From positions 96,001 to 160,000 of the IMG/VR virus record IMGVR_UViG_3300045988_154761: a DNA stretch of 64,000 nt; one strand, written 5' to 3'. The stretch is from a virus. Below are positions 1 through 64,000 of this stretch, piece by piece (within the stretch, counting starts at the first letter, position 1; each line of letters opens with the position of its first letter). The notes under the pieces are model-generated. The model saw nothing but the letters and a program-made list of their open reading frames with translations, did not search any database and was not told the DNA's origin. The position numbers and the translations under genes were made by a program.

Positions 1-252
1 GAAAAGCGTTTACAGGAAGCAACTAAGTATTTTAATCAGCAGATGGAAGCTCTTGGTATCACTCTTGATGCAGATGAAGTTCGTAAGGCTATTGAAGCCG
101 CTGTTTATGAGGTAAATCGTGAACTTCATGATGAAAAGTTGAAGGAGAGCCAGCTTCAGAATACCAATCCTGTTCCTTCGAATGACAAGATTGATAACAC
201 TGGTAATGTTATCCCTGATGAAGATACTGTAACTGAAGAAGCAGTAGGCTAA
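1..252 (+). CDS. hypothetical protein, 3' end of a gene starting upstream of the window
   Basis: frame 1 is open from nt 1 to TAA at 250-252. Confidence 0.55.
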   Translation, partial: EKRLQEATKYFNQQMEALGITLDADEVRKAIEAAVYEVNRELHDEKLKESQLQNTNPVPSNDKIDNTGNVIPDEDTVTEEAVG

Positions 253-287
253 GATAATTTTCCTTTCTTATCTTAATAAAGGTGTTG

Positions 288-316
288 TTGAGACGTAATT
301 ACTCAGCGTCTATAAA
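288..316 (+). promoter_or_regulatory. weak sigma70-like promoter candidate upstream of the tRNA island
   Basis: TTGAGA (288-293), 17 nt spacer, TATAAA (311-316); spacer flanked by inverted repeat GAGACG/CGTCT. Confidence 0.35.
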
Positions 317-387
317 TAAGTTAAGTAACGTGAGGTTTGTTGGTAAAATACGAAAGTCCTTTCGGGAATGGAAAACCAATATTATAT

Positions 388-465
388 GGGAGTATAGTTC
401 AACTGGTTAGAATGCTGCTTTTACACGGCGGAGGCTTACAGGTTCGAGTCCTGTTATTCCCACCA
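388..465 (+). tRNA. tRNA-Val(TAC)
   Basis: hand fold: acceptor GGGAGTA/TATTCCC, anticodon loop TTTACAC, T arm ACAGG-TTCGAGT-CCTGT, encoded CCA. Confidence 0.85.
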
Positions 466-488
466 TCAGACTTAAATTTAAACAAAAG

Positions 489-610
489 TTGACACTCACA
501 GCAAATTTATTTTATGTTTTTGGAATAACGTCGTGTAAGGTTCGACTCCTTATTAACAAATCCCTTGAGCAAGGAATAGTTAACCGTGGATGGCTAGAAA
601 AAAGTGTCAA
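489..610 (+). ncRNA. ACAGCAA closing-helix RNA element, copy E1 (tRNA-mimic core)
   Basis: TTGACAC (489-495) pairs with GTGTCAA (604-610); ACAGCAA at 498-504; core has T-arm-like TAAGG-TTCGACT-CCTTA plus hairpins. Confidence 0.6.
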
Positions 611-623
611 GATTGCTCATTAT

Positions 624-714
624 GGAGTAGTAAGCCTAATTGGTAAGGCACCAGTTTGCTAAATTGGTAGTAGCTTGAAAGAGCGTACTGGTTCGAGTCC
701 AGTCTACTTCGCCA
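624..714 (+). tRNA. tRNA-Ser(GCT)
   Basis: acceptor GGAGTAG/CTACTTC, loop TTGCTAA, long variable arm, T arm ACTGG-TTCGAGT-CCAGT, G73, CCA. Confidence 0.85.
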
Positions 715-1540
715 CTAAATCCTTGAAAGAAAAAGTATAACAAGGACTTTCTTTTAAAAACACAGCAATGACCCGCCACCTTGTTTGTATAAGGGGAAAC
801 CTGTGAGTTATAGTTAAAAGGTCTATAACATTTATATCCCCATTAGTGTAATGGAGCATTCTCGTTAACTGATGTTGAGTAAACACTAAGGTAGCTCTTT
901 AGCGATAACAGCCACATTGGGAGAGGAAGTTGGTTCGAATCCAATTATAGGGTCCAGTAACTACGATACCGTCTTATAAAGATGGAAGTTCGCCTAACAG
1001 ATGGAGTATCGCTTAATGTTAGGATGTGTATATGGCGCAACTAAGTTCAGACCGTCCAGAACCTACAACCATATTAGCGGTGACAGCTTGGAGAGACAGC
1101 AAATATGCGGCAACTGGTGTAATAATAAAAGTAGCCATGGACAATATTTTTATTATGTTTGGAGTTCGATTCTTCTCTGCCGCTCCAAAAGACAGAATGG
1201 TTAGATATTTCTTGATGTCTTTTCAAAAAACAAGAAATCCGTAAGATATAGTACGAAACTTATCTTGGAATACAGTTTAGCTGGTTACAATGTATTCGAC
1301 ACTAAACCGCCCTCCAAGTCTGATGGACTGGTAACAATAGAAAGACCGCTGTTTACTCAATCGGGTGCGTTAAGCCCTTATACAATAAACAAGACTGATG
1401 ATGAAAATGACCAAGATAATTGGGTGCAAGTTTGCTGAAATATTTCTGTAGACCTCTCCCTAATCGAACCGAGGGCAGATAAGTGGAAAGCTGGTCTGTC
1501 AGTAATCATTAGTTCTTGTTTTATGTACCTTTAATAAGAA
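715..1540 (+). other. ORF-free, GC-elevated, hairpin-rich block (unclassified structured RNA candidates)
   Basis: only short spurious ORFs; many 6-7 bp hairpins (CCGTCTT/AAGATGG, CCTAACA/TGTTAGG, GAATACA/TGTATTC); an orphan tRNA-like D arm (~845) and T arm plus CCA (921-957) that I could not join into a tRNA. Confidence 0.3.
1088..1188 (+). ncRNA. ACAGCAA closing-helix element, divergent copy E12
   Basis: TTGGA (1088-1092) pairs with TCCAA (1184-1188); ACAGCAA at 1096-1102; second helix GCGGC (1107-1111)/GCCGC (1179-1183). Confidence 0.4.
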
Positions 1541-1561
1541 TAAAAATAAAAAGGTGTTTTT

Positions 1562-1882
1562 ATGGATTACATTGATAAGCAGTTTGCTAAACGTGGGTAT
1601 AAATTAGTACGTCAAAATGAATATGGCGCTTATTATGAAAGAAAAGATAATAAGTTTAATTATACAAGTGAACTTTGTATTATAGCTAAAGCAAATGGTA
1701 AACATCTTATTCAGTGTTATGATGCCCAAGTAGTTTATGGTCATCCTGAAAAGGATTCTAATAACTATCGTGTTATGAATCAAGTTGATGGAATTGATGC
1801 TTCTCTTTCTTTTTGGATTTGGTTAAAGTTTCATCAGCTTAAACACAAATATAAGTGGGATAAGGTGAAGAAACATGATTAA
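1562..1882 (+). CDS. hypothetical protein (106 aa)
   Basis: ATG preceded by AAAGGTG; overlaps the next gene by 8 nt. Confidence 0.7.
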   Translation: MDYIDKQFAKRGYKLVRQNEYGAYYERKDNKFNYTSELCIIAKANGKHLIQCYDAQVVYGHPEKDSNNYRVMNQVDGIDASLSFWIWLKFHQLKHKYKWDKVKKHD

Positions 1883-2147
1883 GAAATATATTAAGAAGCC
1901 AGTTACCATTGAAGCTATTATTTGGGATGGTGCTAATGAAACTGAAATTATGGAGTTCGTTGGTGCTCATTGCTGTGTTACTACTCAGCATACTATTAAT
2001 GGTACTGTAACTAATCTTATCATTAATACTCTTGAGGGAGACTATTATGCGTCTGTTGGCGATTATATCGTTAAGGGAATTAAAGGTGAGTTCTATCCTG
2101 TTAAACCTGATATCATGAAATTGACTTATGATGAGGTTATGGAGTAA
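1875..2147 (+). CDS. hypothetical protein (90 aa)
   Basis: ATG preceded by AAGGTGA; TAATG junction with the next gene. Confidence 0.7.
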   Translation: MIKKYIKKPVTIEAIIWDGANETEIMEFVGAHCCVTTQHTINGTVTNLIINTLEGDYYASVGDYIVKGIKGEFYPVKPDIMKLTYDEVME

Positions 2148-2563
2148 TGGATACTTCTTCATTTAAAATTATTGGTCATTATTCTATTTGTACTGGTGAA
2201 GTAGGCGAGTTTGAAACCAATGATATTTTAAAAGATAAAGAATTTAATTATTGGTATAAGAAAGATTCTGAAACTATTAAATATCCTTGGGAGTCTCGTA
2301 TCTTAGATGCTACTCAAGTTTGGACTAATGCTGATTGTTATCAAGATAGTACATCAGGTAAATGGATTTATAGATGTATTCCTTATGATGGTTTAATTTT
2401 TACTCTAGAAGCTAATTCTATGACAGAATTAGTAGAACTTATTAGAGATTTTGTTGAGCCTCCTGTAGAGGTTTTTGAAGAGCTTATTAAAAGTCAAAAT
2501 TATACAATTTTTGCTAATCATTTCAAAGAAGAAATTTCTAATAAAGACTTGACAAAGATTTAA
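2147..2563 (+). CDS. hypothetical protein (138 aa)
   Basis: translationally coupled start (TAATG); TAA stop. Confidence 0.7.
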   Translation: MDTSSFKIIGHYSICTGEVGEFETNDILKDKEFNYWYKKDSETIKYPWESRILDATQVWTNADCYQDSTSGKWIYRCIPYDGLIFTLEANSMTELVELIRDFVEPPVEVFEELIKSQNYTIFANHFKEEISNKDLTKI

Positions 2564-2577
2564 AAATATGGTAAGAT
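2549..2577 (+). promoter_or_regulatory. sigma70/sigmaA-like promoter
   Basis: TTGACA 2549-2554, 17 nt spacer, TGG-TAAGAT 2569-2577. Confidence 0.5.
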
Positions 2578-2661
2578 AAATACATCTTAAGAGAAGAGAA
2601 AAATAAAAATTTCTTAAAAATATAACAAGCAAAAAAGCAAAAAGAAAATTTTAATAAATGG

Positions 2662-2690
2662 TTGACATCTTAAAGATGATATGCTATAAT
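2662..2690 (+). promoter_or_regulatory. sigma70/sigmaA-like promoter driving E2 and tRNA-Glu
   Basis: TTGACA 2662-2667, 17 nt, TGC-TATAAT (2685-2690). Confidence 0.7.
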
Positions 2691-2722
2691 AAGTGCATAA
2701 ATAAAACCTCCTGAATAATAAA

Positions 2723-2840
2723 GTAGACTCTTACAGCAAATTCTTAAAAAGGTTAACACAATTGTCTTGAAAACAATCATTAGCGAGTTCGATTCTCGTC
2801 AGAGGGCGCTCTGTGGTGAATAATACGCAAAAGAGTCTAG
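2723..2840 (+). ncRNA. ACAGCAA closing-helix element, copy E2 (tRNA-mimic core)
   Basis: TAGACTCTT (2724-2732) pairs with AAGAGTCTA (2831-2839); ACAGCAA 2733-2739; core has anticodon-arm-like ATTGT-CTTGAAA-ACAAT, T arm GCGAG-TTCGATT-CTCGT and capped hairpin CAGAG-GGCG-CTCTG. Confidence 0.65.
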
Positions 2841-2852
2841 GCTAATTAATTT

Positions 2853-2928
2853 GGTCGGTTAGTCAAGTGGGCTAAGACACTGGCCTTTCACGTCAGTAGC
2901 ACGGGTTCGAACCCCGTACCGACTACCA
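2853..2928 (+). tRNA. tRNA-Glu(TTC)
   Basis: acceptor GGTCGGT/ACCGACT, loop CTTTCAC, T arm ACGGG-TTCGAAC-CCCGT, CCA. Confidence 0.85.
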
Positions 2929-3102
2929 TTATTCAAATCAGAAATCCATTCTTATGATAGTGAGAGTAAGTTTTATCGGATTTAAATGAGGGGAACTTAA
3001 ATCTATCGAAGGGTTAAGAAATAATTGTTTGACGAAAAGTTGTTTCTCCTTTCTCTCTATCTGAGATGAATAATTTCCTTTCTGTAAGATGATATTTATA
3101 AA

Positions 3103-3236
3103 GTAGAGACTAACAGCAATTTTGAAAATATGTTAAAAAGCCAAACTCCCATTCTTCGGTTCGAATCCGAACGTCTTCAGTTGAAGTATGTAGCCAAGTG
3201 GTTTAAGGCAGGAGTCCATAACAACAATGTCTCTAG
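3103..3236 (+). ncRNA. ACAGCAA closing-helix element, copy E3 (tRNA-mimic core)
   Basis: TAGAGAC (3104-3110) pairs with GTCTCTA (3229-3235); ACAGCAA 3113-3119; core T arm TTCGG-TTCGAAT-CCGAA and D-arm-like GCC-AAGTGGTTTAA-GGC. Confidence 0.6.
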
Positions 3237-3243
3237 TATTTAT

Positions 3244-3386
3244 GCTCGTGTAACTCAGTTGGCAGAGTAGCGGCCTTGATGGAGTAGTATAAGAAATATG
3301 TCCTGTAAAGGAAGATGTGAGTTCAAATCTCATTTTCATCACAATTAAGCCGTTTGTCGAGAGTTCGAATCTCTCCACGGGCACCA
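3244..3386 (+). tRNA. tRNA gene with a 67 nt insertion in the anticodon loop (identity unresolved; Lys, Thr or other)
   Basis: acceptor GCTCGTG/CACGGGC, D arm ACTC-AGTTGGCA-GAGT, anticodon stem GCGGC (3270-3274)/GCCGT (3349-3353) separated by 74 nt, T arm GAGAG-TTCGAAT-CTCTC, CCA. Confidence 0.6.
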
Positions 3387-3421
3387 ATAGCAGAAATGCT
3401 TATTTTGTAATGACTTCAATA

Positions 3422-3486
3422 GTAGATGCTTACAGCAATTTTAATTGTACTTATCTGTTAAATAAGAATACACAAAAAGCGTCTAT
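3422..3486 (+). ncRNA. ACAGCAA closing-helix element, copy E4 (short form)
   Basis: TAGATGCTT (3423-3431) pairs with AAGCGTCTA (3477-3485, one G:U); ACAGCAA 3432-3438; lies in the leader of the endonuclease gene. Confidence 0.6.
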
Positions 3487-3508
3487 CCCCTTTCTAAATG
3501 GAGGAATT

Positions 3509-3916
3509 ATGTAGATAGAAAATAATCGAGATAGAGGTAGAGCAGGATTAAGTTTAGCTATTGCTTATTTTGGTAGCAATGGTTATACTGTTAATCTTCC
3601 TATTAATGATACTCAATGGTATGATTTAGTAATTGAAAAAGATGGTAAATTTGAAACTGTTTAGTGTAAATTCACGGGAAGTAAAGAGAATGAAGTTAAC
3701 TTGACTTCTTGTGGTGGCACAAATGGTTCAAGATATGATTCAGTTTTAAATCATCCTTTAGATTGGTTATTTTGTGCGGATAAAGATAAAAATCTTTATC
3801 TGATTCCGATGGAAGATTTAAGAAAAGCTGGAAATACAAAAGCTATTTCTTTAAGAAAAGCTCCCAATTCTAATAAGCAAGGTTTTAATACTTATACTTA
3901 TTTGGTAGAAATTTAA
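3509..3916 (+). CDS. PD-(D/E)XK endonuclease of the group I intron-associated / homing type; 2 in-frame TAG
   Basis: ATG after GGAGGAA; TAG at codon 2 and at 3662-3664; motifs YDLVIEKDG and V-TAG-CK match the D...(E/Q)xK core. Confidence 0.7.
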
Positions 3917-3918
3917 AT

Positions 3919-4003
3919 GGGTGAGTAGTGAATCGGCAAACACGACAGACTGTAAATTTGTTTCCTAACGGAGTAGAAGGGTCGGCACCTTCCTCACCCA
4001 CCA
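3919..4003 (+). tRNA. tRNA-Tyr(GTA)
   Basis: acceptor GGGTGAG/CTCACCC, loop CTGTAAA, long variable arm, CCA; atypical T loop GTCGGCA. Confidence 0.75.
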
Positions 4004-4026
4004 ATAAAATTTTTGTTTTAAAACTC

Positions 4027-4055
4027 TTGACAAAATGAAAATCTTATGCTATAGT
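4027..4055 (+). promoter_or_regulatory. sigma70/sigmaA-like promoter driving E5, E6 and tRNA-Leu
   Basis: TTGACA 4027-4032, 17 nt, TGC-TATAGT (4050-4055). Confidence 0.7.
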
Positions 4056-4132
4056 AAAAATATGATAAAGATACAAATTTATTTGTAAGCTAATTGTTCA
4101 TTTTTTATTGTTCATAAAAGCATTCCTTTCAG

Positions 4133-4263
4133 GTAGACTCTAACAGCAACTTTACAATCACAAATGCTATGGGTCTGTTTGTTGGAGGTTCGAATCCTTC
4201 ACTCCCGACCATCGGGAGTTAGCTCAACGGATAGAGCAATAGATTTTGTAAAAATGAGTCTAG
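4133..4263 (+). ncRNA. ACAGCAA closing-helix element, copy E5, enclosing a circularly permuted tRNA-like body
   Basis: TAGACTC (4134-4140) pairs with GAGTCTA (4256-4262); ACAGCAA 4143-4149; order is TCTGT, variable region, T arm GGAGG-TTCGAAT-CCTTC, ACTCCCG-A-CCA-T-CGGGAGT, D arm GCTC-AACGGATA-GAGC, ATAGA. Confidence 0.65.
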
Positions 4264-4324
4264 TCAATAAATTAATAAATTGACGCTCCTATTTTTCTAA
4301 TAGGCAAATATAAATTCCTTTCAA

Positions 4325-4442
4325 GTAGACACGTACAGCAAAATTACTTGATGCTTTAATATGGAAAATTAACGATAAGGTTCGACTCCTTAATCTTCTT
4401 TGGAAGATGCGTGGTTGCTGGAAATCAAAAAACGTGTCTAGG
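4325..4442 (+). ncRNA. ACAGCAA closing-helix element, copy E6 (tRNA-mimic core, related to E1)
   Basis: TAGACACGT (4326-4334) pairs with ACGTGTCTA (4432-4440); ACAGCAA 4335-4341; T arm TAAGG-TTCGACT-CCTTA and capped hairpin ATCTTC-TTTG-GAAGAT. Confidence 0.65.
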
Positions 4443-4457
4443 TTAAGTATTAATTAT

Positions 4458-4542
4458 GCAGGATTGGCGGAATTGGCAGACGCGACGGATTCAAGTCCCG
4501 TTTCCTAATGGAGTAAGAGTTCAAGTCTCTTATCCTGCACCA
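4458..4542 (+). tRNA. tRNA-Leu(CAA)
   Basis: acceptor GCAGGAT/ATCCTGC, loop TTCAAGT, long variable arm, T arm AGAG-TTCAAGT-CTCT, CCA; A31:C39 mismatch. Confidence 0.8.
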
Positions 4543-4991
4543 TAGTCTTGATGATAGACTAACAAAACATCATCCCCCAACGCCCGTCCGAAGTCTTGGA
4601 GTAGAGAACAAGTGAATGGTTCTCGAACGCAAAGTAAGCTGTCATAAGCTGAAAAAGGCTATAAGCCGCACATGGGTAGAACACAGATATATGGTGAGAG
4701 ATGTTAGGGTGCGAATGTAACATCAAAAGCCTACAGCGAAAAGCTATACGGAGAAGTCTGTGCCGTGTTTACGGGAATAGGTGGTTGCGTACCTATTCAA
4801 ACAAAAACTCTGATTACTGCAACTAAATCGGGGTAGGTATTGAGGTTATGGGTCATATAACCTTAAAACACAATAAGCCGAGCATACTGCTTATTGCTCC
4901 TAACGGGTGGTGCTGAGGATGAACAACAAAAGCCAAGTTATAGAGTTCTTGTAAAAAACTCTGTTGCTATTTGAAAGAATAGCTCAATTAT
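4543..4991 (+). ncRNA. unclassified ~450 nt GC-rich structured spacer (U1) between complete tRNAs
   Basis: no ORF; many hairpins (ATGTTA/TAACAT, ATAGGT/ACCTAT, GGTTAT/ATAACC, ATAAGC/GCTTAT, AGAGTT/AACTCT, GCTATT/AATAGC). Confidence 0.35.
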
Positions 4992-5067
4992 GGGCCTGTA
5001 ACTCAGTTGGGAGAGTGTCTGCTTTGCACGCAGGAAGTCGCAAGTTCAAGTCTTGTCAGGTCCACCA
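4992..5067 (+). tRNA. tRNA-Ala(TGC)
   Basis: acceptor GGGCCTG/CAGGTCC with G3:U70, loop TTTGCAC, T arm TTCAAGT, CCA. Confidence 0.85.
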
Positions 5068-5521
5068 TAAGAGTTAGTTGCTCTCTTAGAATAAAAAGCA
5101 CCGTATTAACACAAGTTTACGATAATTAACTGGCCCTCGTCTGCGGGTAAACAGCAGTTTTAGGCTACTATAAGCCGAAGTTTTAAGGGCAGTTTCTTTA
5201 AAAAACATGCATATGGTTTTTCTTGTTATCTCTTTTTTATCCTAAAAATAAGACGTAGCAGCATGACTTGAGGCTATACATCAAGCTCCTGAGACCGAAG
5301 AAAAAAAGCTTCCTGTATGTCAATGGGAAAATAATCTATCTGTTTCTTAATAACAGGTGGGAGGGAGTATTTTAGGTCGGCAAGACCATGAGAGGATAGC
5401 GCTGTTCTCTCAACCCTTTGCAAAGGTTGCTGATGGGTTTTCCAAACGGATGTGGAAATTAAATGAATGGAAGGGTATAATTCAGCCCAAAATCAGCTCT
5501 AAAATTCAAGAAAATATATTT
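5068..5521 (+). ncRNA. unclassified ~450 nt structured spacer (U2)
   Basis: only a spurious 65-aa ORF; three-way junction GCCCT/AGGGC enclosing CTGC-GGGTAAACA-GCAG and GGCT-ACTATA-AGCC near 5140-5205. Confidence 0.3.
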
Positions 5522-5599
5522 GGGTGTGTAGTTCAGTCTGGTCAGAACACTTGACTGTTAATCAAGGAGTCGAAGGTTCAAATCCTTCCATACCCGCCA
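5522..5599 (+). tRNA. tRNA-Asn(GTT)
   Basis: acceptor GGGTGTG/CATACCC, loop CTGTTAA, T arm GAAGG-TTCAAAT-CCTTC, G73, CCA. Confidence 0.85.
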
Positions 5600-5952
5600 A
5601 AAGTGGAGAGTGTAGGTTCGAGTCCTGCCCCGCTCGTGGGAAACCCTTGCAGGAAGCTGTTAGGTACAGCGCCACTTAGAATTTCTTTCACCTTATTACG
5701 CGAAATATGGGATTGAGATGTTGCTTTAGTCGGGTTCTTTTACAGCAGAAAATAAGAACGCACCTGTTTAATTGGGTTTTTCAGTTCAGTAAAAACAAGA
5801 AAAACCTCGGTTGTTTAGAAATTTTCTTCTGATATTGAATGAAAACAAATAGAGAATTCTCTCATTGCAATGCCGAAAGGTAGTAAGTTACGAATTTACC
5901 CATGATAAATTACGAACTTGCTACCGAGTAGGGATAAGAGAGAATTAAACAT
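5600..5952 (+). ncRNA. unclassified ~350 nt structured spacer (U3)
   Basis: ORF-free; AAGTGG (5601-5606)/CCACTT (5672-5677) closes a 77 nt module; 10 bp stem GTAGTAAGTT/AACTTGCTAC; CC-GAAA-GG tetraloop hairpin. Confidence 0.3.
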
Positions 5953-6028
5953 GCTTTGGTAGCTCAATTGGTAGAGCAGTGGACTGAAAATCCACGTGTA
6001 GCCAGTTCAATTCTGGCCTAAAGCACCA
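5953..6028 (+). tRNA. tRNA-Phe(GAA)
   Basis: acceptor GCTTTGG/CTAAAGC, D arm GCTC-AATTGGTA-GAGC, loop CTGAAAA, T arm GCCAG-TTCAATT-CTGGC, CCA. Confidence 0.9.
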
Positions 6029-6029
6029 T

Positions 6030-6113
6030 TGCTGGCGAGTGAAACGGATATATAAATCACGCTTGGCTCATACCCAAGTAATAGTGGGTTCGACTCCCAT
6101 GCTTCAGCAACCA
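6030..6113 (+). tRNA. tRNA with CAT anticodon (Met or Ile2 type), irregular acceptor and oversized D loop
   Basis: anticodon arm CTTGG-CTCATAC-CCAAG, D stem GTGA/TCAC with 14 nt loop, T arm GTGGG-TTCGACT-CCCAT, CCA; acceptor needs a bulge or a mismatch. Confidence 0.55.
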
Positions 6114-6137
6114 AAAAACAAAAGGAAGTAAATTCTA

Positions 6138-6443
6138 ATGACTGATTTTAAGACTTACATTTATTAGACAGCAAGTAATAAAAAGTTTGTTTATAGATGT
6201 CCTCATTGTAATAAAGGGATAATGCAAGTAGCAGAAATTAAAACTGTTAAAGATGAAACTAATATTTTATCTTGGAATTATACTTGTCCAGTTTGTAAGA
6301 AACAAATGGTTTCTATTGAAAAAGATGGTTGTTCTTCTTTTAAAAGTGTGTTCCCTCCAATGACTCAAATTAGTGATAAAGAATTTACTGATATTAAAAA
6401 GGATGTAGGAGAAAAAGGTATCTATCTGTTCTCTGAAATATAA
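6138..6443 (+). CDS. small zinc-ribbon protein (101 aa), 1 in-frame TAG
   Basis: ATG 6138 after AAAGGAAG; TAG at codon 10; CPHC...CPVC; the track ORF 6222-6443 is its 3' part. Confidence 0.6.
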
Positions 6444-6450
6444 AATAAAT

Positions 6451-6545
6451 GCTAGCGTACAGAAGTGGTCATAACTGCCATCACTTGAAATGATGTGTGA
6501 CGGCTTGTATCCGTCTCGTGAGTTCGAATCTTACCGCTAGTGCCA
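6451..6545 (+). tRNA. tRNA-Ser(TGA)
   Basis: acceptor GCTAGCG/CGCTAGT, anticodon arm CATCA-CTTGAAA-TGATG, long variable arm, T arm GTGAG-TTCGAAT-CTTAC, G73, CCA. Confidence 0.85.
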
Positions 6546-6565
6546 TTAAAAACGGAGTCTTTAAT

Positions 6566-6769
6566 ATGAAAATCTGGAATGGAAATGATTTTGAATATCT
6601 TGGTTATTTTGTAAAAAACAACAAGAAAGCTAAATATTTTGAGGTTTTTGACAAGAATGGCAATCTTCTTTTTAGACAAACTAATTGGGGTCATGCTTGT
6701 GTGACTTCAGTTAAACATAAGATTGAAGACTTTCATAAAAAATATAGACAGGAGATAAAAAATGAGTAA
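6566..6769 (+). CDS. hypothetical protein (67 aa)
   Basis: first ATG downstream of tRNA-Ser; the longer track ORF (6497) would overlap the tRNA. Confidence 0.6.
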   Translation: MKIWNGNDFEYLGYFVKNNKKAKYFEVFDKNGNLLFRQTNWGHACVTSVKHKIEDFHKKYRQEIKNE

Positions 6770-7277
6770 TAATAATTCAATCGAAATCGAACGTAAGTTT
6801 TTAATTTCTGGTTTTCCTAAAGTTGATTTTGACGAAGTTGGAATTGTTAAAACTATTTATATTAATATCAAATATAATTCTGATGGAAAAATTTTACAGG
6901 AAATTCGTATAAGACGTTGGTTTGAAAGTGGCAAAGGTTATCGTCCAGATACTCTTACTTTCAAATCTGGTGGTACTTTAACTCGCACTGAAATTGAAAC
7001 AAATCTTACAGATAATTCTTTGTTTGACTGTTTTAATGAACTTGGTTATAATCCTATTGTAAAAGATTATAGAGGTCTTTACAATAATGGTTATTTAATT
7101 GAATTCAATCTTGTAGATGGTGGAAGTGAGACTGCTTTCTATTATGCCGAAGTTGAATTCAATTCTGAGGAAGAAGCCAATAGTTTTGTTTGGCCTTTTC
7201 CTGAAGTATTTATTGAGGAAGTTACTAATAAGCCTGAATACAAAATGGCGAATTATTGGAAACGTACTCGTGGATAA
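6762..7277 (+). CDS. CYTH-domain (triphosphate tunnel metalloenzyme) protein
   Basis: N-terminal IEIERKFLI (ExExK signature) and YYAEVEF near the C-terminus. Confidence 0.75.
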   Translation: MSNNNSIEIERKFLISGFPKVDFDEVGIVKTIYINIKYNSDGKILQEIRIRRWFESGKGYRPDTLTFKSGGTLTRTEIETNLTDNSLFDCFNELGYNPIVKDYRGLYNNGYLIEFNLVDGGSETAFYYAEVEFNSEEEANSFVWPFPEVFIEEVTNKPEYKMANYWKRTRG

Positions 7278-7301
7278 GGACTATTATTTAGTCCTTTATT
7301 T
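7277..7301 (+). terminator. intrinsic terminator-like hairpin
   Basis: AGGACT/AGTCCT stem followed by TTTATTT. Confidence 0.5.
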
Positions 7302-7377
7302 GCTGGATTAGTTCAGTTGATAGAACGTATGATTTGTAATCATAATGTCAGGGGTTTGAGTCCCTTATCCAGCTCCA
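7302..7377 (+). tRNA. tRNA-Thr(TGT)
   Basis: acceptor GCTGGAT/ATCCAGC, anticodon arm TATGA-TTTGTAA-TCATA, T arm AGGGG-TTTGAGT-CCCTT, CCA. Confidence 0.85.
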
Positions 7378-7414
7378 TGAACTTTTTTATAAAATAAAAA
7401 AGAGGATTTTTATT

Positions 7415-7606
7415 ATGGACGAATTTTTAATCTCCGAAATCTTTGAGCTGATTAAAACTTTAAAGAAAGACAAGTATACCAAGTATACCATGAAAGATGT
7501 TAATACCATTTGCGATTTGCTTGGTATTGAATTATTTTGGTATCAAAAGTTTGTTCTTCTTCGTCAGCTTAATGATAAAAATTATATGAGGTATATATGC
7601 CGATAA
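7415..7606 (+). CDS. hypothetical protein (63 aa)
   Basis: ATG after AAAGAGGA; overlaps the next gene by 10 nt. Confidence 0.6.
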   Translation: MDEFLISEIFELIKTLKKDKYTKYTMKDVNTICDLLGIELFWYQKFVLLRQLNDKNYMRYICR

Positions 7607-7866
7607 GAAACGGAAACAATGATATTTATAGTGACATTTTCTTCCAATATTTGAATGAGAATGAAGAGAAGATGATTAATGAAACCGCTTCTAAGATGGA
7701 AGAACGAAATCCGATTCTTTATCCTAAAGATGTTTCAGTAGCAATTTTGAAATCCATCTATAGTGATTATAAGAAATATCTTTATGAGCACGGATATACT
7801 TTTAAGAAAGAATACTTAGAAGAATACTTTAAAAATTTATCAGAAGAAATTTTAAAAAGTACTTGA
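7597..7866 (+). CDS. hypothetical protein (89 aa)
   Basis: track ORF; its TGA stop lies inside the next promoter -35. Confidence 0.65.
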   Translation: MPIRNGNNDIYSDIFFQYLNENEEKMINETASKMEERNPILYPKDVSVAILKSIYSDYKKYLYEHGYTFKKEYLEEYFKNLSEEILKST

Positions 7867-7891
7867 CAAGATGATGAGTATGTGGTATACT
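7863..7891 (+). promoter_or_regulatory. sigma70/sigmaA-like promoter ahead of tRNA-Arg and tRNA-Gln
   Basis: TTGACA 7863-7868, 17 nt, TGG-TATACT (7886-7891). Confidence 0.7.
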
Positions 7892-7932
7892 TAAGATGTA
7901 GTTGAGATAAGAAATAAGTAAATCTTTGATAT

Positions 7933-8007
7933 GTGGACGTAGTTTAATGGCTAAAACGGTGGCCTCCGGTTCCGCAGATAGGGTTTCGATTACCCCCGTC
8001 CACTCCA
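7933..8007 (+). tRNA. tRNA-Arg(CCG)
   Basis: acceptor GTGGACG/CGTCCAC, loop CTCCGGT, T loop TTCGATT, CCA; one mismatch each in the anticodon and T stems. Confidence 0.7.
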
Positions 8008-8058
8008 GAAAAACAAATGTCTCTCTCTTGTAGACAGACAAGATTTCCTTTTTTGTGT

Positions 8059-8165
8059 ACTTCGTGGTGGTAACAGTACGATAAATAAAATAAGCCATGT
8101 CCTGTCGGACTCAGAAATGAGATGGATGTCCTCTGTGGAGAATCGGGATTCAGGGGCGAAGTACA
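8059..8165 (+). ncRNA. unclassified ~107 nt structured element between tRNA-Arg and tRNA-Gln
   Basis: 8 bp closing helix GTACTTCG (8059-8066)/CGAAGTAC (8158-8165); internal hairpins GTCC-TGTC-GGAC and CCAT...ATGG. Confidence 0.35.
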
Positions 8166-8172
8166 AAAATAT

Positions 8173-8246
8173 TGAGCATTAGAATAATGGTAGTTCATTA
8201 GGCTTTGACCCTAATGGTGGGGGTTCGAATCCCTCATGCTCAGCCA
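8173..8246 (+). tRNA. tRNA-Gln(TTG)
   Basis: acceptor TGAGCAT/ATGCTCA (U1:A72), anticodon arm TTAGG-CTTTGAC-CCTAA, G73, CCA. Confidence 0.85.
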
Positions 8247-8260
8247 ATTAAAGGAGATAT

Positions 8261-9232
8261 ATGGATATTTTAATTGATTAGTACACAAAAGAAGAGTTAT
8301 AGCAAATTTTAAATAATAGTTCTTCTTATTCTGACGCTTTAAGAAAATTAGGATATAATTCTACATCAAACGCTAATCGTCGGCATTTAAAGAGAATTAT
8401 AAAAGAAAAAAACTTAGAAGTTAATTTTCTTCCAAAGACATACATAAAGAAATTATCTGATGAAGAAATTTTCAAAGAAGATTCTCATGTTAGTTAGAGT
8501 TGTGTGCGAGAACATTTTTTAGCTTTAAATATAGTTGAGTATAAATGTTCTATATGTGGATAGGAACCGTTTTGGAATGGAAAACCTTTAACTTTAACAT
8601 TAGACCACATTAATGGTAAAAACCGAGATAACAGACTTGATAATTTAAGGTGGGTTTGTCCTAATTGCGATAGATAGCTTCCTATTTTTGGGCGGAAAAA
8701 TAAAACAGAGTTAAAAAAGAAGAAGTTAAAAAAATTTGATTTGGTAAAAAACAACAAACCAAAATCTTACAAAAAATATTTTAAAATTTACAAAGATAAC
8801 AAAAGATTTTGTTTGGGTTGTGGAAAAGAAATTACCAATAATTCTCTATATTGTTTTGATTGTGCTAATAAGCATAGAAGAAAACAAAAAGATAGACCAA
8901 CCAAAGAAGAGTTAGAAAAAATGTTAAAAGAAGAAAAGGGTAATTTTTCAAAAATAGCTAACCAATTTGGTATTTCTGATAATGCAGTTAGAAAATGGTG
9001 TAATAATTATGGTTTATCCTGTAAATCATCTGCTTATAAAGCACCAAAAAAAGAAAAACAACAACGAATTGAGAAACCTGTAAAGCAATTAGATTTAAAT
9101 GGTAATTTAATTAAAAGCTATTCTTCTATTAATCAAGCTTATGTTGAAACTAAAATAGAGCATATTTCTCAATGTGCGAACGGGTTAAGGAAAACAGCTC
9201 GGGGTTATAATTGGGAATTTGAAAAAGATTAA
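8261..9232 (+). CDS. HNH homing endonuclease with C-terminal HTH/NUMOD-like modules; 5 in-frame TAG
   Basis: ATG after AAGGAGA; frame checked end to end (TAG only); LDHINGKNRDNRLDNLRWVCPNCDR-TAG-LP; the track ORF 8741-9232 is its 3' part. Confidence 0.8.
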
Positions 9233-9251
9233 AAATTTTTTAACAATTAAC

Positions 9252-9373
9252 GTAGACGCTTACAGCAAACAATAATAAAATCAAATTCTATTAAAAAAGA
9301 TTTAGGGTATTGTTCCTTGCTAATTAGTTTATGATGCTTTCATGATTCTCCTTTGTTAGTATTATGCGTCTAG
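9252..9373 (+). ncRNA. ACAGCAA closing-helix element, copy E7
   Basis: TAGACGC (9253-9259) pairs with GCGTCTA (9366-9372); ACAGCAA 9262-9268; no T arm in the core. Confidence 0.55.
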
Positions 9374-9380
9374 TTTATAA

Positions 9381-9447
9381 GTGCCGTACCAAGGTTGGAG
9401 TCACTCGACGGAGGGCTTAAGAAGGGGTTCGAATCCCCCACGGTGCA
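9381..9447 (+). ncRNA. tRNA-like fragment (acceptor-like stem plus T arm, no foldable D or anticodon arms, no CCA)
   Basis: GTGCCGT/ACGGTGC stem and GGGG-TTCGAAT-CCCC; the middle 36 nt do not fold as a cloverleaf. Confidence 0.3.
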
Positions 9448-9503
9448 AGATTGAATTGTTTGGAGTACTACAAACAAGATGGTAAGTTATTGATGATTTA
9501 AAA

Positions 9504-9568
9504 GTAAACCCTTACAGCAATTTAACTATTTAATTTTTGCTTGAAAAAAGATTAAGGATAGGGTTTAG
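9504..9568 (+). ncRNA. ACAGCAA closing-helix element, copy E8 (short form)
   Basis: TAAACCCT (9505-9512) pairs with AGGGTTTA (9560-9567); ACAGCAA 9514-9520. Confidence 0.55.
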
Positions 9569-9584
9569 TCCTGTAATGTTGAAA

Positions 9585-9671
9585 GTAGACACTAACAGCA
9601 ATTAAAATAAAAATACTGGGAAATATATTTAATTGGAATAAATACTTTTTTAGATTTTTAAAGTGTCTAGG
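9585..9671 (+). ncRNA. ACAGCAA closing-helix element, copy E9 (short form)
   Basis: TAGACAC (9586-9592) pairs with GTGTCTA (9663-9669); ACAGCAA 9595-9601. Confidence 0.6.
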
Positions 9672-9680
9672 ATTTTATAT

Positions 9681-9816
9681 GGGGATGTATCTCAATTGGT
9701 CAGAGGGCCCGACTTATGTTTTAGTAGTTTAAAAGTAAAACTTTTAATGCAAGTGCAAGACTTGTCTAAAACACCAAATCGGGAAGTTGAGTGTTCGAGC
9801 CACTCCATTCCCACCA
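9681..9816 (+). tRNA. tRNA gene with a 59 nt insertion in the anticodon loop (Ile-UAU if excised at 37/38)
   Basis: acceptor GGGGATG/CATTCCC, D arm TCTC-AATTGGTCA-GAGG, anticodon stem CCCGA (9708-9712)/TCGGG (9779-9783) separated by 66 nt starting CTTATG, T arm GAGTG-TTCGAGC-CACTC, CCA. Confidence 0.65.
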
Positions 9817-9837
9817 ACGGTAGCAAATTCAAATAAA

Positions 9838-9907
9838 GTAGACTCTTACAGCAATTACTTAGAGACTTGTGATTTGGGATTACATATGTTTTGAAAAATG
9901 AGTCTAG
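9838..9907 (+). ncRNA. ACAGCAA closing-helix element, copy E10 (short form)
   Basis: TAGACTC (9839-9845) pairs with GAGTCTA (9900-9906); ACAGCAA 9848-9854. Confidence 0.6.
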
Positions 9908-9915
9908 CTTTATTA

Positions 9916-9992
9916 GCGCCTGTAGTCTAATTGGATAAAACCGCACTCTTCTAAAGTGTATCTTATGAGTTCGAATCTCGTCAGGCGTGCCA
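9916..9992 (+). tRNA. tRNA-Arg(TCT)
   Basis: acceptor GCGCCTG/CAGGCGT, anticodon arm GCACT-CTTCTAA-AGTGT, T arm ATGAG-TTCGAAT-CTCGT, CCA. Confidence 0.8.
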
Positions 9993-10018
9993 ATGAAGTT
10001 TCAAACTTCATTTAATTT
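9993..10018 (+). terminator. intrinsic terminator-like hairpin
   Basis: ATGAAGTT-TCA-AACTTCAT followed by a T-rich tract. Confidence 0.55.
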
Positions 10019-10022
10019 ATTA

Positions 10023-10333
10023 TTGCGGAGTAGTGTAACGGTTAGCACAGCGGTCTTGAATTAGGGACTCCTATTTGGAAACGAATAGGTAATAAAGAGG
10101 GCTAAAACGGTTGACATCTTATTATTAAGTTAGTAAGACTATCCCGTGCTAAATCAGTTCAAAAAACTGTAAATGTGTAGAGAGCATAGACTCTCCACCT
10201 AAACCGAAAGGCAAGGTGATAATGTGCTCCAGACTACAACGATTTTTATCGGCTATGGTGACATAGAGTAGCAAGCTAAAACCGTACCATTCTGAGTGGG
10301 TTAGATTGAGTTCGAATCTCAACTCCGCTGCCA
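10023..10333 (+). tRNA. split tRNA gene interrupted by a 220 nt group I-like intron; predicted spliced anticodon CTA (amber suppressor), alternative TGA
   Basis: 5' part TGCGGAG-TA-GTGT-AACGGTTA-GCAC-A-GCGGT-CT (10023-10055); 3' part CTAAA-ACCGT, 20 nt variable region, TTGAG-TTCGAAT-CTCAA-CTCCGCT-G-CCA (10276-10333). Confidence 0.55.
10056..10275 (+). ncRNA. group I-like intron candidate inside the split tRNA
   Basis: 5' exon ends in U, intron ends in G; P1 GGTCT (10051-10055) with GGACT (10064-10068) including the U:G pair; P10 TTAG (10060-10063) with CTAA (10276-10279); P2 CCTATT/AATAGG; R-like TCCAGACTACAA (10228-10239); GAAA-capped hairpin; the P3/P7 core was not resolved. Confidence 0.45.
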
Positions 10334-10438
10334 ATTTAAAAGTAAAGGGAACATTGGAGTAATTAACCAATGAGATAATGATACCTTCGCTGTCAAGCTT
10401 TACTTTTTTTAAATAAATCTGTGAAGGAGATTTTGTTT

Positions 10439-11410
10439 ATGCAAGGAAGTATTTATATTATTCATAATTCAATAAACGATAAAAAGTATATTGGATAGAC
10501 TTCAAGAACAGTTGAAATTCGTTGGAAAGAGCATTTACAAGAAGCTCAAAATTTAGATTGCCATTATGCAATTTATAATGCTATAAGAAAATATGGGGTT
10601 GAAAATTTTTGGGTAGAAGAAATAGAAAAATGTGAAACGAAAGATTTAGATGAAAGAGAAAAATATTGGATAAAATATTATAATTCTTTTAAAAAAGGTT
10701 ATAATTCAACTCTTCGGGGAACCACAAATTTCAATTGTTTTTATAATAAATTAACTTTTGAAAATTCAAACTGTGTTTTTGATTCAATAGAGAATTTTTC
10801 AAGAATATATAGTTAGTATCATAATATATCATTGAGTCAAGTAAAAGACAAAATATTAAGAGCAATAAATAATGATAAAACTTTTTATGGTAAAAAGCCT
10901 GTAATTTTAAATTGGGATGTAGATGTATCTTCAGATAAAGACAAAGAAAAATTTGTTAAATAGTTTGAAGATATATATTAGAATAAAAGTGTAAGATGTA
11001 TTGAACTTAAAAAAAATTTTAATACTGTTGGGCAAGCGGCAAAGTATTTTGTTGAAAAAGAAATATATACTGGAAAATCTAGTAATCCTCTTCAAGCTGT
11101 TACAGTTTTAATTACTAAATCAATAAAAGACAATAAAGCTTGTAAATCTTTGAATAATTATCACTTTAAATATACATAGAAAAATAAAAAGATATTAAAC
11201 AAATCCTCTTTAAATCCTTATCAAAAAGTTCCAGTAAAATGTAATGAATTGAATTTAGTTTTTAATTCATAGGTTGAAGCTGCTTAGTATATGATAGATA
11301 ACAAATTGTGGGATGTTAGTTTAAAAACTGCACGATTAAGAATAACTGACTTAGTAAATAATAAGATAGAAAAATATAAAGGTTATTCTTTTTGTAAAAT
11401 ACAAACTTAA
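10439..11410 (+). CDS. GIY-YIG homing endonuclease with repeated NUMOD/IENR-like DNA-binding modules; 7 in-frame TAG
   Basis: ATG after GAAGGAGA; all 323 codons checked, TAG is the only interruption; GSIYIIHNSINDKKYIG-TAG-TSRTVEIRWKEH, KYWIKYYNS. Confidence 0.85.
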
Positions 11411-11444
11411 ATTAAAAGACAAAAATTAAAGGAGACAAAAAATT

Positions 11445-11900
11445 ATGTGTGACAACTGCAAGAATGACATTTCCCGACCGTCTAACTCTTCCATTGCTTA
11501 TGGTGTTTATGAGAGTGGTGGCGTAGTCAAGGCTGAGGTAACTGATACTGCATTTGATGCAATGCATGTTATTACTCGTCTTTGTGAAAAGGCTGATATG
11601 AAGACTATTTCTCTTGAAGGCATTTGGGAGAACACTCTTCTTGAAAACAGCTATCGTGGTAAGGCAAAGGTAAACCATGCTGATGGTGATAAGTTCGTTG
11701 AGGACATTGGTAAGGAGTTTGCTCGTGGCAAGGCTCTTGAAAAGTATCATCGAGCATTTGACCGTAAGATTCTTGCAATGCTTCTTGATGCACGAGTTCT
11801 GGTTGCAACCATTGAACATTATTGTGCCAAGAAGAGTATCAACACTGAAAAGATTCCTTCGATTGAAGCGATTTCCAAGAAGCGCTTTGGTTGTAAGTAA
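11445..11900 (+). CDS. hypothetical protein (151 aa)
   Basis: ATG after AAAGGAGA; followed by a terminator. Confidence 0.75.
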   Translation: MCDNCKNDISRPSNSSIAYGVYESGGVVKAEVTDTAFDAMHVITRLCEKADMKTISLEGIWENTLLENSYRGKAKVNHADGDKFVEDIGKEFARGKALEKYHRAFDRKILAMLLDARVLVATIEHYCAKKSINTEKIPSIEAISKKRFGCK

Positions 11901-11952
11901 TCAATAATAAAAAGTAGTTCGTTTAAAATTTTCATAAATTCACTCCAAAAAG

Positions 11953-11984
11953 AGGAAGAGGTCAAATGGCTTCTTCCTTTTTTT
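11953..11984 (+). terminator. intrinsic terminator
   Basis: AGGAAGA (11953-11959)/TCTTCCT (11972-11978) followed by TTTTTT. Confidence 0.65.
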
Positions 11985-12016
11985 ACACGTTTTTGAAAGA
12001 AACTTTTAATAAACAC

Positions 12017-12045
12017 TTGACAAGAAAAAAGATGTATGGTAATAT
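12017..12045 (+). promoter_or_regulatory. sigma70/sigmaA-like promoter
   Basis: TTGACA 12017-12022, 17 nt, TGG-TAATAT (12040-12045). Confidence 0.7.
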
Positions 12046-12071
12046 TTAAACAAATAGAAAGGAGAGTTGAT

Positions 12072-12485
12072 ATGGCAATTAATAGTTCTATTACATATGG
12101 AGAAGTTGAGGAATTCTTCTCTACTCTTATGTCTCCTGAGATTCCTAAGATGCGTAAATATTATGTCTATGGGATGTATCAGAAAGAACAGGAAAATGAA
12201 AAGAAAGTTGCTGAGTTTGAAAAAGCCGCAGGAGGAACTAAGGGTACTTGGCGTTATTTTGGTACGATGATTGGCGAGGATATGTGTGTTCTTACCCTTA
12301 CTCAGCGTGAAGATACAGAATATTATTTTCCTGCTTATAAAGACAAAGACGGGAAAATTCATGTTGGTCTTGAAGGCTACAAAGAATTTGATTTTGCAGT
12401 TCTTGCTTGTGTAGCTTATAAGTATACAAATTCTACAAATTCAATTCCTTGGATTTGCAAATTAATTGATAAAGAGGTAAATTAA
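12072..12485 (+). CDS. hypothetical protein (137 aa)
   Basis: ATG 12072 after AAAGGAGAG; the longer track start (12036) lies inside the promoter. Confidence 0.7.
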   Translation: MAINSSITYGEVEEFFSTLMSPEIPKMRKYYVYGMYQKEQENEKKVAEFEKAAGGTKGTWRYFGTMIGEDMCVLTLTQREDTEYYFPAYKDKDGKIHVGLEGYKEFDFAVLACVAYKYTNSTNSIPWICKLIDKEVN

Positions 12486-12851
12486 ATGCGTAAGCTTAAT
12501 ACGATTCAGAAGAGGAACAACCTTAATACTGTGTATGCAGTAGATGAAAAGGGCATTGGTAATGCCAATCATGTTTACAATGTTGTTGTAACTGATGGTC
12601 AGGGTAATGAGACTCCCTATTCTATTGCTTTCCAGAATGGCCCTCGCAAGGAAATGGATTCAATTCATGGACTTCTTGACACAGACCTTCTTGAGATTGT
12701 TCGTGACCGTCTTCAGGGTTTTCAGTCTGGCGAGTTTGCTTGTCGTGAGAATGCGATTGCACTTACTCATCTCGAAGAGTGTTTGCTCTGGATGGACAAG
12801 AGAGTTGAAGACCGTGCAGAACGTGGAGTACTTGGTACTTCTAATAAGTAA
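12486..12851 (+). CDS. hypothetical protein (121 aa)
   Basis: abuts the previous stop; well-formed globular sequence, family not recognised. Confidence 0.7.
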   Translation: MRKLNTIQKRNNLNTVYAVDEKGIGNANHVYNVVVTDGQGNETPYSIAFQNGPRKEMDSIHGLLDTDLLEIVRDRLQGFQSGEFACRENAIALTHLEECLLWMDKRVEDRAERGVLGTSNK

Positions 12852-12856
12852 TTAAG

Positions 12857-13297
12857 ATGGATAGAAATAATCTTACTGTAATTAAAGGGGGGAAGGATGA
12901 AAATTCTTCTCCTTCTTTAGAAAATAGACCAATTCCAAAGTGCAAATTCTGTTCTCAGCCAATGATTGCTGGAGAGAAAGATACCTATTATTGCACTTGT
13001 AAGAATTATTTGTCTTATTTACGTTTATTAGAGCAAATGCAAAAGTTAGAAGAGACTTATAAAACCAATATGGCTACTTATCAATCTATTGCTCAAAAGC
13101 TTTTGCAGGACTCTGATTACTATAAAAAGGTAATTGCTCTTACAAGAAAGAGACAGGAAGAAGAAAAAGAAGAAAAAAATAATCCTAAGAAGCCAGTAAA
13201 GGTAATTGATTTTACAGAAATAAACAATAATAAAAACAAGACAAAAGCTGAGAACGATGATATTTTAGGATATTATTGGTTTCCTCCAATTAACTAA
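12857..13297 (+). CDS. hypothetical protein with N-terminal zinc ribbon and Lys/Glu-rich tail
   Basis: CKFC...CTC motif. Confidence 0.7.
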   Translation: MDRNNLTVIKGGKDENSSPSLENRPIPKCKFCSQPMIAGEKDTYYCTCKNYLSYLRLLEQMQKLEETYKTNMATYQSIAQKLLQDSDYYKKVIALTRKRQEEEKEEKNNPKKPVKVIDFTEINNNKNKTKAENDDILGYYWFPPIN

Positions 13298-13339
13298 ATT
13301 ATTAATAAAACAAAGTAAAAAGAAAGGAGACAAAGAAAT

Positions 13340-13621
13340 ATGCCCCAGTGGGAAAGATGGCAAGGAGAATTGCTTCACAGTCTCCAAGATATTACAACAT
13401 ATAGTCATTTAGGACTTGTATTTACTTTAATTCCAAACGATGAAATTTCTATAGACCAAGAAGAAAAAGATTTGCATTTGTCAATTAAAGCAATGGTTTA
13501 TAAGAAATATTATAATTCTATTTCGCCCCCAAGATGGACTTGGAATGATTCTTTAGCATCTGCAAAAAACAATTTAATGGTATTTATCAATGAATGGTTA
13601 AAGAGAAGGGGGTTATTGTAA
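13340..13621 (+). CDS. hypothetical protein (93 aa)
   Basis: ATG after AAAGGAGA. Confidence 0.65.
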   Translation: MPQWERWQGELLHSLQDITTYSHLGLVFTLIPNDEISIDQEEKDLHLSIKAMVYKKYYNSISPPRWTWNDSLASAKNNLMVFINEWLKRRGLL

Positions 13622-13992
13622 TACAAACGATGGAAAGTAATAATAAAAAGCTGCATGGTATTTTAGGATTAATTCTTAATGCTTTTTACTTTTTTATTGG
13701 AGCCCATTATTTAACTACTTGTCATACGACAAGTATATTGTCGTATATTGTTTTAGTAATAGCTTTCTCTGTTTATATTGGATATTGTTATACTTTTGGC
13801 GTTAAATGGGAGATTAAGCATATTCAATACAACGAAGAGAAAATTGAAAACATAGAAAAGAAAATTAAAACAATGGAGAAGAGTATCAATTATCTTATGG
13901 AACACTCTCCTTTAGATGAGGAAAAATATAATAGATATTTAGATATTTCTGAACAAGAGGGATTTGACCCAATTACACATCAGCGACTTTAA
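13594..13992 (+). CDS. membrane protein (2 predicted TM helices); start uncertain (13594 or 13630)
   Basis: hydrophobic stretches LGLILNAFYFFIGAHYL and ILSYIVLVIAFSVYIGYCY. Confidence 0.55.
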   Translation: MVKEKGVIVIQTMESNNKKLHGILGLILNAFYFFIGAHYLTTCHTTSILSYIVLVIAFSVYIGYCYTFGVKWEIKHIQYNEEKIENIEKKIKTMEKSINYLMEHSPLDEEKYNRYLDISEQEGFDPITHQRL

Positions 13993-14021
13993 AAAAATTT
14001 TGAAAAGTATGTAATAAGTAC

Positions 14022-14050
14022 TTGACAAAATGAAAGTTAAGTGCTATTAT
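14022..14050 (+). promoter_or_regulatory. sigma70/sigmaA-like promoter
   Basis: TTGACA 14022-14027, 17 nt, TGC-TATTAT (14045-14050). Confidence 0.7.
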
Positions 14051-14329
14051 ATAACTAAGCTAAAGGTAACACTTTAGCGAACTAGAAAAGGCTTAAGACA
14101 AGATGTAGCAAGCATTCAATAATTGATTTGGTTGTAAGGCGTTTCACCAACGCAGATTGCTACGACGAACTAAACTTGCTTAAAGGTAGCGGGAGCAATC
14201 CTCTAAAAGATTTCCGATGGTGGTTTGGAACTTCTATATTTGGAGTAAGAAGGTAAATGGATAAGGCAACATTCGTGTTAGCGTTTATCGTGTAGGAAAT
14301 TTTAGAGCAGATAAAAGAAGGGAAATACA
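14051..14329 (+). ncRNA. long (~280 nt) GC-elevated structured leader or ncRNA candidate
   Basis: ORF-free stretch between the promoter and the 14330 gene; helices GCTAAAG/CTTTAGC, GTAGCAA/TTGCTAC, TTGCT/AGCAA. Confidence 0.35.
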
Positions 14330-14692
14330 ATGTCTACTAAAATTTACGAAATCATTCCTTATGAAGTAGAAGCTTTGAAGTGGGAAAAAGATAATTGGAA
14401 CGAAGTTGTAGAATTCTTTAAAGCTCATAATACTGAAATTAAGAATATTATTAAATATTCTGAAAAGGCACTTGAAAGATTTAAAAATCTTAACAAAACT
14501 TGGTTTGAAAATAATCTTGATAATGAAGGTAGAAATGCTTTTGTTGCTTATAGACCAGAAGATGATTCTCATGATGAATATGAAGAATTTGTTGACCTTG
14601 GAGATTATTTTGTAATTGGAAAAGATGGTTTAGTTTATGTAAAACAGGGGCTCAATTTTGAAAAGATGTTTAGGGAGAAAGAAAATGTTTGA
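14330..14692 (+). CDS. hypothetical protein (120 aa)
   Basis: track ORF; ATG after GAAGGGAAA. Confidence 0.7.
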   Translation: MSTKIYEIIPYEVEALKWEKDNWNEVVEFFKAHNTEIKNIIKYSEKALERFKNLNKTWFENNLDNEGRNAFVAYRPEDDSHDEYEEFVDLGDYFVIGKDGLVYVKQGLNFEKMFREKENV

Positions 14693-15062
14693 AGTTAAGT
14701 TTCTTCGTCATAATAAAGCAAAATACAGAAGTAATGTTTCTCAAGAGTATTCTTTCAAGAAAACTTTTAATACTGTAACAGAGCTTATGCAGTATTTAGA
14801 TAAAGCTCCACGAACCTCTGTTTCAGTAGTTGATTATAGTGGTCTTAGTCATTCTGAATGGTATGCTTTTTGTCAAAAAAGACATCAGAAGATTTGGAAT
14901 GATAGACTTAAATATAAGAAAGAGCATCCTGAATTTTCTTGGATTGACCAATATCTTACACCTGAACATAAGAGATTAGAATTCTATAATTTGTTAAAAG
15001 GTGGAATGTCTGAACCTGCGCATAGACTTCCAAGGAAGTATTACAAGAAACATGATTTGTAA
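14685..15062 (+). CDS. hypothetical protein (125 aa)
   Basis: ATG 14685 after GGGAGA; overlaps the upstream stop by 8 nt. Confidence 0.7.
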   Translation: MFEVKFLRHNKAKYRSNVSQEYSFKKTFNTVTELMQYLDKAPRTSVSVVDYSGLSHSEWYAFCQKRHQKIWNDRLKYKKEHPEFSWIDQYLTPEHKRLEFYNLLKGGMSEPAHRLPRKYYKKHDL

Positions 15063-15081
15063 TTAAATTAACAAGTTGCTG

Positions 15082-15133
15082 CAAAGTTGTCAAGAAAAAA
15101 GTTTTTAGAACTTCTTGACAACTTTGTTTTTTT
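15082..15133 (+). terminator. intrinsic terminator whose 3' arm carries the next promoter -35
   Basis: 13 bp stem CAAAGTTGTCAAG (15082-15094)/CTTGACAACTTTG (15114-15126) followed by TTTTTTT. Confidence 0.65.
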
Positions 15134-15143
15134 ATGCTATACT
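15115..15143 (+). promoter_or_regulatory. sigma70/sigmaA-like promoter
   Basis: TTGACA 15115-15120, 17 nt, TGC-TATACT (15138-15143). Confidence 0.7.
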
Positions 15144-15175
15144 TTATTTATAAAAATATTCAAGGAGTTTTTGAA

Positions 15176-15421
15176 ATGGAAAAAACTTTTAATATTAAGT
15201 GTACCATGGAAGAAAGATGGATTGATTCTTTTCTTTCTATGTTACGTTATATGGAAGTCTGTGGAAAAATTGGACATTCTACTTTAATTGGTTTCTATAG
15301 TGATGGTGATGGAGATTTCCGACCTCTATTTGAGCCTGATGTACAATTTAATAGAGATGATGGCTATGTTCCTGAAAAGGATAGTGGCAAAATCCCTTCG
15401 AGGATTTATGATGCTGGCTAA
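15176..15421 (+). CDS. hypothetical protein (81 aa)
   Basis: ATG after CAAGGAG; the longer track start lies inside the promoter. Confidence 0.65.
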   Translation: MEKTFNIKCTMEERWIDSFLSMLRYMEVCGKIGHSTLIGFYSDGDGDFRPLFEPDVQFNRDDGYVPEKDSGKIPSRIYDAG

Positions 15422-15450
15422 AAGTTAGCCAAGATTGGAGACTTTAATGA

Positions 15451-15666
15451 TTGGAAGTATTGGAAAGTAAAACAGTTGTTCCTTTTACGCCAGAAGAATT
15501 TGCTGAAAGAGCACAAGAGATTGTAAATTTATGCCAAGGTGATGCAACTCTTTTAAATGGTTGGGGACATAGAGCGATGGATAGTTTAATGGAAGATGTG
15601 TTATGGTCTTTAGGTTTTGATAAGCGGATTGAAATTTTTGACCAGTTACGTCGGGTGAGGTATTAA
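15451..15666 (+). CDS. hypothetical protein (71 aa), TTG start
   Basis: TTG 9 nt after TTGGAGA; TAATG junction with the next gene. Confidence 0.5.
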   Translation: MEVLESKTVVPFTPEEFAERAQEIVNLCQGDATLLNGWGHRAMDSLMEDVLWSLGFDKRIEIFDQLRRVRY

Positions 15667-16214
15667 TGAAGCAACTTAGGAAAAATGTTTTTGAGACTAA
15701 TTCTTCAAGTGTTCATTCATTGAGTATTAGTAGTAAAGATAATTATGATTATACTCAGTTAGATGATTATATTGAAGAAGATTATGGCCACAATGGTTAC
15801 GGTAAGTATCTAAAATTAAATTTTGAAGCCTTTGGATGGGGTTGGGATTCTGATTTAGATGACAATAGCGCAATAGCTAAACTTGAATATATTTTAACTG
15901 CTATAACTTGTTTCCAAGGTTATAATGTTAATTGGAGCAGCAAAGAAGATAAAGAAGAAGCTATTAAAGAAGTTATGGAATCTGATGATTTCCAAAAGTT
16001 TGAAGATGATGTAAAGTACGCTCTTTCTAAGCATGATATTCACATTACAGGAATTGAAATTAGTCCTGATGAAGATGGTTATGTAGACCATCAAAGTCTT
16101 GATTATTATGTTTCTGATGGAATGTATTATATTTTTGCAAGAGATGGAATTACATTAGAAGATTATATTTTTAATAAATGTTATAGTTTGATTATCGACA
16201 ATGACAATCACTAA
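15666..16214 (+). CDS. FETNSSS-family protein, paralog 1 (function unknown)
   Basis: N-terminus MKQLRKNVFETNSSSVHSLSI; C-terminal GYVDHQS motif. Confidence 0.75.
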   Translation: MKQLRKNVFETNSSSVHSLSISSKDNYDYTQLDDYIEEDYGHNGYGKYLKLNFEAFGWGWDSDLDDNSAIAKLEYILTAITCFQGYNVNWSSKEDKEEAIKEVMESDDFQKFEDDVKYALSKHDIHITGIEISPDEDGYVDHQSLDYYVSDGMYYIFARDGITLEDYIFNKCYSLIIDNDNH

Positions 16215-16354
16215 CACAAAAATAAAATAAAATAAGATAGAATAAAAGTGAAATTTTATCGTATCAATTTTTATTAAAAAATTAACAATTTTTCTTGTTT
16301 TTTAATAAAAAAGCTGCAAAAACAGGGTGAAAAAACAATTAAGGAGTAATTAAA

Positions 16355-16561
16355 ATGTCTAATAATAATAGTTGTATGTTTAAGTGTAAGAAGAAGAACT
16401 CAATTGATGGAAAGATTTATCGTGTATATCAGATTATGCCTCTTCCTAATCAGTTTGGTGCTCTTGGTCTTGTGGGTATTATGTATTGTGAGCAGGACAA
16501 GAAGTTTGATGCTAATGATTTGAGCCAGTTTGAAATTATTGAAGAGATTTCCCTTCAGTAA
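16355..16561 (+). CDS. hypothetical protein (68 aa)
   Basis: ATG after AAGGAG. Confidence 0.6.
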   Translation: MSNNNSCMFKCKKKNSIDGKIYRVYQIMPLPNQFGALGLVGIMYCEQDKKFDANDLSQFEIIEEISLQ

Positions 16562-16598
16562 TTAAATCAAAAAACTAACGAAATAATTTAATAAACAC

Positions 16599-16627
16599 TT
16601 GACATTTACCTCTCCTTATGATATTCT
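16599..16627 (+). promoter_or_regulatory. sigma70/sigmaA-like promoter inside an anti-SD/SD hairpin
   Basis: TTGACA 16599-16604, 17 nt, TGA-TATTCT; spacer ACCTCTCCTTA (16608-16618) is complementary to TAAGGAGAGGT (16642-16652). Confidence 0.65.
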
Positions 16628-16658
16628 TTTAGTAGAAAAAATAAGGAGAGGTGTTTTT

Positions 16659-17453
16659 ATGAACCTTTGCAATCAGTATAATCGTTTCGTTCGTTTTGTT
16701 GGTGATATTCTCATTACTGACCCTTGTTATATTATCCGCGAAGACCGCAAGATGAATTATAATGCTTATCCTAAGATGGAAGATTATTATTCCAAATATA
16801 AGATTATTGGGGATGGACACAAAGGTTATCCTACTCCTGATATGTATGAAGATGTTATTTATATTGAAATGAAGAAACCTCTTCGTATCTACGACCTTCC
16901 TGAAAGTCATCGTACTCCTGAGAGAGAAGCGAAGCTTGTTGATGCTTATGAAACGTGGATTAGAGGGACAAGAACAAAAGACCCTAATATTCACGTGATT
17001 CCTCTTTCTCCCACTTACGAAACTGAAAATGAAGCTTACAACAAAGCTGTAGCAAAGTGGGATTCTGAACAGGAAGATGACTGGGGAAAGTGCTGCTGCG
17101 GAGAAGCCATGGAAAAGCTTGGCCTTAATACTTTTATCGTCTGCGACACTATTTATGGTGATTGGTCTTGCACTGTTTTTAATTCTTTGACCAAGGAAAA
17201 GATGGGAGAGTTCTGTGCTGATTCTGGTCAGGTTGGTATTTTCCTTATGAGCGAAGTTCTTAAATATAACCCTAATCTTGACCTTCCTAAGCATTGTGCT
17301 ACTATTATTAAAAATTTTGATGGACATGTTCGTGTCAACAAGAAGAATAATGGTAAGTATACTTATGATGGCGAAGAATATGATGATATTGTTGCAGAGG
17401 TTGAAGGTGTCAGCAACACCTTAAATTTCAAAAGTGCTCAGACTGGATTTTAA
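16659..17453 (+). CDS. hypothetical Cys-containing protein (264 aa)
   Basis: ATG 16659 after TAAGGAGAGG; the track start 16599 is the promoter -35. Confidence 0.75.
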   Translation: MNLCNQYNRFVRFVGDILITDPCYIIREDRKMNYNAYPKMEDYYSKYKIIGDGHKGYPTPDMYEDVIYIEMKKPLRIYDLPESHRTPEREAKLVDAYETWIRGTRTKDPNIHVIPLSPTYETENEAYNKAVAKWDSEQEDDWGKCCCGEAMEKLGLNTFIVCDTIYGDWSCTVFNSLTKEKMGEFCADSGQVGIFLMSEVLKYNPNLDLPKHCATIIKNFDGHVRVNKKNNGKYTYDGEEYDDIVAEVEGVSNTLNFKSAQTGF

Positions 17454-17462
17454 GGAGATAAT

Positions 17463-18098
17463 ATGAAGCAGATTAGACGTAATGTTTTTGAAACTAATAG
17501 TAGCTCAAGTCATTCTCTTGTAATTACGACTGATAATGAACATTATACGAGAAAAGAAATCAACGATGAGTTTTATCTTACCAGAGAGGGCAAGGTAAGA
17601 TTGTGGGAATCTTCTCTTGAGTTTTACCGTTCACCTTTTGATATGCTGACAACTTTTAAGGGTAAATTGAGATATGCTATTGCTTCTTCTAACGGCAATC
17701 TTGTAGATGAACTTCGAGAAATTTGCAAGAAGTATATTGATGGATTCATAGATTTTGAATTTGATACAAAAGATTATGTTTGGGATTCAAATGTTAAAGA
17801 TTATGTAGAAGCAAAAAGTCCTGTCCCCAACTATGGTGGTACTGATGACTATCAAATTGAGGGCTGGCTTAAGCATTATAATATTTCTCTTGAGGAATTT
17901 TTAATTAATAAGAGATATATTGTAGTTGTTGATGGCGATGAATACACCATTTATGACCACATCAAAAAATCGGGTCTTTTTGACACATCAAAAATTATTC
18001 ATGATAGTTATGCTGAAGAACAAGAAAAATGGCACAAGCAATATTTAGCTCAACTGGAAAAGGAGAAAAAAGATGCAGACTCCAAACATGAAGACTAA
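17463..18098 (+). CDS. FETNSSS-family protein, paralog 2
   Basis: MKQIRRNVFETNSSSSHSLVI; ATG after AAGGAGA. Confidence 0.75.
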   Translation: MKQIRRNVFETNSSSSHSLVITTDNEHYTRKEINDEFYLTREGKVRLWESSLEFYRSPFDMLTTFKGKLRYAIASSNGNLVDELREICKKYIDGFIDFEFDTKDYVWDSNVKDYVEAKSPVPNYGGTDDYQIEGWLKHYNISLEEFLINKRYIVVVDGDEYTIYDHIKKSGLFDTSKIIHDSYAEEQEKWHKQYLAQLEKEKKDADSKHED

Positions 18099-18522
18099 AC
18101 GCAAAATGAAGCGTTATGAATTATCTGACTATTTTCTTTCTTTAAATACAGCAGAACAAATTGTTCTTCTTACTGACGCAGGGTTTAAAGAGGGATTTTG
18201 GAGAGAATCTAAAAAGTCTGACCATTATTGGATGACTTATCATTTTTGTCTTTTCAACTCCAAAATAGAAAGAATTTCGTATGAATTTAGCTTTGATGTA
18301 GCAATTGACCTTGATGACCTTAAGTCTTGGAATGATTTTGATAATCTTGAAGTCATTGATGATGATTTTGGTCAGCCGTACAATGCTTTTTTCAAAGCTC
18401 AAGATAGTGGACATAGTTTTTCTTTTCTTGATATGATTATTAAGAAGTATGAAAATAAAATGAACAAACTGGTAGAATCCAAAATTTTAGAAGAGGTAAA
18501 ATTAAATGAAACAAATCCGTAA
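18073..18522 (+). CDS. hypothetical protein (149 aa)
   Basis: ATG after AAGGAGA; overlaps both neighbours. Confidence 0.65.
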   Translation: MQTPNMKTKRKMKRYELSDYFLSLNTAEQIVLLTDAGFKEGFWRESKKSDHYWMTYHFCLFNSKIERISYEFSFDVAIDLDDLKSWNDFDNLEVIDDDFGQPYNAFFKAQDSGHSFSFLDMIIKKYENKMNKLVESKILEEVKLNETNP

Positions 18523-18943
18523 AAACGTATTTGAAACGAATTCTTCTTCTACTCACACTCTTGCTATTTGTACCGAGGATGAATATAAAAAATGGCAAGA
18601 AGGTAAAATGCTTTTTAACAAATGGAATGAAACTTTTATTAAAAACTCCATTAATATTACTAAGCAAGATAAAGTAGAAGCTGAAGAAAGATATAACACA
18701 TATAAAGGGAAGTACTATAAAGACTGGTCTGAACTTACAGAGGCAGAAAGAGACGAGTATACTTATAATTATATTGCCCAGCAACGCAGACAGGAAAAGA
18801 GCTTTTCTTTTGAAGAGGATGGTTTGACCTATCAAGAATTTATGCAAGATTGTAGTAACGGGGGACTTGAAACCGAAACTTCTCGCTATACTTCCCCGAG
18901 CGGAGACAAGCTTGTTATTACTTGTGCTTATGGTTATAACTAA
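18506..18943 (+). CDS. FETNSSS-family protein, paralog 3 (shorter)
   Basis: MKQIRKNVFETNSSSTHTLAI. Confidence 0.7.
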   Translation: MKQIRKNVFETNSSSTHTLAICTEDEYKKWQEGKMLFNKWNETFIKNSINITKQDKVEAEERYNTYKGKYYKDWSELTEAERDEYTYNYIAQQRRQEKSFSFEEDGLTYQEFMQDCSNGGLETETSRYTSPSGDKLVITCAYGYN

Positions 18944-18992
18944 TAGTTAAAAATATTTTAATAGGTCAAGGAGATTATTTTTTATTAACTCC

Positions 18993-19021
18993 TTGACTTA
19001 TCTCTTTTTATAGAGTATAAT
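18993..19021 (+). promoter_or_regulatory. sigma70/sigmaA-like promoter flanked by hairpins
   Basis: TTGACT 18993-18998, 17 nt, TATAAT 19016-19021; upstream hairpin GTCAAGGAG (18966-18974)/CTCCTTGAC (18989-18997) overlaps the -35; the spacer pairs with the downstream SD. Confidence 0.65.
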
Positions 19022-19047
19022 TTAGTTACTCGAAAGGAGAGATGATT

Positions 19048-19446
19048 ATGCTCGAAGGAATTAATATTATTAGTACAGAAGTAACTAAAGATGTAGATGT
19101 TCCTCTTTTTATTTTTATTTGTGGAATTGCTTGTGTTTTAATGTTTTGTTCAATCCAACTTCTAAAAGTTGGTTTTGGAATTACAAAATCCACTTCGCAC
19201 AAACTTTTTAAAATTGTTTTTAACAGTTTAAATATTGTTATTTTAGGAGTTTGCTTATTCTTTTCTTCTATTATAGTAAGCAAAGCTCTTAATGATTGTT
19301 TTTTCAATCCAATTTATTATAATGAATACACTGTAACGATTTCCGATGAAGTTAGTTACAATGAATTTACTAAGAAATATGAAATTCTTGAATACAATGA
19401 AAAAGATAGCACTTATGTAATTAGGGAGAAAGAAAATGTCGATTGA
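19048..19446 (+). CDS. small membrane protein, tandem paralog 1 of 4
   Basis: MLEGINIISTE, TM segments, ...KYEILEYNEKDSTYVIREKEN; alternative ATG at 19042. Confidence 0.7.
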   Translation: MLEGINIISTEVTKDVDVPLFIFICGIACVLMFCSIQLLKVGFGITKSTSHKLFKIVFNSLNIVILGVCLFFSSIIVSKALNDCFFNPIYYNEYTVTISDEVSYNEFTKKYEILEYNEKDSTYVIREKENVD

Positions 19447-19822
19447 AAATAACCCAGCCATTGAAGTACTTAATACAGTTACAACTACAAGTAACGGAAA
19501 CATGTTTGTTCTTATTGTGTCTGTTGCTATTGTTGTTGTTGGAATTGCTGGTATATGCACATTTATTGTAGATTGGGTTAAAAGAAACGGGTCAATGGAT
19601 GGATTTTGTGCTATTGTTATCGCAACAATTATCTTCTGCGTGATTGCAGGATTCAATGTTTATGCAATGAAGCATCCAGTTGAAACTATTTCTTATGAAA
19701 TTAGATTTACTGACCCCGACCATTTTTCTTTAACTGATTATGAAAAACTTGAAGAAGACTATATTGTTTCCAGAAAAGGGAAAATTTACACATTAAAAGA
19801 AAGGGTTGACAAAGATGATTGA
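19436..19822 (+). CDS. small membrane protein, tandem paralog 2 of 4 (most divergent)
   Basis: AIEVLNT, TM segments, ...YIVSRKGKIYTLKERV; 11 nt overlap with the upstream gene. Confidence 0.65.
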   Translation: MSIENNPAIEVLNTVTTTSNGNMFVLIVSVAIVVVGIAGICTFIVDWVKRNGSMDGFCAIVIATIIFCVIAGFNVYAMKHPVETISYEIRFTDPDHFSLTDYEKLEEDYIVSRKGKIYTLKERVDKDD

Positions 19823-20171
19823 TGGTGTTAATCTAATTACTACTGAGACTATTTGTATTTCTGGTAGTTTTTTGAGTAATCTGTTTCCTGCTATTATTGG
19901 AGTCGTAGGCTGTATTGCTGCAATTGTTGTAGCAATTCTTTGTGTTAAGGAAGAAGAATGGGGAGCTTTCTTCTTTGGTTTATCTATGGGCTTTCTTTTA
20001 GCTTTGGTTGCTTTTTTCTGTTTCAAGGATGCCTTTAATCCAAGATATGAAGAGCGATATCTTGTCCAGTTAGATGATAAAATTTCTTCTGAATTTATTG
20101 ACAAATATGATATTGTAGAACGAAAAGATAATAATGTCTATATAATTAAAGAGAGGAATACAAATGATTAA
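19815..20171 (+). CDS. small membrane protein, tandem paralog 3 of 4
   Basis: MIDGVNLITTE...KYDIVERKDNNVYIIKERN; ATG 19815 chosen by paralog alignment. Confidence 0.7.
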   Translation: MIDGVNLITTETICISGSFLSNLFPAIIGVVGCIAAIVVAILCVKEEEWGAFFFGLSMGFLLALVAFFCFKDAFNPRYEERYLVQLDDKISSEFIDKYDIVERKDNNVYIIKERNTND

Positions 20172-20517
20172 GGGTGTTGAAGTTTTAACCTCCGAAATGG
20201 TTAGAACATCTCCTGAATTTGATGGTTTAATTTTTACTGGGGTTCTTTTTATAGGTTTCACCTTAGTTCTATTTTGTTATTTCATCGACTGCGTTAAAAA
20301 CAAACTTGGTTGGACAACTCTTGTTTGTGCTATAGGTGTTATTTTACTTAGTTTGGTTGCTGGTAAAATGTTTAGAAATGCTTTCTTTCCAACCTATGAA
20401 GAAAGATACATGGTACAATTAAAAGAAGAAGTTCCTTTAGATTTTATAAAGAATTATGAGATTCTTGAAGATAAAGGAAATGACATTTATATTGTTAGAG
20501 AGAAAGGAAACGAATAA
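20164..20517 (+). CDS. small membrane protein, tandem paralog 4 of 4
   Basis: MIKGVEVLTSE...NYEILEDKGNDIYIVREKG. Confidence 0.7.
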   Translation: MIKGVEVLTSEMVRTSPEFDGLIFTGVLFIGFTLVLFCYFIDCVKNKLGWTTLVCAIGVILLSLVAGKMFRNAFFPTYEERYMVQLKEEVPLDFIKNYEILEDKGNDIYIVREKGNE

Positions 20518-20519
20518 AA

Positions 20520-20690
20520 ATGAAGATTTATTGTGCATATGACCACCTGAATTGTGAGTCTGCTCCAAAGTCTCAGGAAGAGGTTCATGCTTGTGAATAT
20601 TATGGTTCTTACCTTTGTAATGCTTGTCCCTCTCGTTATGATGGTGACAAAGTAAAGAAGTATATGGAGGATAATCCTCGTGAACACTAA
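20520..20690 (+). CDS. small Cys-rich protein (56 aa), below the track cutoff
   Basis: ATG 20520 two nt after the previous stop; MKIYCAYDHLNCES...HACEYYGSYLCNACPSRYDG; TAA at 20688-20690. Confidence 0.5.
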   Translation: MKIYCAYDHLNCESAPKSQEEVHACEYYGSYLCNACPSRYDGDKVKKYMEDNPREH

Positions 20691-20937
20691 TGGAGTTAAA
20701 CTGTATAATGAACGTGTAACAAAAGAATTTCTTAAGTATCGCAAGGTTCATCGTATTTATTGCAGTGATTGTAATGTTGAAATGAAGCGAAGTGGAATGG
20801 TTTATGCTACTTATCCACCCCTTTATGAGTATGTATGTCCTAAGTGTAATCACAAAATGACTTCTTCTGTTATTTATCCTGCAATTGAAGAAGTTTGGGA
20901 AAATGAAGATGATATGAGAAGAGAGGTAATGGACTAA
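20680..20937 (+). CDS. zinc-ribbon protein (85 aa), GTG start
   Basis: GTG 8 nt after GGAGGA; CSDC...CPKC. Confidence 0.55.
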   Translation: MNTNGVKLYNERVTKEFLKYRKVHRIYCSDCNVEMKRSGMVYATYPPLYEYVCPKCNHKMTSSVIYPAIEEVWENEDDMRREVMD

Positions 20938-21896
20938 TGAGCAATATTAAGACTTATCAGAATGGCAACTATATGGTTTCCATCGACTTGGCAAATGGAA
21001 CCAAGACTCGTGAAAATGATTTGAGCTTTTTCAAGGCTGATTTTCCAGAGTGCTGTGATTATAAAATTACTAATAATTGCGCACAGGGTTGTAGCTTTTG
21101 TCATGAGAACAGTACTCCAAATGGTAAGCATGGTGACATTCTTGGTGAACAGGGTATCAAGGTTCTTGAAAGTTTCCATGAATACACCGAGCTTGCAATC
21201 GGAGGTGGAGACCCTCTTTCTCATCCTGATTTGATTCCTTTCCTTCGTAAGTGTAAGGAGCTGAATCTTATCCCTAACATGACTGTTCACCAGTTTTCCT
21301 TTATGAAGAATCAGGAGCTTATTGAACAGCTTGTTAATGAGAAGCTTATTTATGGTATTGGTGTCTCTCTTGTTGACCCTCTTCAGCCGCAGTTCCTTAA
21401 GACTATTTCTAAGTATCCTAATCTTGTTCTTCATGTTATTAATGGCATTGTAACGATGGATACTCTTCGTGCTCTTAAGAATCGTGGGCTTAAGATTCTT
21501 ATTCTTGGCTATAAGACTGTTCGTCGTGGTGAAGAGTATGTTAAGGAAGATTGGGCTAAGGAACTTGTAACAAATAAGCAGAAGGCAATCTATGATAATC
21601 TTGGTCGTATGATTGATGAAAAGTGGTTCTCTGTTATTAGTTTTGACAATCTTGCTATTAAACAGCTTGAGCCTAAACGTCTTATGTCTGAGGAAGATTG
21701 GAATACTATGTATATGGGCGAAGACTATGATAATATGTCTAGTGCTTCTATGTACATTGATGCAGTAGAAATGCAGTTTGCTTGTAACTCTTGTGATGTA
21801 AATCATCGTTATGATGTTGGCAATAAGACTGTTACTGAAATGTATCAATTCTTGAGAGATTTAAATGGAGGAAACAACGATGAAACAAATTCGTAA
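20937..21896 (+). CDS. radical SAM enzyme (substrate unknown)
   Basis: CAQGCSFC (CxxxCxxC) near the N-terminus and AIGGGDPLSHPD (GGE-like SAM motif). Confidence 0.8.
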   Translation: MSNIKTYQNGNYMVSIDLANGTKTRENDLSFFKADFPECCDYKITNNCAQGCSFCHENSTPNGKHGDILGEQGIKVLESFHEYTELAIGGGDPLSHPDLIPFLRKCKELNLIPNMTVHQFSFMKNQELIEQLVNEKLIYGIGVSLVDPLQPQFLKTISKYPNLVLHVINGIVTMDTLRALKNRGLKILILGYKTVRRGEEYVKEDWAKELVTNKQKAIYDNLGRMIDEKWFSVISFDNLAIKQLEPKRLMSEEDWNTMYMGEDYDNMSSASMYIDAVEMQFACNSCDVNHRYDVGNKTVTEMYQFLRDLNGGNNDETNS

Positions 21897-22464
21897 AAAC
21901 GTATTTGAAACTAATTCAAGTTCTTGCCATTCTCTTGTTATTTCAAAGGATAATTATGGTTCAGAACATATTCCAGCTTATTTAAATTTTAATGCAGATG
22001 AAGATTATGGTTGGGACACACGTTGCTACTCTTCCACAGAAGATAAGGCTTCTTATCTTTACACCGCCATGCTTAATTGTGATATGTTTGCTCAAGCGAA
22101 AGATTTTAAGCGTAAACTTGAAGAAGATTTTAAGATTAAAATTTTCGTTCCAGCCTATAAAAGAGAAAAAAGTACATATGGTGGTTGGGAATTTTGGGAT
22201 AATGGCGGTTCTGTAGACCATGCAGGAGAACTTGTTCCCTTCATTAATGAAATTCTTGAAGATGATGACAAGTTAAAGCGTTTTCTTTTCGACCCAAGAA
22301 GTTGTATTTATACTGGCAATGATAATGGTTGCGACCCTGATGATAATTGTTATGTTGCTGATGCAGATGAAAATGGCGAATATTACGATTGGCGCACCGA
22401 AAAAAATATTAAGCATCCTCTTTGGGACGGAGAACATTATGAATATTACTTTAAGGGGAATTAA
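21880..22464 (+). CDS. FETNSSS-family protein, paralog 4
   Basis: ATG 21880 after GGAGGA; MKQIRKNVFETNSSSCHSLVI; GGSVDHAG. Confidence 0.75.
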   Translation: MKQIRKNVFETNSSSCHSLVISKDNYGSEHIPAYLNFNADEDYGWDTRCYSSTEDKASYLYTAMLNCDMFAQAKDFKRKLEEDFKIKIFVPAYKREKSTYGGWEFWDNGGSVDHAGELVPFINEILEDDDKLKRFLFDPRSCIYTGNDNGCDPDDNCYVADADENGEYYDWRTEKNIKHPLWDGEHYEYYFKGN

Positions 22465-22466
22465 TA

Positions 22467-22841
22467 ATGACTAATACAGGTGATTATCATCCCGTTAAAG
22501 GGTATTGCAATGAAAAAGGCATTTGGTGTGAATATGCCAATATTAGAGGGTATTGTAGCTTAACTGCATGTTTAAAGCACAATCCTGTTCAATTGAATAA
22601 CGCATCTGATTTCAGCTTAAATTTTTCTCGCTCTGAAAAATCTAAGATGTTTGTTAAATTTGAGCTAAAAGAATTTAACATGGAGAAAAATTTCGATGAT
22701 ACAGTTAATTTAAATTTTACTCTACCTATTGTAAATCAGGATTCTAATGAAGAAACTGGTACTTTAAAAGTAAAAATTCCTCGTGCTAAATATGAATTCG
22801 AGGAAGGTGGAATTAAAATTTCTGTTTTAAAATCTGAGTAA
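22467..22841 (+). CDS. hypothetical protein (124 aa) with Cys-rich N-terminus
   Basis: CNEKGIWCEYANIRGYCSLTAC. Confidence 0.65.
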   Translation: MTNTGDYHPVKGYCNEKGIWCEYANIRGYCSLTACLKHNPVQLNNASDFSLNFSRSEKSKMFVKFELKEFNMEKNFDDTVNLNFTLPIVNQDSNEETGTLKVKIPRAKYEFEEGGIKISVLKSE

Positions 22842-22842
22842 A

Positions 22843-22870
22843 GGGTATAACTGGGTATAAAAGGGTATAA
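22843..22870 (+). repeat. three direct GGGTATAA repeats at exact 10 bp spacing
   Basis: copies at 22843-22850, 22853-22860 and 22863-22870, immediately upstream of ATG 22873. Confidence 0.8.
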
Positions 22871-22872
22871 TT

Positions 22873-23343
22873 ATGGTTGATATTAAGTGGCTTTAGACTC
22901 AAGAAGGATAGAAAGCTTATTAGACTTGGATAAGAAAGTTAGCAAATCGAGCAGAAGATAGAACAGATATTCCAATTTTAGTAGACACCAATGGAGAAAT
23001 TTAGGTTTGGGTAACAATAAATAAAAAATATCTATCTAAAGAGCAATTTGAAAAACTTTCTGACAAATCTGATGGTGAAATTACTACAAAATTAGAATTT
23101 AAAACAAAAGATATTATTATAAGAGAGCTTACTTCTATTGCAAAAAGTAGAGATGCTTTAGCGGATAATGAAGATGAAAGAGAACTTTTATGTCCCCTCG
23201 TTTCATTGTTTCAGGGAATAGAAGATGCTATTACTAATGATATTTGCTATAAAGCTCAAAATGCTAAACAGCTTTTTATAAACAATTTCGAAAAAAATTT
23301 AGGAAAAGACGAAAATAATTCTAATAACCTCTTGACAAACTAA
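22873..23343 (+). CDS. hypothetical protein (156 aa), 4 in-frame TAG
   Basis: frame checked line by line; TAG at codons 8, 13, 17 and 44; TAA stop at 23341-23343. Confidence 0.55.
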
Positions 23344-23360
23344 GATACATCTGTTATAGT
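23332..23360 (+). promoter_or_regulatory. sigma70/sigmaA-like promoter
   Basis: TTGACA 23332-23337, 17 nt, TGT-TATAGT (23355-23360). Confidence 0.7.
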
Positions 23361-23378
23361 ATCTATTGTCATAAGTAG

Positions 23379-23440
23379 TTAGACTCTCACAGCAAACTAC
23401 AAAAAACTTTTATTTTGAAAAAAGGACAAAAAGAGTCTAG
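23379..23440 (+). ncRNA. ACAGCAA closing-helix element, copy E11, in the 5' leader of the vWA protein gene
   Basis: TAGACTCT (23380-23387) pairs with AGAGTCTA (23432-23439); ACAGCAA 23389-23395. Confidence 0.6.
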
Positions 23441-23462
23441 TCCTTTAGAAAAGGAGAAAATT

Positions 23463-25181
23463 ATGTATAACTACAACAATCCTAACAAGAAGAATAACAC
23501 TAAGGCTTGGGCTCCTAAGCCTGAAAAGCCTGTTACTAAGTCCAACCGAGTTAGCCGTAAGGCTTCTTTCATGGACAAGGTTGAGAATACTGCTAAGGGT
23601 TACTACACTCAGATTGCAGTTCCTTCTCTTCCTGCTGATAAGCAGTACACTTCTAACGGTGCTATTGCATACAAGTCCTCTGGTTCTGCTCTTCTTGACA
23701 TCAACACTTCCATCTCTGCTCTTCGTAGCCTGCCCGATGGTGATATTGTGAAGAAGTTCCGTGCAGCTTATTGTGAGAATCCTCGTCTCGCTATTCGTTG
23801 GCTGTTCTATGCTGGCGATATCCGTGAGGGTCAGGGTGAGCGCCGTCTCTTCCAGATTTGCCTTAAGGATATGATGAACAATGGTGGTGCTCAGATTGTG
23901 GCGAACCTGATTCCTATGATTCCTGAGTATTCTCGTTGGGATTATATCTATGTTGTCATGGATAATCCTACTACTAAGCCTGTTGTTCGTGAACTGATTC
24001 GTAAGCAGTGGAAGGAAGATATGGCTAATATGAAGAAGGGCAAGTCCATTAGCCTTATGGCGAAGTGGCTTGATAGTGCTTCTTCTCACAGCCATGATAC
24101 TCGTAAGCGTGGTCTTAAGACTATGGATATGCTCGGTCTGACTGAGCGTGAGTATCGCAAGGGTCTGTCTGCTCTTCGTAAGCACCTTGACGTTGTTGAG
24201 CGTAAGATGTCTTCTCAGAATTGGCAGAGCATTGATTATGAGACTGTTCCCTCTAAGGCAAACCTTAATTACAATAAGGCTTTCCTTCGTAATGATGAGG
24301 AGCGCCGTCGTGCCTATCTGAACGCTCTTACTAAGGGCGAGGCAAAGATTAATTCTTCTGTATCTAATCCTTGTGACATTGTTCACAAGTATTGCGAGAA
24401 TGATTGGGGTACTTCTCCTCATTCTTATGATGCCGCCCTTGAAGGCATGTGGAAGGCTCTTCCCAATCTTGTAACCGATGATAGTTCCACTATTGTTGTT
24501 GCCGATGGCTCTGGTTCTATGTGCGCTACTGTTGGTCGTACTCGTATGACTGCTCTTGAGGTTGCTAACTCTCTTGCAATTTACTTTGCAGAGCGTGCTA
24601 AGGGTGCATATAAGGGTCGTTACATTACTTTCTCTGCACGTCCTCAGATGGTTAATGTTAATCATGACTCTTTGCGTGCAAATCTTAGGGAAGCTGCTCG
24701 TCATAGTGAGATTGCTAATACCAACCTTGAAGCAGTATTTGACCTGATTCTTGATACTGCAATTAAGAATCATTCTCCTCAGAGTGATTTGCCAAAGAAT
24801 ATTCTGATTATCAGTGATGGTGGTTGGGATTCTATGGTAAATATTCGTACTCTTAATACTGGCAGTGGTTATGGTTATTGGGGCTATAACAGCACTCGTG
24901 CTACTGCTAAGGAAGCTCCTGCTTTCCTTAAGTCCATTGAGCAGAAGTACAAGAACGCTGGATATGAGATGAGCAAAATTTGTTATTGGAATGTTTGCGG
25001 AAACGGTACTACTGGTAACGGTCTTCCCATGACTAAGAATGATTATGGTATCATGGTCAGCGGGTTTAGTATCCAAACTTTGAAAATGATTCTCAGCGGC
25101 AAGACTAATCCTTGGGATGCACTTATGGAAGTGGTTTTGGATAAGCGTTACGACAAGATTGAAGAGCTAGCTTTTAAGTAA
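23463..25181 (+). CDS. DUF2828-like protein: helical N-terminal region plus C-terminal vWA domain with MIDAS
   Basis: ATG 23463 after AAGGAGA; NGAIAYKSSGSALLD, RLAIRWLFYAGDIREGQGERRLF, VVADGSGSM (DxSxS). Confidence 0.7.
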   Translation: MYNYNNPNKKNNTKAWAPKPEKPVTKSNRVSRKASFMDKVENTAKGYYTQIAVPSLPADKQYTSNGAIAYKSSGSALLDINTSISALRSLPDGDIVKKFRAAYCENPRLAIRWLFYAGDIREGQGERRLFQICLKDMMNNGGAQIVANLIPMIPEYSRWDYIYVVMDNPTTKPVVRELIRKQWKEDMANMKKGKSISLMAKWLDSASSHSHDTRKRGLKTMDMLGLTEREYRKGLSALRKHLDVVERKMSSQNWQSIDYETVPSKANLNYNKAFLRNDEERRRAYLNALTKGEAKINSSVSNPCDIVHKYCENDWGTSPHSYDAALEGMWKALPNLVTDDSSTIVVADGSGSMCATVGRTRMTALEVANSLAIYFAERAKGAYKGRYITFSARPQMVNVNHDSLRANLREAARHSEIANTNLEAVFDLILDTAIKNHSPQSDLPKNILIISDGGWDSMVNIRTLNTGSGYGYWGYNSTRATAKEAPAFLKSIEQKYKNAGYEMSKICYWNVCGNGTTGNGLPMTKNDYGIMVSGFSIQTLKMILSGKTNPWDALMEVVLDKRYDKIEELAFK

Positions 25182-25196
25182 GTTTTAAATATGAAA

Positions 25197-25230
25197 GGGG
25201 AAGAGAATTATTCTCTTCTCCTTTTTATTT
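25197..25230 (+). terminator. intrinsic terminator
   Basis: GAAGAG/CTCTTC stem followed by CTTTTTATTT. Confidence 0.6.
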
Positions 25231-25244
25231 ATAAAGGAGATATA

Positions 25245-26477
25245 ATGTCTTAGTATATTAGTTAGGTTTCATCTTTAATGGAACAATGGGATTTTGATAA
25301 AAATACTGTTTAGCCTAATGAAATAACAACAGGAGCGCATCAAAAAGTATTTTGGAAATGTCCTGTTTGCAAAGGTAAATGGAGTAATATTCCCCATACA
25401 GCAGGAAAAAATAGTTGCCCATATTGTAATAAAAGAAAAGTTTTAAAAGGTTTTAATGATTTAAAAACTAAAAATCCAGAATTACTTTGTGATTGGGATT
25501 ATTCTTTAAATCAAATTTTACCAGAAGAAGTTACTTTTTATTCAAATAAGAAAGTTTTTTGGAGATGTCACAAATGCGGATATTCATGGGAAGCAACTAT
25601 TAATAGTAGGACAAGACTTCATGCAGGATGCCCAAATTGTGCAAAAGGACATAAAACGAGTTTTCCCGAACAAGCAATATTTTTTTATTTAAGTAAACAT
25701 TTCTTTTGTATTAACAATTATAAATATGATAATACAAAAAAAGAAATAGATATATATATTCCATCTTTGCGTATCGGAATAGAATATAATGGAAGTTATT
25801 ATCATTCAAAATCTTAGACTAAGGATGAGAAAAAGAAAAAAGATTTGCAAAATTTAGATATTTAGTTAATTACAATAAAAAATAGCAAAGAGGACAAAAA
25901 CAACAACAATCTTATAGAACATAAATTAAATGATTCTTCTTTAGAATGGGCCATAAAACAACTTTTAAAAAATTTATATCTGGAAGATAATATTTCTTTA
26001 AACAAAGATTATCAAGATATTTTAAAATAGTATAAACAAAAAGAATATCAAAATTCTTTGGGAGAATTATATCCAAATTTATTAGAAGAATGGGATTATG
26101 ATAAAAATGTTTTAAATCCTTTATTAATATCTCCAAATTCTAACAAAAAAGCTTGGTGGAAATGTAAAAAATGCGGACGCAGTTGGCAAGCTGCTATTAA
26201 TAGTAGAACCCCTCCTCGTAGTAATGGTTGTAAAAAATGCGTGGGAGTTTATGAAAAAGCTGTTCTTTGTTTAGAAAACAGAAAAATTTATATCGGACTT
26301 AACAAACTTTGTAAAAAGTTAAACGTTTCAAGTGGAGCAATAACAACTTGCATAAAAAGAAGTAAAAACAAAATCGGACATTGTAAAGGATATCATTGGA
26401 AAATATATATTTTACATAAAGAGAAAAATTTTTCTTGGCCTTTCTCTGATGAGTTAACTTACGAAAGAGAGGGGTAA
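25245..26477 (+). CDS. homing-endonuclease-like protein: repeated treble-clef zinc ribbons flanking a nuclease-like core; 6 in-frame TAG
   Basis: ATG after AAGGAGA; frame checked; three W(D/E)xDKN...W.C..C...W......R.....C..C modules; EIDIYIPSLRIGIEYNGSYYH core; the track ORF 26058-26477 is its 3' part. Confidence 0.65.
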
Positions 26478-26493
26478 TTCCCTCTCTTTTTTT
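26466..26493 (+). terminator. intrinsic terminator overlapping the stop codon
   Basis: AGAGAGGG/CCCTCTCT followed by TTTTTTT. Confidence 0.65.
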
Positions 26494-26504
26494 GTTGTTT
26501 TCTA

Positions 26505-26533
26505 TTGACAAGCAAGAAAAATTGTGTTATCCT
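26505..26533 (+). promoter_or_regulatory. sigma70/sigmaA-like promoter
   Basis: TTGACA 26505-26510, 17 nt, TGT-TATCCT. Confidence 0.55.
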
Positions 26534-26575
26534 TTATATACAATCATAAGCATATTAAGTGAAAGGTGTATTATT

Positions 26576-26818
26576 ATGGGCTATTTTCGTAATTTAACTA
26601 ATGCAGAACTTTGGTCGGCTTGTTCAGAGCTAAAAGAGATTGAAAAAAAGAATCCTCCAAAAAACAAAGAGAATTGGCCTATTAAGTACGGAAGCTATTT
26701 TTCTAAGGCAGTAGATTATTATGACCATTTCGTATCTATGCCAGTTACAGTAGCAGTAAGCGAACTTAAATTTGAGGTAGAAAGACGAGGTATTATTAAT
26801 GACTGTAAAAGAGTATAA
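26576..26818 (+). CDS. hypothetical protein (80 aa)
   Basis: ATG 26576 after GAAAGGTG; the track start 26492 precedes the promoter. Confidence 0.6.
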   Translation: MGYFRNLTNAELWSACSELKEIEKKNPPKNKENWPIKYGSYFSKAVDYYDHFVSMPVTVAVSELKFEVERRGIINDCKRV

Positions 26819-27230
26819 TGAATGGCGTAAAGAGTTTGGTCGTGTTCAAGTTTTACTTTATGCTTTTCCTAATGTTTTAAAGAAAATTGGCAATGAAGAT
26901 TTAATCAAAGAACTTAAGATTTTAGGTTATGATGAGCATACTCTTGACTTTCTTAACTCAGCTATGGATGCTTGGGAGAAAGTTGAAAAAGAAGAGCTTA
27001 TGAAAGATATGAATGTTCAACCTGACCCAGATACTATTCCAGTTCCTAAGAAAGCACCTGTTGCACCTGAAGAGCCTAAAAATCCTTCTATTTCTAATTA
27101 TCATTTTCAACCTGCTTGGTGTAGTAATTGTATTCATAGTTGGGGAATAGACTGTTTTAGAGACCCTCTAAATGATATACCTTGTCCTAATTATAGAAGA
27201 GACCCGCCCGATGGAGGTTTTTACGGATAA
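26799..27230 (+). CDS. hypothetical protein (143 aa)
   Basis: track ORF; overlaps both neighbours. Confidence 0.65.
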   Translation: MTVKEYNEWRKEFGRVQVLLYAFPNVLKKIGNEDLIKELKILGYDEHTLDFLNSAMDAWEKVEKEELMKDMNVQPDPDTIPVPKKAPVAPEEPKNPSISNYHFQPAWCSNCIHSWGIDCFRDPLNDIPCPNYRRDPPDGGFYG

Positions 27231-28171
27231 TGAGAGTTTTATCTTTGTTTGATGGTATTAGTTGCGGTCATCTTGCACTTGAGAGAGCTGAAATTAAGAT
27301 TGATTCTTATGATGCTTATGAAATTGAAAAGAACGCAATTAAAGCTACAGAAACAAATTTCCCTGATGTGATTCAGCATGGAGATGTAACCATAGAAGAT
27401 TTTACCAAATATAAAGGTAAAATTGATTTACTTATTGGGGGTTCACCTTGTACAAATTTGAGCATGGCTGGTAATGGTCAAGGATTAAAAGGTTCTCAAA
27501 GTAAATTGTTTTATGAATATGCTCGTGCAATAAAAGAAGTCCAACCCAAATATTTTTTACTTGAAAATGTAATTATGAAAAAAGAATGGGAAGATATTAT
27601 TACAAATATTCTTGGAGTAGAACCCATTGAAATTAATTCTTCTCTTGTTTCAGCACAGAACAGACGTAGACTTTATTGGACTAATATCCCTAATGTAACA
27701 CTTCCCGAAGATAAAAATATTACTCTGGAAGATATTCTTGAAGATATTGAATTTCCCAATCCTGCGGCAATTAGAGGTCGTAGATTAAATAAAGCCACTA
27801 TTGTTGGTCGCAGATTAGATAAAAACGGGCATAGAAAAGATACTGATAAAACAATTCCTATTACACAATGTCTCGAAGTCCGCGCTACAAACACAGACAA
27901 ATCAAATTGTCTCACTACTGTAGACAAGGATAATGTTCTTACGCCACTTCCTATTGGTAGACATCCAGATGCTTTTAAAAATAATTTACCTTTTAGATAT
28001 TATACTACTAAAGAAATGTGTCGTTTACAGACTGTTCCTGATGATTTTCTTAATATGATTCCAGATAGTGCAGCAAGAAAGGCATTAGGTAATGGATGGA
28101 CAGTAGATGTAATTGCTCATATTTTTAGTTTTCTTCCAGATGAATATAAAGAGGACAAAATAAATGATTAA
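27230..28171 (+). CDS. dcm: DNA (cytosine-5)-methyltransferase
   Basis: motifs LFDGISCG (I), GGSPCTNLS (IV), ENV (VI), QNRRRLYW (VIII), GNGWTVDV (X). Confidence 0.9.
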   Translation: MRVLSLFDGISCGHLALERAEIKIDSYDAYEIEKNAIKATETNFPDVIQHGDVTIEDFTKYKGKIDLLIGGSPCTNLSMAGNGQGLKGSQSKLFYEYARAIKEVQPKYFLLENVIMKKEWEDIITNILGVEPIEINSSLVSAQNRRRLYWTNIPNVTLPEDKNITLEDILEDIEFPNPAAIRGRRLNKATIVGRRLDKNGHRKDTDKTIPITQCLEVRATNTDKSNCLTTVDKDNVLTPLPIGRHPDAFKNNLPFRYYTTKEMCRLQTVPDDFLNMIPDSAARKALGNGWTVDVIAHIFSFLPDEYKEDKIND

Positions 28172-28346
28172 GATTGGTGAAAAAGAATTTGTTAATGGAG
28201 ATATCTATTACAATCCTTTCTTTGGGGATTTGTGGATAATTCAAAATAACACCGAGATACGTAAAATCAATGACACGTATACTACTGATGTTAACGATGT
28301 TGTTGGCTTTGTGCATGTAGGTCACATTGATTTAGAGGTTAATTAA
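28164..28346 (+). CDS. hypothetical protein (60 aa)
   Basis: track ORF; 8 nt overlap with dcm. Confidence 0.55.
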   Translation: MIKIGEKEFVNGDIYYNPFFGDLWIIQNNTEIRKINDTYTTDVNDVVGFVHVGHIDLEVN

Positions 28347-28712
28347 ATGAGCTACGATATTAGTTATAGAGTCCAATGTAAAGATAACCCTAAACTTTGG
28401 GCTGATGTTGGAAACTGTGAAGCAAATATAACTTACAATTTGAGAGAAATGATTCAAAAGTCAACAGGTTTAGAATGGAAGAACGAAGAAGATAACGGTC
28501 TTGTAAAAGATGTTATTCCATTTATCATTCATGGCTTAGAAGAACTTGAAAGATTTCCAGATAAATATAAACAGTATGAATCTCCTAATGGATGGGGAAC
28601 AATCAGTGGATGTAAGAGCTTCTTTACTCGATGTATTTTAGATTGGACTAATTTTACAGAAGATAGTTGGACTTCTCCTTATAAAGACATTGTTCATTTT
28701 TGGATTGTATGA
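28347..28712 (+). CDS. hypothetical protein (121 aa)
   Basis: starts directly after the previous stop. Confidence 0.7.
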   Translation: MSYDISYRVQCKDNPKLWADVGNCEANITYNLREMIQKSTGLEWKNEEDNGLVKDVIPFIIHGLEELERFPDKYKQYESPNGWGTISGCKSFFTRCILDWTNFTEDSWTSPYKDIVHFWIV

Positions 28713-28909
28713 AATCAAATCAATATTTAATAAATCTAAATTTGGCAAATTGTTTATTTTATTTATATTATTTTATTTTAATTGGAATGGCAGGATTAGA
28801 TAATTCCACTGGAGAAATATTAACTCCTTTTTGTTTATTTATAAGTGGTTGTTTATTTATGATTGCTGTTCATTTTTTCAAACTTTATTTAAAGGACAAA
28901 GAAAAATGA
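28709..28909 (+). CDS. small membrane protein (66 aa)
   Basis: ATGA overlap with the upstream stop; two hydrophobic segments. Confidence 0.55.
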   Translation: MKSNQYLINLNLANCLFYLYYFILIGMAGLDNSTGEILTPFCLFISGCLFMIAVHFFKLYLKDKEK

Positions 28910-29133
28910 CGATTGAAAGACTAAGAGATATTCTCAATGATGTAGCAAACGGTGCAAATTGGGAACTATACAAAAACTCATTAGTAGTAATTAGCGTAGA
29001 AGATTCTAGAAACACTGTGGGAAGTAGACCTTACACAAAAGTTCGCTCAGTAGGCATGGGCTTTGATTGGGAAACAGGTCAATTTAGAATTGAACCTGAA
29101 AATAAATTAATGGAGGTTAGTAAAAGAAAATGA
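28906..29133 (+). CDS. hypothetical protein (75 aa)
   Basis: ATGA overlap with the upstream stop. Confidence 0.6.
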   Translation: MTIERLRDILNDVANGANWELYKNSLVVISVEDSRNTVGSRPYTKVRSVGMGFDWETGQFRIEPENKLMEVSKRK

Positions 29134-29402
29134 ACACTACTCAAGTTGCTTTGTGCATCATTCTTGCTATCGGAGTTTTAACAATTTTCTTTTTAGCAGG
29201 AACTATTATTGGTGGTATCCACGCTTATTCAAAAGCTTTTGCAGAAGCCGAAGAAACTCATAAAAATTTAGATGAGGCTAAAGAAAGTCTTATTAAATCT
29301 TTAGAGGGGAAAGCAGAAGCACAAAAAGAACTTATTGAATCCTATGAAGAGCTGGTAAAAACTCTTCAAGAAAAAAATAATAAACCCTTGACAGGAAACT
29401 AA
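29130..29402 (+). CDS. membrane-anchored coiled-coil protein (90 aa)
   Basis: N-terminal TM helix VALCIILAIGVLTIFFLAGTIIGGI followed by a Lys/Glu-rich helix. Confidence 0.65.
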   Translation: MNTTQVALCIILAIGVLTIFFLAGTIIGGIHAYSKAFAEAEETHKNLDEAKESLIKSLEGKAEAQKELIESYEELVKTLQEKNNKPLTGN

Positions 29403-29416
29403 TCTTATGGTATATT
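29388..29416 (+). promoter_or_regulatory. sigma70/sigmaA-like promoter of the large ncRNA
   Basis: TTGACA 29388-29393, 17 nt, TGG-TATATT (29411-29416). Confidence 0.7.
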
Positions 29417-29422
29417 AAGATT

Positions 29423-30195
29423 GTCCCAAGGGAAAGGACGAAAAAAGTGCGGAAGAGATTCCCATTGGTTTGCACTACTCGGGCCTGATAGACAAATCAC
29501 GCTCTTACCTGTAAGACACACAATTGAATATTCAATAATAGCTGAGATGCAATGACTTCGAAAGAAGCACCCTTCATAGGAATAGGAACTATGAAGATAC
29601 TAAGAGCATCTAGCTCTCCACCTGAAAGTTAATGGTGGAAAATTCTTGCAAGAATCACGAAATCCTACCCTCCGAATTCTTGCTCGGTGGTGCAGGTTGA
29701 TTGCCAACTAAAGATGTTGGACAAAGAGCGAGATACCTTTTAAGTGTAATGGTTAGAGGCTTATAGTAGGGTGAATACACCTATTCCCTACAAATGACTT
29801 GCTGGTGAAGAGTATCAGCCAAAGAGCGTCGCATTGTCCAGAGTACTGTAGTATAGGACCAAAGGCTCGTAGTGAGTCCAGATGCTAGGACCAGAGGCTC
29901 ATAGTGAGGCGAACGTTGTCTATTCCTCACCTTTAATAAGAATCCGATGGGGGTCGGAGCGCTTATTATCGTATTTGAATAACCTACGGGTAGGTTGTTC
30001 GCAGTTTTACAGAAGACTTGTAGATTTATAATCACTTGTCCGTCGAAATGGATAGCCGCAAACGGGAAAGTTTCAATGAGTGTAGGAAGTAATGTAACGG
30101 GGAATAACTTCCAAGTCTTCACAATTTATTGAATTAGCTAATTTAATAAAAGGTCTCATAATTAATTTAATATTGATTATGAGACTTTTATTTTT
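29423..30195 (+). ncRNA. large (~770 nt) structured noncoding RNA candidate with its own promoter and terminator
   Basis: no plausible ORF (only a 113-aa antisense one); visibly higher GC than the flanks; many helices (CTTCATAG/CTATGAAG, CCAAC/GTTGG, AACCTA-CGGG-TAGGTT, GGAAGT/ACTTCC, GTGAGG/CCTCAC); internal duplicated module GGACCA(A/G)AGGCTC(G/A)TAGTGAG. Confidence 0.6.
30153..30195 (+). terminator. intrinsic terminator of the large ncRNA
   Basis: 10 bp stem GTCTCATAAT (30153-30162)/ATTATGAGAC (30177-30186) followed by TTTTATTTTT. Confidence 0.75.
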
Positions 30196-30211
30196 ATAAT
30201 AGAGGTGTAAC

Positions 30212-30730
30212 ATGGAAAACATTTGGAAAACGTCATTGGAAAATAAGAAGAAAGAATGGAAGACGGTACTCGAAAATAAGAAGAAAGAACTTTCTGAGAT
30301 TAACAAAGATTTAAACAATCTTACGAGAAAATCTTATGATGAATATATTATGAAAGAACTCGCTCCAAAGCTGATTGGAAAATGTTATATTCATCAGGGA
30401 CATTATATTATGATTATTCAACCTCCTAAGTTGTTAGAAGGAAGATGTGATGTTAACTATTCTTCTTCATGGGGTTGTATTGAAATTAACAATTTTGAAG
30501 ATGAAACACCTTATGGTTGTTATACAGATTCAGAAATTGATGTAGCTCCTTATTATAATGAAGACATTGATTTGTTTTTCCTTTTAAATTATCCGAAAAA
30601 TTTTGACCATTTTCAACCTATTTCTCGTGATGAATTTAATGTAAGAATGGATGAAGCGGTTAGGAAATCTAGGGAACTAATTGAAAAAATGGAGAAAAAT
30701 ATTACTCCTCGTAAATTTTATAGATTTTAA
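30212..30730 (+). CDS. hypothetical protein (172 aa) with duplicated N-terminal ENKKKE(W/L) motif
   Basis: ATG after AGAGGTG. Confidence 0.7.
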   Translation: MENIWKTSLENKKKEWKTVLENKKKELSEINKDLNNLTRKSYDEYIMKELAPKLIGKCYIHQGHYIMIIQPPKLLEGRCDVNYSSSWGCIEINNFEDETPYGCYTDSEIDVAPYYNEDIDLFFLLNYPKNFDHFQPISRDEFNVRMDEAVRKSRELIEKMEKNITPRKFYRF

Positions 30731-30746
30731 GAAAGGGGAATAAAAT

Positions 30747-31757
30747 ATGTTTTTTAAGAAGCCAGAAAAAAAGATTATTCTCGAATATGACTCTTACCCT
30801 GCATCTAGTGTAGATTTTGAAGAATCTTCCAGCGAATCTTACACGAATAATCTTCCTAACCACATAATTATCGACAATCATATTTGGGAATATGAAAAAA
30901 TGGAAGATGTACCTTTTCCTGTTGGAGAAGATTGGGAATGGATTGATTGTTACAAGGCTCTTTATAAGACCTATTATGAAAAAATAAAATATGTAGGTCC
31001 AAGTAGAAAGTTCGTATATGAACTTAACAAAGTTTATGCCTTACCAGAAGGAGAAGAAGAATTTAGCAAAGTGGATTACTGTGGCAATGGTTTTCATGCT
31101 TGCTTAACTGTAAAAGATGCTCTGAAATGGTATAATTATATTTCATATGTTTCAAATTATGGTTATACTTATTCTGTTAGTGTTAAATTAACCGTTGTTG
31201 CAAAAGCAAAACTTTTGGTTAATAAAAAAGATTTATCAAACTGCTATGGAAAGCAAAATCTTGATAAAGGCAAAATTGTTGGTAAAGCGATTGTATTAAC
31301 TGGTTTTGTTAGTCCAGAAGAAGTTTACTCTAATCGAGAACAAGATATGTATTGGACCAGTAGTATTCTTAATAGTAATGCTTGCGATTATTTAAAATCT
31401 GCTTGTAAAACTAAAGAGGTTAGTTTAAACACTCTCGAAAAACTGACAAAAAATCTTAATATCACTCTCTTTGATTATAAAAAAATGCTTAATCTTGTTG
31501 AGAATGGCAAACATTTTGATATGACTTATGCTCAATGTATGTTTGATGTATATATTGACGAAGATAAAAAAGTTTCTCAGTGTTTAAACATGAATTATGG
31601 TCATGTATTGGCAGAAGAAATCATCAGCCATCTTGATTATCGACTTGCTATAATTGCTATAAAATTGGCTGACAATGATGATGCTTATAACAGAAGTTTA
31701 TCCGTAGCAGAAAAGATGCAAATTCTTTATTCTCATCAGATGCTTTCTAAAAAGTAA
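30747..31757 (+). CDS. hypothetical protein (336 aa)
   Basis: ATG after AAAGGGGAA; family not recognised. Confidence 0.75.
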   Translation: MFFKKPEKKIILEYDSYPASSVDFEESSSESYTNNLPNHIIIDNHIWEYEKMEDVPFPVGEDWEWIDCYKALYKTYYEKIKYVGPSRKFVYELNKVYALPEGEEEFSKVDYCGNGFHACLTVKDALKWYNYISYVSNYGYTYSVSVKLTVVAKAKLLVNKKDLSNCYGKQNLDKGKIVGKAIVLTGFVSPEEVYSNREQDMYWTSSILNSNACDYLKSACKTKEVSLNTLEKLTKNLNITLFDYKKMLNLVENGKHFDMTYAQCMFDVYIDEDKKVSQCLNMNYGHVLAEEIISHLDYRLAIIAIKLADNDDAYNRSLSVAEKMQILYSHQMLSKK

Positions 31758-31769
31758 ATTAATAAGTAG

Positions 31770-31798
31770 TTGACAAACTCGAAAGAGTATGTTAATAT
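31770..31798 (+). promoter_or_regulatory. sigma70/sigmaA-like promoter of the hairpin sRNA
   Basis: TTGACA 31770-31775, 17 nt, TGT-TAATAT (31793-31798). Confidence 0.7.
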
Positions 31799-31804
31799 AA
31801 TAAT

Positions 31805-31930
31805 AAGAACTGTGGTACAATTTACCTCCTTATAATAGACTGAATTTGCTAATAAGGCCACCTCCTTTTTCGTATTTTGTTCATGTTTGTTTCCTCCAAA
31901 AACAAATTTTGTACCACAGTTCTTTTTTAT
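31805..31930 (+). ncRNA. ~125 nt hairpin RNA (sRNA or attenuator) carrying three CCUCC motifs
   Basis: 16 bp perfect arms AAGAACTGTGGTACAA (31805-31820)/TTGTACCACAGTTCTT (31909-31924) followed by a T-run; CCTCC at 31825-31829, 31861-31865 and 31893-31897; the predicted TSS coincides with the 5' arm. Confidence 0.55.
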
Positions 31931-31952
31931 TCCTTTGTAAAGGAGCTTGTTA

Positions 31953-32177
31953 ATGAGATTGAATGATGTATCTCTAATAAGTTTTGCTCTTTATCTTTTA
32001 TGCGGGTTTGCCGTAACATATAATGTTTATAATTGTCCTGCTAATAAAAATGATAAAGAAGTAACCTTGTTGCATTATTTAACTTTGATTTTTTGCTGGC
32101 CTATTGCTCTTGTTATGGCAGCAATTTATTGGTTTAAGATTCAAAGTGAAATAAGAAAACAGAAGAAAATTAAATAA
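31953..32177 (+). CDS. small membrane protein (74 aa)
   Basis: ATG 7 nt after AAAGGAG; two hydrophobic helices. Confidence 0.6.
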   Translation: MRLNDVSLISFALYLLCGFAVTYNVYNCPANKNDKEVTLLHYLTLIFCWPIALVMAAIYWFKIQSEIRKQKKIK

Positions 32178-32182
32178 AACTC

Positions 32183-32211
32183 TTGACAACAGACTCTTTT
32201 TGGTTTATACT
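32183..32211 (+). promoter_or_regulatory. sigma70/sigmaA-like promoter inside an anti-SD/SD hairpin
   Basis: TTGACA 32183-32188, 17 nt, TATACT 32206-32211; AGACTCTTTT (32191-32200) pairs with AAAGGAGTCT (32232-32241). Confidence 0.65.
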
Positions 32212-32248
32212 ATTGATAGTAAATTAGACTGAAAGGAGTCTTTTCTAT

Positions 32249-33070
32249 ATGTGCAAATGGTGTGAGAATTATAGATTCACTATTAACGCTACGAGCAAAA
32301 AGAATCTTATTAACCATGGTGATTTTTATGTTCATGTTAATTATTGTCCTGTATGTGGTACTTTACTAAATGAAAATCTCAAAAAGGACAATGATTTAAA
32401 CAAACGCTATATTATTCGTATTAAGCCTAATGTAACAGGACTGGGTGTCCCTGTAAATGGACAAAACTATTATTATACTGCGGAAGGTATGACCCGCGAA
32501 GAGGTCATTTTTGAAACAAAAAATGAAGCTTGTCCTTTTAAGACTTACTTCGAAGCAAAATGCACTGCTGATTGGTTTTTCAATGAAGAAGATTATGAAA
32601 TTGAAGAAATTGTAAGCCCTAATACACCAAAAGAATCCTCAACAAAAAAAAGCAAAGAGCGAGTTTATTTTGCTAAAATTAAAGTTCCTATTGGAAGCAA
32701 AGAAGACCAAGAAAGAAAAGTTTTTTATAAGGGGGCCACTCATTTTGGTGATAAACCTATCCTTACAGATGAAGATGGAGCAAAATATTTTAGCTCTACC
32801 AAAGCTCTTAAAGAAGAATTGGATTGGTTTTATAAACCAGAAGATTATATTGTTATTTTCAAAGATATTGTCAAAATGGAATTGCCTGACCATAAAGATG
32901 AAAAGAAAGAAAAACTTCCTCATTTTACGAAGGAAGATTTTTACTATAAGTCTGATTCTGGTAGTGTAATTAGTACAATTTACGATAGAAACACGAACAA
33001 AAAATACGAATTTTCTTCTAAGACAATTGATAAATTTAATCAAATCATAGATAAACTTAACAGTTTATAA
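32249..33070 (+). CDS. hypothetical protein (273 aa) with N-terminal zinc ribbon
   Basis: CKWC...CPVC. Confidence 0.75.
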   Translation: MCKWCENYRFTINATSKKNLINHGDFYVHVNYCPVCGTLLNENLKKDNDLNKRYIIRIKPNVTGLGVPVNGQNYYYTAEGMTREEVIFETKNEACPFKTYFEAKCTADWFFNEEDYEIEEIVSPNTPKESSTKKSKERVYFAKIKVPIGSKEDQERKVFYKGATHFGDKPILTDEDGAKYFSSTKALKEELDWFYKPEDYIVIFKDIVKMELPDHKDEKKEKLPHFTKEDFYYKSDSGSVISTIYDRNTNKKYEFSSKTIDKFNQIIDKLNSL

Positions 33071-33096
33071 TTAAAACAAAGTAAAGGAATGATAAT

Positions 33097-33591
33097 ATGA
33101 TTAGTCCGACATATGGACGAGTAAATATGAAACAAATAGCCAAAATTATTTTTGACTATATTAGAGAACGTACAGATGTAGCAGAACATAATCATATTGT
33201 CATTGGTACTGATAGTCAAAATCACAAAGATGAAACAAAAGCCGTCATTGTCATTGCTGTCTATACCGATGGCAAAGGTGGTAAGTTCTTCTATGAGATT
33301 CAAAAACTACCCATTATTTTAAATTTAAAGGTTAAAATTCACAAAGAAACTGAATTAAGCATTGCTTATGCTGACCAGTTAATTGATGAATTAACAACTT
33401 TGTCTATTCAAGAGAATTTTAACTATGAAAAGTATACTAGCATTGGGATTCATGTAGATGCTGGATATGCTGGACCAAGTGGTCAAGTAATTCCAGAAAT
33501 TGTTGGATGGTTGAAAGGTGCTGGTTACGAACCAACTGTTAAACCAGATAGTTTTGTAGCAAGTACGATTGCAGACAGGATTAGTAAATGA
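33097..33591 (+). CDS. YkuK/DUF458-family RNase H-like protein
   Basis: IVIGTDSQ, HVDAGYAGPSG and GYEPTVKPDSFVAS...ADR match B. subtilis YkuK as I recall it. Confidence 0.8.
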   Translation: MISPTYGRVNMKQIAKIIFDYIRERTDVAEHNHIVIGTDSQNHKDETKAVIVIAVYTDGKGGKFFYEIQKLPIILNLKVKIHKETELSIAYADQLIDELTTLSIQENFNYEKYTSIGIHVDAGYAGPSGQVIPEIVGWLKGAGYEPTVKPDSFVASTIADRISK

Positions 33592-33890
33592 AAAGTTCAA
33601 AAGATTTTTATTCTAATTGTTTACTTGAAGTTATTAAAGCTAAAATAAAAAATCCTAAAATTAAAATAATGTATCTTCCTGCTTTCTTGAATGAAGTTCC
33701 TTGCCCACATTGGATGTGGCTTGATGAGGAAGGAGAGCATGATTTTCATTACAAAGAATGCTTACCTTGGTATAAATGGGTTTGGCATAAAGGTCATATA
33801 AGGACAGTTCATCGAGGTTGTTATAAAGGCTGTATTAACCAGATGATTGAAAAGAAATACTACAAAGGAGAAAAACAAAATGGCAACTAA
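33588..33890 (+). CDS. hypothetical protein (100 aa)
   Basis: ATGA overlap with the upstream stop. Confidence 0.65.
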   Translation: MKSSKDFYSNCLLEVIKAKIKNPKIKIMYLPAFLNEVPCPHWMWLDEEGEHDFHYKECLPWYKWVWHKGHIRTVHRGCYKGCINQMIEKKYYKGEKQNGN

Positions 33891-34065
33891 ATGTTTTTGT
33901 GATAGATGCGGAATGCCTATTTCAAGTCTTTTCAATATGAAGGTTTTGAAAATTAAAAGACATTTTGAACGAGGCGGCGAAATTTGGGATGATTTTCAAT
34001 CTTATGATTTATGTAGTGATTGTTTAAAGAAAGTGGATGAATTTCTTCAAGAAAGTAAAATTTAA
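33880..34065 (+). CDS. zinc-ribbon protein (61 aa)
   Basis: ATG 33880 after AAAGGAG; CDRC...CSDC. Confidence 0.6.
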   Translation: MATKCFCDRCGMPISSLFNMKVLKIKRHFERGGEIWDDFQSYDLCSDCLKKVDEFLQESKI

Positions 34066-34080
34066 AAATACTTTCAAATA

Positions 34081-34398
34081 ATGGGAAAAGAAGCCATGAA
34101 AAATTTTAAAAATAAACTTCTTGGTTTTTGGTATTATATTAAATTCTATTATATTCATCCTAATAAACCTTATATGGATAAATTAAAACGAGCAAGTGAA
34201 GTAATGAAAGCAAGTCCTTATTCATATAAGCAGTGGGCTGAATTTTTAAATAGGTCAGAAAAAGATGTAAGAAAAATTTTTCATAAGAGATTTTTCTTAA
34301 CATGGAGAGATTACCAAATTATTGCAAATAAAACTAATACTACAGTAGCATATTTAATGCAAGGGACTACTGCTAGTATATATATTAAAAGGAGTTAA
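34081..34398 (+). CDS. hypothetical protein (105 aa)
   Basis: track ORF. Confidence 0.6.
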   Translation: MGKEAMKNFKNKLLGFWYYIKFYYIHPNKPYMDKLKRASEVMKASPYSYKQWAEFLNRSEKDVRKIFHKRFFLTWRDYQIIANKTNTTVAYLMQGTTASIYIKRS

Positions 34399-34404
34399 TT
34401 TAAA

Positions 34405-34788
34405 GTGAATTTGAAGAAAAGCTATACTTATTATATTGTATATATGGGCTTGAAACCTGAAGCAACTATTACAACTTATGGTAATGAAGAACGCACTCTT
34501 GATAAAGAGATTGACAGCATGGATGATATTGTTGCAATTCAAACAAAGCTCAATGAAGAATACGGCTTTGCTGATTGCGTAATTATGTTTTATAAACTCC
34601 TTAGAACTTCTTATAACACTGTTCAGAATAATCCTAGTGGTATGGCTGATATGATGAGCGCTATGGCAGGAATGATGGGTAGTGGACTTCCTCAGACTGC
34701 TACAAAAGTTTCTGCTGAAGCTGAAGTAAAGGATGAAAAAAATGTCGAAGAAGCAAAGGAAGAAGATACGACAAGCAAAATTCAGTGA
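34405..34788 (+). CDS. hypothetical protein (127 aa), GTG start uncertain
   Basis: GTG 10 nt after AAAGGAG. Confidence 0.5.
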   Translation: MNLKKSYTYYIVYMGLKPEATITTYGNEERTLDKEIDSMDDIVAIQTKLNEEYGFADCVIMFYKLLRTSYNTVQNNPSGMADMMSAMAGMMGSGLPQTATKVSAEAEVKDEKNVEEAKEEDTTSKIQ

Positions 34789-35131
34789 TTATCAATACAA
34801 CGATAGCGACCCTCGTTTTAAAGTTTTATTTCGCAATGGAGATTGGCTTGTAATTAAATTTATCAATGATGGAGCTTTTTATTCTTACTGCTTAAATTGT
34901 AGAGAATATCTTCATGCTACCTCCACTTTGTCTAATTCAGAATTTATTACAAGATACTCTCTTGAAAGAGAATTTACTTATTGCCCTTATTGCGGAAGTA
35001 AAAATCTTAAAGATAAAAAATCAGCAAAAAAGAAAAATTATTCTTATCTAATTGAAGAAAAAGCTATCCAATACAAAGACTTACCAGAAGAATTAAAATT
35101 GTATCCTTATAAAATTGGTAAGAAAACTTAA
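34733..35131 (+). CDS. zinc-ribbon protein (132 aa)
   Basis: CLNC...CPYC. Confidence 0.6.
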   Translation: MKKMSKKQRKKIRQAKFSDYQYNDSDPRFKVLFRNGDWLVIKFINDGAFYSYCLNCREYLHATSTLSNSEFITRYSLEREFTYCPYCGSKNLKDKKSAKKKNYSYLIEEKAIQYKDLPEELKLYPYKIGKKT

Positions 35132-35138
35132 TAACCAC

Positions 35139-35167
35139 TTGACAACTCTCTTTGCTTGTAGTATTAT
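35139..35167 (+). promoter_or_regulatory. sigma70/sigmaA-like promoter inside an anti-SD/SD hairpin
   Basis: TTGACA 35139-35144, 17 nt, TATTAT 35162-35167; CAACTCTC (35143-35150) pairs with GAGAGTTG (35192-35199). Confidence 0.65.
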
Positions 35168-35206
35168 ATAAATACAAATCGAAAAAGTAAGGAGAGTTGT
35201 TAAATT

Positions 35207-35743
35207 ATGTTTACTAAACAGGAATATCTTGAAGAATATAAAAACAATAATAAAAAAGCCAACATTACTAAACTTTTTGGCTATATTGAGGAACGTCTTG
35301 ACCATAATTCCAGTTTAGGCTGTAACGTGGCTTGTTTTGAAAATTTCCAGCTCAGTCCGACTTTATGGAAAATTCTAACCAATGATAAACAATTTAAAGT
35401 GATTTGTAAATGTAGAGGATACGACCTTGCTTTTCAGAAGAATGAAGATGGTTCTTGGGTTGATATTACCAGCGCCAAAGCAAAAGAAAACGCAGAAATT
35501 TGGAATCAGCTTTTTAAAGATAATGATGTAAGTTATTTCTTTAATGTTATTATGGGGCGTCTTTTTGCTGTTGGTCGTAAAAAGAACATCAAACATCCTT
35601 ATTATACTATTCATAAAGATTGCTGTAGTTCTATTGTTTGGGAATTGGCAAACAATAAAACTTTTCTTGAAAAGATTGTTGAAAATGGATGGGACTTTGA
35701 TTGTGGTCCTGATTCTATTCCTTATATTCAAATTAAGGGATAA
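35207..35743 (+). CDS. hypothetical protein (178 aa)
   Basis: ATG after AAGGAGAG. Confidence 0.7.
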   Translation: MFTKQEYLEEYKNNNKKANITKLFGYIEERLDHNSSLGCNVACFENFQLSPTLWKILTNDKQFKVICKCRGYDLAFQKNEDGSWVDITSAKAKENAEIWNQLFKDNDVSYFFNVIMGRLFAVGRKKNIKHPYYTIHKDCCSSIVWELANNKTFLEKIVENGWDFDCGPDSIPYIQIKG

Positions 35744-35768
35744 TTAAATAATATGTGTAGGAGAGAAA

Positions 35769-35984
35769 ATGTATATTCCAAAAAGTGATAGATAGATATC
35801 TTTACTTCCTTTTACTGGCTGTGATGAAAAGAAATGCCCATGGAAGGATTGTGTAAGACATCCTGAAAGTGGATTTACCTATAATTCCATGGGACATTTA
35901 TCTTATCTTTGTAAAAAATTTAAAGAAGTCCCGAAAGAAGTTGAAGAAACGAAGGAGAAAGAAACAAAGACAAATGATTCTTAA
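35769..35984 (+). CDS. small Cys-containing protein (71 aa), 1 in-frame TAG
   Basis: ATG after TAGGAGAG; TAG at 35793-35795; frame checked to TAA at 35982-35984. Confidence 0.45.
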
Positions 35985-36330
35985 AATTATTATTAACCTT
36001 TGGCGATTTGTTTTTATTCTGGATGTTTTAGTTTTCTTTTATCTTGTCAGAGAAGTTACAAAATATGTAAACGATTTCTTTGACGCGAGAAATGTTAAGA
36101 TTGAAGTATCCAATACTGGTTCTGTAATTCCAATTATTCAAATTCTTATTCTAAGTGCTCTTCCAATCATTAATATTATTTTAGGTTGGACATGGATATT
36201 TAATTACGAAAAATTTATGAAATTAGCTTGCATTAAACTAAATGAACATCTTTATAAGATGGGCATCATTTCTGATGAATTAAAAGATGAATTTTATTAT
36301 AAAGTAATTAAAGATTTTGAAGGGTCTTAA
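35974..36330 (+). CDS. membrane protein (118 aa)
   Basis: internal ATG of track ORF 35869; hydrophobic N-terminus; 11 nt overlap with the previous gene. Confidence 0.5.
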   Translation: MILKIIINLWRFVFILDVLVFFYLVREVTKYVNDFFDARNVKIEVSNTGSVIPIIQILILSALPIINIILGWTWIFNYEKFMKLACIKLNEHLYKMGIISDELKDEFYYKVIKDFEGS

Positions 36331-36335
36331 TTGAT

Positions 36336-36824
36336 ATGAAAACTGAAAAAGAAGTAATTCCTGCTCAAGAAAAAACATATTGGGTTGCAGATGACGGTCG
36401 TAGATTTTCTACCGAAGAAGAATGTTTCGCTTATGAAAAAAGAGCAAGTATTCGTGATGTAATGGTTGAGCGCTCCTTCTTGGTTCCTAACCTTTACGAA
36501 GATAAAGTAGAGTTTTGGTTTATTTTAGGCGAAGAAGCTACTCCTACTTATCTTATTAGTTATATCGAATATTTTTTAAGAATTTATATCAGCACTTGGC
36601 AAAAAAAGACTTTAACTCAAGCTTGTTTAGAACAGAAAAAAGACCAGAAGTATTATCTTATCGGTTTAAAAATTGATAATAACGGAGATAATTCTACTTT
36701 TGAAGTTCTTACCATTGATTCCGCAGAAGAAGAAACAAAAGAAGCCATCACTGATTACGAAAAAATCTTGAAAGAATACTCTGCTCTTAGAGAAAGATTA
36801 GCTGTATTCCCAAACTCAATTTAA
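36336..36824 (+). CDS. hypothetical protein (162 aa)
   Basis: track ORF. Confidence 0.7.
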   Translation: MKTEKEVIPAQEKTYWVADDGRRFSTEEECFAYEKRASIRDVMVERSFLVPNLYEDKVEFWFILGEEATPTYLISYIEYFLRIYISTWQKKTLTQACLEQKKDQKYYLIGLKIDNNGDNSTFEVLTIDSAEEETKEAITDYEKILKEYSALRERLAVFPNSI

Positions 36825-36831
36825 TAAACAC

Positions 36832-36860
36832 TTGACAACTCCTTTTAAGTTTGGTATACT
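36832..36860 (+). promoter_or_regulatory. sigma70/sigmaA-like promoter inside an anti-SD/SD hairpin
   Basis: TTGACA 36832-36837, 17 nt, TATACT 36855-36860; CAACTCCTTT (36836-36845) pairs with AAAGGAGTTG (36884-36893). Confidence 0.7.
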
Positions 36861-36901
36861 TTAAACATGAAGTGAATCCATTGAAAGGAGTTGTTTAATA
36901 A

Positions 36902-37240
36902 ATGTATAATCGTAATTTTCATAATAAAATTGGTTCGGATAAAATCAAGCTCACTTTCCACTCTCGTGACCGTGGTTTGGAAAGATTGGGTATTAAGAAT
37001 GAAAGAGAGCTTCGTCAGTTAGCTTGCAATGCTCGTAACAAAGGTATCAATCTTGATGCTTTAACTATTTACAATTATGAAAAGAATGGGCTAACCAGTG
37101 AAGAAATGTATGCTTTTAAGCGTCGTTTCCATACCAAGTCTAACAGTGAACGTATTTATTACCACAAAGGTTTTGTCTTTGTATTCGCTGGTAAAAATGC
37201 TTGCACACTTAAAACTGTAATCGAATTAAAAAATATTTGA
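36902..37240 (+). CDS. hypothetical protein (112 aa)
   Basis: ATG after AAAGGAG. Confidence 0.7.
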   Translation: MYNRNFHNKIGSDKIKLTFHSRDRGLERLGIKNERELRQLACNARNKGINLDALTIYNYEKNGLTSEEMYAFKRRFHTKSNSERIYYHKGFVFVFAGKNACTLKTVIELKNI

Positions 37241-37249
37241 GGTGAAATT

Positions 37250-37654
37250 ATGAATTATAAAACTGGAAATAATGTAGTAGAAAACAAAATTGTTACCTAT
37301 TATCCTGTTCTTGTAGTTAAGTTTAATCAATATAAATGTGCTTATTATATTAAACGCGACCTTTTGTATTCTGTTCCTAATTATTTTTTCACTCAAGACA
37401 CAGAAGAAGATAATATTCTTTGCGCGAATTCTGAGGGAGGAGCTTTGGCATTGGTTGGAGAATTTAAATCTGACCCAAACAGCGAAAGTTTAATTAACAC
37501 TTTCGTTAAAGCAGTTAAATCTTATAATAATCCCATCCATCTCCCAGAGGCTCCTCAATATATTGAACATTACTTTTCTGTTATTTGCAAAAAGCACGTT
37601 TTTACTACTTCTCTAATGGACAATAAATATCATACTTCCCCTGAAAATTTTTAA
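37250..37654 (+). CDS. hypothetical protein (134 aa)
   Basis: ATG after GAGGTGA. Confidence 0.7.
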   Translation: MNYKTGNNVVENKIVTYYPVLVVKFNQYKCAYYIKRDLLYSVPNYFFTQDTEEDNILCANSEGGALALVGEFKSDPNSESLINTFVKAVKSYNNPIHLPEAPQYIEHYFSVICKKHVFTTSLMDNKYHTSPENF

Positions 37655-37665
37655 GGAGATAAATT

Positions 37666-38175
37666 ATGGATAATTATGAAGCTATGAAGCCATGGGAGCA
37701 TGGAAAGATTGTTGAAATTCATCATGATATCAAGTCTCTTTCTGTGTATCCTATCGTTTATGAAAACAAAGACCTTTATGTATGCCGAGTATCAGGTTCT
37801 ACAGAAGTAATTATAATTAGAAAAAATTCTTATCAAAATTACGTCTTTGAATCTCACGAAAAGTATATGAGTTGGAGACAAAACAACCCTCTTGCTAGTC
37901 TTAATAGCAGACATTTCTTTGTATATATCCCCAAGGATGGGAAAATTTCTTTCGCTGATAATTTTCCTGTTAGAGATTCTCTTGATGAAGCATTGGCTAA
38001 AGCTGAACACGCTTATGATGAAGAGGAGAAATCTTTTAAGCGTTTGCAAACCAGCTTTGAATATTATGCCAATAGAATTGAAGACACAAAAGAAACTTTA
38101 AGACAGAAAATGTCACGTATTGAAAATATTAAGGCTCAAATTGCGGAAAGGGATAAGAATAAAAATGGTATTTAA
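37666..38175 (+). CDS. hypothetical protein (169 aa)
   Basis: ATG after AAGGAGA. Confidence 0.7.
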   Translation: MDNYEAMKPWEHGKIVEIHHDIKSLSVYPIVYENKDLYVCRVSGSTEVIIIRKNSYQNYVFESHEKYMSWRQNNPLASLNSRHFFVYIPKDGKISFADNFPVRDSLDEALAKAEHAYDEEEKSFKRLQTSFEYYANRIEDTKETLRQKMSRIENIKAQIAERDKNKNGI

Positions 38176-38497
38176 TATTACTGATAACGGTCTTGCTCAT
38201 TCTAATATGGAAACCTATTATTGTATTGGTATTCCTCGCAAGAAGCTTCCTCTTAATTATGGTGAATCACCTTCTTATGGTTTTGCTAATAGAGGTTGGG
38301 CAAATATCCCTTATCTCATTGCAGAACAATTTACTCTTTCTTGTTATTCTTTTGATACCGAAAAAGATGCTAAGGAATGGTGGAGTAAGAACAAGAAGTT
38401 TTTCCTTGAAAACAAAACTTATACCAAGGAATATGACTTTAATTATGCGAAGATTATCAAGGTAGAAATTGGTAGTAAGTATACTATCATGCATTAA
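38165..38497 (+). CDS. hypothetical protein (110 aa)
   Basis: internal ATG of track ORF 38120; overlaps the upstream stop. Confidence 0.55.
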   Translation: MVFNITDNGLAHSNMETYYCIGIPRKKLPLNYGESPSYGFANRGWANIPYLIAEQFTLSCYSFDTEKDAKEWWSKNKKFFLENKTYTKEYDFNYAKIIKVEIGSKYTIMH

Positions 38498-38508
38498 AGG
38501 AGAATATT

Positions 38509-38895
38509 ATGCTTCCTCTTAAGAATCACCCTGCTTACTATATTACTATTAAGGCTAATCGAGATTCTGAAATTAAAACTCTTTTTGCAGGAGAAGATTA
38601 TCTTGGTCTTGCTGGCTTCTTTGTTGATTTTGATAAGGCAAGACGTTTTAATTGTCCCCTTTCAGCAGAAAAGTGGTTTAAATTTCATTTTGATGAGGAA
38701 ACCCTTCCTCCTGAATATTATGACTGGACAAGCATTACCATTGAAGAGCTTAAGCTCGTTCCTGTTATGAATATCTATCTTTCCAAAGAAGATACTGTTA
38801 CTAACAATGCAACTCTTGAAACTACCAAGAAGCGTACATATAATAAGAAGAAAAAGGTAGATGTTCCTATTACAGAACCTTATAAAGAAGTATAA
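38509..38895 (+). CDS. hypothetical protein (128 aa)
   Basis: ATG after AAAGGAGA. Confidence 0.7.
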   Translation: MLPLKNHPAYYITIKANRDSEIKTLFAGEDYLGLAGFFVDFDKARRFNCPLSAEKWFKFHFDEETLPPEYYDWTSITIEELKLVPVMNIYLSKEDTVTNNATLETTKKRTYNKKKKVDVPITEPYKEV

Positions 38896-38921
38896 TTCAT
38901 AAAAATTTAACAACTTAAATA

Positions 38922-38950
38922 TTGACAAGTATCTTTTTTTATGTTAAACT
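38922..38950 (+). promoter_or_regulatory. sigma70/sigmaA-like promoter enclosed by a 14 bp inverted repeat
   Basis: TTGACA 38922-38927, 17 nt, TAAACT 38945-38950; GACAAGTATC (38924-38933) pairs with GATACTTGTC (38964-38973). Confidence 0.6.
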
Positions 38951-39026
38951 AATAATAGAAAAGGATACTTGTCCTTTATTTTAATTTAAATAAATCTGTT
39001 GAAATACACAGAAGAATGGAGATAAT

Positions 39027-40058
39027 ATGGCAACTGTTTAGTATCATTATGGTAAAAATAATTCTTTGCTTCGTTGGTATCATCCTATTGTAAGAGGTGT
39101 GACTTATAATAATGTGGTGGTAATTGATTGGCCTAAGAGTGAACTAAAGAGCGCAAGTATTGATATGTGTACGCAACCAAAGCTTAGTCCTGAAAAGATG
39201 TATAGTCTTTATGGGTATAAGCCAGACGTTGTTACAAACGCTTTCTTTTTTGATACTGCAAGCGGAACTTCTATCTGGAATTTGAAAAGTAATAATACCA
39301 TTTATGCTCAGGATGGTAATTTCTCTAATGGTTGGGGTATTACAAATTCTGGAAAGATTATGAATGGCGTATTTAATAATGGTGTTGGTTGGAGAGATTT
39401 TGGCACAGAATATCCTGCTTTGTTTAAAAATAAACAACCTCAATCTGTAAAAAACTATGCTGACATTGATTATGAAGCCAAAAGACAGATGTTCGGTTGG
39501 ACAAAGACAGATGGTAATCCTAAAAACGAAAAGTATTTTATTGTTTCTGTTGTATCTGGTGGTATGAAACTTTCCGTTGCTCAGAATCTTATTAAATCTC
39601 TTTTTCCTGATGTAGATTATTGTTGCAATCAAGATGGCGGAAATTCTACTTACACAAACTTTGAAGGAAAGCGTCTTTCTGCGTCTGGTTGGTTAAGACC
39701 TGTTGATTCTATTCTTGCTTTCTGGCTTCGCTCTAATGCTGAAAGAGAAAAAGCAGAAATAGAAGAAAAAAAGCAAGACAAGGCTAACAAGAAAGAAGAA
39801 AACCGTCCTAAGAAAACTGGTTATCGTTGTCAGTTAGGAGCATTTAGTAATTCAACTCGCGCAATTACTTATAGAAATGAAATTAGAACTCTTACTGGCG
39901 TAATTGATTATTCAACTGCTTTTTGTATTCAAGACCCCAAGACCAAGCTCTATAAAGTTCAAGTAGGATTCTTTGCTAAAAAATCTGGCGCTGAAAAAGT
40001 TAAAGCTGATTTAGCTGAAAAGGGATATAATTGTTATATCTGCTATGTGGAGGAATAA
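39027..40058 (+). CDS. putative cell-wall lysin: phosphodiester-glycosidase (NAGPA/DUF2233)-like domain plus C-terminal SPOR domain; 1 in-frame TAG
   Basis: ATG after GGAGATA; TAG at codon 5; VVTNAFFFD and NQDGGNSTY motifs; C-terminal YRCQLGAFSN...YKVQVGFF SPOR-like repeat. Confidence 0.65.
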
Positions 40059-40061
40059 ACA

Positions 40062-40445
40062 ATGTCTACCATATTTACTATGCGAGAAATAACTGAAAAA
40101 TTAGATAAAATAGCTCAAGATTATAATTCGTTAATTATTTCAGCTTATCAAAATAATGATGAGTAGAAACAAAAGTATTACAAGGCGGAATTCTACAGGT
40201 TAACTTTTGCTTCATCCGAATTGAAGAAATTTGAAGATTGGGGATTCTGTGCTATAACTTATATTCCTATCTTCCAAAGATGGGCTTGTCTATTCCCTAG
40301 AAACTATAAATATATAGGTGGCAGAAGCTATCCTTATTCCGAAGATGACCCTCCTATTCTTTTTGTTAGTGGAGTGGTTGACGGAATTTTAGACGAATAT
40401 TTATATAAGGAGTACACTCAAGGACATGAACGAGAAGAAGTATGA
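40062..40445 (+). CDS. hypothetical protein (127 aa), 1 in-frame TAG
   Basis: ATG 4 nt after the lysin stop; TAG at 40164-40166; frame checked. Confidence 0.55.
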
Positions 40446-40446
40446 A

Positions 40447-40731
40447 GTGATTTCTGATATTACCTCTCCTATTGATTAGGAAATTGCAGATTTTATTCAA
40501 CGTATTATTGACAACGATGAAACTCTGGCTACTTTAACTGATACTTTCTTTATCAGTTATGATTATGAATATGAAAATGTTTATATTTGTACTACCTATC
40601 CACAGTATTTAACTGTAATTAATCACCAACTTTTTAAAGATTTGTGTGATATAATTAATGAGTATTATGGATTTTCTGTCTTTGTTAGAAAAGTTGACTC
40701 AATTATTAGCATTAAATCCAAGGAAAACTAA
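40447..40731 (+). CDS. hypothetical protein (94 aa), GTG start, 1 in-frame TAG
   Basis: 94 codons interrupted only by one TAG; start assignment tentative. Confidence 0.4.
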
Positions 40732-40751
40732 CAATTTAATTTAATAAATAG

Positions 40752-40780
40752 TTGACAACACCTCTCTTTTATGGTATATT
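40752..40780 (+). promoter_or_regulatory. sigma70/sigmaA-like promoter inside an anti-SD/SD hairpin
   Basis: TTGACA 40752-40757, 17 nt, TATATT 40775-40780; CACCTCTCTTTT (40759-40770) pairs perfectly with AAAAGAGAGGTG (40794-40805). Confidence 0.7.
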
Positions 40781-40810
40781 AACTATACTAAAAAAAAGAG
40801 AGGTGCTTTT

Positions 40811-41371
40811 ATGTTTAAAATTTTGTGTATTGTTGGCGGATTCTTTTTTATTGCACTTGTTGTATTTGTTTGTCATTTTGCTTGTATTATTTATAAAGAT
40901 GAAGATGATGGATACAAAAATACAATAATTGATTGGATTAAACAATATCACAAAGATTGGCGTAATTGGGCGCATTTAAAGTTTAACGAATGGAAAAAAT
41001 ATTATATTTTAGCTCCTGATGAATGGAGATTAACATGGTTTTCTCCTAAGCGAACCATTAGAGATAAAAAAGGTCTTTGGGATACAGTTTATATTAACTT
41101 TGGTTTTATTGGAAATATTAGATATGTCCTTTTTAAGCATAACATGGACAATAAGTATGAAAAGAATAAAGCTGCTCAAAGTTCTCAAGATAATTTAAGA
41201 TATGTTCTTGAAGCTGTTCAAGGAGATATTGATAAAATTCAAAAGAAAGCCGAAGAAGAAATTAATAAAGCCAAAGAAGAAACAAATAAGATTCGAGAAT
41301 CTTATTTAAACGAAGAATCTTATTTAAATAAAGAAATTGAATTAAAATCTACTGATAAATGGGAGAATTGA
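40811..41371 (+). CDS. membrane-anchored protein, paralog of 41373-42002
   Basis: N-terminal TM helix; shared VYINFGFIGNIRY motif and C-terminal coiled coil. Confidence 0.7.
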   Translation: MFKILCIVGGFFFIALVVFVCHFACIIYKDEDDGYKNTIIDWIKQYHKDWRNWAHLKFNEWKKYYILAPDEWRLTWFSPKRTIRDKKGLWDTVYINFGFIGNIRYVLFKHNMDNKYEKNKAAQSSQDNLRYVLEAVQGDIDKIQKKAEEEINKAKEETNKIRESYLNEESYLNKEIELKSTDKWEN

Positions 41372-41372
41372 T

Positions 41373-42002
41373 ATGCCACTATTAAAAATTGCTATGATTT
41401 TACTTTTAGTTGCTTTAGCAGGATTTTTTATTTCGTTTCTTTGGTATCTTTTGCTTGGCCCACTTATTTTTAAAGGAATCTTTAAGGCTGATTTAGATGA
41501 TATCAATGAAAAGCGCAAAGGCGAAGAATGTACCAAGATGGATTTTGATAAGTGGTACGACATTTTTTGTTTAAACAATGAGAAATGGAATTTGGGCTGT
41601 CTTCCGTATTGTCGTCTTGATACAACAAGACAAAGATTTGGAGAAATTATTATTACTTCAAATTATTGGAATCATAATTATTGTGTTAAAAATATTTATG
41701 TGGATTTTGGTTTTATTGGCAATCTAAAATATTCTCGTTGGCGTCATAAATATCTTAAAAATAAAAAGACCCAAGAAATTCAAGAAAGAGAAGTAAAAAA
41801 TCTTAAATTTATTCTTGAAAGCGCTCAGGAAGATATTGAAATTCTCAAAAAGCAATCCAAAGAAGAAATTAGCCAAGCAGCAGAAACCACTAAAAAAGTC
41901 AAAGAGAATCTTGACAAACAAAAGTTACGAAAGATGAAAACAGGGTATGATAATGACCCTCCAATGTACTCCATCTTTAGATATGATGACGTAGAGTTTT
42001 AA
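41373..42002 (+). CDS. membrane-anchored protein, paralog of 40811-41371
   Basis: N-terminal TM helix; IYVDFGFIGNLKY; coiled-coil tail. Confidence 0.7.
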   Translation: MPLLKIAMILLLVALAGFFISFLWYLLLGPLIFKGIFKADLDDINEKRKGEECTKMDFDKWYDIFCLNNEKWNLGCLPYCRLDTTRQRFGEIIITSNYWNHNYCVKNIYVDFGFIGNLKYSRWRHKYLKNKKTQEIQEREVKNLKFILESAQEDIEILKKQSKEEISQAAETTKKVKENLDKQKLRKMKTGYDNDPPMYSIFRYDDVEF

Positions 42003-42049
42003 ATAAAAGATTTCTTTTATTTAATTAAAAATGTTAAGGAGAACAATTA

Positions 42050-42271
42050 ATGTTTATTACTTGGAATAATACTTTGGTTAACGCTGATAATATTTCTTAT
42101 ATGATGGCTAAAAACAAAACTATTTTATTTGCTCTGCAAAGTAGAAATTATCTTATTGAATATGGAAGTGAAGATTTGGCAAAAAAAGCTCTTTCTAAGG
42201 TTCGTGTTGCTATTGCCAAAGGTTCTTCTATTGTAGACATCTCTGAAAGCAAAATTCAGGAGGTAATCTAA
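42050..42271 (+). CDS. hypothetical protein (73 aa)
   Basis: ATG after AAGGAGAA. Confidence 0.6.
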   Translation: MFITWNNTLVNADNISYMMAKNKTILFALQSRNYLIEYGSEDLAKKALSKVRVAIAKGSSIVDISESKIQEVI

Positions 42272-42580
42272 ATGATTATTAGTTACGATAACCAAATTAT
42301 CAATTTGTATATGGGTTGGAGAGCTATTCATCTTGACGCTGGAGGCTTTGATATCGCATATCCGCTGGATACACCAACTTATACTATCACTATCGAGCTT
42401 AACGATAAATCTTCTTGCAATTTGGGTGTTTTTGGAGAAAATGAGCTTTGTTTGGCAAAAATGATGATAGATAAAATTAAAGAGGGTTTAGCTAATAATA
42501 CTTCTTTCCTTGACCTTGATGATTACTTGAAAATGTGGAAGAAGAAATTAGAAAAAGAAAAGGAAACTAAGAATGGATAA
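42272..42580 (+). CDS. hypothetical protein (102 aa)
   Basis: starts directly after the previous stop. Confidence 0.65.
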   Translation: MIISYDNQIINLYMGWRAIHLDAGGFDIAYPLDTPTYTITIELNDKSSCNLGVFGENELCLAKMMIDKIKEGLANNTSFLDLDDYLKMWKKKLEKEKETKNG

Positions 42581-43262
42581 TGGATTTAATTTAAAAAAAG
42601 ATAGAATTACTTTTGACTGTATGTCAGAAGATATGCAAATGAGTGATGCAGGATTTAACGCCCTTATGGGATGTACTATCCTGTGGGGATTGATTTGTAA
42701 TTTCTTCATCTGTATGTTCCTTGAAACACAAGTCTTTAGCTTTGTATTGTCTCATCCTCTTCTCTTTATTCTAGGTTATTTCGCTCTTGCTTTTCTCGGG
42801 GCTATGATTACTAGTGGCACAGAAAACGCTGTAGTTGCTTTCCTTGGGTTTAATCTTATTTGTTTACCCATTGGAGCACTTCTAAGCGTTTATGTGGGCC
42901 AGTATACAGCGTTGAGTATTAGCTATGTATGTCTTCTTACTGCTATTATTGTAGTAATTATGATTATTGTTAGTACAGTATTTCCAGAGTATTTTTGTTC
43001 TCTTGGACATATCCTTCTTGTATCTTTAATTAGTATTATTTTTATTGAGGGAGTTTTAGTATTCTTCCTTGGATACGAAGGTCATGTAATTGATTATCTT
43101 GTAGTAGCACTGTTTTCTCTTTATATTGGGTATGATTGGTATTGTTCTCAGAGCTATGCTGCTACACCTTATAATGCCATCAGTTGTGCAACAGACCTTT
43201 ATCTTGATATTATTAATATCTTTGTTCGTTTGCTTGCAATTCTTGGCAAGAAAAAAGATTAA
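42573..43262 (+). CDS. Bax inhibitor-1/YccA-like multi-pass membrane protein
   Basis: 6-7 hydrophobic helices and C-terminal ATDLYLDIINIFVRLLAILG, typical of the BI-1 family. Confidence 0.65.
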   Translation: MDNGFNLKKDRITFDCMSEDMQMSDAGFNALMGCTILWGLICNFFICMFLETQVFSFVLSHPLLFILGYFALAFLGAMITSGTENAVVAFLGFNLICLPIGALLSVYVGQYTALSISYVCLLTAIIVVIMIIVSTVFPEYFCSLGHILLVSLISIIFIEGVLVFFLGYEGHVIDYLVVALFSLYIGYDWYCSQSYAATPYNAISCATDLYLDIINIFVRLLAILGKKKD

Positions 43263-43266
43263 ATAC

Positions 43267-43295
43267 TTGACAACTCCTTATTTTTTTGGTATTAT
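43267..43295 (+). promoter_or_regulatory. sigma70/sigmaA-like promoter inside an anti-SD/SD hairpin
   Basis: TTGACA 43267-43272, 17 nt, TATTAT 43290-43295; ACAACTCCTTA (43270-43280) pairs with TAAGGAGTTGT (43310-43320). Confidence 0.7.
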
Positions 43296-43325
43296 TTAAG
43301 TATCAAGAATAAGGAGTTGTTTTTT

Positions 43326-43583
43326 ATGGAAAAGAAAAAGTATACTTACGATTTAACTTTTGAGGAAGTCCTTGAAGAAATTTGGTTTGAAGATTGTTGG
43401 TATTAGGGTAATAATTTTGGTGATGGTACTATCATTTATGCCAATGTTGATAAAGAACTTTGCATGAATACTTTTGGTGGAGCTATGGGTGGACATACTC
43501 ATCACCTTATTCTTACTGAGAGAATTTATGAACAAATGTATCGTCGTGTATATACTCAACCTGATGCTGAAAGGAGAGCGTAA
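43326..43583 (+). CDS. hypothetical protein (85 aa), 1 in-frame TAG
   Basis: ATG after TAAGGAG; TAG at 43404-43406; frame checked to TAA at 43581-43583. Confidence 0.55.
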
Positions 43584-43978
43584 TGTTATATCATCTCTCT
43601 CGTGACCCCAATCTTACTATATTAACTCCACAAATTCCAGAGACAGCAATTCCTTATAATGAGGATGTATCTATTCCAAGAGTTTGCTTTGCTCCTACTA
43701 TTGAAGGTTGTCTTTCAGCTTTGGGAGATATTGGCATGGAGTATTATGTTTATACTCCTGTTAATCAAAAGCTCAAAGGTTACTCTTGCAGAAGTCATGT
43801 ATGTGATGCTCCCGCTACAGGAGAAAGATGGATTAGAAAACCTGTTGCAGTTAAAAAGATTGGAAAAATCAAATCTCGTGATACAGGTATTTCCAAGCCT
43901 ATGACTATTAAATATAAAGGTCGTACAGAACAGATTTGGTATCTTAAGTATGTCTATAAATGGAAGGAGCGCTATTGA
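43583..43978 (+). CDS. hypothetical protein (131 aa)
   Basis: TAATG junction. Confidence 0.7.
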
Positions 43979-44292
43979 TGGAGCGTATTAAAAAGGGACG
44001 TAAACCCCCTACTCGTGATAAGAGAGAGAACTGTGGTATTGTAACTTCTCTTCTTGATGCCAATGGTAATAATATTATCACTGGTAATCTTTATGAGTTT
44101 AAAAGTCAGAAGTATCATTATATGGGAAAGGTTTTTTATAATAGATATCAGAAGGCTTTTGGTATTTTTATGGGGTGCTGGTATGGAGATAGGAATCCTA
44201 ACAATCCCGAAAACTATGGCAAGTTTGTAGCCATCCCTAAAGATAATGGCATGAAGAATCAAATTTTTCCTGTTGAAGAAATGGAGGTTTAA
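43978..44292 (+). CDS. hypothetical protein (104 aa)
   Basis: TGATG junction; ATG after GGAAGGAG. Confidence 0.65.
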   Translation: MERIKKGRKPPTRDKRENCGIVTSLLDANGNNIITGNLYEFKSQKYHYMGKVFYNRYQKAFGIFMGCWYGDRNPNNPENYGKFVAIPKDNGMKNQIFPVEEMEV

Positions 44293-44293
44293 T

Positions 44294-44500
44294 ATGAAAA
44301 TCACACACGTTAAATCCAAAGTTGTCTTACCAGAAGAAAACTATTGGTATGACATTAATTATAACACAGAAATTGCAACTTGTTCTCATTGTAACCGTAG
44401 AGGAAAAATTAGACTCAAAATTACTAAGGAGGGTGTCTACGCAATCAGTAATCCTTATTGTCCCGCTTGTGGAGCTTTTATGAAAAACGGCTGTAATTGA
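44294..44500 (+). CDS. zinc-ribbon protein (68 aa)
   Basis: ATG after TGGAGG; CSHC...CPAC. Confidence 0.6.
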   Translation: MKITHVKSKVVLPEENYWYDINYNTEIATCSHCNRRGKIRLKITKEGVYAISNPYCPACGAFMKNGCN

Positions 44501-44508
44501 GGTATAAT

Positions 44509-44811
44509 ATGTCAAAAATTGTTTGTGCTGCTATTAAATTTACAAGCAAAGCAGATGAAGACAACATTATTGTTCTTCCTTGTATTCGTCATGGTGATGG
44601 ATACAAGCAGTTTGTTTATCTTAATTTTGTATTAGCTGGAAATTATTCTCGTGGCGATTGGAACAAAGAAGAAGGTTTTGTTGACAGCGATGGAAAATTT
44701 CATTCAAGAGAAGAAGCTTTTAAAATTGTAAAAGATTCTCTTCCTGCTTCTCTTATTTACTTTAAAGAACAGCATAAAGAAACCGAACTTTACTCGGAGG
44801 ACTTATATTAA
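44509..44811 (+). CDS. hypothetical protein (100 aa)
   Basis: ATG after TGAGGT. Confidence 0.65.
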   Translation: MSKIVCAAIKFTSKADEDNIIVLPCIRHGDGYKQFVYLNFVLAGNYSRGDWNKEEGFVDSDGKFHSREEAFKIVKDSLPASLIYFKEQHKETELYSEDLY

Positions 44812-45080
44812 TGAATAATAAAAAACATCCTGATACCGTTTCTTATGATGTCTATGAACAAGTTGCGTGGGAGAGAGACCTCGTAGAAGACCAGTTGAAT
44901 ACACTTGGGTTTGGAGTAGGTAGTAAAGTAACATGCAGGAAGAAACTTGTAGCTACATATCAAAAAGACGGACGCTATAATGTTGCTCGAACCTTTGAGG
45001 TTTGTTCTGAATGTGGAGAACAGTTACATTCAGATATGAATTTCTGTCCTTATTGCGGAAGGAAAATTTTAGATGACTAA
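44811..45080 (+). CDS. hypothetical protein (89 aa) with C-terminal zinc ribbon
   Basis: TAATG junction; CSEC...CPYC. Confidence 0.65.
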   Translation: MNNKKHPDTVSYDVYEQVAWERDLVEDQLNTLGFGVGSKVTCRKKLVATYQKDGRYNVARTFEVCSECGEQLHSDMNFCPYCGRKILDD

Positions 45081-45450
45081 TAATATTTTTGCTATGCCTA
45101 TTGGTCTTAGAGGGACAAGCACTGTTTGGCATAACGACACTAAAATTGGTATTTGTTTAACTTCTAATAATTCTCCTTTGCTTGGAAACTTTGTTCCTTT
45201 AAATGAAATTTCTGTTATGGATAATAAAGGGGATAATCCGTTGTCTGAAAATGAACTTAAAACCATTACAGAAATTAGAACAGATATTTATGAAATTAGC
45301 CCTGAACATGAGAGATATATGTTACTTAATGCAGACGAAGAAATTTATCTTGGGGAAAGAATAATTCATTTATTTTATCTTTCTCATCGTGATGAATTTC
45401 TTGTAGTTGGTATTAATTATTCCATTGCTGACCCTGAAAAAATTTGTTAA
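45073..45450 (+). CDS. hypothetical protein (125 aa)
   Basis: 8 nt overlap with the upstream gene. Confidence 0.65.
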   Translation: MTNNIFAMPIGLRGTSTVWHNDTKIGICLTSNNSPLLGNFVPLNEISVMDNKGDNPLSENELKTITEIRTDIYEISPEHERYMLLNADEEIYLGERIIHLFYLSHRDEFLVVGINYSIADPEKIC

Positions 45451-45457
45451 TAAACCC

Positions 45458-45486
45458 TTGAAATAATCCTTTTATTTTGATATAAT
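45458..45486 (+). promoter_or_regulatory. sigma70/sigmaA-like promoter
   Basis: TTGAAA 45458-45463, 17 nt, TATAAT 45481-45486; inverted repeat TTTTGATA/TATCAAAA straddles the -10. Confidence 0.6.
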
Positions 45487-45520
45487 TACTGTATCAAAAT
45501 TGAAAGGAGATAAAGCTGAT

Positions 45521-46345
45521 ATGAGCTTTTATCTGAAAGAAACCACAACTAACTCTTATGTTCAGTTTGTTGGTAATCAGTACAGCTATATTTCAAATCC
45601 TGACAAGAAACATTTGTTTAAGGATGTTGACAAAGCTGCCAACATTGTTCTCAATCATTCTCTTGTTGACAAGTTTTTGTCAAATCGCGTATTTTCCATC
45701 TATCACGCCGAAACTGGCAATCTGGTATATGATAAACTTGTCTCTAATGTGGCAAATAAAGGATTGATTCTCTCAAGTGTTTCTAAAGCGGTTCTTAACT
45801 TGCAAGAAAGCTTAGGTGAAGCACCTGTCACAAATGAGAATCCTATCGAAATGAAATTTAAAGATTCAGTTTTGCCTGTTGTTTCTCATTCCAATTGCGC
45901 AAAAGCAATGATTGATGGTGATGAACTTCCTGTCAAAGATTCAACCAAAAGATATCAAGCAAGCGAATATTCCAGAAATAAGATTCTTCCTCCTTTGGAA
46001 GCCATGTCAAAAACTTTTGAAAATATCACTTCTGCTATTAATTCTCTTCCGTCCAATGAAGACTTAGCTACACAACTGGGTGATTACAATGCTCAGGTAG
46101 TTGATATTCTTCATTATATCGAGTTCTCTCACCTTGATGCTTGCAATGGTTATCTTATCTTTAAAAAGCTTCAAGATGTCCTTATTGCAAGACGTACTGT
46201 TAAGGAACAAATGGAAATTATCAACAAGCTTGAAAATTGCGGTTTGATTGTTGAAAAAATTAATGCCGCTAACAATCGAGCTAAGAAAACACTTGAAGAA
46301 TCTCGTTCCTATTGTCCTCGTAGTGACATTGATATTTTTGATTAA
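45521..46345 (+). CDS. hypothetical protein (274 aa)
   Basis: ATG after AAAGGAGA; the track start 45500 lies in the leader. Confidence 0.7.
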   Translation: MSFYLKETTTNSYVQFVGNQYSYISNPDKKHLFKDVDKAANIVLNHSLVDKFLSNRVFSIYHAETGNLVYDKLVSNVANKGLILSSVSKAVLNLQESLGEAPVTNENPIEMKFKDSVLPVVSHSNCAKAMIDGDELPVKDSTKRYQASEYSRNKILPPLEAMSKTFENITSAINSLPSNEDLATQLGDYNAQVVDILHYIEFSHLDACNGYLIFKKLQDVLIARRTVKEQMEIINKLENCGLIVEKINAANNRAKKTLEESRSYCPRSDIDIFD

Positions 46346-46372
46346 AGTTTTTGATTAAAATTTAATAAACAC

Positions 46373-46401
46373 TTGACAGCTTCTTTCTTACTTGCTATAA
46401 T
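46373..46401 (+). promoter_or_regulatory. sigma70/sigmaA-like promoter inside an anti-SD/SD hairpin
   Basis: TTGACA 46373-46378, 17 nt, TATAAT 46396-46401; 14 bp pairing of 46376-46389 with 46414-46427 (contains AAAGGAG). Confidence 0.7.
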
Positions 46402-46433
46402 GTAGCTACAGTAAAGAAAGGAGCTGTTATTTT

Positions 46434-46676
46434 ATGAAAAAGATTGATAAAGTCCTCTGCTATTCTCAGGAAGATTTAAGAAAAGATATCGTCAAGGCTC
46501 TCTTTGGTGAGAATGCAATTCTTGGCGGAGACTATGTTGATTTTCATTACACACCTGAAAATGATGCTGGTCTTGTTGTTAAATTTTATGATAAAGACTC
46601 GCCTTTTATATCTAAGACCTTTATTATTAGAATTGAAGATGCCGACAACAAGGAAGTTACAAAGGAGGAAATCTAA
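46434..46676 (+). CDS. hypothetical protein (80 aa)
   Basis: ATG after AAAGGAG. Confidence 0.65.
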   Translation: MKKIDKVLCYSQEDLRKDIVKALFGENAILGGDYVDFHYTPENDAGLVVKFYDKDSPFISKTFIIRIEDADNKEVTKEEI

Positions 46677-46798
46677 TGGCTAATAAACCTGATTAAATTT
46701 TAATTCTGATTCTATTGCTACTGAAAAAGAAAGAGCGCGTAATAATTATTACAATTACTGGATTTAAAATAAATTAATTTAAAAAGGAGAAAACTATA

Positions 46799-47239
46799 AT
46801 GCCTAAATCTCGTATGGCACGCAATTTTAAAGCTCGAAAGGGTATTTCTCGTAATTACACACTTCTTGCTCGTCAAAAGGAGTTTCCCAAGTTGACCTGT
46901 AAAAAGAACCTTCCTACTCCTGATACTAAAGATAGTGACAATCCTAATAATGTTAAGTACATTCTTAAGGAAAATGATACTCAATGCGCTATCTTCTCTA
47001 CAGAGCTTAAATCTCAGAATAATCATAAAGACTCTCTTTATTTGATTGTAGGCGCTCTTACTGGTGCTCTTCTTCTTACTGAAAAGGAGATTGAAGAGTA
47101 TTTTGATTTAACCCCTATGATTGATAAGAAACTCACTCTTAAGGACGCTCCTTATAAGAACACTGGTGTTAAGATTGAGTATGACACAAATGATATTCCT
47201 ACAGATATTGTTGATTTCAAGGGTGCTCCCATTAAGTAA
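46799..47239 (+). CDS. hypothetical protein (146 aa)
   Basis: ATG after AAAGGAGAA. Confidence 0.7.
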   Translation: MPKSRMARNFKARKGISRNYTLLARQKEFPKLTCKKNLPTPDTKDSDNPNNVKYILKENDTQCAIFSTELKSQNNHKDSLYLIVGALTGALLLTEKEIEEYFDLTPMIDKKLTLKDAPYKNTGVKIEYDTNDIPTDIVDFKGAPIK

Positions 47240-47250
47240 AGGAGAATAAT

Positions 47251-48936
47251 ATGAAAAAGAATGATTTCCCCACTAACCCCGTAGCTTTTGCTCAATATGT
47301 TTGGGAAAATATTGAAATTAAAGACATATTAGTTGATAGATTTGGAAAATTTTGGAAAGTAACTTCTTATAAAATTTGCAATGGTCGTAAAATAAGAATT
47401 GAAATTCGTTGTATTAGGGACTCTGGCACAGACTACAAAAATGAAGGTTGCAAAAAATTAACTCGTTACGACCTTGCTAGCAAATATTATTTTTATATTA
47501 ATAATATTGCTGTTAAGATTCCTGATGTTGAAGATTGGGATGTTAAAACTTTCGTCCAAAATTATAATACGCTTTGGTATATTCTTGATACAATGGTTCC
47601 TATTACAAAAGAAGAAACAACAGATATGTATGCTTTGTTTCTTTTAACTCAAGAAGCAGATAAGATTTACGAAGAAAAAGACAAAAAGATTTCTACTATT
47701 AGGGATTTAAATGAATTAAAGAACAAATTTGAAAAACGTGATTATTATGATGGAGACAAGATTCGAGAAAAATGTGTTAATTGTCTCCCAAAAGAGGACA
47801 CAAAAATGACAGAAAACGAAAAAAATTACTTCCTTAAAAATAAGGAAAAAACGGGTGTCGATAACCAATTAAAATCCGCATTTTATTCGCAGGAAGATTT
47901 GGATGCCGCTATTGAAAAAATTGGTGACTTCCTTGAAACCCATACAAATACTGCTAAAAACAAGTGTAAAGAATCCGTTAAGAAATTTGCTGGCTTATCT
48001 GATGAAGATTTAGATGAAATTTGTACACGAGTGGTGGACACTTTTTATTCGGCTTCCGATTTTTCTAAGAAAACTTTCGACGAATTTAAGAGTTGGATGA
48101 AAGAAAAGTACAAGGATTACACAAAAGAAGTTAAAGAAGAACCTAAAACTAAGACTGAAACTGTTAAAGTAAACAATAATCAGTCTGTTATTACCGTTGA
48201 TAATAATGATACGGATACTGGAACGCATAAGGTTGATAATATTGACAAATTATTCCCTAATTTTAATAAATATTTTAATAACAACACCAATACAAAAGAT
48301 GATGATAAGGAAGTAGATGATAAGGAAGTAGATGATTTCATTAACAGACCTTTCCATATCGGAGATATTGTAATTGATAAAAATGGAAACGTAGGTTATA
48401 TTTCTGAAATTTGTTCCAGAGACAATACTTGGTTTTATTATTATGTTCCTGTTGTTATTAAATCTAACCATATCACTTTTAAGGTTCAAAAACCTCTCGA
48501 TTCTACCCTTGAGAATTATATTCAAATTGGAGCATGGGATTTAACTTATAGTGGAGCAAGAAAAAATCTCTCTGGCTTTAAAGAATTTAAGAATTTATCT
48601 TTAACTTATAACAAGGAACTCCCCGAAGAACTTCTTAAAGAATTTCTTGACAGAAACAAAGAATCCCTTAGTAAAAAGAAGACCGATGAAAAAGATAATA
48701 ATACATCTACAACAGATAATGCAACACCTCCATCCAGCAGAAAAGTTGTTAGTGCTGATTCACTTCCTAATTATCTTAGTAAGCTTCATCTTACTGATTC
48801 TGCTTATAGCTATGAAGTAAATACTAAACTTACTACCGACATTGTTCGTAAGCTGAATGAAGTTATCGAAACTCTTGATGATATTATTCGGTATCTTCAA
48901 GAAGAAGAACACAAGAGACAGCTTGAAGAAAGATAA
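47251..48936 (+). CDS. large hypothetical protein (561 aa) with low-complexity acidic linker
   Basis: ATG after AAGGAGAA; contains the DDKEV tandem repeat. Confidence 0.75.
   Translation: MKKNDFPTNPVAFAQYVWENIEIKDILVDRFGKFWKVTSYKICNGRKIRIEIRCIRDSGTDYKNEGCKKLTRYDLASKYYFYINNIAVKIPDVEDWDVKTFVQNYNTLWYILDTMVPITKEETTDMYALFLLTQEADKIYEEKDKKISTIRDLNELKNKFEKRDYYDGDKIREKCVNCLPKEDTKMTENEKNYFLKNKEKTGVDNQLKSAFYSQEDLDAAIEKIGDFLETHTNTAKNKCKESVKKFAGLSDEDLDEICTRVVDTFYSASDFSKKTFDEFKSWMKEKYKDYTKEVKEEPKTKTETVKVNNNQSVITVDNNDTDTGTHKVDNIDKLFPNFNKYFNNNTNTKDDDKEVDDKEVDDFINRPFHIGDIVIDKNGNVGYISEICSRDNTWFYYYVPVVIKSNHITFKVQKPLDSTLENYIQIGAWDLTYSGARKNLSGFKEFKNLSLTYNKELPEELLKEFLDRNKESLSKKKTDEKDNNTSTTDNATPPSSRKVVSADSLPNYLSKLHLTDSAYSYEVNTKLTTDIVRKLNEVIETLDDIIRYLQEEEHKRQLEER
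48301..48336 (+). repeat. 15 bp tandem repeat (2.4 copies) inside the 47251 gene
   Basis: GATGATAAGGAAGTA repeated, encoding DDKEVDDKEVDD. Confidence 0.85.
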
Positions 48937-48951
48937 TTAAATACTTATAAT

Positions 48952-48996
48952 AAACTTGTTTATCTTATATCGGATAAACAAGTTTATTTTTATTTT
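48952..48996 (+). terminator. intrinsic terminator
   Basis: 13 bp stem AAACTTGTTTATC/GATAAACAAGTTT followed by a T-run. Confidence 0.75.
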
Positions 48997-49005
48997 AGAT
49001 TGTAC

Positions 49006-49034
49006 TTGACACCTTGACTTTTATGTGTTATACT
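49006..49034 (+). promoter_or_regulatory. sigma70/sigmaA-like promoter
   Basis: TTGACA 49006-49011 (a second TTGACT at 49014), 17 nt, TGT-TATACT (49029-49034). Confidence 0.65.
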
Positions 49035-49075
49035 ATATATGGGTTAATAGACTATTAAAGAAAGGAGATATTATT

Positions 49076-50041
49076 TTGAAAGAATTTCAAGAATTTAAAG
49101 ATTTAGAATAGTTTTATTTAAAAGCACAAGAGATATTTAAAGATAGAAAAAGAGTGGATAGTTACAAAGAAATGTGTAAGCTTTTAGATGAACCTTGTTA
49201 TGCTTCACCTTCTTGTAAAGAACGTCAAAAAATACAATTTACCACTTGGAAAAAATGTTTTACATGGCGCAAATCAAAATAGAAGTTTATTAATATTAAA
49301 ATGATTCCGAAAGAAATTTTTGACGAAAATCTTTAGGAACTTAAGATTAAACGAGAAGAAAAATCAAAAGCGCAATCTGAAAAAACTCTTCAAAATTATA
49401 TTAAGAATTATAAACTTAATCATTTATTAACTGGAAGATGGCCTTCTCGTCCCTGCTCTTGGGATAAGAGAGGTGTATATATAGTTTATAATAAATCTAA
49501 CAAAAATTCTTACAAAGGTCCTGTTTGTTATATTGGTAGTACTGCTGTTGCTTTTTATAAAAGATTTAATAACCATTTACATCCTTCTCAAACCATGTCT
49601 CAAGAAATAAGAGATTTAATGGAAGAGAAAGATACTCATATTAACTTTTTGTGGTTCGCTCCTGATGATGCAACAGAAGATGAAATACATGAGGAAGAAG
49701 CCGAGTTCTGGTCTATATATCAGAAAAAAGGATATCATATGCTTAATAAGCATATTCCTCAATATCATAGAACTTTAAAAAATCCTAATAAAAAGAAAAT
49801 TGCTCCCCATGGTTCTTATTTAACAGATAAAGACTGGGTTCAATATAAAAAGATTAGTGCGAAAATTCCTTCTGACAAGATTCCACTTTTAATTAAATTC
49901 TTACAAAAAGATTTGAAATTAGAATTTTCAGAAGATTTTAATATGTGGACTGAACCTGACATGATTCCCAAAATACAAAAGTTTGTAGAAGAAAATAAAA
50001 AGAAAGTAGAAATACGAGAGGTTGATAAAGATGACGAATAA
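49076..50041 (+). CDS. GIY-YIG-domain endonuclease-like protein with an N-terminal domain shared with the next gene; TTG start, 3 in-frame TAG
   Basis: TTG 8 nt after AAAGGAGA; frame checked; GVYIVYNKSN...VCYIGSTAVAFYKRFNNHL...EAEFWSIYQKKGYHMLN. Confidence 0.65.
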
Positions 50042-51392
50042 TTAGCTTTATAAAAAATGCCAATAGAAATTAAAGAATGTTACAGAGGTAGAATCTTATA
50101 AAGCTATGTGTGCTTTATTAAATGAAGAATACTTCAAGTACAAGAAAAGTAAAGATAGATAGCTTGAAGTTTGGAAAACCTGTTTTAGCTATGATTTACT
50201 TAAAAGTGGTAAGTTTATTAATATTAGACTTCTTTCGGAATCAGAACATTTCCAGACCCTTACGGAACTGTTTAAAACAGATTCCATTTCTTACTCCCTT
50301 TGTGGCTTGCTTAACCAATATAGTGATGAAACAAATGAAAGTATTGTTTATATAACTAAATCTGAACTTGCTTTTTGTTTAGGATTTTTTAATGAATCTT
50401 ATAGCACAGTAAAAAAATATCCTGAAGTGTATTCTTATCAAGTTGAAAATGATATTTTAGCCCTTAGAAATAGTCGATATCCGTTTATTAAAGAACATAA
50501 AGATTCTATTAAAGGTTGGAGAAAAGTAAAAGAAAATTCTTCTAAACCATCTAATGACACTCTTCAAAAAGTAGAAGATTTTACTATCCATTATTCATCT
50601 AATTATGAATATAAAGTTGAAAATGCCTTAAAGAATCTTGCTGATAGTGGTTATATTACTTTACATGAAGTCTATATGGGTGCTTTTGTTGATGATAACT
50701 TTAACTGGATTCCTAATATAGACAATATTTCAAATAAAGATGGCAGATATTATTTTAAAAGTGATGAAACAACTACTTTGGTTATTCCATATAAAGATAG
50801 AGAGCTTACACCAGAAGAAGAAGTTAAATATATTCAAATTACCAATGAAATTTTCAGACAAATGAATCTTGATGGAATTCAAGATGTTTTTAAACAAAAT
50901 AAACAACTTAAATTTAGACAACAATTATTTCCTCAATTACTTTCTAATATGGGATGCTTATATATTTATAAAGCATATCGTATTGGATTTTCTTCTGAAC
51001 ATATTGGAGACAAAGAAACAAAAGTAAAAACTAAATTACAATCTACTTTTGATATAGCTTCTTTAAAGAAAGCATTAGCAGATAATAATAGTACAGCTAC
51101 TAAAGCCAATCTTAAAAATGCTCAAAAACGTATTGAAGATAATATTTCTTCTAAGCATACTTTAGGTAATACTTTATCTGAAAGTCAAAAATTAGAACAA
51201 GAATATTCTACTTTTATATTAAAAAAGTTATCAAAAGAATTACTTAATATAGATGTTGATTCCTATTTTCCATCCACTTCTGATTCTTCTAACGCAATTC
51301 AATTTATTAATTCAAAGAAAAAAGCTATTTTTAACAATAGTTTACGACGTTTAAATAATAAAAGATAGTATGATGAAAAAGCTCAAAAATAA
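50031..51392 (+). CDS. hypothetical protein (453 aa) sharing a ~60-aa N-terminal domain with 49076; 4 TAG read as sense
   Basis: ATG 50031 overlaps the upstream gene by 11 nt; TAG at 50043, 50064, 50160 and 51366; first TAA at 51390-51392. Confidence 0.55.
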
Positions 51393-51418
51393 ATTCCTTT
51401 ATTTTACTACCCAAAATC

Positions 51419-51611
51419 CAAAAACGTACATTTTAAAAAATTGATGATTTTTTAAACCCTTATTTTATATGGCTTTAAATGAGGTCAGGTCAAAATTTGT
51501 CTGTAGATATATTATATATTATTCTTAGGACGAATTTTGACCTGACCCTCTTAAAACCCTTATATTTACTGTATTTAAAAATTTGCTAAAATTTCAAAAT
51601 GTACGTTTTTG
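51419..51611. repeat. 193 bp nested inverted-repeat element
   Basis: outer 16 bp perfect arms CAAAAACGTACATTTT (51419-51434)/AAAATGTACGTTTTTG (51596-51611); inner 15 bp arms GGTCAGGTCAAAATT (51483-51497)/AATTTTGACCTGACC (51533-51547); direct repeats AAACCCTTAT. Confidence 0.8.
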
Positions 51612-51779
51612 AAAAAGTCCCTCAACAGGAGAGTTTCTAACTTCATACTTCGCTTACGCTCGTATTCACTAAGAAACTCTATCATTTCTGCAAACTTTAT
51701 TTCTATAACTTTTATTTCAACAATTCATATATAAATAAGTAATACTTCCATGTTTCATTTAAAAACCACACGACAGAAA

Positions 51780-52015
51780 ATGAAAGAAAGGTTAGAGTTT
51801 GTTGAAGTGAGCCTTGCGAACGATTACAAACTCTTATTCCTTTCTTCATTTGGCAGTCGTAACCGCGAGAGGATGTTTGCATTATGAAAGAGAGAGCATT
51901 AGCGACGGACGGAGCGTAATGCGACCATCTTTCATAATGATACAAACACCGCATCACGGTGGATTATCGGCGAAGCACCATTGTAATGAAATACCATTAC
52001 AATGAAGCGCCTTCG
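51780..52015. ncRNA. GC-elevated, strongly structured noncoding segment (strand unknown)
   Basis: 12 bp stem CATTATGAAAGA (51880-51891)/TCTTTCATAATG (51928-51939); 10 bp stem CATTGTAATG (51979-51988)/CATTACAATG (51995-52004); ~20 bp imperfect stem 51781-51802/51826-51848. Confidence 0.4.
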
Positions 52016-52078
52016 TAATAATAAATTATTACTCAAAAACACCTTTCGTAATAATAACAAGAAATCTTTATTAAACTA

Positions 52079-52107
52079 TTGACTTTTTGCTCTATATCTG
52101 TTATTAT
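52079..52107 (+). promoter_or_regulatory. sigma70/sigmaA-like promoter
   Basis: TTGACT 52079-52084, 17 nt, TGT-TATTAT (52102-52107). Confidence 0.65.
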
Positions 52108-52245
52108 ATCTATGCTGAGAAAGATAATTGATAAAATATAAATATCTTTCTTTCGTAACGCCAAAATTCTGGAAGTTCTTATGTGAAGTGGAGTGCTTGC
52201 ACGAACACTGAACTTAGAACTTCCCCTGTAAATGAAGTTTGTATT

Positions 52246-52572
52246 ATGAAGTCTATTTTGCTTAATAAAAATATGATGAGTACTTTAAAAGATAAAAAAT
52301 ATAAGATTACTTCTCTTAAGCATGTTAATCCTAATAATACTTCTGTTCTTGCTCATTATAAGTGTAATGTGTTTAAAGATAACGTTGACAGAATGTATAT
52401 CTTCTTTAAAGTGTCTTGTAATAATATTACTTCTTCTATTCTTTGTGAAGACCTTAATTTGGGTATTTGTATCATTAATGACCCTATTTCCTTTAAAACT
52501 CTTATGAAGTGTTTTAATGAGAATGCTTATTATTTTTTAAAAAGAAAATATCCTGAAAATAAGAAAAAATAA
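52246..52572 (+). CDS. hypothetical protein (108 aa), paralog of 52616-52933
   Basis: start ATTATGAAGTCTAT is shared with the next gene; the track GTG start 52183 is rejected. Confidence 0.6.
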   Translation: MKSILLNKNMMSTLKDKKYKITSLKHVNPNNTSVLAHYKCNVFKDNVDRMYIFFKVSCNNITSSILCEDLNLGICIINDPISFKTLMKCFNENAYYFLKRKYPENKKK

Positions 52573-52615
52573 GAAATATAAAATATAAATATTCTTTTAA
52601 AAGAAAGGTAATATT

Positions 52616-52933
52616 ATGAAGTCTATGAAGCTTAATACCTCTGCTAAGTATAAAAACAATAAGTTCCAGATTAAGTATCTTAAATATAAGAGATATAATA
52701 TGGTCTTATTTGCCACTTACTCTACAGGATATAATAACAATAATATCTTTTTACATAGATATGAACCTTTTATCTATTTTGATAGAACTTCAAGAACTCT
52801 TCATTATGTAAGTGATATTGACTATATTACTTACTATGGAGCTGATATTAACATTAGACCTCTTATGATTCGTTTTGGTATTAATGCTTGGAGATATCTT
52901 ACTCAGGAATATAATGAGAATAATCGTGAGTAA
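52616..52933 (+). CDS. hypothetical protein (105 aa), paralog of 52246-52572
   Basis: MKSMKLN...; GC-rich hairpin CGTGAG-TAATG-CTCACG spans its stop. Confidence 0.65.
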   Translation: MKSMKLNTSAKYKNNKFQIKYLKYKRYNMVLFATYSTGYNNNNIFLHRYEPFIYFDRTSRTLHYVSDIDYITYYGADINIRPLMIRFGINAWRYLTQEYNENNRE

Positions 52934-52983
52934 TGCTCACGTAACAATAATGTGCTTGATTAAAAAATAAAGGATGTGTAATT

Positions 52984-53460
52984 ATGGGTTCTATTCTTAC
53001 TCATACGTTTGGTACTTATACTGTATTTCGTACTATTCATTCTATCTATGAGAATACTAATGAGGTCGCTCCTTGTATCGTAGCTTTTACTCCTTGTGAT
53101 GATATGATGTTAAGTACTATTACTATGGAGTATGAACTTCAAGATGTATTCGATACTTTTGATTATCTTTTGAAAAATCAGTTTGACTCTTTTGCTAAAT
53201 GCGAGCAACGCTCGCGCGTTGAATCTGCTATTTATGATGGTAATTCTTCTCCTTTGAATATCTCTGAACTTGTTGATGAAGTTATTGAAATTATGGAAAA
53301 GAATTATAATTTTTATAGATGTAGTATTGAAATTGTTAAGTCTGTTGAAGATGTTTACCTTGAAGAACTAACTGGTATTAGGAGCAGCGCTCCCGCGCTA
53401 ATTCGTGATATCAATAAGACTAAGGAAATTCGTAAAGTAGATATTAAATTTGTTGATTGA
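52984..53460 (+). CDS. hypothetical protein (158 aa)
   Basis: ATG after AAAGGATG; TGA stop; contains two GC-rich hairpins. Confidence 0.7.
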   Translation: MGSILTHTFGTYTVFRTIHSIYENTNEVAPCIVAFTPCDDMMLSTITMEYELQDVFDTFDYLLKNQFDSFAKCEQRSRVESAIYDGNSSPLNISELVDEVIEIMEKNYNFYRCSIEIVKSVEDVYLEELTGIRSSAPALIRDINKTKEIRKVDIKFVD

Positions 53461-53565
53461 GAGCAGTGCTCCCGCACTAATGGTATGGTTACTGACAAAG
53501 ATAAAGCTAAGGCTAAGAAGTTAGAAGAGGAATATAACTCTAAAAAATAAGGAGCAAATTAAATT

Positions 53566-54057
53566 ATGATTACTTATTTTAAATTCAAAGATATGATTGA
53601 TATTGCTTATCATAGTAATAATGATACTTTGTATTTTTCTTTTTCTGATGATTATCTTCAAAAACATTCTCCTTTTAAGAATTCTAAGGACTATATGCTT
53701 GAATATGAAAAGCGTACCACTGATAATCTTGATGACTTAGAAAATAATATTGTCAGTATTATTCTTAAGTTACATCCCAATGATATCTTTGGTTATAACT
53801 CTGGTTGCTATGTTGAATATTTTATTAGTAAATTCAATAAAAAAATTGGGATTAATGACTATGACTGGGATAGCTTCTTGAGAGTCTTTAAGAAACAACC
53901 TTTGCTTAAGTTTACTAAACTTATGATTGATAACAGTGATGATATCAATGATGAGTATGCTGTTATTTCAGCTTTATATCTCATGTGCAAGAATCCTAAC
54001 TTTGCTACATTGGCAGATGCAGGGTTTAAGTTTGTTAATATGACAGGAGAGAATTAA
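53566..54057 (+). CDS. hypothetical protein (163 aa), paralog of 54060-54581
   Basis: shared C-terminal pattern L.KFT.L......D..YAVIS.LY..C...........GFK. Confidence 0.7.
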   Translation: MITYFKFKDMIDIAYHSNNDTLYFSFSDDYLQKHSPFKNSKDYMLEYEKRTTDNLDDLENNIVSIILKLHPNDIFGYNSGCYVEYFISKFNKKIGINDYDWDSFLRVFKKQPLLKFTKLMIDNSDDINDEYAVISALYLMCKNPNFATLADAGFKFVNMTGEN

Positions 54058-54059
54058 AA

Positions 54060-54581
54060 ATGTCTGAACGTGTTTATAATTTTCAGGATATTCTTTATTT
54101 TAATTATTATACCGAAGAAGATAGCGAACATCACTTGATTGTTGATAATTTGGCTATTGATATGACTTGGGAATATTCTCGTGAAAATGCTCCTTATGAT
54201 TTGCTTGCGTCCTGCAAACGGGGTGATTTGAGTAATGCTGTTGAATTTTGTAATCGTGTAGACAATGTTGTTTATAGAGGGTATAAGTATAATCAAGATA
54301 GCAGTGTTACTTTTACTACTGGCGTTACTCTTTTGAATTTTACACAGACTGTTCAAGATGCTATTGATAATAAGAATGGTTGGACTATGAAGACTCTGGC
54401 TGAGTTGTTTGAATCTCTTCCTTTGTCTAAGTTTACTTCTCTTATTCAAGTTTGTAGTGACGGATTTTTTCTTGATAGTACTTATGCTGTTATCTCTTGC
54501 CTATATACTTTATGTAATGGCTTGAGTGTTCCTTTGGTTACTGAGAGCGGGTTTAAGTTGGAAAAGTTTACTATTTCCTAA
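54060..54581 (+). CDS. hypothetical protein (173 aa), paralog of 53566-54057
   Basis: see the previous entry. Confidence 0.7.
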   Translation: MSERVYNFQDILYFNYYTEEDSEHHLIVDNLAIDMTWEYSRENAPYDLLASCKRGDLSNAVEFCNRVDNVVYRGYKYNQDSSVTFTTGVTLLNFTQTVQDAIDNKNGWTMKTLAELFESLPLSKFTSLIQVCSDGFFLDSTYAVISCLYTLCNGLSVPLVTESGFKLEKFTIS

Positions 54582-54624
54582 GTGATATTAAAGATTCTTT
54601 TAAATTATTTAAGGAGATACTTTT

Positions 54625-55437
54625 ATGAAGTGGTTTGTTGATGGATATATTCTCAATATTCATTTTGTTTATGATGCATTATCTGATACTTTAACTTTTG
54701 ACGGACAGAGCAACAGTATTGGTTTAATTGGCGATAAAAGTCATGTGTGTGACGTTGTGAAAGAAAAAATTTATTGCGGTACTAAGTATGTACGTGATGT
54801 TGAAATTAGTAGCGTTGACGTTACTATGGAGAATTTTGCTTTTAATACTGCTAAGACTGTCACTATTACTAAGGCTATGCAGATTAATAATTTTGTAAAT
54901 ACTTTATATAGTAGATGGCAGAAACTCGGAATAATTAGGTCTCTTGAAAATCCTATCAATGAATCTTGGACCGATTATTATAATTATTGTAAATGGTACA
55001 CTTCTTTAGTAACTACCTTTAGTAATTTTATTGTGCAAAACTATATTAAAGTACAGGGTCAGAAGCCTTTGAAAGATATTGATGGCGGCATCAATAAATG
55101 GCTTGCTTATATTAAAGAGAAGTATAGACTTGATTTATATGGAAGATATGATAAGTCCTTTAATAAAATTATGAATATTGAAGATTTCTTTAAAACTTTG
55201 ATGTTCTTCTGTTCTGATTTTAAAATTTCTGGCTACATTGATGGCGGCAACGCCATCGTTTCGCCTATCGTTGATACAGAAAATAGAAAAAAGTATGTTC
55301 TTCCTTTACGTTATGGTAAAGTCGCTGATATTCCTGCTTCTTTTTTGGAAACTCTTTCTAACTTGGAAAATTCAGATAATTATACAGAAGAAGAATTTTT
55401 TGTTGTTGATAGTATTGATTTTCCTGTAAAAAAGTGA
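54625..55437 (+). CDS. hypothetical protein (270 aa)
   Basis: ATG after AAGGAGA. Confidence 0.7.
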   Translation: MKWFVDGYILNIHFVYDALSDTLTFDGQSNSIGLIGDKSHVCDVVKEKIYCGTKYVRDVEISSVDVTMENFAFNTAKTVTITKAMQINNFVNTLYSRWQKLGIIRSLENPINESWTDYYNYCKWYTSLVTTFSNFIVQNYIKVQGQKPLKDIDGGINKWLAYIKEKYRLDLYGRYDKSFNKIMNIEDFFKTLMFFCSDFKISGYIDGGNAIVSPIVDTENRKKYVLPLRYGKVADIPASFLETLSNLENSDNYTEEEFFVVDSIDFPVKK

Positions 55438-55455
55438 AGAGGTGTATAATTGTAA

Positions 55456-56043
55456 ATGAACAAGAAAGAAAATAAATATCGCTTACGCGATGAGTATATT
55501 AAACATAAAAAAGAACAGTTTGAGAAAAATCTTGAAAGGGCTTTTGATGAAAATAATTTACATGTAGTTATTTTTACTGATAATCAGCAGTCTTCTTGTT
55601 ATGGGCATCATGAGTACTGTGATATGTATGGTGGTTGTGATAACACTTGGAGAGATAACATTAGAAATTTATTGACAGGAAAACTTAAATATTATAAGAT
55701 GACTGTTAATAAGTGGATTACTTATAAATGTGATTGTGGTTGTAATACTTTTTATATTTATAAGGATTGGTTTGTGTGTTCTGAATGTTTTTCTGAACAT
55801 ATTATGAATGACTTTGTTATTACTTATAAAACTAAAGAAGATGCTGAAAAAGTAACTATGCCGATGACTGGAACAGTTGGAATGAATACATGGCATAGAT
55901 TTGGTTTAATTAGTAAATATGAGTTTGATAAATTTATGAAGAACTGTACTAACCCTGAACAAGTTGTATACTAGCAAATAAATTTACCAGAAGTATACTA
56001 GCAAATAAATTTACCAGAACAGGAGGTTTTTGGTAATGGATAA
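55456..56043 (+). CDS. zinc-ribbon protein, paralog of 56036-56800; extended through 2 TAG codons
   Basis: the track ORF ends at TAG 55972-55974; reading TAG as sense gives VYQQINLPE twice and a TAA at 56041-56043. Confidence 0.55.
55966..56019 (+). repeat. 27 bp perfect tandem duplication, each copy carrying a TAG
   Basis: GTATACTAGCAAATAAATTTACCAGAA at 55966-55992 and 55993-56019. Confidence 0.9.
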
Positions 56044-56800
56044 GATTACTTATTTAAGAAAGACTAAAGAGAAAATTGAAAATGATTATCTTGAAAAGCT
56101 TAATGAACTTGATAAAAGTTTTAAGAGTGATAATGTCATGATTACTGTTTATATTGAGAAGATTATTTTTGAAAATCTTGATTATAAGGTCAATAATGGT
56201 GACTTAGAACTTGATAATTATGATTTGAAGACATTGCTGAGAGGAAAGTTGCGCTTTCCTATTAATAGTCGCTATGCTGATGGAAAATATGTTACTCAGT
56301 GGTTTGTGGATAGATGTCCTAAGTGTGGTTGCTATTTATATTATCCTAAATACAATCCTAATTTTGGATATACTGGGGTATGTGCTAATTGTTTTGAGGA
56401 AAGAATTTTAGAGAGATTAAAAGCTATTAATTTTCCTACTGAAAAGTCTGGTCAGCTTGTGAATTATAAGTATTACACTGTTGCTGGTACTATGAATAGA
56501 AATGAACTTGAACAGTTTATGAGTGAACTTGGGATTGAAAAGTATTGCAATGGCACTTTAATGAGTATTGATAAGGATTTAAATATATTAGAATTAGGTG
56601 ATATTATTGATAGTGGCAATGCTATCAGTTCGTGTAGCATTGATAGTGACAATAAAGAAAAAGACACTTCTGAAAAGGACACTTCTGAAAAGGACACTTC
56701 TGAAAAAGATATTTCTGCTCGTGATGATATTGAAAAAACCATGAAGAATTTCTTTGGTAATATTTGGGATAATCTTTATCAAGATAAACAATCTTCCTAA
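56036..56800 (+). CDS. zinc-ribbon protein with C-terminal EKDTS repeats, paralog of 55456
   Basis: ATG after AGGAGG; CPKCGC...CANC. Confidence 0.7.
   Translation: MDKITYLRKTKEKIENDYLEKLNELDKSFKSDNVMITVYIEKIIFENLDYKVNNGDLELDNYDLKTLLRGKLRFPINSRYADGKYVTQWFVDRCPKCGCYLYYPKYNPNFGYTGVCANCFEERILERLKAINFPTEKSGQLVNYKYYTVAGTMNRNELEQFMSELGIEKYCNGTLMSIDKDLNILELGDIIDSGNAISSCSIDSDNKEKDTSEKDTSEKDTSEKDISARDDIEKTMKNFFGNIWDNLYQDKQSS
56657..56716 (+). repeat. 15 bp tandem repeat, 4 copies, in-frame (EKDTS)
   Basis: GAAAA(A/G)GACACTTCT x3 plus one degenerate copy. Confidence 0.85.
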
Positions 56801-56934
56801 AGGGTAATAAGAAAAATGGAGTGAAATATAGCTAACAAGATTCTTGTGAAAGGTTGAATAAATTACAAGAAAGTTGTAAAGTTTGAGAGTGAATTATTGT
56901 TAAACGATAATTTTGTTTGAGAAAAAACGTAATC

Positions 56935-57003
56935 TGGAACGTTATGGTACATTTGGAACATTTAAAGGAATGTTTGGAACATTCTTGGAATATTTGGTAC
57001 ATT
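56935..57003 (+). repeat. array of six 9 bp direct repeats TGG(A/T)A(C/T)(A/G)TT (iteron-like)
   Basis: copies at 56935, 56945, 56954, 56975, 56986 and 56995 in an intergenic region. Confidence 0.75.
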
Positions 57004-57185
57004 AGCTCTGACGTACCGAAGGCCAATTTTGCCCATTTTCCTATTCTGGTGCTCTTTTAGATAAGGAGAGGTAGGCACAAACACAATTCTTTTTTCAAAA
57101 AAAATTTACAAAAAGTTCATAATCTGTTCACAATTTAAACAAACTGCCCTCAAATGTAAGAATTGTTACAATCTGTAATAACTTC

Positions 57186-57214
57186 TTGACAACACCTCCT
57201 TCCTATGTTATAAT
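57186..57214 (+). promoter_or_regulatory. sigma70/sigmaA-like promoter
   Basis: TTGACA 57186-57191, 17 nt, TGT-TATAAT (57209-57214); followed by a ~165 nt leader. Confidence 0.7.
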
Positions 57215-57381
57215 ACTCTCATGGTTGTATAAAGTAGGTAATAAACATTATTGCCAACGACCTAAGCGTTAAGGGTGAGTAATCTATTAAGAATCCGTAT
57301 CTTAATATAAGTTATTCATCATATAGACTTAAGGAAGGAAAGAGCTTTGCCTTAATCAAGGTTAAGCCAAAAAAGCGATAA

Positions 57382-58296
57382 ATGAAAAACAAGAAATATA
57401 CAATTAAATATAGCAAGCCTAACCATAGCAACACAAACACAAACACAAACACCCCCACACATGAAGCACAGCTCACAAATACACATCCTCTAATTAAGAC
57501 AAGTATTTGTAAAGCGATTGCAACTTGTCTCACATTCAGTTTAGTGGTAAGTATAGTAGGGTATGCTCAAGCCTTAAATAAAACAGGCAAAGATAATACT
57601 TCAACCTTGAGTGAAACTGAAATCTCATCTCCTCATTATATTGCCATTAAAAACTTTCAAACACACAAAGAAAATTATTGGGACATAAACAACATTGGAA
57701 ATGTTAGTCCTGATAGAATTTTTTATGTGGACATGAGTAAAATGGTTGAGAATAATGCTGAAAATAATGATGAACCTGTTTATATTTTTTCAGACATGAG
57801 CGTACAGTATTCCGAAGGTCAAATTTCTGAAAGCAAGACTTCTGAACCTGAACATACAGAACCTAAGACCTCAACTTATCGCTACGCATATTTAATTCAT
57901 CTGACTGATTCTGAACGTTATACAGTTTATTCTGTTTTAGCAGGAGAAGTTGGAAATGCTTCTTATCGAGATAAACTTTTAGTAGCTCAATGTTTTTATG
58001 ATGGCTTAGTATATAATAAATGTACTCCTAAACAGTTAGCCAATAGTCAATATGATGGCTATAAAGATTTTAACAAATTTAAGGAAGAGTGTATTAAATG
58101 TAACAAAAACTATTATGAAGACATTGTAAAAGCTGTTGAAGAAGTTTTTGATAAGGGTAATGTTCCAGTAGATGAATTTATTCTTTATTTTTATGGTTAT
58201 AAAGGCTATACTTCTAAATGGCATGAAACTCAAAAATTAGTTGAACAAACAGATGTACATAAATATTTTGCTCAGTGGAAGGAACCGCAAATATAA
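57382..58296 (+). CDS. membrane-anchored protein with possible SleB-like cell-wall hydrolase domain
   Basis: NTNTNT low-complexity N-terminus, TM helix, C-terminal region SERYTVYSVLAGEVGNAS...LLVAQCFYD reminiscent of Hydrolase_2. Confidence 0.45.
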   Translation: MKNKKYTIKYSKPNHSNTNTNTNTPTHEAQLTNTHPLIKTSICKAIATCLTFSLVVSIVGYAQALNKTGKDNTSTLSETEISSPHYIAIKNFQTHKENYWDINNIGNVSPDRIFYVDMSKMVENNAENNDEPVYIFSDMSVQYSEGQISESKTSEPEHTEPKTSTYRYAYLIHLTDSERYTVYSVLAGEVGNASYRDKLLVAQCFYDGLVYNKCTPKQLANSQYDGYKDFNKFKEECIKCNKNYYEDIVKAVEEVFDKGNVPVDEFILYFYGYKGYTSKWHETQKLVEQTDVHKYFAQWKEPQI

Positions 58297-59102
58297 TGGG
58301 AAAATTTTAGGATTTAACAGGTCAAACTTTTGGAAACTTAAAAGTAATTGGTAAAACAACTGACCCAATAAAAAGTAAAAAAGGCAAGGGAGTATATTGG
58401 GATTGTGAATGTAAATGTGGAAAAATTACACAAGTTCACACAAGAGATTTAAAAAGTAACCATATACAATCTTGTGGTTGTTCTTACAGACCTGAACATA
58501 ACGATTATGAAGAATATGATGAAAACACTTATAAATTCTGGAATCGTGAACATACTGATTATTTTTTAAGTGACAAAAAAAATCTACAGAAGATTTTAAA
58601 TTATTATTGGAGAAAAGATTCTCTTGGATATTGGCTAACTCGAAAAATAATTAACGGAGAAAGGAAAATTATTAGACTCCACAAATATTTAAAAGATATT
58701 GATGACCCTAAAATTGTTGTTGACCACAAAGACGGAAACAAAGACAATAATAGGGACAATAATCTCAGAATAACCACCCAACAAAACAATACTTTAAATA
58801 AAAGTATTAGAACTGATAATAGTTCAAATATTTGTGGTGTAGAATTCATCAAAAGAATTAATCGTTGGAAAGCCACTATACAATATTCAGGTAAAAGAAT
58901 TACTTTAGGAGAGTATCCAAATTTTGACCAAGCCAAATTTGCCCGTTATTATGGAGAAGTCCAAATATTCAAAGAATTTGCTAGAGATTATGAAAGCAAA
59001 ATAAATTATCTAAAAGAAAATAAAGATGGAAATAAAGATATTATAGAAAAGCTTACAAAAAGAATTAAAAAGTATTATGATATCGAATGTGAAAACATCT
59101 GA
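58296..59102 (+). CDS. HNH endonuclease with AP2-type DNA-binding domain; 1 in-frame TAG
   Basis: TAATG junction; TAG at codon 5; VVDHKDGNKDNNRDNNLRITTQQNN and RWKATIQYSGKRITLGEY; TGA stop at 59100-59102. Confidence 0.75.
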
Positions 59103-59520
59103 TTGTTTTAATTTGTAAGCAAGCTTAGGACTTGAGTACGGTCTGAATATAATTTGGATATATTTTAATTCTAAAATATGGCAAATTTAATTTAGACTGA
59201 AAAGTAATAATAATTATAATTAAATTAAAAGAAAAAGCAAAAGAAATAGGAAAAAATAAAAAAATAAATAGTCAAAAGGCTATTAATAATTTAATTATAA
59301 TACATTACAAATACAAAAGTACAAAGCTACTAAAAATTAGTAGTATACTTTTACCTAAATGATGATGCAACAAAAAACAGAACGAAATTTATAAGTAATT
59401 AATATATAATTAATCCATAATTTTGTTTAGTTGTATATCTATTGCTCAAGTATGCTTTATATGACCTAATGATGTCTGTAGTAAGTCAAGAAATATTATT
59501 AGTGAAATACTATTAAACTC

Positions 59521-59549
59521 TTGACAAGCTACAGGCATTTTGTTATAAT
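59521..59549 (+). promoter_or_regulatory. sigma70/sigmaA-like promoter
   Basis: TTGACA 59521-59526, 17 nt, TGT-TATAAT (59544-59549). Confidence 0.7.
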
Positions 59550-59585
59550 AATTAATGTAAAGAGATGTAAAGAGAGGTGTATGTA

Positions 59586-60074
59586 ATGCCGAGAGGTAGA
59601 CCGAGGAAGAAGCCATTGCCTACAACTGATACTGTCGCAACAAACTCTAGTGGGGATGTTGTAAAGGAAGCCTCTAGTGAGACTACCAAGACAGAAGATG
59701 TTAATGAAATGGGAGTAGAAGTAGAGTCTGTAAATAAGGGCAGACCCAAGAAGGATGATGATAACACCCCCTCTTCTAAAAGAAGAGAGGATACACCTCG
59801 ATGTGTATGTTGCAAAGAACCTGTTTATTCAGGGCGTAGATTAAATCTATCTTTGCTTACAACACTTGCATCTTATCATTTTGCTGTAGAGGAAATGCAG
59901 CCTTACATTTGTAGTAGATGTGCTTCTGATTTAGGTGAGGTTATTAATAAATGGCTTATTAATCATGGAGCAGAAGTTAAACCATACTACAAGCCAGAAT
60001 ATATGGCTAAGAAGTATGATGAGAATTTAAATAATCCAAACAAAAATTCTAAGGAGGATAATTTAAATGGCTGA
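59586..60074 (+). CDS. AT-hook plus Cys4 zinc-finger DNA-binding protein
   Basis: ATG after AGAGAGGTG; PRGRPRKKP and KGRPKK AT-hook cores; CVCC...CSRC. Confidence 0.65.
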   Translation: MPRGRPRKKPLPTTDTVATNSSGDVVKEASSETTKTEDVNEMGVEVESVNKGRPKKDDDNTPSSKRREDTPRCVCCKEPVYSGRRLNLSLLTTLASYHFAVEEMQPYICSRCASDLGEVINKWLINHGAEVKPYYKPEYMAKKYDENLNNPNKNSKEDNLNG

Positions 60075-60366
60075 AACCAGTATTGATTTTATTCATGGAG
60101 AAGATGTTGCAGTATGGAGTTCTGATTATTTCACTGTAATTAGAACTATGGAGGAATATCTCAAGAATTATCCTGACGAAGTAAGCATTGTATCTGATTA
60201 CAGTGACAGTGATGGGCAGAACAGATGTTTGACTATTAAGATTCCTGCTAAGTGGATGAGGAATCCTAAGCCTCCCAAGAGTCGCAATTTGACTGAGGAA
60301 CAGAGAGAAGCCATGGTAGAACGTGGCAAGAGAATTGCTGCTTCAAGATGGGGAAACAAGGAATAA
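60067..60366 (+). CDS. hypothetical protein (99 aa)
   Basis: 8 nt overlap; last + strand gene. Confidence 0.65.
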   Translation: MAETSIDFIHGEDVAVWSSDYFTVIRTMEEYLKNYPDEVSIVSDYSDSDGQNRCLTIKIPAKWMRNPKPPKSRNLTEEQREAMVERGKRIAASRWGNKE

Positions 60367-60401
60367 CAAGTAGATACAATTATAAATATGTAGATATAAG
60401 A

Positions 60402-60433
60402 AGACCTAACTTTCATAAGTTGGGTCTTTTTTG
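60402..60433 (+). terminator. intrinsic terminator ending the + strand block
   Basis: AGACCTAAC/GTTGGGTCT stem followed by TTTTTT. Confidence 0.7.
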
Positions 60434-60579
60434 TTTTGCTTGGTGGACTTATAAATAAATTATCTATATTTGAGCTTCAATTTTGAAAGATGGAAGTAAG
60501 GTGGTGTAATTTAATGGTGGAAATTGAAATTGATTTTGAGATGAAATTTATAAAGAATTGTTTATAAATGAAATGGGGG

Positions 60580-60975
60580 AATATTTGCTGAATATTTCTT
60601 GGGAAGAGTTATGAGAAGCGAAGCGGGAAAAAGGGAGCTCCTCGGTGGTTTAAAAAGACTTCCCCCCGTTGCGCTTTAAAAAGGGTGGGTGGGTTGGGAG
60701 ATTAAAGTGAGAGAGAAACATAGTGGGACCTTCGCATCCGACGAACCTAAAAAAGTTTTGCCCTTTGACGAGGGTTTATTGAAAAGAAGGCGTTTTTCCT
60801 TTCGATTACCAATTTTTAATTTTCTGGGGTGGTGGTGGGGAAAACCAAAAAATTTCCCCCGTGGAAATTAGAAAAAATCTCCCCTTGAATAAGGAAAAAA
60901 TTCCCCATTAAAAGGGAAATAGATTCTCACTGAGTAAGAATCTTAACTTATAGCCACTGAGTAACTATAAGTGCT
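60580..60975. repeat. G/C-run-rich convergent intergenic region: G4-type motifs, AAAAAAT(T/C)TCCCC repeats, twin hairpins
   Basis: GGGTGGGTGGGTTGGG 60683-60698; GGGGTGGTGGTGGGG 60826-60840; A-run plus TCCCC units at 60652, 60847, 60871 and 60893; hairpins 60922-60942 and 60947-60971 share the loop CACTGAGTAA. Confidence 0.75.
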
Positions 60976-61011
60976 AAGAAGTCTAACCCACCCTCCCTAC
61001 CAAGACTTCAC

Positions 61012-61461
61012 TTAACGGACACAAATTGAACCAATGTCTTCATAACGAACGACTTTGTATTCTTCTCGATTATTGTCACGAAGATGAATTTCCTGAAGTC
61101 GTTCATTCCATGTTACATAATCACACCACATATCAGTGCCATCTTTAAGATAAACCTGAGTCACTGGATGCTCCCTCCTTATTTTCTTCCAAAAATATTT
61201 TTGTTGTTCACAGAAATGCTCATATTCATATTTTTCATCCCTTCGACGGTATTCCTCGTAATACTTTTTAGCCATAGCTAAAGAATCAATAGACTTACCA
61301 TCTTTGAATTTTCTTGCTGCTAAGATTGAAGTTTCATCCATTTTAGCAATTCCAATGAATGTGAGAATTGTAATAGGAATTACAATAAACCAAAACAAAG
61401 GAACTCCTGCAAACAGACGAATTAGAATTGCAATGGGAAGACCAATTGCGAAGTAAGCCAA
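61012..61461 (-). CDS. membrane-anchored hypothetical protein (149 aa), TTG start
   Basis: track ORF; two N-terminal hydrophobic helices. Confidence 0.6.
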   Translation of the reverse strand: MAYFAIGLPIAILIRLFAGVPLFWFIVIPITILTFIGIAKMDETSILAARKFKDGKSIDSLAMAKKYYEEYRRRDEKYEYEHFCEQQKYFWKKIRREHPVTQVYLKDGTDMWCDYVTWNERLQEIHLRDNNREEYKVVRYEDIGSICVR

Positions 61462-61494
61462 AGTATCACAACCTTTCTTTAATTTTGATTATAC

Positions 61495-61821
61495 TTAGGT
61501 TTCATCAGTAATTTTCCCTCCTCTCTTTTCTTTAACTACCTGAGCATAATCCATTTCATAACACCAAATAGAGCCATTGTCATACAAAGGCTTGACAGTG
61601 ACATTATCGGGATTTAACAAATTATCTCTAACATGATTTACTTCCTTCATAGAGAAGAAATAACGAGCGGTTTCATCCTTACGCTTGCGCATACAAACTT
61701 TGTTGAAATGACAGATACACTCTGTAAAGTAAGAGTCAAGCATTTCAGACATGACTTCGGCAAAAATAGCAGCAGAAGAGACAGGAATAGTATTGTTGTT
61801 AAGATTCTTTTTCATAACCAT
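61495..61821 (-). CDS. hypothetical protein (108 aa)
   Basis: ATG at 61819-61821 after GAAAGGA; the longer track start is rejected. Confidence 0.6.
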   Translation of the reverse strand: MVMKKNLNNNTIPVSSAAIFAEVMSEMLDSYFTECICHFNKVCMRKRKDETARYFFSMKEVNHVRDNLLNPDNVTVKPLYDNGSIWCYEMDYAQVVKEKRGGKITDET

Positions 61822-62037
61822 AAATCCTTTCTTAAATAAATAGTTTGATTGTTGAGGTTGATTTGTAAGAAAGGGGAGATTTCTCTCCCCAATCTTATTT
61901 TGCTCTACCAATGAGCCACAGGATTGCGATTGCAATCTCAAAACAAAGTAACACACCTTCGATGGTTATACACTTCACCTCCTTTCATTAAATTTTAAAG
62001 AATTTACATATACACCATCTCCTTTCTTATTATAACA

Positions 62038-62739
62038 TTAATGCTGCTGGAATACAACAGTTTTCACCTTCTTATTCCAACATTTCTGACAAACTGTACA
62101 AGTGACAGTCTTATCATGCTGATTAGGACAAGTCGTATAATTCTTGGGGAATTCAGGGTTCTTAGACTTGTCCTTGAAATCAACATAAGCCACAGGAAGA
62201 TTATACGGATTAGGAACAACCCAATCTTTATCCCATGCAGAGAAGATAACATTTAAGTTTTTGGGAAGCTTTTCATTTTCAGAAAGCCATTCGTTCACGA
62301 TAAAATACTTCTTCGTAAATGCCATAAACTTAATCTTGGGATTCTTCAAAGCAATGTTAACCATTCCATCGAAGAAATCGTAATCAGGAATATCACCAGC
62401 ATCGAAAAATCTGCAAAGACCAAGACCAGAATGTTTGAGCTTGAAATCAACCTGATTCCAGAAATCCTCGTGGTCGTTGTTATAAATACGAAGATTGCGC
62501 AGATATGAAGCCTGAACAACCGCAATCTGCTGACAACCTTTCATACAATAACAACCATCCTTCTTACAAGGAGCATCTTCACGACAACAACAAGTCGGAA
62601 CTGCCAAATCAATGACTCCCATCCCAGTCTTGGAGTTCTTGGTAGTCATGTGAATCTCATTCGTTCTCATAGAGAGATGCTGAATGTATTCCTCACGAGA
62701 CATGGTGAATTCCTTCTTGTTGTTAACAGATTTAGCCAT
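62038..62739 (-). CDS. Cys-rich protein, possibly GP88-like family
   Basis: ATG after AAAGGAAG; PTCCCREDAPCKKDGCYCMKG and a C-terminal CxxC; family call from memory only. Confidence 0.5.
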   Translation of the reverse strand: MAKSVNNKKEFTMSREEYIQHLSMRTNEIHMTTKNSKTGMGVIDLAVPTCCCREDAPCKKDGCYCMKGCQQIAVVQASYLRNLRIYNNDHEDFWNQVDFKLKHSGLGLCRFFDAGDIPDYDFFDGMVNIALKNPKIKFMAFTKKYFIVNEWLSENEKLPKNLNVIFSAWDKDWVVPNPYNLPVAYVDFKDKSKNPEFPKNYTTCPNQHDKTVTCTVCQKCWNKKVKTVVFQQH

Positions 62740-62794
62740 AGTTAAAACTTCCTTTCAAAAATAAAATGTTTGTCGGTATGTTAGGGACTATATG

Positions 62795-63325
62795 TTAGCA
62801 ATACTCATGGGTGGTTTTATTTTCATCCATAGCACTGATTGCCTTAGTAGAAAGGCATAAAAAGTCTTCGTTTGTAAAAGTATGAAGTTGATTTTGTGCT
62901 TTGTGCTTGGCATCGTCAAAACTTTTTGCTTCAACGACAACTTCGAGAGTACCTTTAATTTCAAGGTTAACTTCATACTTTTGAAGTTTAGAAGACAGCT
63001 TAAGTTCTGTTGCATAATACTCTTTAAGAGTTCTTGTCGCAGAAGCAAAGCTAGACCCAAAAGCAAGACCAGTCCAAAGAGTAATGTTTCTCTTAAGGTC
63101 AACAATCCAATAGACAGTAGGATGTTCAAGCTCTTCCTTCATTTCAGATTGCTCCTTGAGATACTTCATAAAGTCCCGAAGATACTCATACATATAGGCT
63201 TCTTTGATATGTTTGCCATCATACTGAGAAGTAGGCAAAGAAATGTTGTCATAATACTCAGGGTCTCCAAAAGCAATCATGACAACGGGCTTATTGATAT
63301 GGTCTCCACAGAAATAAGTTAACAT
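62795..63325 (-). CDS. hypothetical protein (176 aa)
   Basis: ATG at 63323-63325 after AAGGAG, TAATG junction with the upstream gene. Confidence 0.65.
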   Translation of the reverse strand: MLTYFCGDHINKPVVMIAFGDPEYYDNISLPTSQYDGKHIKEAYMYEYLRDFMKYLKEQSEMKEELEHPTVYWIVDLKRNITLWTGLAFGSSFASATRTLKEYYATELKLSSKLQKYEVNLEIKGTLEVVVEAKSFDDAKHKAQNQLHTFTNEDFLCLSTKAISAMDENKTTHEYC

Positions 63326-63651
63326 TACGCACACTCCTTTTCAATTTCTTTGATGTGAGACAGCATGGAATTTGTAGCAGGAACAAAGTTATGGATATAA
63401 GAAAGCGCATAGTGATTTTTCCAATCACGACTATCCCAAATCCATTTGATAGAAAGTTTTCCAGTTTCGGGGTTGTAGATAGTCATGATTCCAAGACATC
63501 TTTCAGGACTTTCATCAAGGATATCAACTTTGTACGGGTAAAACTCGATATAATATCTATGTTCTACGTTTGCCCAAGGGATAAAGATTTTAAACTTGCC
63601 ATACTCATTTTCGAGGTTGGTACGAACAGAATGAAGATTTAAAGTTGACAT
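63325..63651 (-). CDS. hypothetical protein (108 aa), paralog of the partial gene at 63696
   Basis: ATG after AAAGGAG. Confidence 0.65.
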   Translation of the reverse strand: MSTLNLHSVRTNLENEYGKFKIFIPWANVEHRYYIEFYPYKVDILDESPERCLGIMTIYNPETGKLSIKWIWDSRDWKNHYALSYIHNFVPATNSMLSHIKEIEKECA

Positions 63652-63695
63652 AATTATACTCCTTTCAAATTTAACCTACTTGATTTAAGATAACC

Positions 63696-64000
63696 TTATT
63701 CATACTCCCTTTCTAACTGTCTAATAATGCCTTCCAAATTTTCCACGACTCTCTGAAAACAATAAAAATAAGATTCATCCCAATGATAACATCTTTTCTT
63801 ATTGTCACGGACACAGGTAACTTTAAGAGATTCTATTTCTTCAATCCATGTAACATGAATATTATAAGAATCTCTTGGAAGCGTATCATCCCGCTCACCG
63901 ACAAAGTTGTACTGATATGGTGTAAACTGGATAAGATAACGATGATGAATATTTGTTTCATGGGACCAAATCTTGATATCACCATAAATAGATTCGACAG
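63696..64000 (-). CDS. hypothetical protein, 3' part (start lies beyond the window), paralog of 63325-63651
   Basis: open - strand frame ending ...IIRQLEREYE, stop complement at 63696-63698; shares the HRY.I.F.PY pattern. Confidence 0.55.
   Translation of the reverse strand, partial: VESIYGDIKIWSHETNIHHRYLIQFTPYQYNFVGERDDTLPRDSYNIHVTWIEEIESLKVTCVRDNKKRCYHWDESYFYCFQRVVENLEGIIRQLEREYE

Follow-up and report, generated by a model that had tools for sequence, protein, structure and literature searches.

The window (the whole 64,000-nt stretch of viral DNA analysed here) contains a repeated element in which a helix formed by two distant arms adjoins the heptamer ACAGCAA, and it raises the question of what these repeats are. 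Our results show that the twelve copies are genuine structured RNAs of small size, with the appearance of RNA partners for a Ro60-like ring protein that the same phage encodes.

Twelve small structured RNAs in the window

ACAGCAA occurs 22 times in the window, compared with 8.3±3.1 times in shuffled sequences (none of 100 shuffles reached 22); 15 occurrences are on the + strand and seven on the − strand. A motif was regarded as closed when a 7-nt arm ending 2 nt before it was complementary to a partner arm 50–230 nt downstream. A closing helix was present at 12 of the 15 + strand motifs and at none of the seven − strand motifs. In 11 closed copies the arms are Watson–Crick-paired at 7/7 positions and one copy has a single G·U. 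A scan of the window for additional copies with one mismatch in ACAGCAA yielded none. The twelve copies of the original prediction were thereby confirmed, with coordinates agreeing to within 1 nt; 11 are clear and one (1088) is divergent. Their common anatomy is a closing helix of 7–9 bp, 0–2 nt, the invariant ACAGCAA, a variable cargo of 30 to 110 nt between the arms and an A-rich stretch preceding the 3′ arm. Scores below refer to the covariance model R1.

488..611, + strand: copy 1; arms TTGACACT (489-496) and AGTGTCAA (603-610), ACAGCAA at 498-504; T-arm-like hairpin TAAGG TTCGACT CCTTA as cargo; flanked by tRNA-Val and tRNA-Ser; partial R1 match (21 bits)
1086..1319 (or to 1189), + strand: copy 2, divergent; arm CTTGGAG (1087-1093), ACAGCAA at 1096-1102; 3′ arm ambiguous (CTCCAAG at 1312-1318 or CTCCAA at 1183-1188); T-arm-like cargo GAGTTCGATTC
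2723..2840, + strand: copy 3; arms TAGACTCTT and AAGAGTCTA; anticodon-arm-like hairpin ATTGT CTTGAAA ACAAT, T arm and closed mini-acceptor hairpin
3103..3236, + strand: copy 4; arms TAGAGAC and GTCTCTA; T arm (TTCGG TTCGAAT CCGAA), hairpin and D-arm-like segment
3422..3486 (65 nt), + strand: copy 5; arms TAGATGC and GCGTCTA, one G·U (perfect arms in the L065 orthologue); anticodon-arm-like hairpin CTTAT CTGTTAA ATAAG; R1 49.8 bits
4133..4263, + strand: copy 6; arms TAGACTC and GAGTCTA, second helix TTTACAA/TTGTAAA; YrlA-like permuted tRNA-like domain of T arm, closed acceptor (ACTCCCGA CCA TCGGGAGT) and D arm; fold z-score −4.8
4325..4441, + strand: copy 7; arms TAGACACGT and ACGTGTCTA; T arm (TAAGG TTCGACT CCTTA) and closed acceptor-like hairpin
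9252..9373, + strand: copy 8; arms TAGACGC and GCGTCTA; AT-rich cargo without a tRNA-like arm
9504..9568 (65 nt), + strand: copy 9; arms TAAACCCT and AGGGTTTA; R1 44.5 bits
9585..9670, + strand: copy 10; arms TAGACACT and AGTGTCTA; inner helix TTAAAAT/ATTTTTAA starting directly 3′ of ACAGCAA; R1 33.8 bits (E 5e-6), outside the R1 training set
9838..9907 (70 nt), + strand: copy 11; arms TAGACTC and GAGTCTA; R1 46.9 bits; immediately 5′ of tRNA-Arg (9916)
23379..23440 (62 nt), + strand: copy 12; arms TAGACTCT and AGAGTCTA; hairpin loop with CUUUUA; R1 53.6 bits
2662-2690, + strand: sigma-70-type promoter with extended −10 (12/12 match), driving copy 3
4027-4055 and 23333-23361, + strand: similar promoters before copies 6 and 12

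Membership of copy 2 in the family is uncertain, and R1 does not detect it. Several tRNAs of the window carry insertions.

In minimum free energy folds the closing helix formed in all copies. ACAGCAA, which had been predicted to remain unpaired beside it, was indeed unpaired in nine of 11 copies; in those at 4325 and 9252 it paired partly with an internal UUGCUG or UUGCU. A position about 30 nt downstream of strong promoters, originally ascribed to several copies, applies to two of them (2723 and 23379), which start 33 nt after the −10 and 18 nt after the −10 (23356-23361), respectively; copy 6 (4133) lies 78 nt after its promoter.

The closing helix varies with its complementarity preserved

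All complementary variable bases that had been listed for the window were found (TCTT/AAGA, ACGT/ACGT, GC/GC, ACT/AGT, TAAACCCT/AGGGTTTA and TTGACACT/AGTGTCAA), and the compensating helix was borne out far beyond the window: 126 distinct copies from many phages contained 60 different 7-nt arms. Arm sequences are wholly different between lineages yet complementary (TAGACTCT, ATGCCT, AAGACAC, AAGGCAC, GAGACGC, GGGGCGC, TGGACCC and TAGGAAT). On the 5′ strand of the consensus, the helix is followed by NN-ACAGCAA-WUUU. The helix (WAGRCRC/GYGYCUW), 7–8 bp long in the constant module and formed by both ends of the RNA, is semi-conserved. Its closing opposition consists of a 3′ G, conserved in 89% of the 126 copies, that faces a purine or U; this 5′ partner is A, U or G and never C. 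The postulated G–G opposition is therefore not found at every copy, the 5′ base being T at 23379 and the 3′ base T at 3486. Because the copies were selected by complementarity, counts for the seven core pairs are circular. Non-circular support comes from the strand, control and enrichment contrasts, from R1 matches in genomes outside the training set and from the eighth pair, which was not used in selection and was paired in 28 of 52 cases with six pair types. The module is thus a conserved RNA structure.

The module is linked to a gene for a Ro60-like protein

Directly after the last copy lies the gene for the RNA family's putative protein partner:

23463-25181, + strand: gene for a Ro60-like protein of 572 aa (Pfam DUF2828 and DUF7788/vWA)

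Copy 12 is situated in the leader of this gene, ~10 nt before the ribosome-binding site, and its position is conserved in relatives; the other 11 copies are 13–23 kb away. The protein combines a helical domain (DUF2828) with a vWA domain (DUF7788) that contains a MIDAS motif, and residues D348, S350, S352, T420 and D452 are invariant. Its structure model, of moderate confidence (pLDDT 67, TM about 0.4), predicts a Ro60-like fold. The top eight Foldseek matches in the PDB (E about 2e-6 over some 600 aligned columns) were all Ro60 proteins, which came from Xenopus, human and Thermus phage phiLo. Only Ro60 was matched over the full length, lower PDB matches being confined to the vWA domain. BFVD matches included TROVE and 'Ro-like' phage proteins, and 12 of 31 homologues matched Pfam vWA_Ro60; Pfam TROVE was not matched by the window protein even at E ≤10. 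Mycobacteriophage homologues are already annotated as 'Ro-like RNA binding protein' in GenBank.

Homologues of this gene are bordered, on their own strand, by helix plus ACAGCAA in about 75 metagenomic phage loci, in bacterial MAGs and in six of six cultured phages examined (Bacillus PK-3, Listeria LP-064, Staphylococcus 6ec, Mycobacterium Finnry, Felix-O1-like UAB_Phi87 and KVP40). In 81 loci around gene homologues (1.63 Mb), 171 of 413 ACAGCAA motifs on the gene strand were closed by the helix, compared with five of 118 on the opposite strand. Scanning with a covariance model, as had been suggested, detected independent copies: R1 found ten in 6ec, PK-3, LP-064 and Finnry (E=3e-5 to 2e-9), none of them in its training set and all abutting the gene on its strand, with different other neighbour genes. 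The GTDB genome loci gave 18 matches, all on the + strand and flanking the gene. No match was obtained in 97 control viral loci without a detected homologue; the only matches of the control set were in L047, which encodes a homologue flanked by copies, and in L036. The linkage of RNA and protein gene is hence tight and strand-specific across unrelated phages.

We favour, with a probability of about 0.7, a Y-RNA-like family in which helix and ACAGCAA would dock the Ro60-like protein while the cargo presents tRNA mimics. Alternatively, the module could be a cis-acting leader or operator at which a regulator, possibly the Ro60-like protein itself, controls translation, stability or antitermination downstream, rather than part of stable trans-acting RNAs. 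The leader position of copy 12 agrees with this, as do the strong promoters before two or three window copies and the 55% of closed copies in other phages that lie ≤400 nt upstream of the gene (at least one such copy in 60 of the 81 loci). However, the copies of Finnry, 6ec and UAB_Phi87 are downstream of the gene, others form tandem arrays of three to four or lie inside tRNA clusters without a downstream ORF, and neither the tRNA-arm mimicry of the cargoes nor a permuted form embedded in tRNA-like genes fits a leader. We consider purely cis-acting copies unlikely; autoregulation by the gene-proximal copy alone is compatible with the Y-RNA-like reading.

The cargoes mimic tRNA arms

Of 126 cargoes, 43 contained a stem of 5 bp with a YU...R loop of 7 nt (3.3 in shuffles). 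Interiors are freely exchangeable, their length running from 8 nt (L120) to over 100 nt, and several cargoes have no tRNA-like part. In other phages, a circularly permuted module forms a hairpin that takes the anticodon position in tRNA-like genes, which score 47–53 bits with the Rfam tRNA model. Felix-O1-like phages and Listeria phages have tRNA arrays adjoining the gene, and LP-064 encodes both RtcB and an RNA ligase in its vicinity.

These embedded modules, together with RtcB near the LP-064 homologue and the insertions in window tRNAs, could mean that the module acts in split or permuted tRNA genes as an intron-like or end-joining signal, excised before the ends are ligated (e.g. by RtcB) into functional tRNAs or circular RNAs. 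Copy 6, in which a T arm, ACTCCCG-A-CCA, one spacer nucleotide, CGGGAGT and a D arm follow each other, resembles a permuted tRNA with encoded CCA. However, a closed acceptor whose loop has 3 nt is normal YrlA architecture, and about half of the copies have only a hairpin or no tRNA part. Folds of L173, L181 and L167, parsed by eye, gave no recoverable 7-nt U33/R37 anticodon loop; ARAGORN, with introns allowed, called none of the embedded genes in L173, L167, L181, L163 and L151; and a scan of roughly 30 window ORFs revealed no splicing endonuclease. Such a signal is distinctly unlikely.

It is barely probable that the module is a site at which long tRNA or non-coding transcripts are processed by an endoribonuclease of host or phage that has nothing to do with the Ro60-like protein. 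Many copies do lie between tRNAs on one strand, and the single-stranded A/U-rich flanks beside the stem presumably resemble RNase E/Y-type sites. This would leave unexplained the strand-matched adjacency to the DUF2828 gene in 6ec and Finnry, where no tRNA array adjoins the copies, and the absence of matches from the control loci. Moreover, ACAGCAA is exactly conserved across hosts as diverse as Mycobacterium, Listeria, Salmonella and Clostridia, which argues for a phage-encoded reader.

A small self-cleaving ribozyme, the other comparison originally proposed, is highly improbable. The element is compact, closed by a helix and present in many copies in transcribed non-coding regions, and its unpaired motif is short and invariant; however, no Rfam ribozyme family matched at E ≤1, the element is unlike any known self-cleaving fold, and beyond ACAGCAA and the semi-conserved helix it has no conserved core. 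Least probable of all is a DNA-level repeat without RNA function (a recombination, homing or protein-binding site, or MITE-like), for although the element is multicopy, ends in inverted repeats and has homing-endonuclease genes nearby, closed copies are strictly strand-biased (171 versus five), G·U wobble is tolerated on the RNA strand, arm changes compensate around unrelated cargo, the terminal G–purine mismatch is conserved, the motif is on one arm only and a permuted hairpin form exists.

Relationship to Y RNAs

The original prediction did not assign the element to any named RNA family, and Rfam 15 contains none for it. The comparison with Y RNA/YrlA that the prediction proposed proved productive, with a YrlA-like interior in copy 6 and a Ro60-like gene adjoining the last copy. 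Copy 6, the only one of the 12 window copies to match Rfam YrlA, aligned to all 114 model positions, including the AAUGCU block, with 40.6 bits (E 2.7e-6 over 11 kb, 5e-8 over 201 nt), which is below the gathering score of 69. The known Ro60-contact motifs GGUCCGA, GNCGAAN0-1G and CGAA are absent from the copies.

The closest known system is that of bacterial YrlA/Y RNAs with the Ro60 orthologue Rsr (RF02553; Chen et al. 2014, PMC4201824). It shares small non-coding RNAs beside the gene of a ring-shaped HEAT and vWA protein, pairing of 5′ and 3′ ends with a short conserved 5′-strand motif beside the stem, and, in each genome, variable modular RNAs, some with a tRNA-like domain. Unlike YrlA, the phage RNAs have ACAGCAA instead of GNCGAAN0-1G, a far higher copy number (12), many cargoes that are bare anticodon-arm-like hairpins and a non-permuted form with the module at the anticodon position of a tRNA-like gene; the phage protein is DUF2828/DUF7788 without a TROVE match. 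In Thermus phage phiLo, Y-RNA-like genes (Yrl1/Yrl2) likewise lie directly upstream of the gene for a phage-encoded Ro60-type protein (PMC12135203; PDB 9L5Y, 9KOP), which was identified as a Ro60 homolog by UniProt search and is one of the best structural matches to the window protein. The phiLo Yrl RNAs carry CGAA in a large internal bulge (PMC12135203); protein family and RNA motif differ here, and the RNA–protein partnership is putative. Metazoan Y RNAs with Ro60 (PDB 1YVP) also have a terminal stem from both ends; Ro60 contacts mainly the 5′ strand of a conserved helix with a bulge, the variable loop region being an effector module (PMC4201824). Their GGUCCGA has no sequence similarity to ACAGCAA and they lack tRNA mimicry. 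Permuted and intron-containing tRNA genes (e.g. in Cyanidioschyzon merolae; reviewed in PMC4090602) share the order T arm, acceptor, D arm with copy 6 and long insertions at the anticodon position with related phages, but here no bulge–helix–bulge or recoverable anticodon loop was seen, and most copies have no tRNA halves.

Although the family would operate in the manner of Ro60/Y RNA, it lacks the known Y RNA motif and stays below the Rfam threshold. We infer that each small non-coding RNA combines a constant module, helix plus ACAGCAA, as docking site for the ring protein of 23463-25181, with a variable cargo that displays tRNA-like parts, be they hairpins like an anticodon arm, T arms or an entire permuted tRNA domain of YrlA type. 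By analogy with Ro60/Y RNA particles, the RNA may gate the ring protein or tether it to tRNA-binding or RNA-degrading/repair enzymes during infection. We found this pairing of RNA and Ro60-like protein described nowhere in Rfam or the searchable literature, and the module together with the Ro60-like gene recurs in many cultured phages.

Twelve copies of an ACAGCAA RNA element in the window

The window is a piece of a large phage genome and contains ACAGCAA 22 times, compared with 8.3±3.1 expected from dinucleotide shuffles. Fifteen of the 22 motifs are on the + strand, and in 12 of these 15 a 7-nt arm ends 2 nt 5′ of ACAGCAA and has its complement 50-230 nt downstream. No closure of this kind was found for the seven motifs on the - strand of the window. 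The arms of the 12 copies were perfectly Watson-Crick complementary in 11 cases and contained a single G.U pair in one. Hereafter, the closing helix formed by the RNA's two ends together with NN-ACAGCAA is termed the module and the variable sequence between the arms the cargo. A window scan that allowed one motif mismatch yielded no additional copies.

Copies of the element (each recognized by arm complementarity plus ACAGCAA) and the adjoining gene in the window
488-611, + strand: copy 1
1086-1319, + strand: copy 2, divergent, 3′ arm ambiguous
2723-2840, + strand: copy 3
3103-3236, + strand: copy 4
3422-3486, + strand: copy 5, single-hairpin cargo
4133-4263, + strand: copy 6, YrlA-like interior
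4325-4441, + strand: copy 7
9252-9373, + strand: copy 8
9504-9568, + strand: copy 9
9585-9670, + strand: copy 10
9838-9907, + strand: copy 11
23379-23440, + strand: copy 12, upstream of the Ro60-like ORF
23463-25181, + strand: Ro60-like ORF, 572 aa, Pfam DUF2828 and DUF7788, weakly VWA_2

In minimum-free-energy folds the closing helix formed in all 12 copies and ACAGCAA was unpaired in most. An inner helix between WUUU and the A-rich strand was frequent, its register not being constant. The original prediction of a twelve-copy family with a covarying closing helix and an unpaired ACAGCAA proved accurate, with minor caveats. The window promoters are of the sigma-70 type, and three strong ones precede copies 3, 6 and 12.

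In the predicted folds of copies 7 (4325-4441) and 8 (9252-9373), an internal UUGCUG or UUGCU can base-pair with the copy's own CAGCAA, which may mask the motif intramolecularly or be due to chance. A thirteenth noncoding + strand ACAGCAA (762-768), between tRNA-Ser and a tRNA-like gene at 838-956, is without a convincing closing helix and may be a decayed copy.

The module is linked to the DUF2828 gene in other genomes

The Ro60-like ORF starts 23 nt 3′ of copy 12. In a phage with a 57%-identical protein, the gene leader reads ATGCCT-AC-ACAGCAA-CTTATAAGAA-AGGCAT; motif and architecture are the same as in the window copies and the helix sequence is unrelated. A first pattern scan of viral contigs for AGTAGAC-N2-5-ACAGCAA was discarded, as it gave mostly chance single matches; the only real cases were in L065 (a contig closely related to the window) and in the contig loci L036 and L047. 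The one gene common to all module contexts was the DUF2828 gene.

We counted motifs in 81 metagenomic loci around protein homologues (1.63 Mb). The gene strand carried 413 ACAGCAA, 171 of them with a closing helix, and the opposite strand 118, of which five were closed. Of the closed copies, 55% were located ≤400 nt upstream of the gene; such a copy was present in 60 of the 81 loci. Among cultured phages, copies flanked the homologue in six of the six checked. The 126 distinct copies have 60 distinct 7-nt arms and the consensus N-[WAGRCRC]-NN-ACAGCAA-WUUU ... A-rich-[GYGYCUW]-G, in which the 3′ G is kept in 89% and the opposing 5′ base is never C. Complementarity of the seven core pairs was the selection criterion, so their pair counts are circular and were not used as proof. 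The eighth pair, which lies outside the copy selection, was paired in 28 of 52 distinct copies in a gapless alignment, with six pair types.

A covariance model of the module (R1) was trained on 47 short copies and is biased toward short cargoes. In the window it recovered the untrained copy 10 (9583-9672; E 5e-6), gave partial matches of 17-21 bits to six long-cargo copies and missed copy 2. In cultured phages, none of which was used in training, R1 found ten copies (E = 3e-5 to 2e-9) in Staphylococcus phage 6ec, Bacillus phage PK-3, Listeria phage LP-064 and Mycobacterium phage Finnry. All ten directly adjoin the gene, on its strand; the remaining neighbour genes differ. In 45 bacterial genome or MAG loci R1 had 18 matches (E < 0.01), each adjoining the gene and on its strand. 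As controls we used 99 viral loci (0.88 Mb), each chosen for containing AGTAGAC-N-ACAGCAA. R1 matched only L047 and L036 among these, and L047 encodes a homologue flanked by copies.

Felix-O1-like phages differ from the other copies in reading NCAGCAA instead of ACAGCAA: UAB_Phi87 has four such copies just downstream of the gene, within a tRNA array. KVP40 has one copy, in a tRNA region. The Finnry copies (6432-6700) follow the gene annotated as 'Ro-like RNA binding protein' and overlap gene 55 (6493-6708), annotated as a hypothetical protein; this ORF call may be spurious. For mycobacteriophage LeBron, a small protein (gp54) beside the Ro-like gp53 has been reported to be highly toxic (PMC13148394).

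The adjoining gene encodes a protein that is Ro60-like by fold

The protein has more than 4900 metagenome homologues, and tblastn detected homologues in 695 GenBank phage records, including Felix-O1-like, KVP40, Listeria, Staphylococcus, Campylobacter, Enterococcus and Bacillus phages and mycobacteriophages; part of these are already annotated as 'Ro-like RNA binding protein'. A 97%-identical protein is encoded on a 123-kb contig binned as 'uncultured Clostridium sp. UMGS1616'. Searches of PDB sequences using phmmer with the protein and hmmsearch with the profile gave no match; fold comparison alone succeeded. With a structure model from 31 homologues (AlphaFold2, pLDDT 67), Foldseek returned exactly eight PDB matches at E < 0.001, all of them Ro60 (Xenopus, human and Thermus phage phiLo), aligned over ~600 columns with E about 2e-6 and TM about 0.4. 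The matches ranking after Ro60 covered the vWA domain alone. Across the 31 homologues the MIDAS residues DxSxS...T...D are invariant, 12 match Pfam vWA_Ro60 (PF25045), and none matches Pfam TROVE at E <= 10. The model indicates the architecture of Ro60, in which a ring domain of helical repeats precedes a MIDAS-bearing vWA domain. Because a Ro60 fold match coincides with no TROVE sequence match, we call the modelled product of ORF 23463-25181 Ro60-like by fold and not a canonical TROVE member. The closest fold relatives of the DUF2828/vWA protein in BFVD include giant-virus proteins (Pithovirus, Marseillevirus, Mimiviridae, CroV), and papers mentioning DUF2828 place the family also in plants.

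Some cargoes resemble tRNA arms, and the module occurs in a permuted form

A 5-bp stem with a 7-nt YU...R loop was present in 43 of 126 terminal-stem cargoes, compared with 3.3 in shuffles (maximum 8). Both T loops (UUCGAAU and similar) and anticodon-like loops (CUUUUAA, CUUGAAA, CUGUUAA and others) contribute to this excess. Loops recurring across unrelated phages were CUUUUAA (Lys), CUGUUAA (Asn), CUUGAAA (Ser) and CUGUAAA (Tyr), and the Lys-like CUUUUAA loop occurred in 8/36 distinct gene-proximal copies versus 3/102 other copies. Within the window, T arms are found in copies 1-4, 6 and 7. Copy 3 combines its T arm with an anticodon-arm-like hairpin, and the cargo of copy 5 is an anticodon-arm-like hairpin (CUUAU-CUGUUAA-AUAAG). 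A full tRNA-like domain (T arm, closed acceptor, D arm) is present in copy 6 and none in copies 5 and 8-12.

In a permuted form found in other phages, the helix is closed by a small loop and located directly 5′ of ACAGCAA, for example GTGTCTTG-GGAA-AGACG-TAA-ACAGCAA. Its helix has a semi-conserved sequence and a terminal G/purine as in the terminal-stem form, and 52 cases were on the gene strand versus eight on the opposite strand. Permuted hairpins are located at the anticodon position in tRNA-like genes, which carry inserts of 45-60 nt and reach 47-53 bits against the Rfam tRNA model. Thus, the module has two possible placements. It can form the RNA's terminal stem, the arrangement of the window copies and of YrlA, or it can be an internal hairpin that takes the place of a tRNA-like RNA's anticodon loop.

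The tRNA region of the window

tRNAs and ncRNAs are densely packed in bases 1-10400; there are 13-17 tRNAs, some of which have insertions. A near-identical region is present on the 179-kb contig IMGVR_UViG_3300045988_153385 (L065); megablast of bases 2600-10400 against GenBank phages gave no match. The tRNA at 9681-9816 (Rfam, 49.5 bits) has a 57-59 nt insertion without the ACAGCAA module in its anticodon loop, placed by eye after position 37 of the CUUAUG... loop; a group I intron was ruled out, the insertion being far too short. The tRNA gene at 3244-3386 is split by a 67-nt insert (inner 3278-3341) that is itself a tRNA match (39.9 bits). The same place in L065 (5975-6050) has an uninterrupted tRNA with a CUUUUAA loop, and a tRNA-like unit appears to have entered the anticodon loop of the window tRNA recently. 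ARAGORN -i called another tRNA-like gene at 838-956 with an insertion of 46 nt, and this gene is not among the Rfam matches.

ARAGORN with introns allowed also called a tRNA with anticodon CUA (amber suppressor) at 10025-10329, interrupted by a 219-nt insert. This tRNA fits the in-frame TAG codons of some ORFs, namely 3509-3916 (two), 8261-9232 (five), 10421-11410 (seven), 25191-26477 (six), 49025-50041 (three) and 49983-51392 (six). The TAG-containing ORFs are mostly homing-endonuclease-like (PD-(D/E)XK, HNH-like, GIY-YIG), and most remaining ORFs have no in-frame TAG. Inter-tRNA spacers of 160-450 nt (4543-4991, 5068-5521, 5600-5952 and 8008-8172) are higher in G+C and have neither an ORF nor an Rfam match; spacer 4543-4991 folds better than 100/100 shuffles (z = -3.3). 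These spacers may be large structured RNAs of a new kind or intron remnants.

Comparison with Y RNAs and other known families

The original prediction recognized no named RNA family in the element, and this was borne out: Rfam 15 had no matching family, either for the whole window at gathering thresholds or for bases 1-11000 at E <= 1. The sole related signal was YrlA (RF02553), which matched the interior of copy 6 at 40.6 bits, below its gathering score of 69, and none of the remaining window copies at E <= 1. In the copy 6 interior a T arm is followed by a closed acceptor hairpin and a D arm, the arrangement of the permuted tRNA-like domain of bacterial Y RNAs. In Ro60/Y RNA and Rsr/YrlA the genes adjoin each other, and the RNA has paired ends, a tRNA-like domain and a motif conserved on its 5′ strand (PMC4201824).

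The likeness to Y RNA and YrlA that the original prediction proposed to check held in part. All copies have paired ends and, on the 5′ strand next to the stem, a conserved motif (7-8 bp helix plus NN-ACAGCAA), and the element adjoins a gene as Y RNAs adjoin that of a Ro60 orthologue, although the protein here is Ro60-like by fold and not canonical TROVE. The likeness failed at the RF02553 threshold and at the Ro60-contact motifs GGUCCGA / GNCGAAN0-1G / CGAA, which are missing; the invariant ACAGCAA is present instead, and copy 6 reads CACAAAUG at the position aligned to the YrlA motif. Because the contact motif, the Rfam threshold and the TROVE test all failed, we do not assign the RNA to the described families. 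It appears to work like Y RNA/YrlA and to represent a new form of the Ro60/Y RNA kind. Ro60 of Thermus phage phiLo with Yrl1/2 is a parallel phage system (PMC12135203). The searchable literature yielded no description of an RNA partner of the DUF2828/Ro-like phage protein. Already known are the principle of Ro60/Y RNA and the 'Ro-like' label in some GenBank annotations; new are the wide occurrence, the presence of 12 copies in one genome, the repertoire of tRNA-arm cargoes and the two permuted architectures.

Interpretation

The best-supported reading of these comparisons is a Y-RNA-like RNA family. The helix and ACAGCAA would be the recognition module bound by the Ro60-like protein, and the cargo would be a variable effector module mimicking tRNA, possibly gating the ring or tethering it to exoribonucleases, tRNA enzymes or repair enzymes.

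Two features suggest an intron or permuted-tRNA signal, namely the order of parts in copy 6 (T arm, ACTCCCG-A-CCA, CGGGAGT, D arm) and the module embedded in tRNA-like genes. However, half of the copies are without tRNA halves, and a canonical 7-nt anticodon loop (U33, R37) could not be restored in folds parsed by eye for the phage loci L173, L181 and L167. In five loci scanned, ARAGORN with introns allowed did not call the module-bearing tRNA-like genes. Because an anticodon loop could not be restored, a permuted tRNA in copy 6 and intron-bearing tRNAs in the embedded forms were dropped as the main reading. A purely cis-regulatory leader is contradicted by copies downstream of the gene, tandem arrays and copies within tRNA clusters; the Ro60-like gene may be autoregulated via copy 12. 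A generic RNase site would leave the linkage of module and gene unexplained. Ribozyme families, another proposed comparison, gave no match in the Rfam search of bases 1-11000 at E <= 1 and of the whole window at gathering thresholds (hammerhead, twister, pistol, hatchet, HDV-like and others), and the element lacks a conserved ribozyme core. Strand bias, accepted G.U pairs and compensatory changes exclude a DNA-level repeat.

Returning to the Y-RNA-like reading, the genomic context hints at tRNA surveillance or repair, since tRNA arrays adjoin the gene in several phages, RtcB and an RNA ligase are encoded near it in LP-064, and LeBron encodes an RNA ligase and PNK alongside its Ro-like gp53, which is moderately toxic when overexpressed (PMC13148394). 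Pfam scans of ~30 ORFs of the 64-kb window found no RtcB, RNA ligase or PNK. It is conceivable, if rather unlikely, that the Ro60-like protein and the ACAGCAA RNAs form an RNP that presents mimics of tRNA anticodon and T arms and either decoys or captures host defence nucleases targeting tRNA, or recruits repair enzymes (RtcB, RNA ligase/PNK) to damaged tRNAs. Such a particle would be a counter-defence machine encoded alongside phage tRNA arrays.

Ro60/Y RNA particles are conserved from bacteria to humans and their function is poorly defined. If the proposed binding is true, the Ro60-like proteins of Pfam DUF2828, a large and so far unstudied branch, would gain a cognate RNA family, and Ro-type particles would thereby be tied to phage tRNA arrays and tRNA mimicry. 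The RNA family accounts for unannotated or mis-annotated intergenic DNA beside DUF2828 genes, for example in Finnry. Helix and ACAGCAA constitute a simple, mutable signature, and the pairing of protein and RNA yields hypotheses that can be tested in genetically tractable phage-host pairs.

Follow-up and report, generated by a model that had tools for sequence, protein, structure and literature searches.

The window analysed here is a 64-kb stretch of DNA from a TAG-recoded human-gut phage with a genome of ~200–220 kb and 32% GC, whose host may belong to the Firmicutes, as some Pfam families and one MAG label hint. Positions 3244–3386 of the window hold a gene for tRNA-Lys(UUU), the anticodon loop of which (CUU/UUAA) is split between positions 34 and 35 by a 67-nt insert resembling a miniature tRNA. 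The features of the locus are as follows, all on the plus strand.

3100–3135, plus strand: promoter-like repeat, AAAGTAGAnnCTnACAGCAAnTT with a downstream −10-like TATGTT
3244–3277, plus strand: 5′ exon of tRNA-Lys(UUU), with the acceptor 5′ strand, D arm, anticodon stem 5′ strand (3270–3274) and C32 U33 U34 (3275–3277)
3278–3344, plus strand: tRNA-like intron, 67 nt (Rfam RF00005 match, MFE fold, intron-less alleles)
3278–3284, plus strand: insert acceptor 5′ strand, GATGGAG
3285–3286, plus strand: insert U8 A9
3287–3299, plus strand: insert D-like stem-loop
3301–3312, plus strand: insert short hairpin TCCT-GTAA-AGGA, in the place of the anticodon arm
3317–3333, plus strand: insert T arm, GTGAG-TTCAAAT-CTCAT
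3334–3340, plus strand: insert acceptor 3′ strand, TTTCATC
3341–3344, plus strand: insert N73 (A3341) and tail CAA (3342–3344)
3345–3386, plus strand: 3′ exon of tRNA-Lys(UUU), with U35 U36 A37 A38 (3345–3348), anticodon stem 3′ strand (3349–3353), variable loop, T arm, acceptor 3′ strand, A73 and encoded CCA (3384–3386)

A tRNA-Lys gene with a miniature tRNA in its anticodon loop

The outer tRNA is complete, as the initial annotation of this DNA had stated. Its acceptor stem pairs GCTCGTG (3244–3250) with CACGGGC (3376–3382), a U3.G70 pair included, and is followed by A73 and CCA (3383–3386); the D arm (ACTC/GAGT) and the T arm (GAGAG-TTCGAAT-CTCTC) are also in place. The strands of the anticodon stem, GCGGC (3270–3274) and GCCGT (3349–3353), are indeed 74 nt apart, a gap made up of 7 loop nucleotides and the 67-nt insert. 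ARAGORN recovers the outer tRNA in intron mode, and in silico deletion of 3278–3344 yields a canonical cloverleaf for tRNA-Lys(ttt) with a 7-nt loop and U33. The loop of the spliced form, CTTTTAA, and the stem GCGGC/GCCGT both recur unchanged in the intron-less alleles of three relatives (L090, L092 and L093).

The inner element alone (3278–3341) scores 39.9 bits with the tRNA family of Rfam (RF00005), for which the gathering score is 29; the E-value is 6e-05 when the whole 64-kb window is searched and 2e-07 locally, and orthologues of the element score 41–41.5 bits. A second tRNA-shaped fold is thus nested in the first, as had been proposed, but as an optional insert rather than a built-in module. 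Several details of that proposal need adjustment. The 7-bp helix TGATGGA/TTCATCA exists as part of an 8-bp helix, within which the tRNA register is GATGGAG/TTTCATC; the GNRA-capped hairpin is present, but its GTAA loop is not conserved, being AUAA in relatives; the T-arm-like sequence was described correctly. The tail of the Lys insert also varies, being CAA here, CCA in L233 and CCG in L094 and L088. The inner element does not qualify as a decoding tRNA: it has a 4-bp stem and a 4-nt loop (UCCU-GUAA-AGGA), and the Rfam alignment shows deletions there. It is a tRNA mimic and no decoder.

Folding energy does not distinguish this RNA from its background: the z-score is −1.7 for the whole gene, which is not significant for AT-rich RNA, and −1.0 for the insert, although the MFE structure of the isolated element shows the acceptor, the hairpin and the T arm. 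The support comes from comparison: independent assemblies (Logan, ENA, IMG/VR and JGI) contain the nested gene with compensatory changes, and this recurrence, the Rfam match of the inner element and the ARAGORN results together indicate more than chance. The outer stems also covary among intron-bearing alleles, with GCGGC/GCCGU in some and CUUGC/GCAAG in others.

The 23-nt promoter-like motif of the repeat at 3100–3135 occurs in ten copies between positions 1 and 11000 of the window, the next copy (3419–3441) lying just past the nested gene. Judged from its sequence, this repeat probably marks the point at which transcription of the unit with the nested gene begins.

Presence, absence and boundaries of the insert family

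In relatives, the slot of the tRNA array between Glu-TTC and Tyr-GTA is occupied by an intact tRNA-Lys-UUU, by a gene with the same 67-nt insert or by a gene with a different, 50-nt insert. Six relatives have an intact tRNA-Lys-TTT at the syntenic slot, and close relatives with the intact tRNA-Lys show 95–97% identity in a neighbouring protein. The insert is therefore an optional, mobile, intron-like element; the initial annotation had named just such a finding, a mobile insertion missing from relatives with an intact tRNA, as one that would speak against its reading. The same Lys intron occurs in two exon backgrounds, for each of which an intron-less counterpart exists, and the junction can be fixed to the base, as only the register CTT-[G...ACAA]-TTAA restores the intron-less loop CTTTTAA. 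No free-standing copy of the insert was found on either strand of the clade loci scanned, and DNA and protein searches found no relatives among GenBank phages. Collaborative homing with the PD-(D/E)XK gene at 3410–3916, directly 3′ of the nested gene, was considered and is not supported, because L094 and L088 have the same intron without this gene beside it, and the spacing shows no consistent link.

The Lys insert belongs to a family. At least 10 such inserts, 50–88 nt long, are found in six isoacceptors (Lys, Ile, Gly, Glu, Gln and Thr) of the phage clade, at sites from 32/33 to 36/37. One of them lies in the same window, in a sister gene identified by an Rfam tRNA match of the whole gene (49.5 bits) and by a rule-based scan.

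9681–9816, plus strand: tRNA-Ile(UAU) gene
9681–9717, plus strand: 5′ exon, loop CUUAU
9718–9776, plus strand: 59-nt tRNA-like intron, GUUUUAG...CUAAAAC + A + CCA
9777–9816, plus strand: 3′ exon, loop AA

In silico splicing of this gene gives tRNA-Ile(tat), and the MFE z-score of its intron is −2.5. In 16 of the 16 clade arrays that reach its slot, tRNA-Ile(UAU) is found solely in the intron-bearing form, in at least four exon backgrounds. Neither the 3244 nor the 9681 gene is the missing TAG suppressor, as a CUA anticodon is impossible in both. A candidate suppressor tRNA lies separately at 10025–10333 and contains a 219-nt insert.

The initial annotation had seen a common design in the two genes. 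They do share it, and the design can be put as a sharper rule: the insert extends from position +1 to N73 + CCA, and the flanking loop nucleotides sum to 7. Every insert of the family begins at the first base of a 7-bp acceptor helix and ends with N73 + CCA or a one-base variant, and its removal leaves a 7-nt anticodon loop in all cases. In all 26 distinct family members, the 7-bp acceptor continues into a 5-bp T stem, giving a 12-bp acceptor/T-stem stack, and a 7-nt T loop and a single-stranded N73(CCA) tail are present. The tail has 4 nt throughout, although its sequence can drift by a single base (ACCA, ACCG, ACAA, UUCA). Several members lack the anticodon arm, which is dispensable.

The rule also emerges from a scan in which the flank lengths were left free. 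Without T-loop motifs as a requirement, such a scan yields a uniform background in AT-rich DNA; with them, it is informative. The 5′ and 3′ flanks sum to 11, that is, 7 loop nucleotides, N73 and 3 more, in 26 of the 35 combinations of sequence and register; the remaining combinations come from five of the same genes with the register of the inner helix shifted by one or two bases. For Gly, Gln and Glu, where intron-less alleles match the exons fully or almost fully, the single working register is again +1...N73CCA. All 25 of the 25 genes spliced in silico are canonical tRNAs for ARAGORN, with the anticodon expected from the slot. Among 20 distinct members, 10 of the 12 acceptor and T-stem pairs have changed on both sides; 100% of cells are paired, a figure inflated by the use of acceptor pairing as part of the search criterion. 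The anatomy of the insert, its exact junctions, its presence/absence polymorphism and its distribution over six isoacceptors are in this way established at the sequence level.

Unspliced genes are miscalled by ARAGORN: the Lys gene as Thr (UGU), the Ile gene as SeC (UCA) and the Gly gene as Trp (CCA). We rejected all three calls: the Ile slot holds Ile, and for Lys and Gly the sole register matching the intron-less alleles gives the amino acid that the slot holds. Since standard tRNA finders miss or miscall nested genes, inventories of tRNAs and suppressors in recoded gut phages are incomplete. The boundary rule can be used to find such genes and to splice them correctly.

Possible routes of removal and spread

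How could such an insert leave the transcript? One conceivable answer is that it removes itself, as the introns known from bacterial and phage tRNA genes are group I introns in the anticodon loop. In addition, the 219-nt insert of the candidate suppressor ends in G and follows a 5′ exon ending in U. However, a mini group I intron or a pair of small ribozymes is very improbable. Inserts of 50–88 nt are far below group I size, and a scan of 3200–3420 against Rfam (E ≤ 10) gave tRNA and weak sub-threshold matches but no ribozyme or intron family. Conservation within the family is restricted to tRNA-like positions, with helices that covary freely and no conserved catalytic core, and the splice sites fall at differing loop positions with differing flanking bases. 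[quoted passage not shown] The geometry of a 3-nt bulge, a 4-bp helix and a 3-nt bulge is absent; the unpaired junction flanks, 3 and 8 nt here, vary by gene over 1–5 nt (5′) and 6–10 nt (3′) across the family. The tRNAs and gene content of the phage are bacterial-phage-like, and ~95 kb of scanned sequence gave no match to EndA/tRNA_int_endo or another RNA endonuclease family.

The ends of the insert coincide with the points at which a tRNA would itself begin and end, and this suggests removal by the ordinary tRNA-trimming enzymes of the cell. We give about an even chance to a model in which the insert is a mobile intron that is removed by tRNA end-processing nucleases, sealed by a phage Rnl1-family ligase and spread between phages. 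The intron would be read as a tRNA, its 5′ end serving as the 5′ splice site and its position-76 end as the 3′ splice site. RNase P of the host would cut 5′ of intron position +1, and a host activity of the RNase Z/BN type, acting as a ruler, would cut four nucleotides beyond the acceptor helix. These cleavages would leave a 3′-OH on the 5′ exon and a 5′-phosphate on the 3′ exon, with the two halves held together by the outer tRNA stems, and a phage RNA ligase of the T4 Rnl1 family would close the nick in the anticodon loop. A 143-nt precursor would thus become a 76-nt tRNA-Lys, the ligated exon junction of which is predicted to read GCGGCCUUUUAAGCCGU in the RNA. The element would move between co-infecting phages in the manner of a homing intron.

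The acceptor/T-arm stack and the 4-nt tail, which the inserts have kept, are the features that RNase P and RNase Z need, and this fits the model. An acceptor/T-arm minihelix plus RCCA suffices for RNase P, Thermotoga RNase Z and E. coli RNase BN are able to cut just past an encoded CCA, and T4 Rnl1 repairs nicks in the anticodon loop of tRNA-Lys. On the other hand, CCA blocks RNase Z in Bacillus-type systems, and precise endonucleolytic cutting after A76 is not known to be widespread. Ligation has a candidate enzyme. A PF09511 (RNA_lig_T4_1) protein (48.9 bits) is encoded ~27 kb upstream of the tRNA array in relatives' contigs, at 8569–9927 in L152, beside an AAA_33 kinase/HD protein, and both proteins are 94–100% conserved in 15 of 15 clade contigs, some of which carry this intron.

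Several observations weigh against the model. An Rnl1 and kinase/HD pair is best known as a means of countering anticodon nucleases and may have no part in splicing. It is located in relatives' contigs, outside the 64-kb window, in which no RNA ligase was found among ~75 ORFs scanned. The related intron of L257 and L289 has an NCCA tail in a phage lineage whose own tRNA genes lack CCA. A correlation between the intron tail and the 3′-end style of the phage's own tRNAs holds for this clade (CCA and CCA) and for L255 (no CCA and N73 only) but fails for L257 and L289, and we make no claim of it.

Instead of end-processing enzymes, a dedicated endonuclease of phage or host might read the tRNA-like fold and cut both junctions, leaving a 2′,3′-cyclic phosphate and a 5′-OH, to be joined by kinase/HD healing and Rnl1 or by host RtcB. 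The position of the ligase beside an AAA_33 kinase/HD phosphoesterase, a healing pair like T4 Pnkp, would suit this scheme, as would the further end-modifying enzymes clustered upstream of the tRNA array (a Thg1-like protein, a DSP phosphatase, a metallophosphoesterase, a Polbeta-type nucleotidyltransferase and PARP/Macro/NADAR proteins) and a PF04308 RNase H-like protein encoded in the window. It would also suit the introns of Lak megaphages, whose 5′ boundary is not a tRNA +1. Yet the ~95 kb scanned hold no candidate for such an enzyme, and since both junctions are natural tRNA termini in more than 10 independent intron types, the enzymes that make termini are the simpler explanation. We regard a dedicated endonuclease as unlikely, though not negligible.

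It is also conceivable that the insert is not spliced at all, and that the tRNA has been killed by a selfish insertion or gives a chimeric RNA or a released mini-tRNA, which could be a decoy against tRNA-targeting defences or a partner of a Ro60-like protein. The insert is optional among close relatives, AAA codons could be served by host tRNA-Lys, and the phage has other non-decoding tRNA mimics, with YrlA-like RNAs and a Ro60-like ORF in the window. Nevertheless, the flanking loop nucleotides sum to exactly 7, U33 and the slot anticodon are kept, and the exon stems still covary in intron-bearing alleles. A dead gene is particularly hard to reconcile with tRNA-Ile(UAU), interrupted in every clade array reaching its slot; this and the covariation of the outer stems in the presence of the intron point to retained function. 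We think an unspliced insert quite unlikely, and a decoy role of the released intron is compatible with splicing.

The end-processing model can be extended to the spread of the element. RNase P cleavage at +1, an RNase Z-type 3′ cut and Rnl1-type sealing would be a third route of tRNA splicing, which might be run in reverse for transposition to new loop sites and tRNAs; this extension is tentative, and we hold it to be distinctly less probable than the model itself. In the reverse reaction, a host anticodon nuclease would nick an anticodon loop, and the ligase would insert the free intron RNA, with its 5′-phosphate and CCA-3′-OH, at the nick; copied back to DNA, the element would have reached new loop positions and new tRNAs. 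Such a reaction would explain why the element has mature or RNase Z-processed tRNA ends, why it is placed in anticodon loops only and why its sites range from 32/33 to 36/37. If the proposed mechanism is true, phage RNA-repair ligases would be tied to routine tRNA maturation.

Comparison with known tRNA introns and tRNA-like RNAs

The prevailing view holds that the tRNA introns of bacterial type are group I ribozymes and that tRNA splicing by proteins belongs to archaea and eukaryotes. Short, non-catalytic, tRNA-shaped introns in phage tRNA genes challenge this group-I-only picture. Group I introns, such as that of cyanobacterial tRNA-Leu(UAA), are self-splicing, are ~200 nt or longer and have a conserved P3–P8 catalytic core. 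Like them, the present insert is optional and mobile, lies in the anticodon loop of a bacterial-type tRNA and needs removal at the RNA level; unlike them, it has 67 nt, no core and no Rfam intron match. Archaeal and eukaryal BHB introns (EndA/TSEN with RtcB or Trl1) are similarly short, sometimes at non-canonical positions and spliced by proteins, as is proposed here, whereas the present intron is tRNA-shaped, lacks the BHB motif and occurs in a bacterial phage context.

As for tRNA-like processing signals, MALAT1 mascRNA and the stable RNAs of the T4 tRNA cluster are cut by RNase P and RNase Z. They provide a working analogy, in that a tRNA mimic with a reduced anticodon arm within a longer transcript sets the cut sites; in those cases the end product is released without re-ligation and is not located within another tRNA. 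In T4 infection, the anticodon nuclease PrrC breaks tRNA-Lys(UUU) at 33/34 as a host defence, and Pnkp and Rnl1 repair it. The break in the anticodon loop of tRNA-Lys(UUU) and the Rnl1-family ligase, which in this clade lies beside a kinase/HD protein, are common to both systems, but T4 repairs defence damage, whereas a programmed removal of 67 nt would apply here.

A tRNA-like module whose anticodon arm is reduced is also found in YrlA Y RNAs and SpF41-like sRNAs. The inner element matches Rfam SpF41 weakly (23.7 bits, gathering score 52) and has GAGUAGUAUA, a short hairpin and a T arm in common with stand-alone SpF41-like copies. These copies sit in phage contigs that hold matches to the 50-nt pattern, and such contigs are taken as streptococcal phages on account of the SpF41 consensus match. 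YrlA and SpF41 RNAs, however, come from separate genes, each with a promoter and a terminator of its own, the acceptor end of YrlA being closed, while the elements described here are found inside anticodon loops only.

The closest system is that of the Lak megaphages, the only precedent found in the open-access full-text literature. Their tRNA genes, Thr-TGT and Gly-TCC included, carry "enigmatic" introns in the anticodon loop that are present or absent by genome, one of which "itself may encode a tRNA"; neither a mechanism nor a boundary rule was proposed (Devoto et al., 2019, Nat Microbiol; PMC6784885). Both are TAG-recoded gut phages with tRNA arrays and short, optional anticodon-loop inserts, and by our own by-eye reading of Table S6 of that study, a tRNA-like part closes the Lak intron, with the 3′ junction at the natural tRNA 3′ end. 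The four published sequences, as we describe them, are 79–114 nt long, have a 5′ hairpin and an A-rich linker and end at N73 without CCA. The insert here is the mini-tRNA alone, from +1 to N73 + CCA, without a hairpin or linker of the Lak type, and its sites, ranging over 32/33 to 36/37, also differ. The phages themselves are different, with 540 kb and 26% GC in Lak against ~200–220 kb and 32% GC in this lineage. Because a hairpin and linker precede the tRNA-like part, RNase P cannot set the Lak 5′ splice site; if the two kinds of intron share a mechanism, it is not the RNase P one proposed here. The proposal nonetheless offers a testable answer to the phage tRNA introns called enigmatic in 2019, and the insert family is a variant, with a different anatomy, of these known yet unexplained introns.

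The interrupted tRNA-Lys gene

The window (GC 32%) carries 13 conventional tRNA genes arrayed on the + strand, with a repeated promoter-like motif ahead of each. The nested gene and its sister are composed as follows.

3244-3386, + strand: outer tRNA gene; acceptor GCTCGTG/CACGGGC, D arm ACTC/GAGT, T arm GAGAG-TTCGAAT-CTCTC, A73 and encoded CCA (sequence reading)
3270-3274 and 3349-3353, + strand: outer anticodon stem GCGGC/GCCGT, strands 74 nt apart
3278-3341: inner part (Rfam alignment); 7-bp acceptor GAUGGAG/UUUCAUC, then U8 and A9, 4-bp D stem, truncated anticodon arm UCCU-GUAA-AGGA, T arm GUGAG-UUCAAAU-CUCAU, discriminator A3341
9681-9816: sister gene, tRNA-Ile(UAU), with a 59-nt insert at 9718-9776

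Every feature listed in the initial annotation was found in the sequence, and its interpretation as a tRNA-shaped fold nested inside a tRNA was right. The inner part alone matches the Rfam tRNA model with 39.9 bits (gathering score 29; E = 6e-05 over the whole window, 2e-07 locally). The GNRA loop of the inner hairpin is present in the window but is not conserved in the relatives compared. Folding energy is unremarkable (z = -1.7 for the gene, -1.0 for the insert), and therefore the case for a nested gene rests on sequence comparison. ARAGORN misses the outer gene at default settings and recovers it as Thr(tgt) when introns are allowed, a label rejected because the slot and the intron-less alleles are Lys-TTT.

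Where does the insert begin and end? Related arrays were retrieved via the neighbouring 171-aa ORF and their tRNA order was tabulated per locus, revealing three alternative contents of one slot.

Table. Contents of the array slot between Glu-TTC and Tyr-GTA in the window and in related metagenome phage loci (L-numbers)
Intact tRNA-Lys-TTT: L085, L087, L089, L090, L092, L093
67-nt insert: window, L094 (= L031), L088 (= L073)
Different 50-nt insert: L086, L095, L096, L097, L099

Three of the intron-less loci (L090, L092, L093) have the same anticodon stem as the window and the loop CTTTTAA, which is regenerated from the window sequence in only one cutting register, CTT/G3278...A3344/TTAA. The outer gene is thus assigned as tRNA-Lys(UUU) and the insert placed at exactly 3278-3344; after splicing in silico, ARAGORN reads a canonical tRNA-Lys(ttt). 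The initial annotation had regarded the insert as a module, a view to be given up if close relatives had an intact tRNA in its place. This is what the six syntenic slots contain, so that the tRNA-like fold stands but the module as such gives way to an optional mobile intron. The same nested gene is present on four more human-gut metagenome contigs; the insert tail is ACAA in the window, ACCA in one of the four (L233) and ACCG in L094. An assembly artefact was rejected, as the nested gene recurs in independent assemblies. A 34-kb Logan contig is identical to the window, and window proteins are found on 200-225 kb contigs from human-gut samples (ENA, Logan, IMG/VR); no relatives were found among GenBank phages.

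Boundaries, plan and mobility of the inserts

Nested genes were sought by the intron mode of ARAGORN and by a rule-based scan for sequences combining an outer acceptor and T arm with an inner 7-bp helix and its adjoining T arm, flank lengths being free. Six isoacceptors were found to have them.

Table. Insertion sites in the nested tRNA genes
Lys-UUU: 34/35 and 35/36
Ile-UAU: 36/37 and 32/33
Gly-UCC: 36/37
Glu-UUC: 36/37
Gln-UUG: 35/36
Thr-UGU: 34/35

In the rule-based scan, the unpaired stretches on the two sides of the inner helix add up to 11 nt in 26 of 35 combinations of sequence and register, the other nine coming from five of the same genes with the inner helix slid outward or inward by 1-2 bp. 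This sum equals 7 loop nucleotides, N73 and three more; these three read CCA in 22 of the 26 distinct inserts, and the remaining inserts depart from CCA at one base. The Gly and Gln exons are base-for-base those of intron-less alleles of sister genomes and the Glu exons nearly so, and in all three the sole workable register makes the intron run from +1 to N73CCA; the Thr exons are likewise identical to the intron-less allele, yet two registers are possible. In-silico splicing of 25 genes gave a canonical tRNA in every case, and its anticodon was the one predicted by the slot. The likeness to the 9681 gene pointed out initially extends to this boundary rule. We hold the anatomy and intron status of the nested gene to be highly probable.

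A comparison of 26 distinct inserts revealed a common plan: a 7-nt acceptor 5′ strand followed by U8 and R9 (AG in Lys-B), a variable core of 13-59 nt with a usual D-like arm and an optional anticodon-like hairpin, and a T arm (5+7+5 nt) abutting the 7-nt acceptor 3′ strand, N73 and 3 nt. In a trimmed alignment of 20 distinct sequences, 240/240 pair cells are standard, a figure to be read with perfect acceptor pairing having been a search criterion for most members; 10/12 acceptor/T-stem pairs change on both sides, and in slid controls 36-53% of the cells are paired. On both strands of the window and of the clade loci scanned (its relatives, L085 onward), all 18 distinct elements of this plan of 71 nt or less lie inside anticodon loops, and no free-standing copy was found.

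The Lys intron of the window occurs in two exon backgrounds (anticodon stems GCGGC/GCCGU and CUUGC/GCAAG), each with an intron-less counterpart. Between them the intron differs by ~9% and the exons by ~22% (hand counts from aligned sequences), and an intron diverging less than its exons is what a homing-type element would show, as opposed to vertical descent. In the tabulated arrays, no consistent linkage of introns to adjacent homing-endonuclease genes was seen.

Probable removal of the inserts from RNA

Exon helices are intact and covarying in intron-bearing alleles. Besides, 16/16 clade arrays that extend to the tRNA-Ile(UAU) slot have an interrupted gene there, with four or more different exon backgrounds; uninterrupted copies occur only in a distant clade (L103-L107). 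Exon covariation, the constant interruption of Ile in the clade and the sum-to-7 rule argue that the inserts would be removed from RNA; that they stay unspliced is disfavoured by the loop arithmetic and the exon covariation. Excision as a self-splicing ribozyme is also disfavoured, because of the size, the lack of a conserved core and an Rfam scan giving the tRNA match and weak sub-threshold ones but no ribozyme or intron family. The junction geometry is wrong for a BHB intron, which is excluded.

Both insert junctions coincide with natural tRNA termini. The minimal determinants of RNase P and RNase Z are the acceptor/T-stem stack, the T loop and the N73-CCA tail, and these are the parts conserved in the inserts. 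An invariant tail length, combined with some freedom in tail sequence, suggests a ruler-type 3′ cut; cleavage just past an encoded CCA is known for Thermotoga RNase Z and E. coli RNase BN. RNase P would cut at the 5′ junction (+1) and a ruler-type post-CCA activity at the 3′ junction, leaving 3′-OH and 5′-phosphate at an anticodon-loop nick, which would be sealed by an Rnl1-type ligase. A nick of this kind is the textbook substrate of T4 Rnl1. We propose this pathway tentatively, at somewhat less than an even chance.

No Rnl1-type ligase was found inside the 64 kb of the window. An upstream walk in a contig with the same Lys intron revealed, ~27 kb upstream of the array, a PF09511 T4-Rnl1-family ligase (48.9 bits, cutoff 28.3) adjoining an AAA_33 kinase/HD protein, both 94-100% conserved in 15/15 clade contigs. 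This neighbour fits the main rival, in which a dedicated nuclease cuts the intron out before healing and sealing, and which would also cover the introns of the TAG-recoded Lak megaphages; the coincidence of both junctions with natural tRNA termini is more simply accounted for by the RNase P pathway. Upstream of the array are also genes for PARP/WGR, Thg1-like (3′-5′ polymerase) and DSP-phosphatase proteins, for Macro, metallophosphoesterase, P-loop kinase-like and IscS-like (desulfurase) proteins, and in addition for an RNase T-type exonuclease, a Polbeta-type nucleotidyltransferase, LigA and NADAR. These RNA-end and NAD-related genes are densely grouped and lie on several clade contigs (L152:7570-9927; L129, L116, L108-L110). 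In the window, ORF 33097-33591 strongly matches PF04308 (RNase H-like, YkuK/DUF458; E = 2e-37), a conceivable RNA nuclease candidate.

Other tRNA-like elements and known phage introns

Further features of the array region are listed here.

3410-3916: PD-(D/E)XK homing-endonuclease-like ORF, in-frame TAG
8261-9232 and 10439-11410: HNH/NUMOD and GIY-YIG homing-endonuclease-like ORFs, in-frame TAG
485-507, 2720-2742, 3100-3122, 3419-3441, 4130-4152, 4322-4344, 9249-9271, 9501-9523, 9582-9604, 9835-9857: copies 1-10 of a 23-nt repeat, AAAGT(A/T)GACnCTnACAGCAAnTT, ahead of tRNA and small-RNA genes
10025-10333: candidate TAG-suppressor tRNA, anticodon CUA
4160-4262 and 3141-3232: two circularly permuted YrlA-like tRNA mimics
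838-956: tRNA-like gene whose T arm, acceptor and CCA are well formed
6031-6115: tRNA-like element directly 3′ of tRNA-Phe; anticodon loop with CAU (GGCTCATACCCAAG), D region oversized
5521-5637: tRNA-Asn, then an extra T-arm and acceptor-like fragment (GAGTGTAGGTTCGAGTCCTGCCCCGCTCGT)

The homing-endonuclease-like ORFs contain 2-7 in-frame TAG and no other in-frame stop, which indicates TAG recoding by the phage, at least in these ORFs; for the TAG within the GIY-YIG motif ('YIG*T'), Gln or Ser would be a suitable reading. The repeat probably serves as an early promoter specific to the phage, its spacer being conserved. In the candidate suppressor, missed by default tRNA finders, U1 and U72 are mismatched, base 73 is G, CCA is encoded and the variable arm is long (~20 nt), a Ser-like set of features. 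A 219-nt insert interrupts the gene between U33 and C34; it has no Rfam match but is group-I-like in its terminal bases, with U as the last base of the 5′ exon and G as that of the insert. Most relatives have instead a different, intact class-I tRNA-CUA after Arg-TCT.

The YrlA-like mimics are ordered T arm, closed acceptor and D arm, with entry through an anticodon-like stem. The first (4160-4262) contains ...ACUCCCGA-CCA-UCGGGAGU..., folds with z = -4.3 and matches Rfam YrlA with 40.6 bits, under the gathering score of 69. ORF 23463-25181 encodes a DUF2828/DUF7788/VWA protein, which we take to be Ro60/TROVE-like; this protein and the mimics together suggest a phage Ro-Y RNA system. The gene at 838-956 has a 46-nt insert without tRNA likeness, a CTAAGG-TAGC-TCTTTAG hairpin, and its 'anticodon' region differs among relatives (Val-cac, Ile-aat or Val-aac by ARAGORN). 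ARAGORN misses 6031-6115, for which the partial Rfam match (27.6 bits) is barely under threshold, and the fragment 3′ of tRNA-Asn may be a tRNA 3′-half remnant or another mimic.

Stand-alone tRNA-like small-RNA genes with their own -10 box and terminator occur at L004, L010, L011 and ~40 other loci. From their resemblance to Rfam SpF41, their contigs are taken to be streptococcal phages. The motif GAGUAGUAUA, a short hairpin and a T arm are common to these genes and the inner element of the window, and the genes may be a related class of mini-tRNA.

An intron design simpler than that of the Lak megaphages was also found in two other lineages.

L255:8049, + strand: tRNA-Lys(UUU), intron ending at N73 without CCA; phage tRNA genes without CCA
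L257:1937, - strand: tRNA-Asp(GUC), NCCA-type intron, spliced loop CUGUCUA
L289:3765, + strand: tRNA-Asp(GUC), NCCA-type intron, spliced loop CUGUCUA

The spliced tRNA-Asp loop is unusual in having U37. The 180-kb contig that carries L289 was binned as Eubacterium sp., which may hint at the host.

Full-text searches gave a single precedent, the 'enigmatic' tRNA introns of Lak megaphages (Devoto et al. 2019; PMC6784885). Their Thr-TGT intron 'itself may encode a tRNA', and some genomes lack it (Devoto et al. 2019; PMC6784885). The Lak introns (Table S6 sequences) have a different anatomy, a 5′ hairpin and an A-rich linker followed by a tRNA-like part, which by our reading, with the one-base offset noted by the authors applied, stops at N73 and has no CCA. 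To the extent that the literature could be searched, both the boundary rule and the association of such introns with an Rnl1-type ligase are new.
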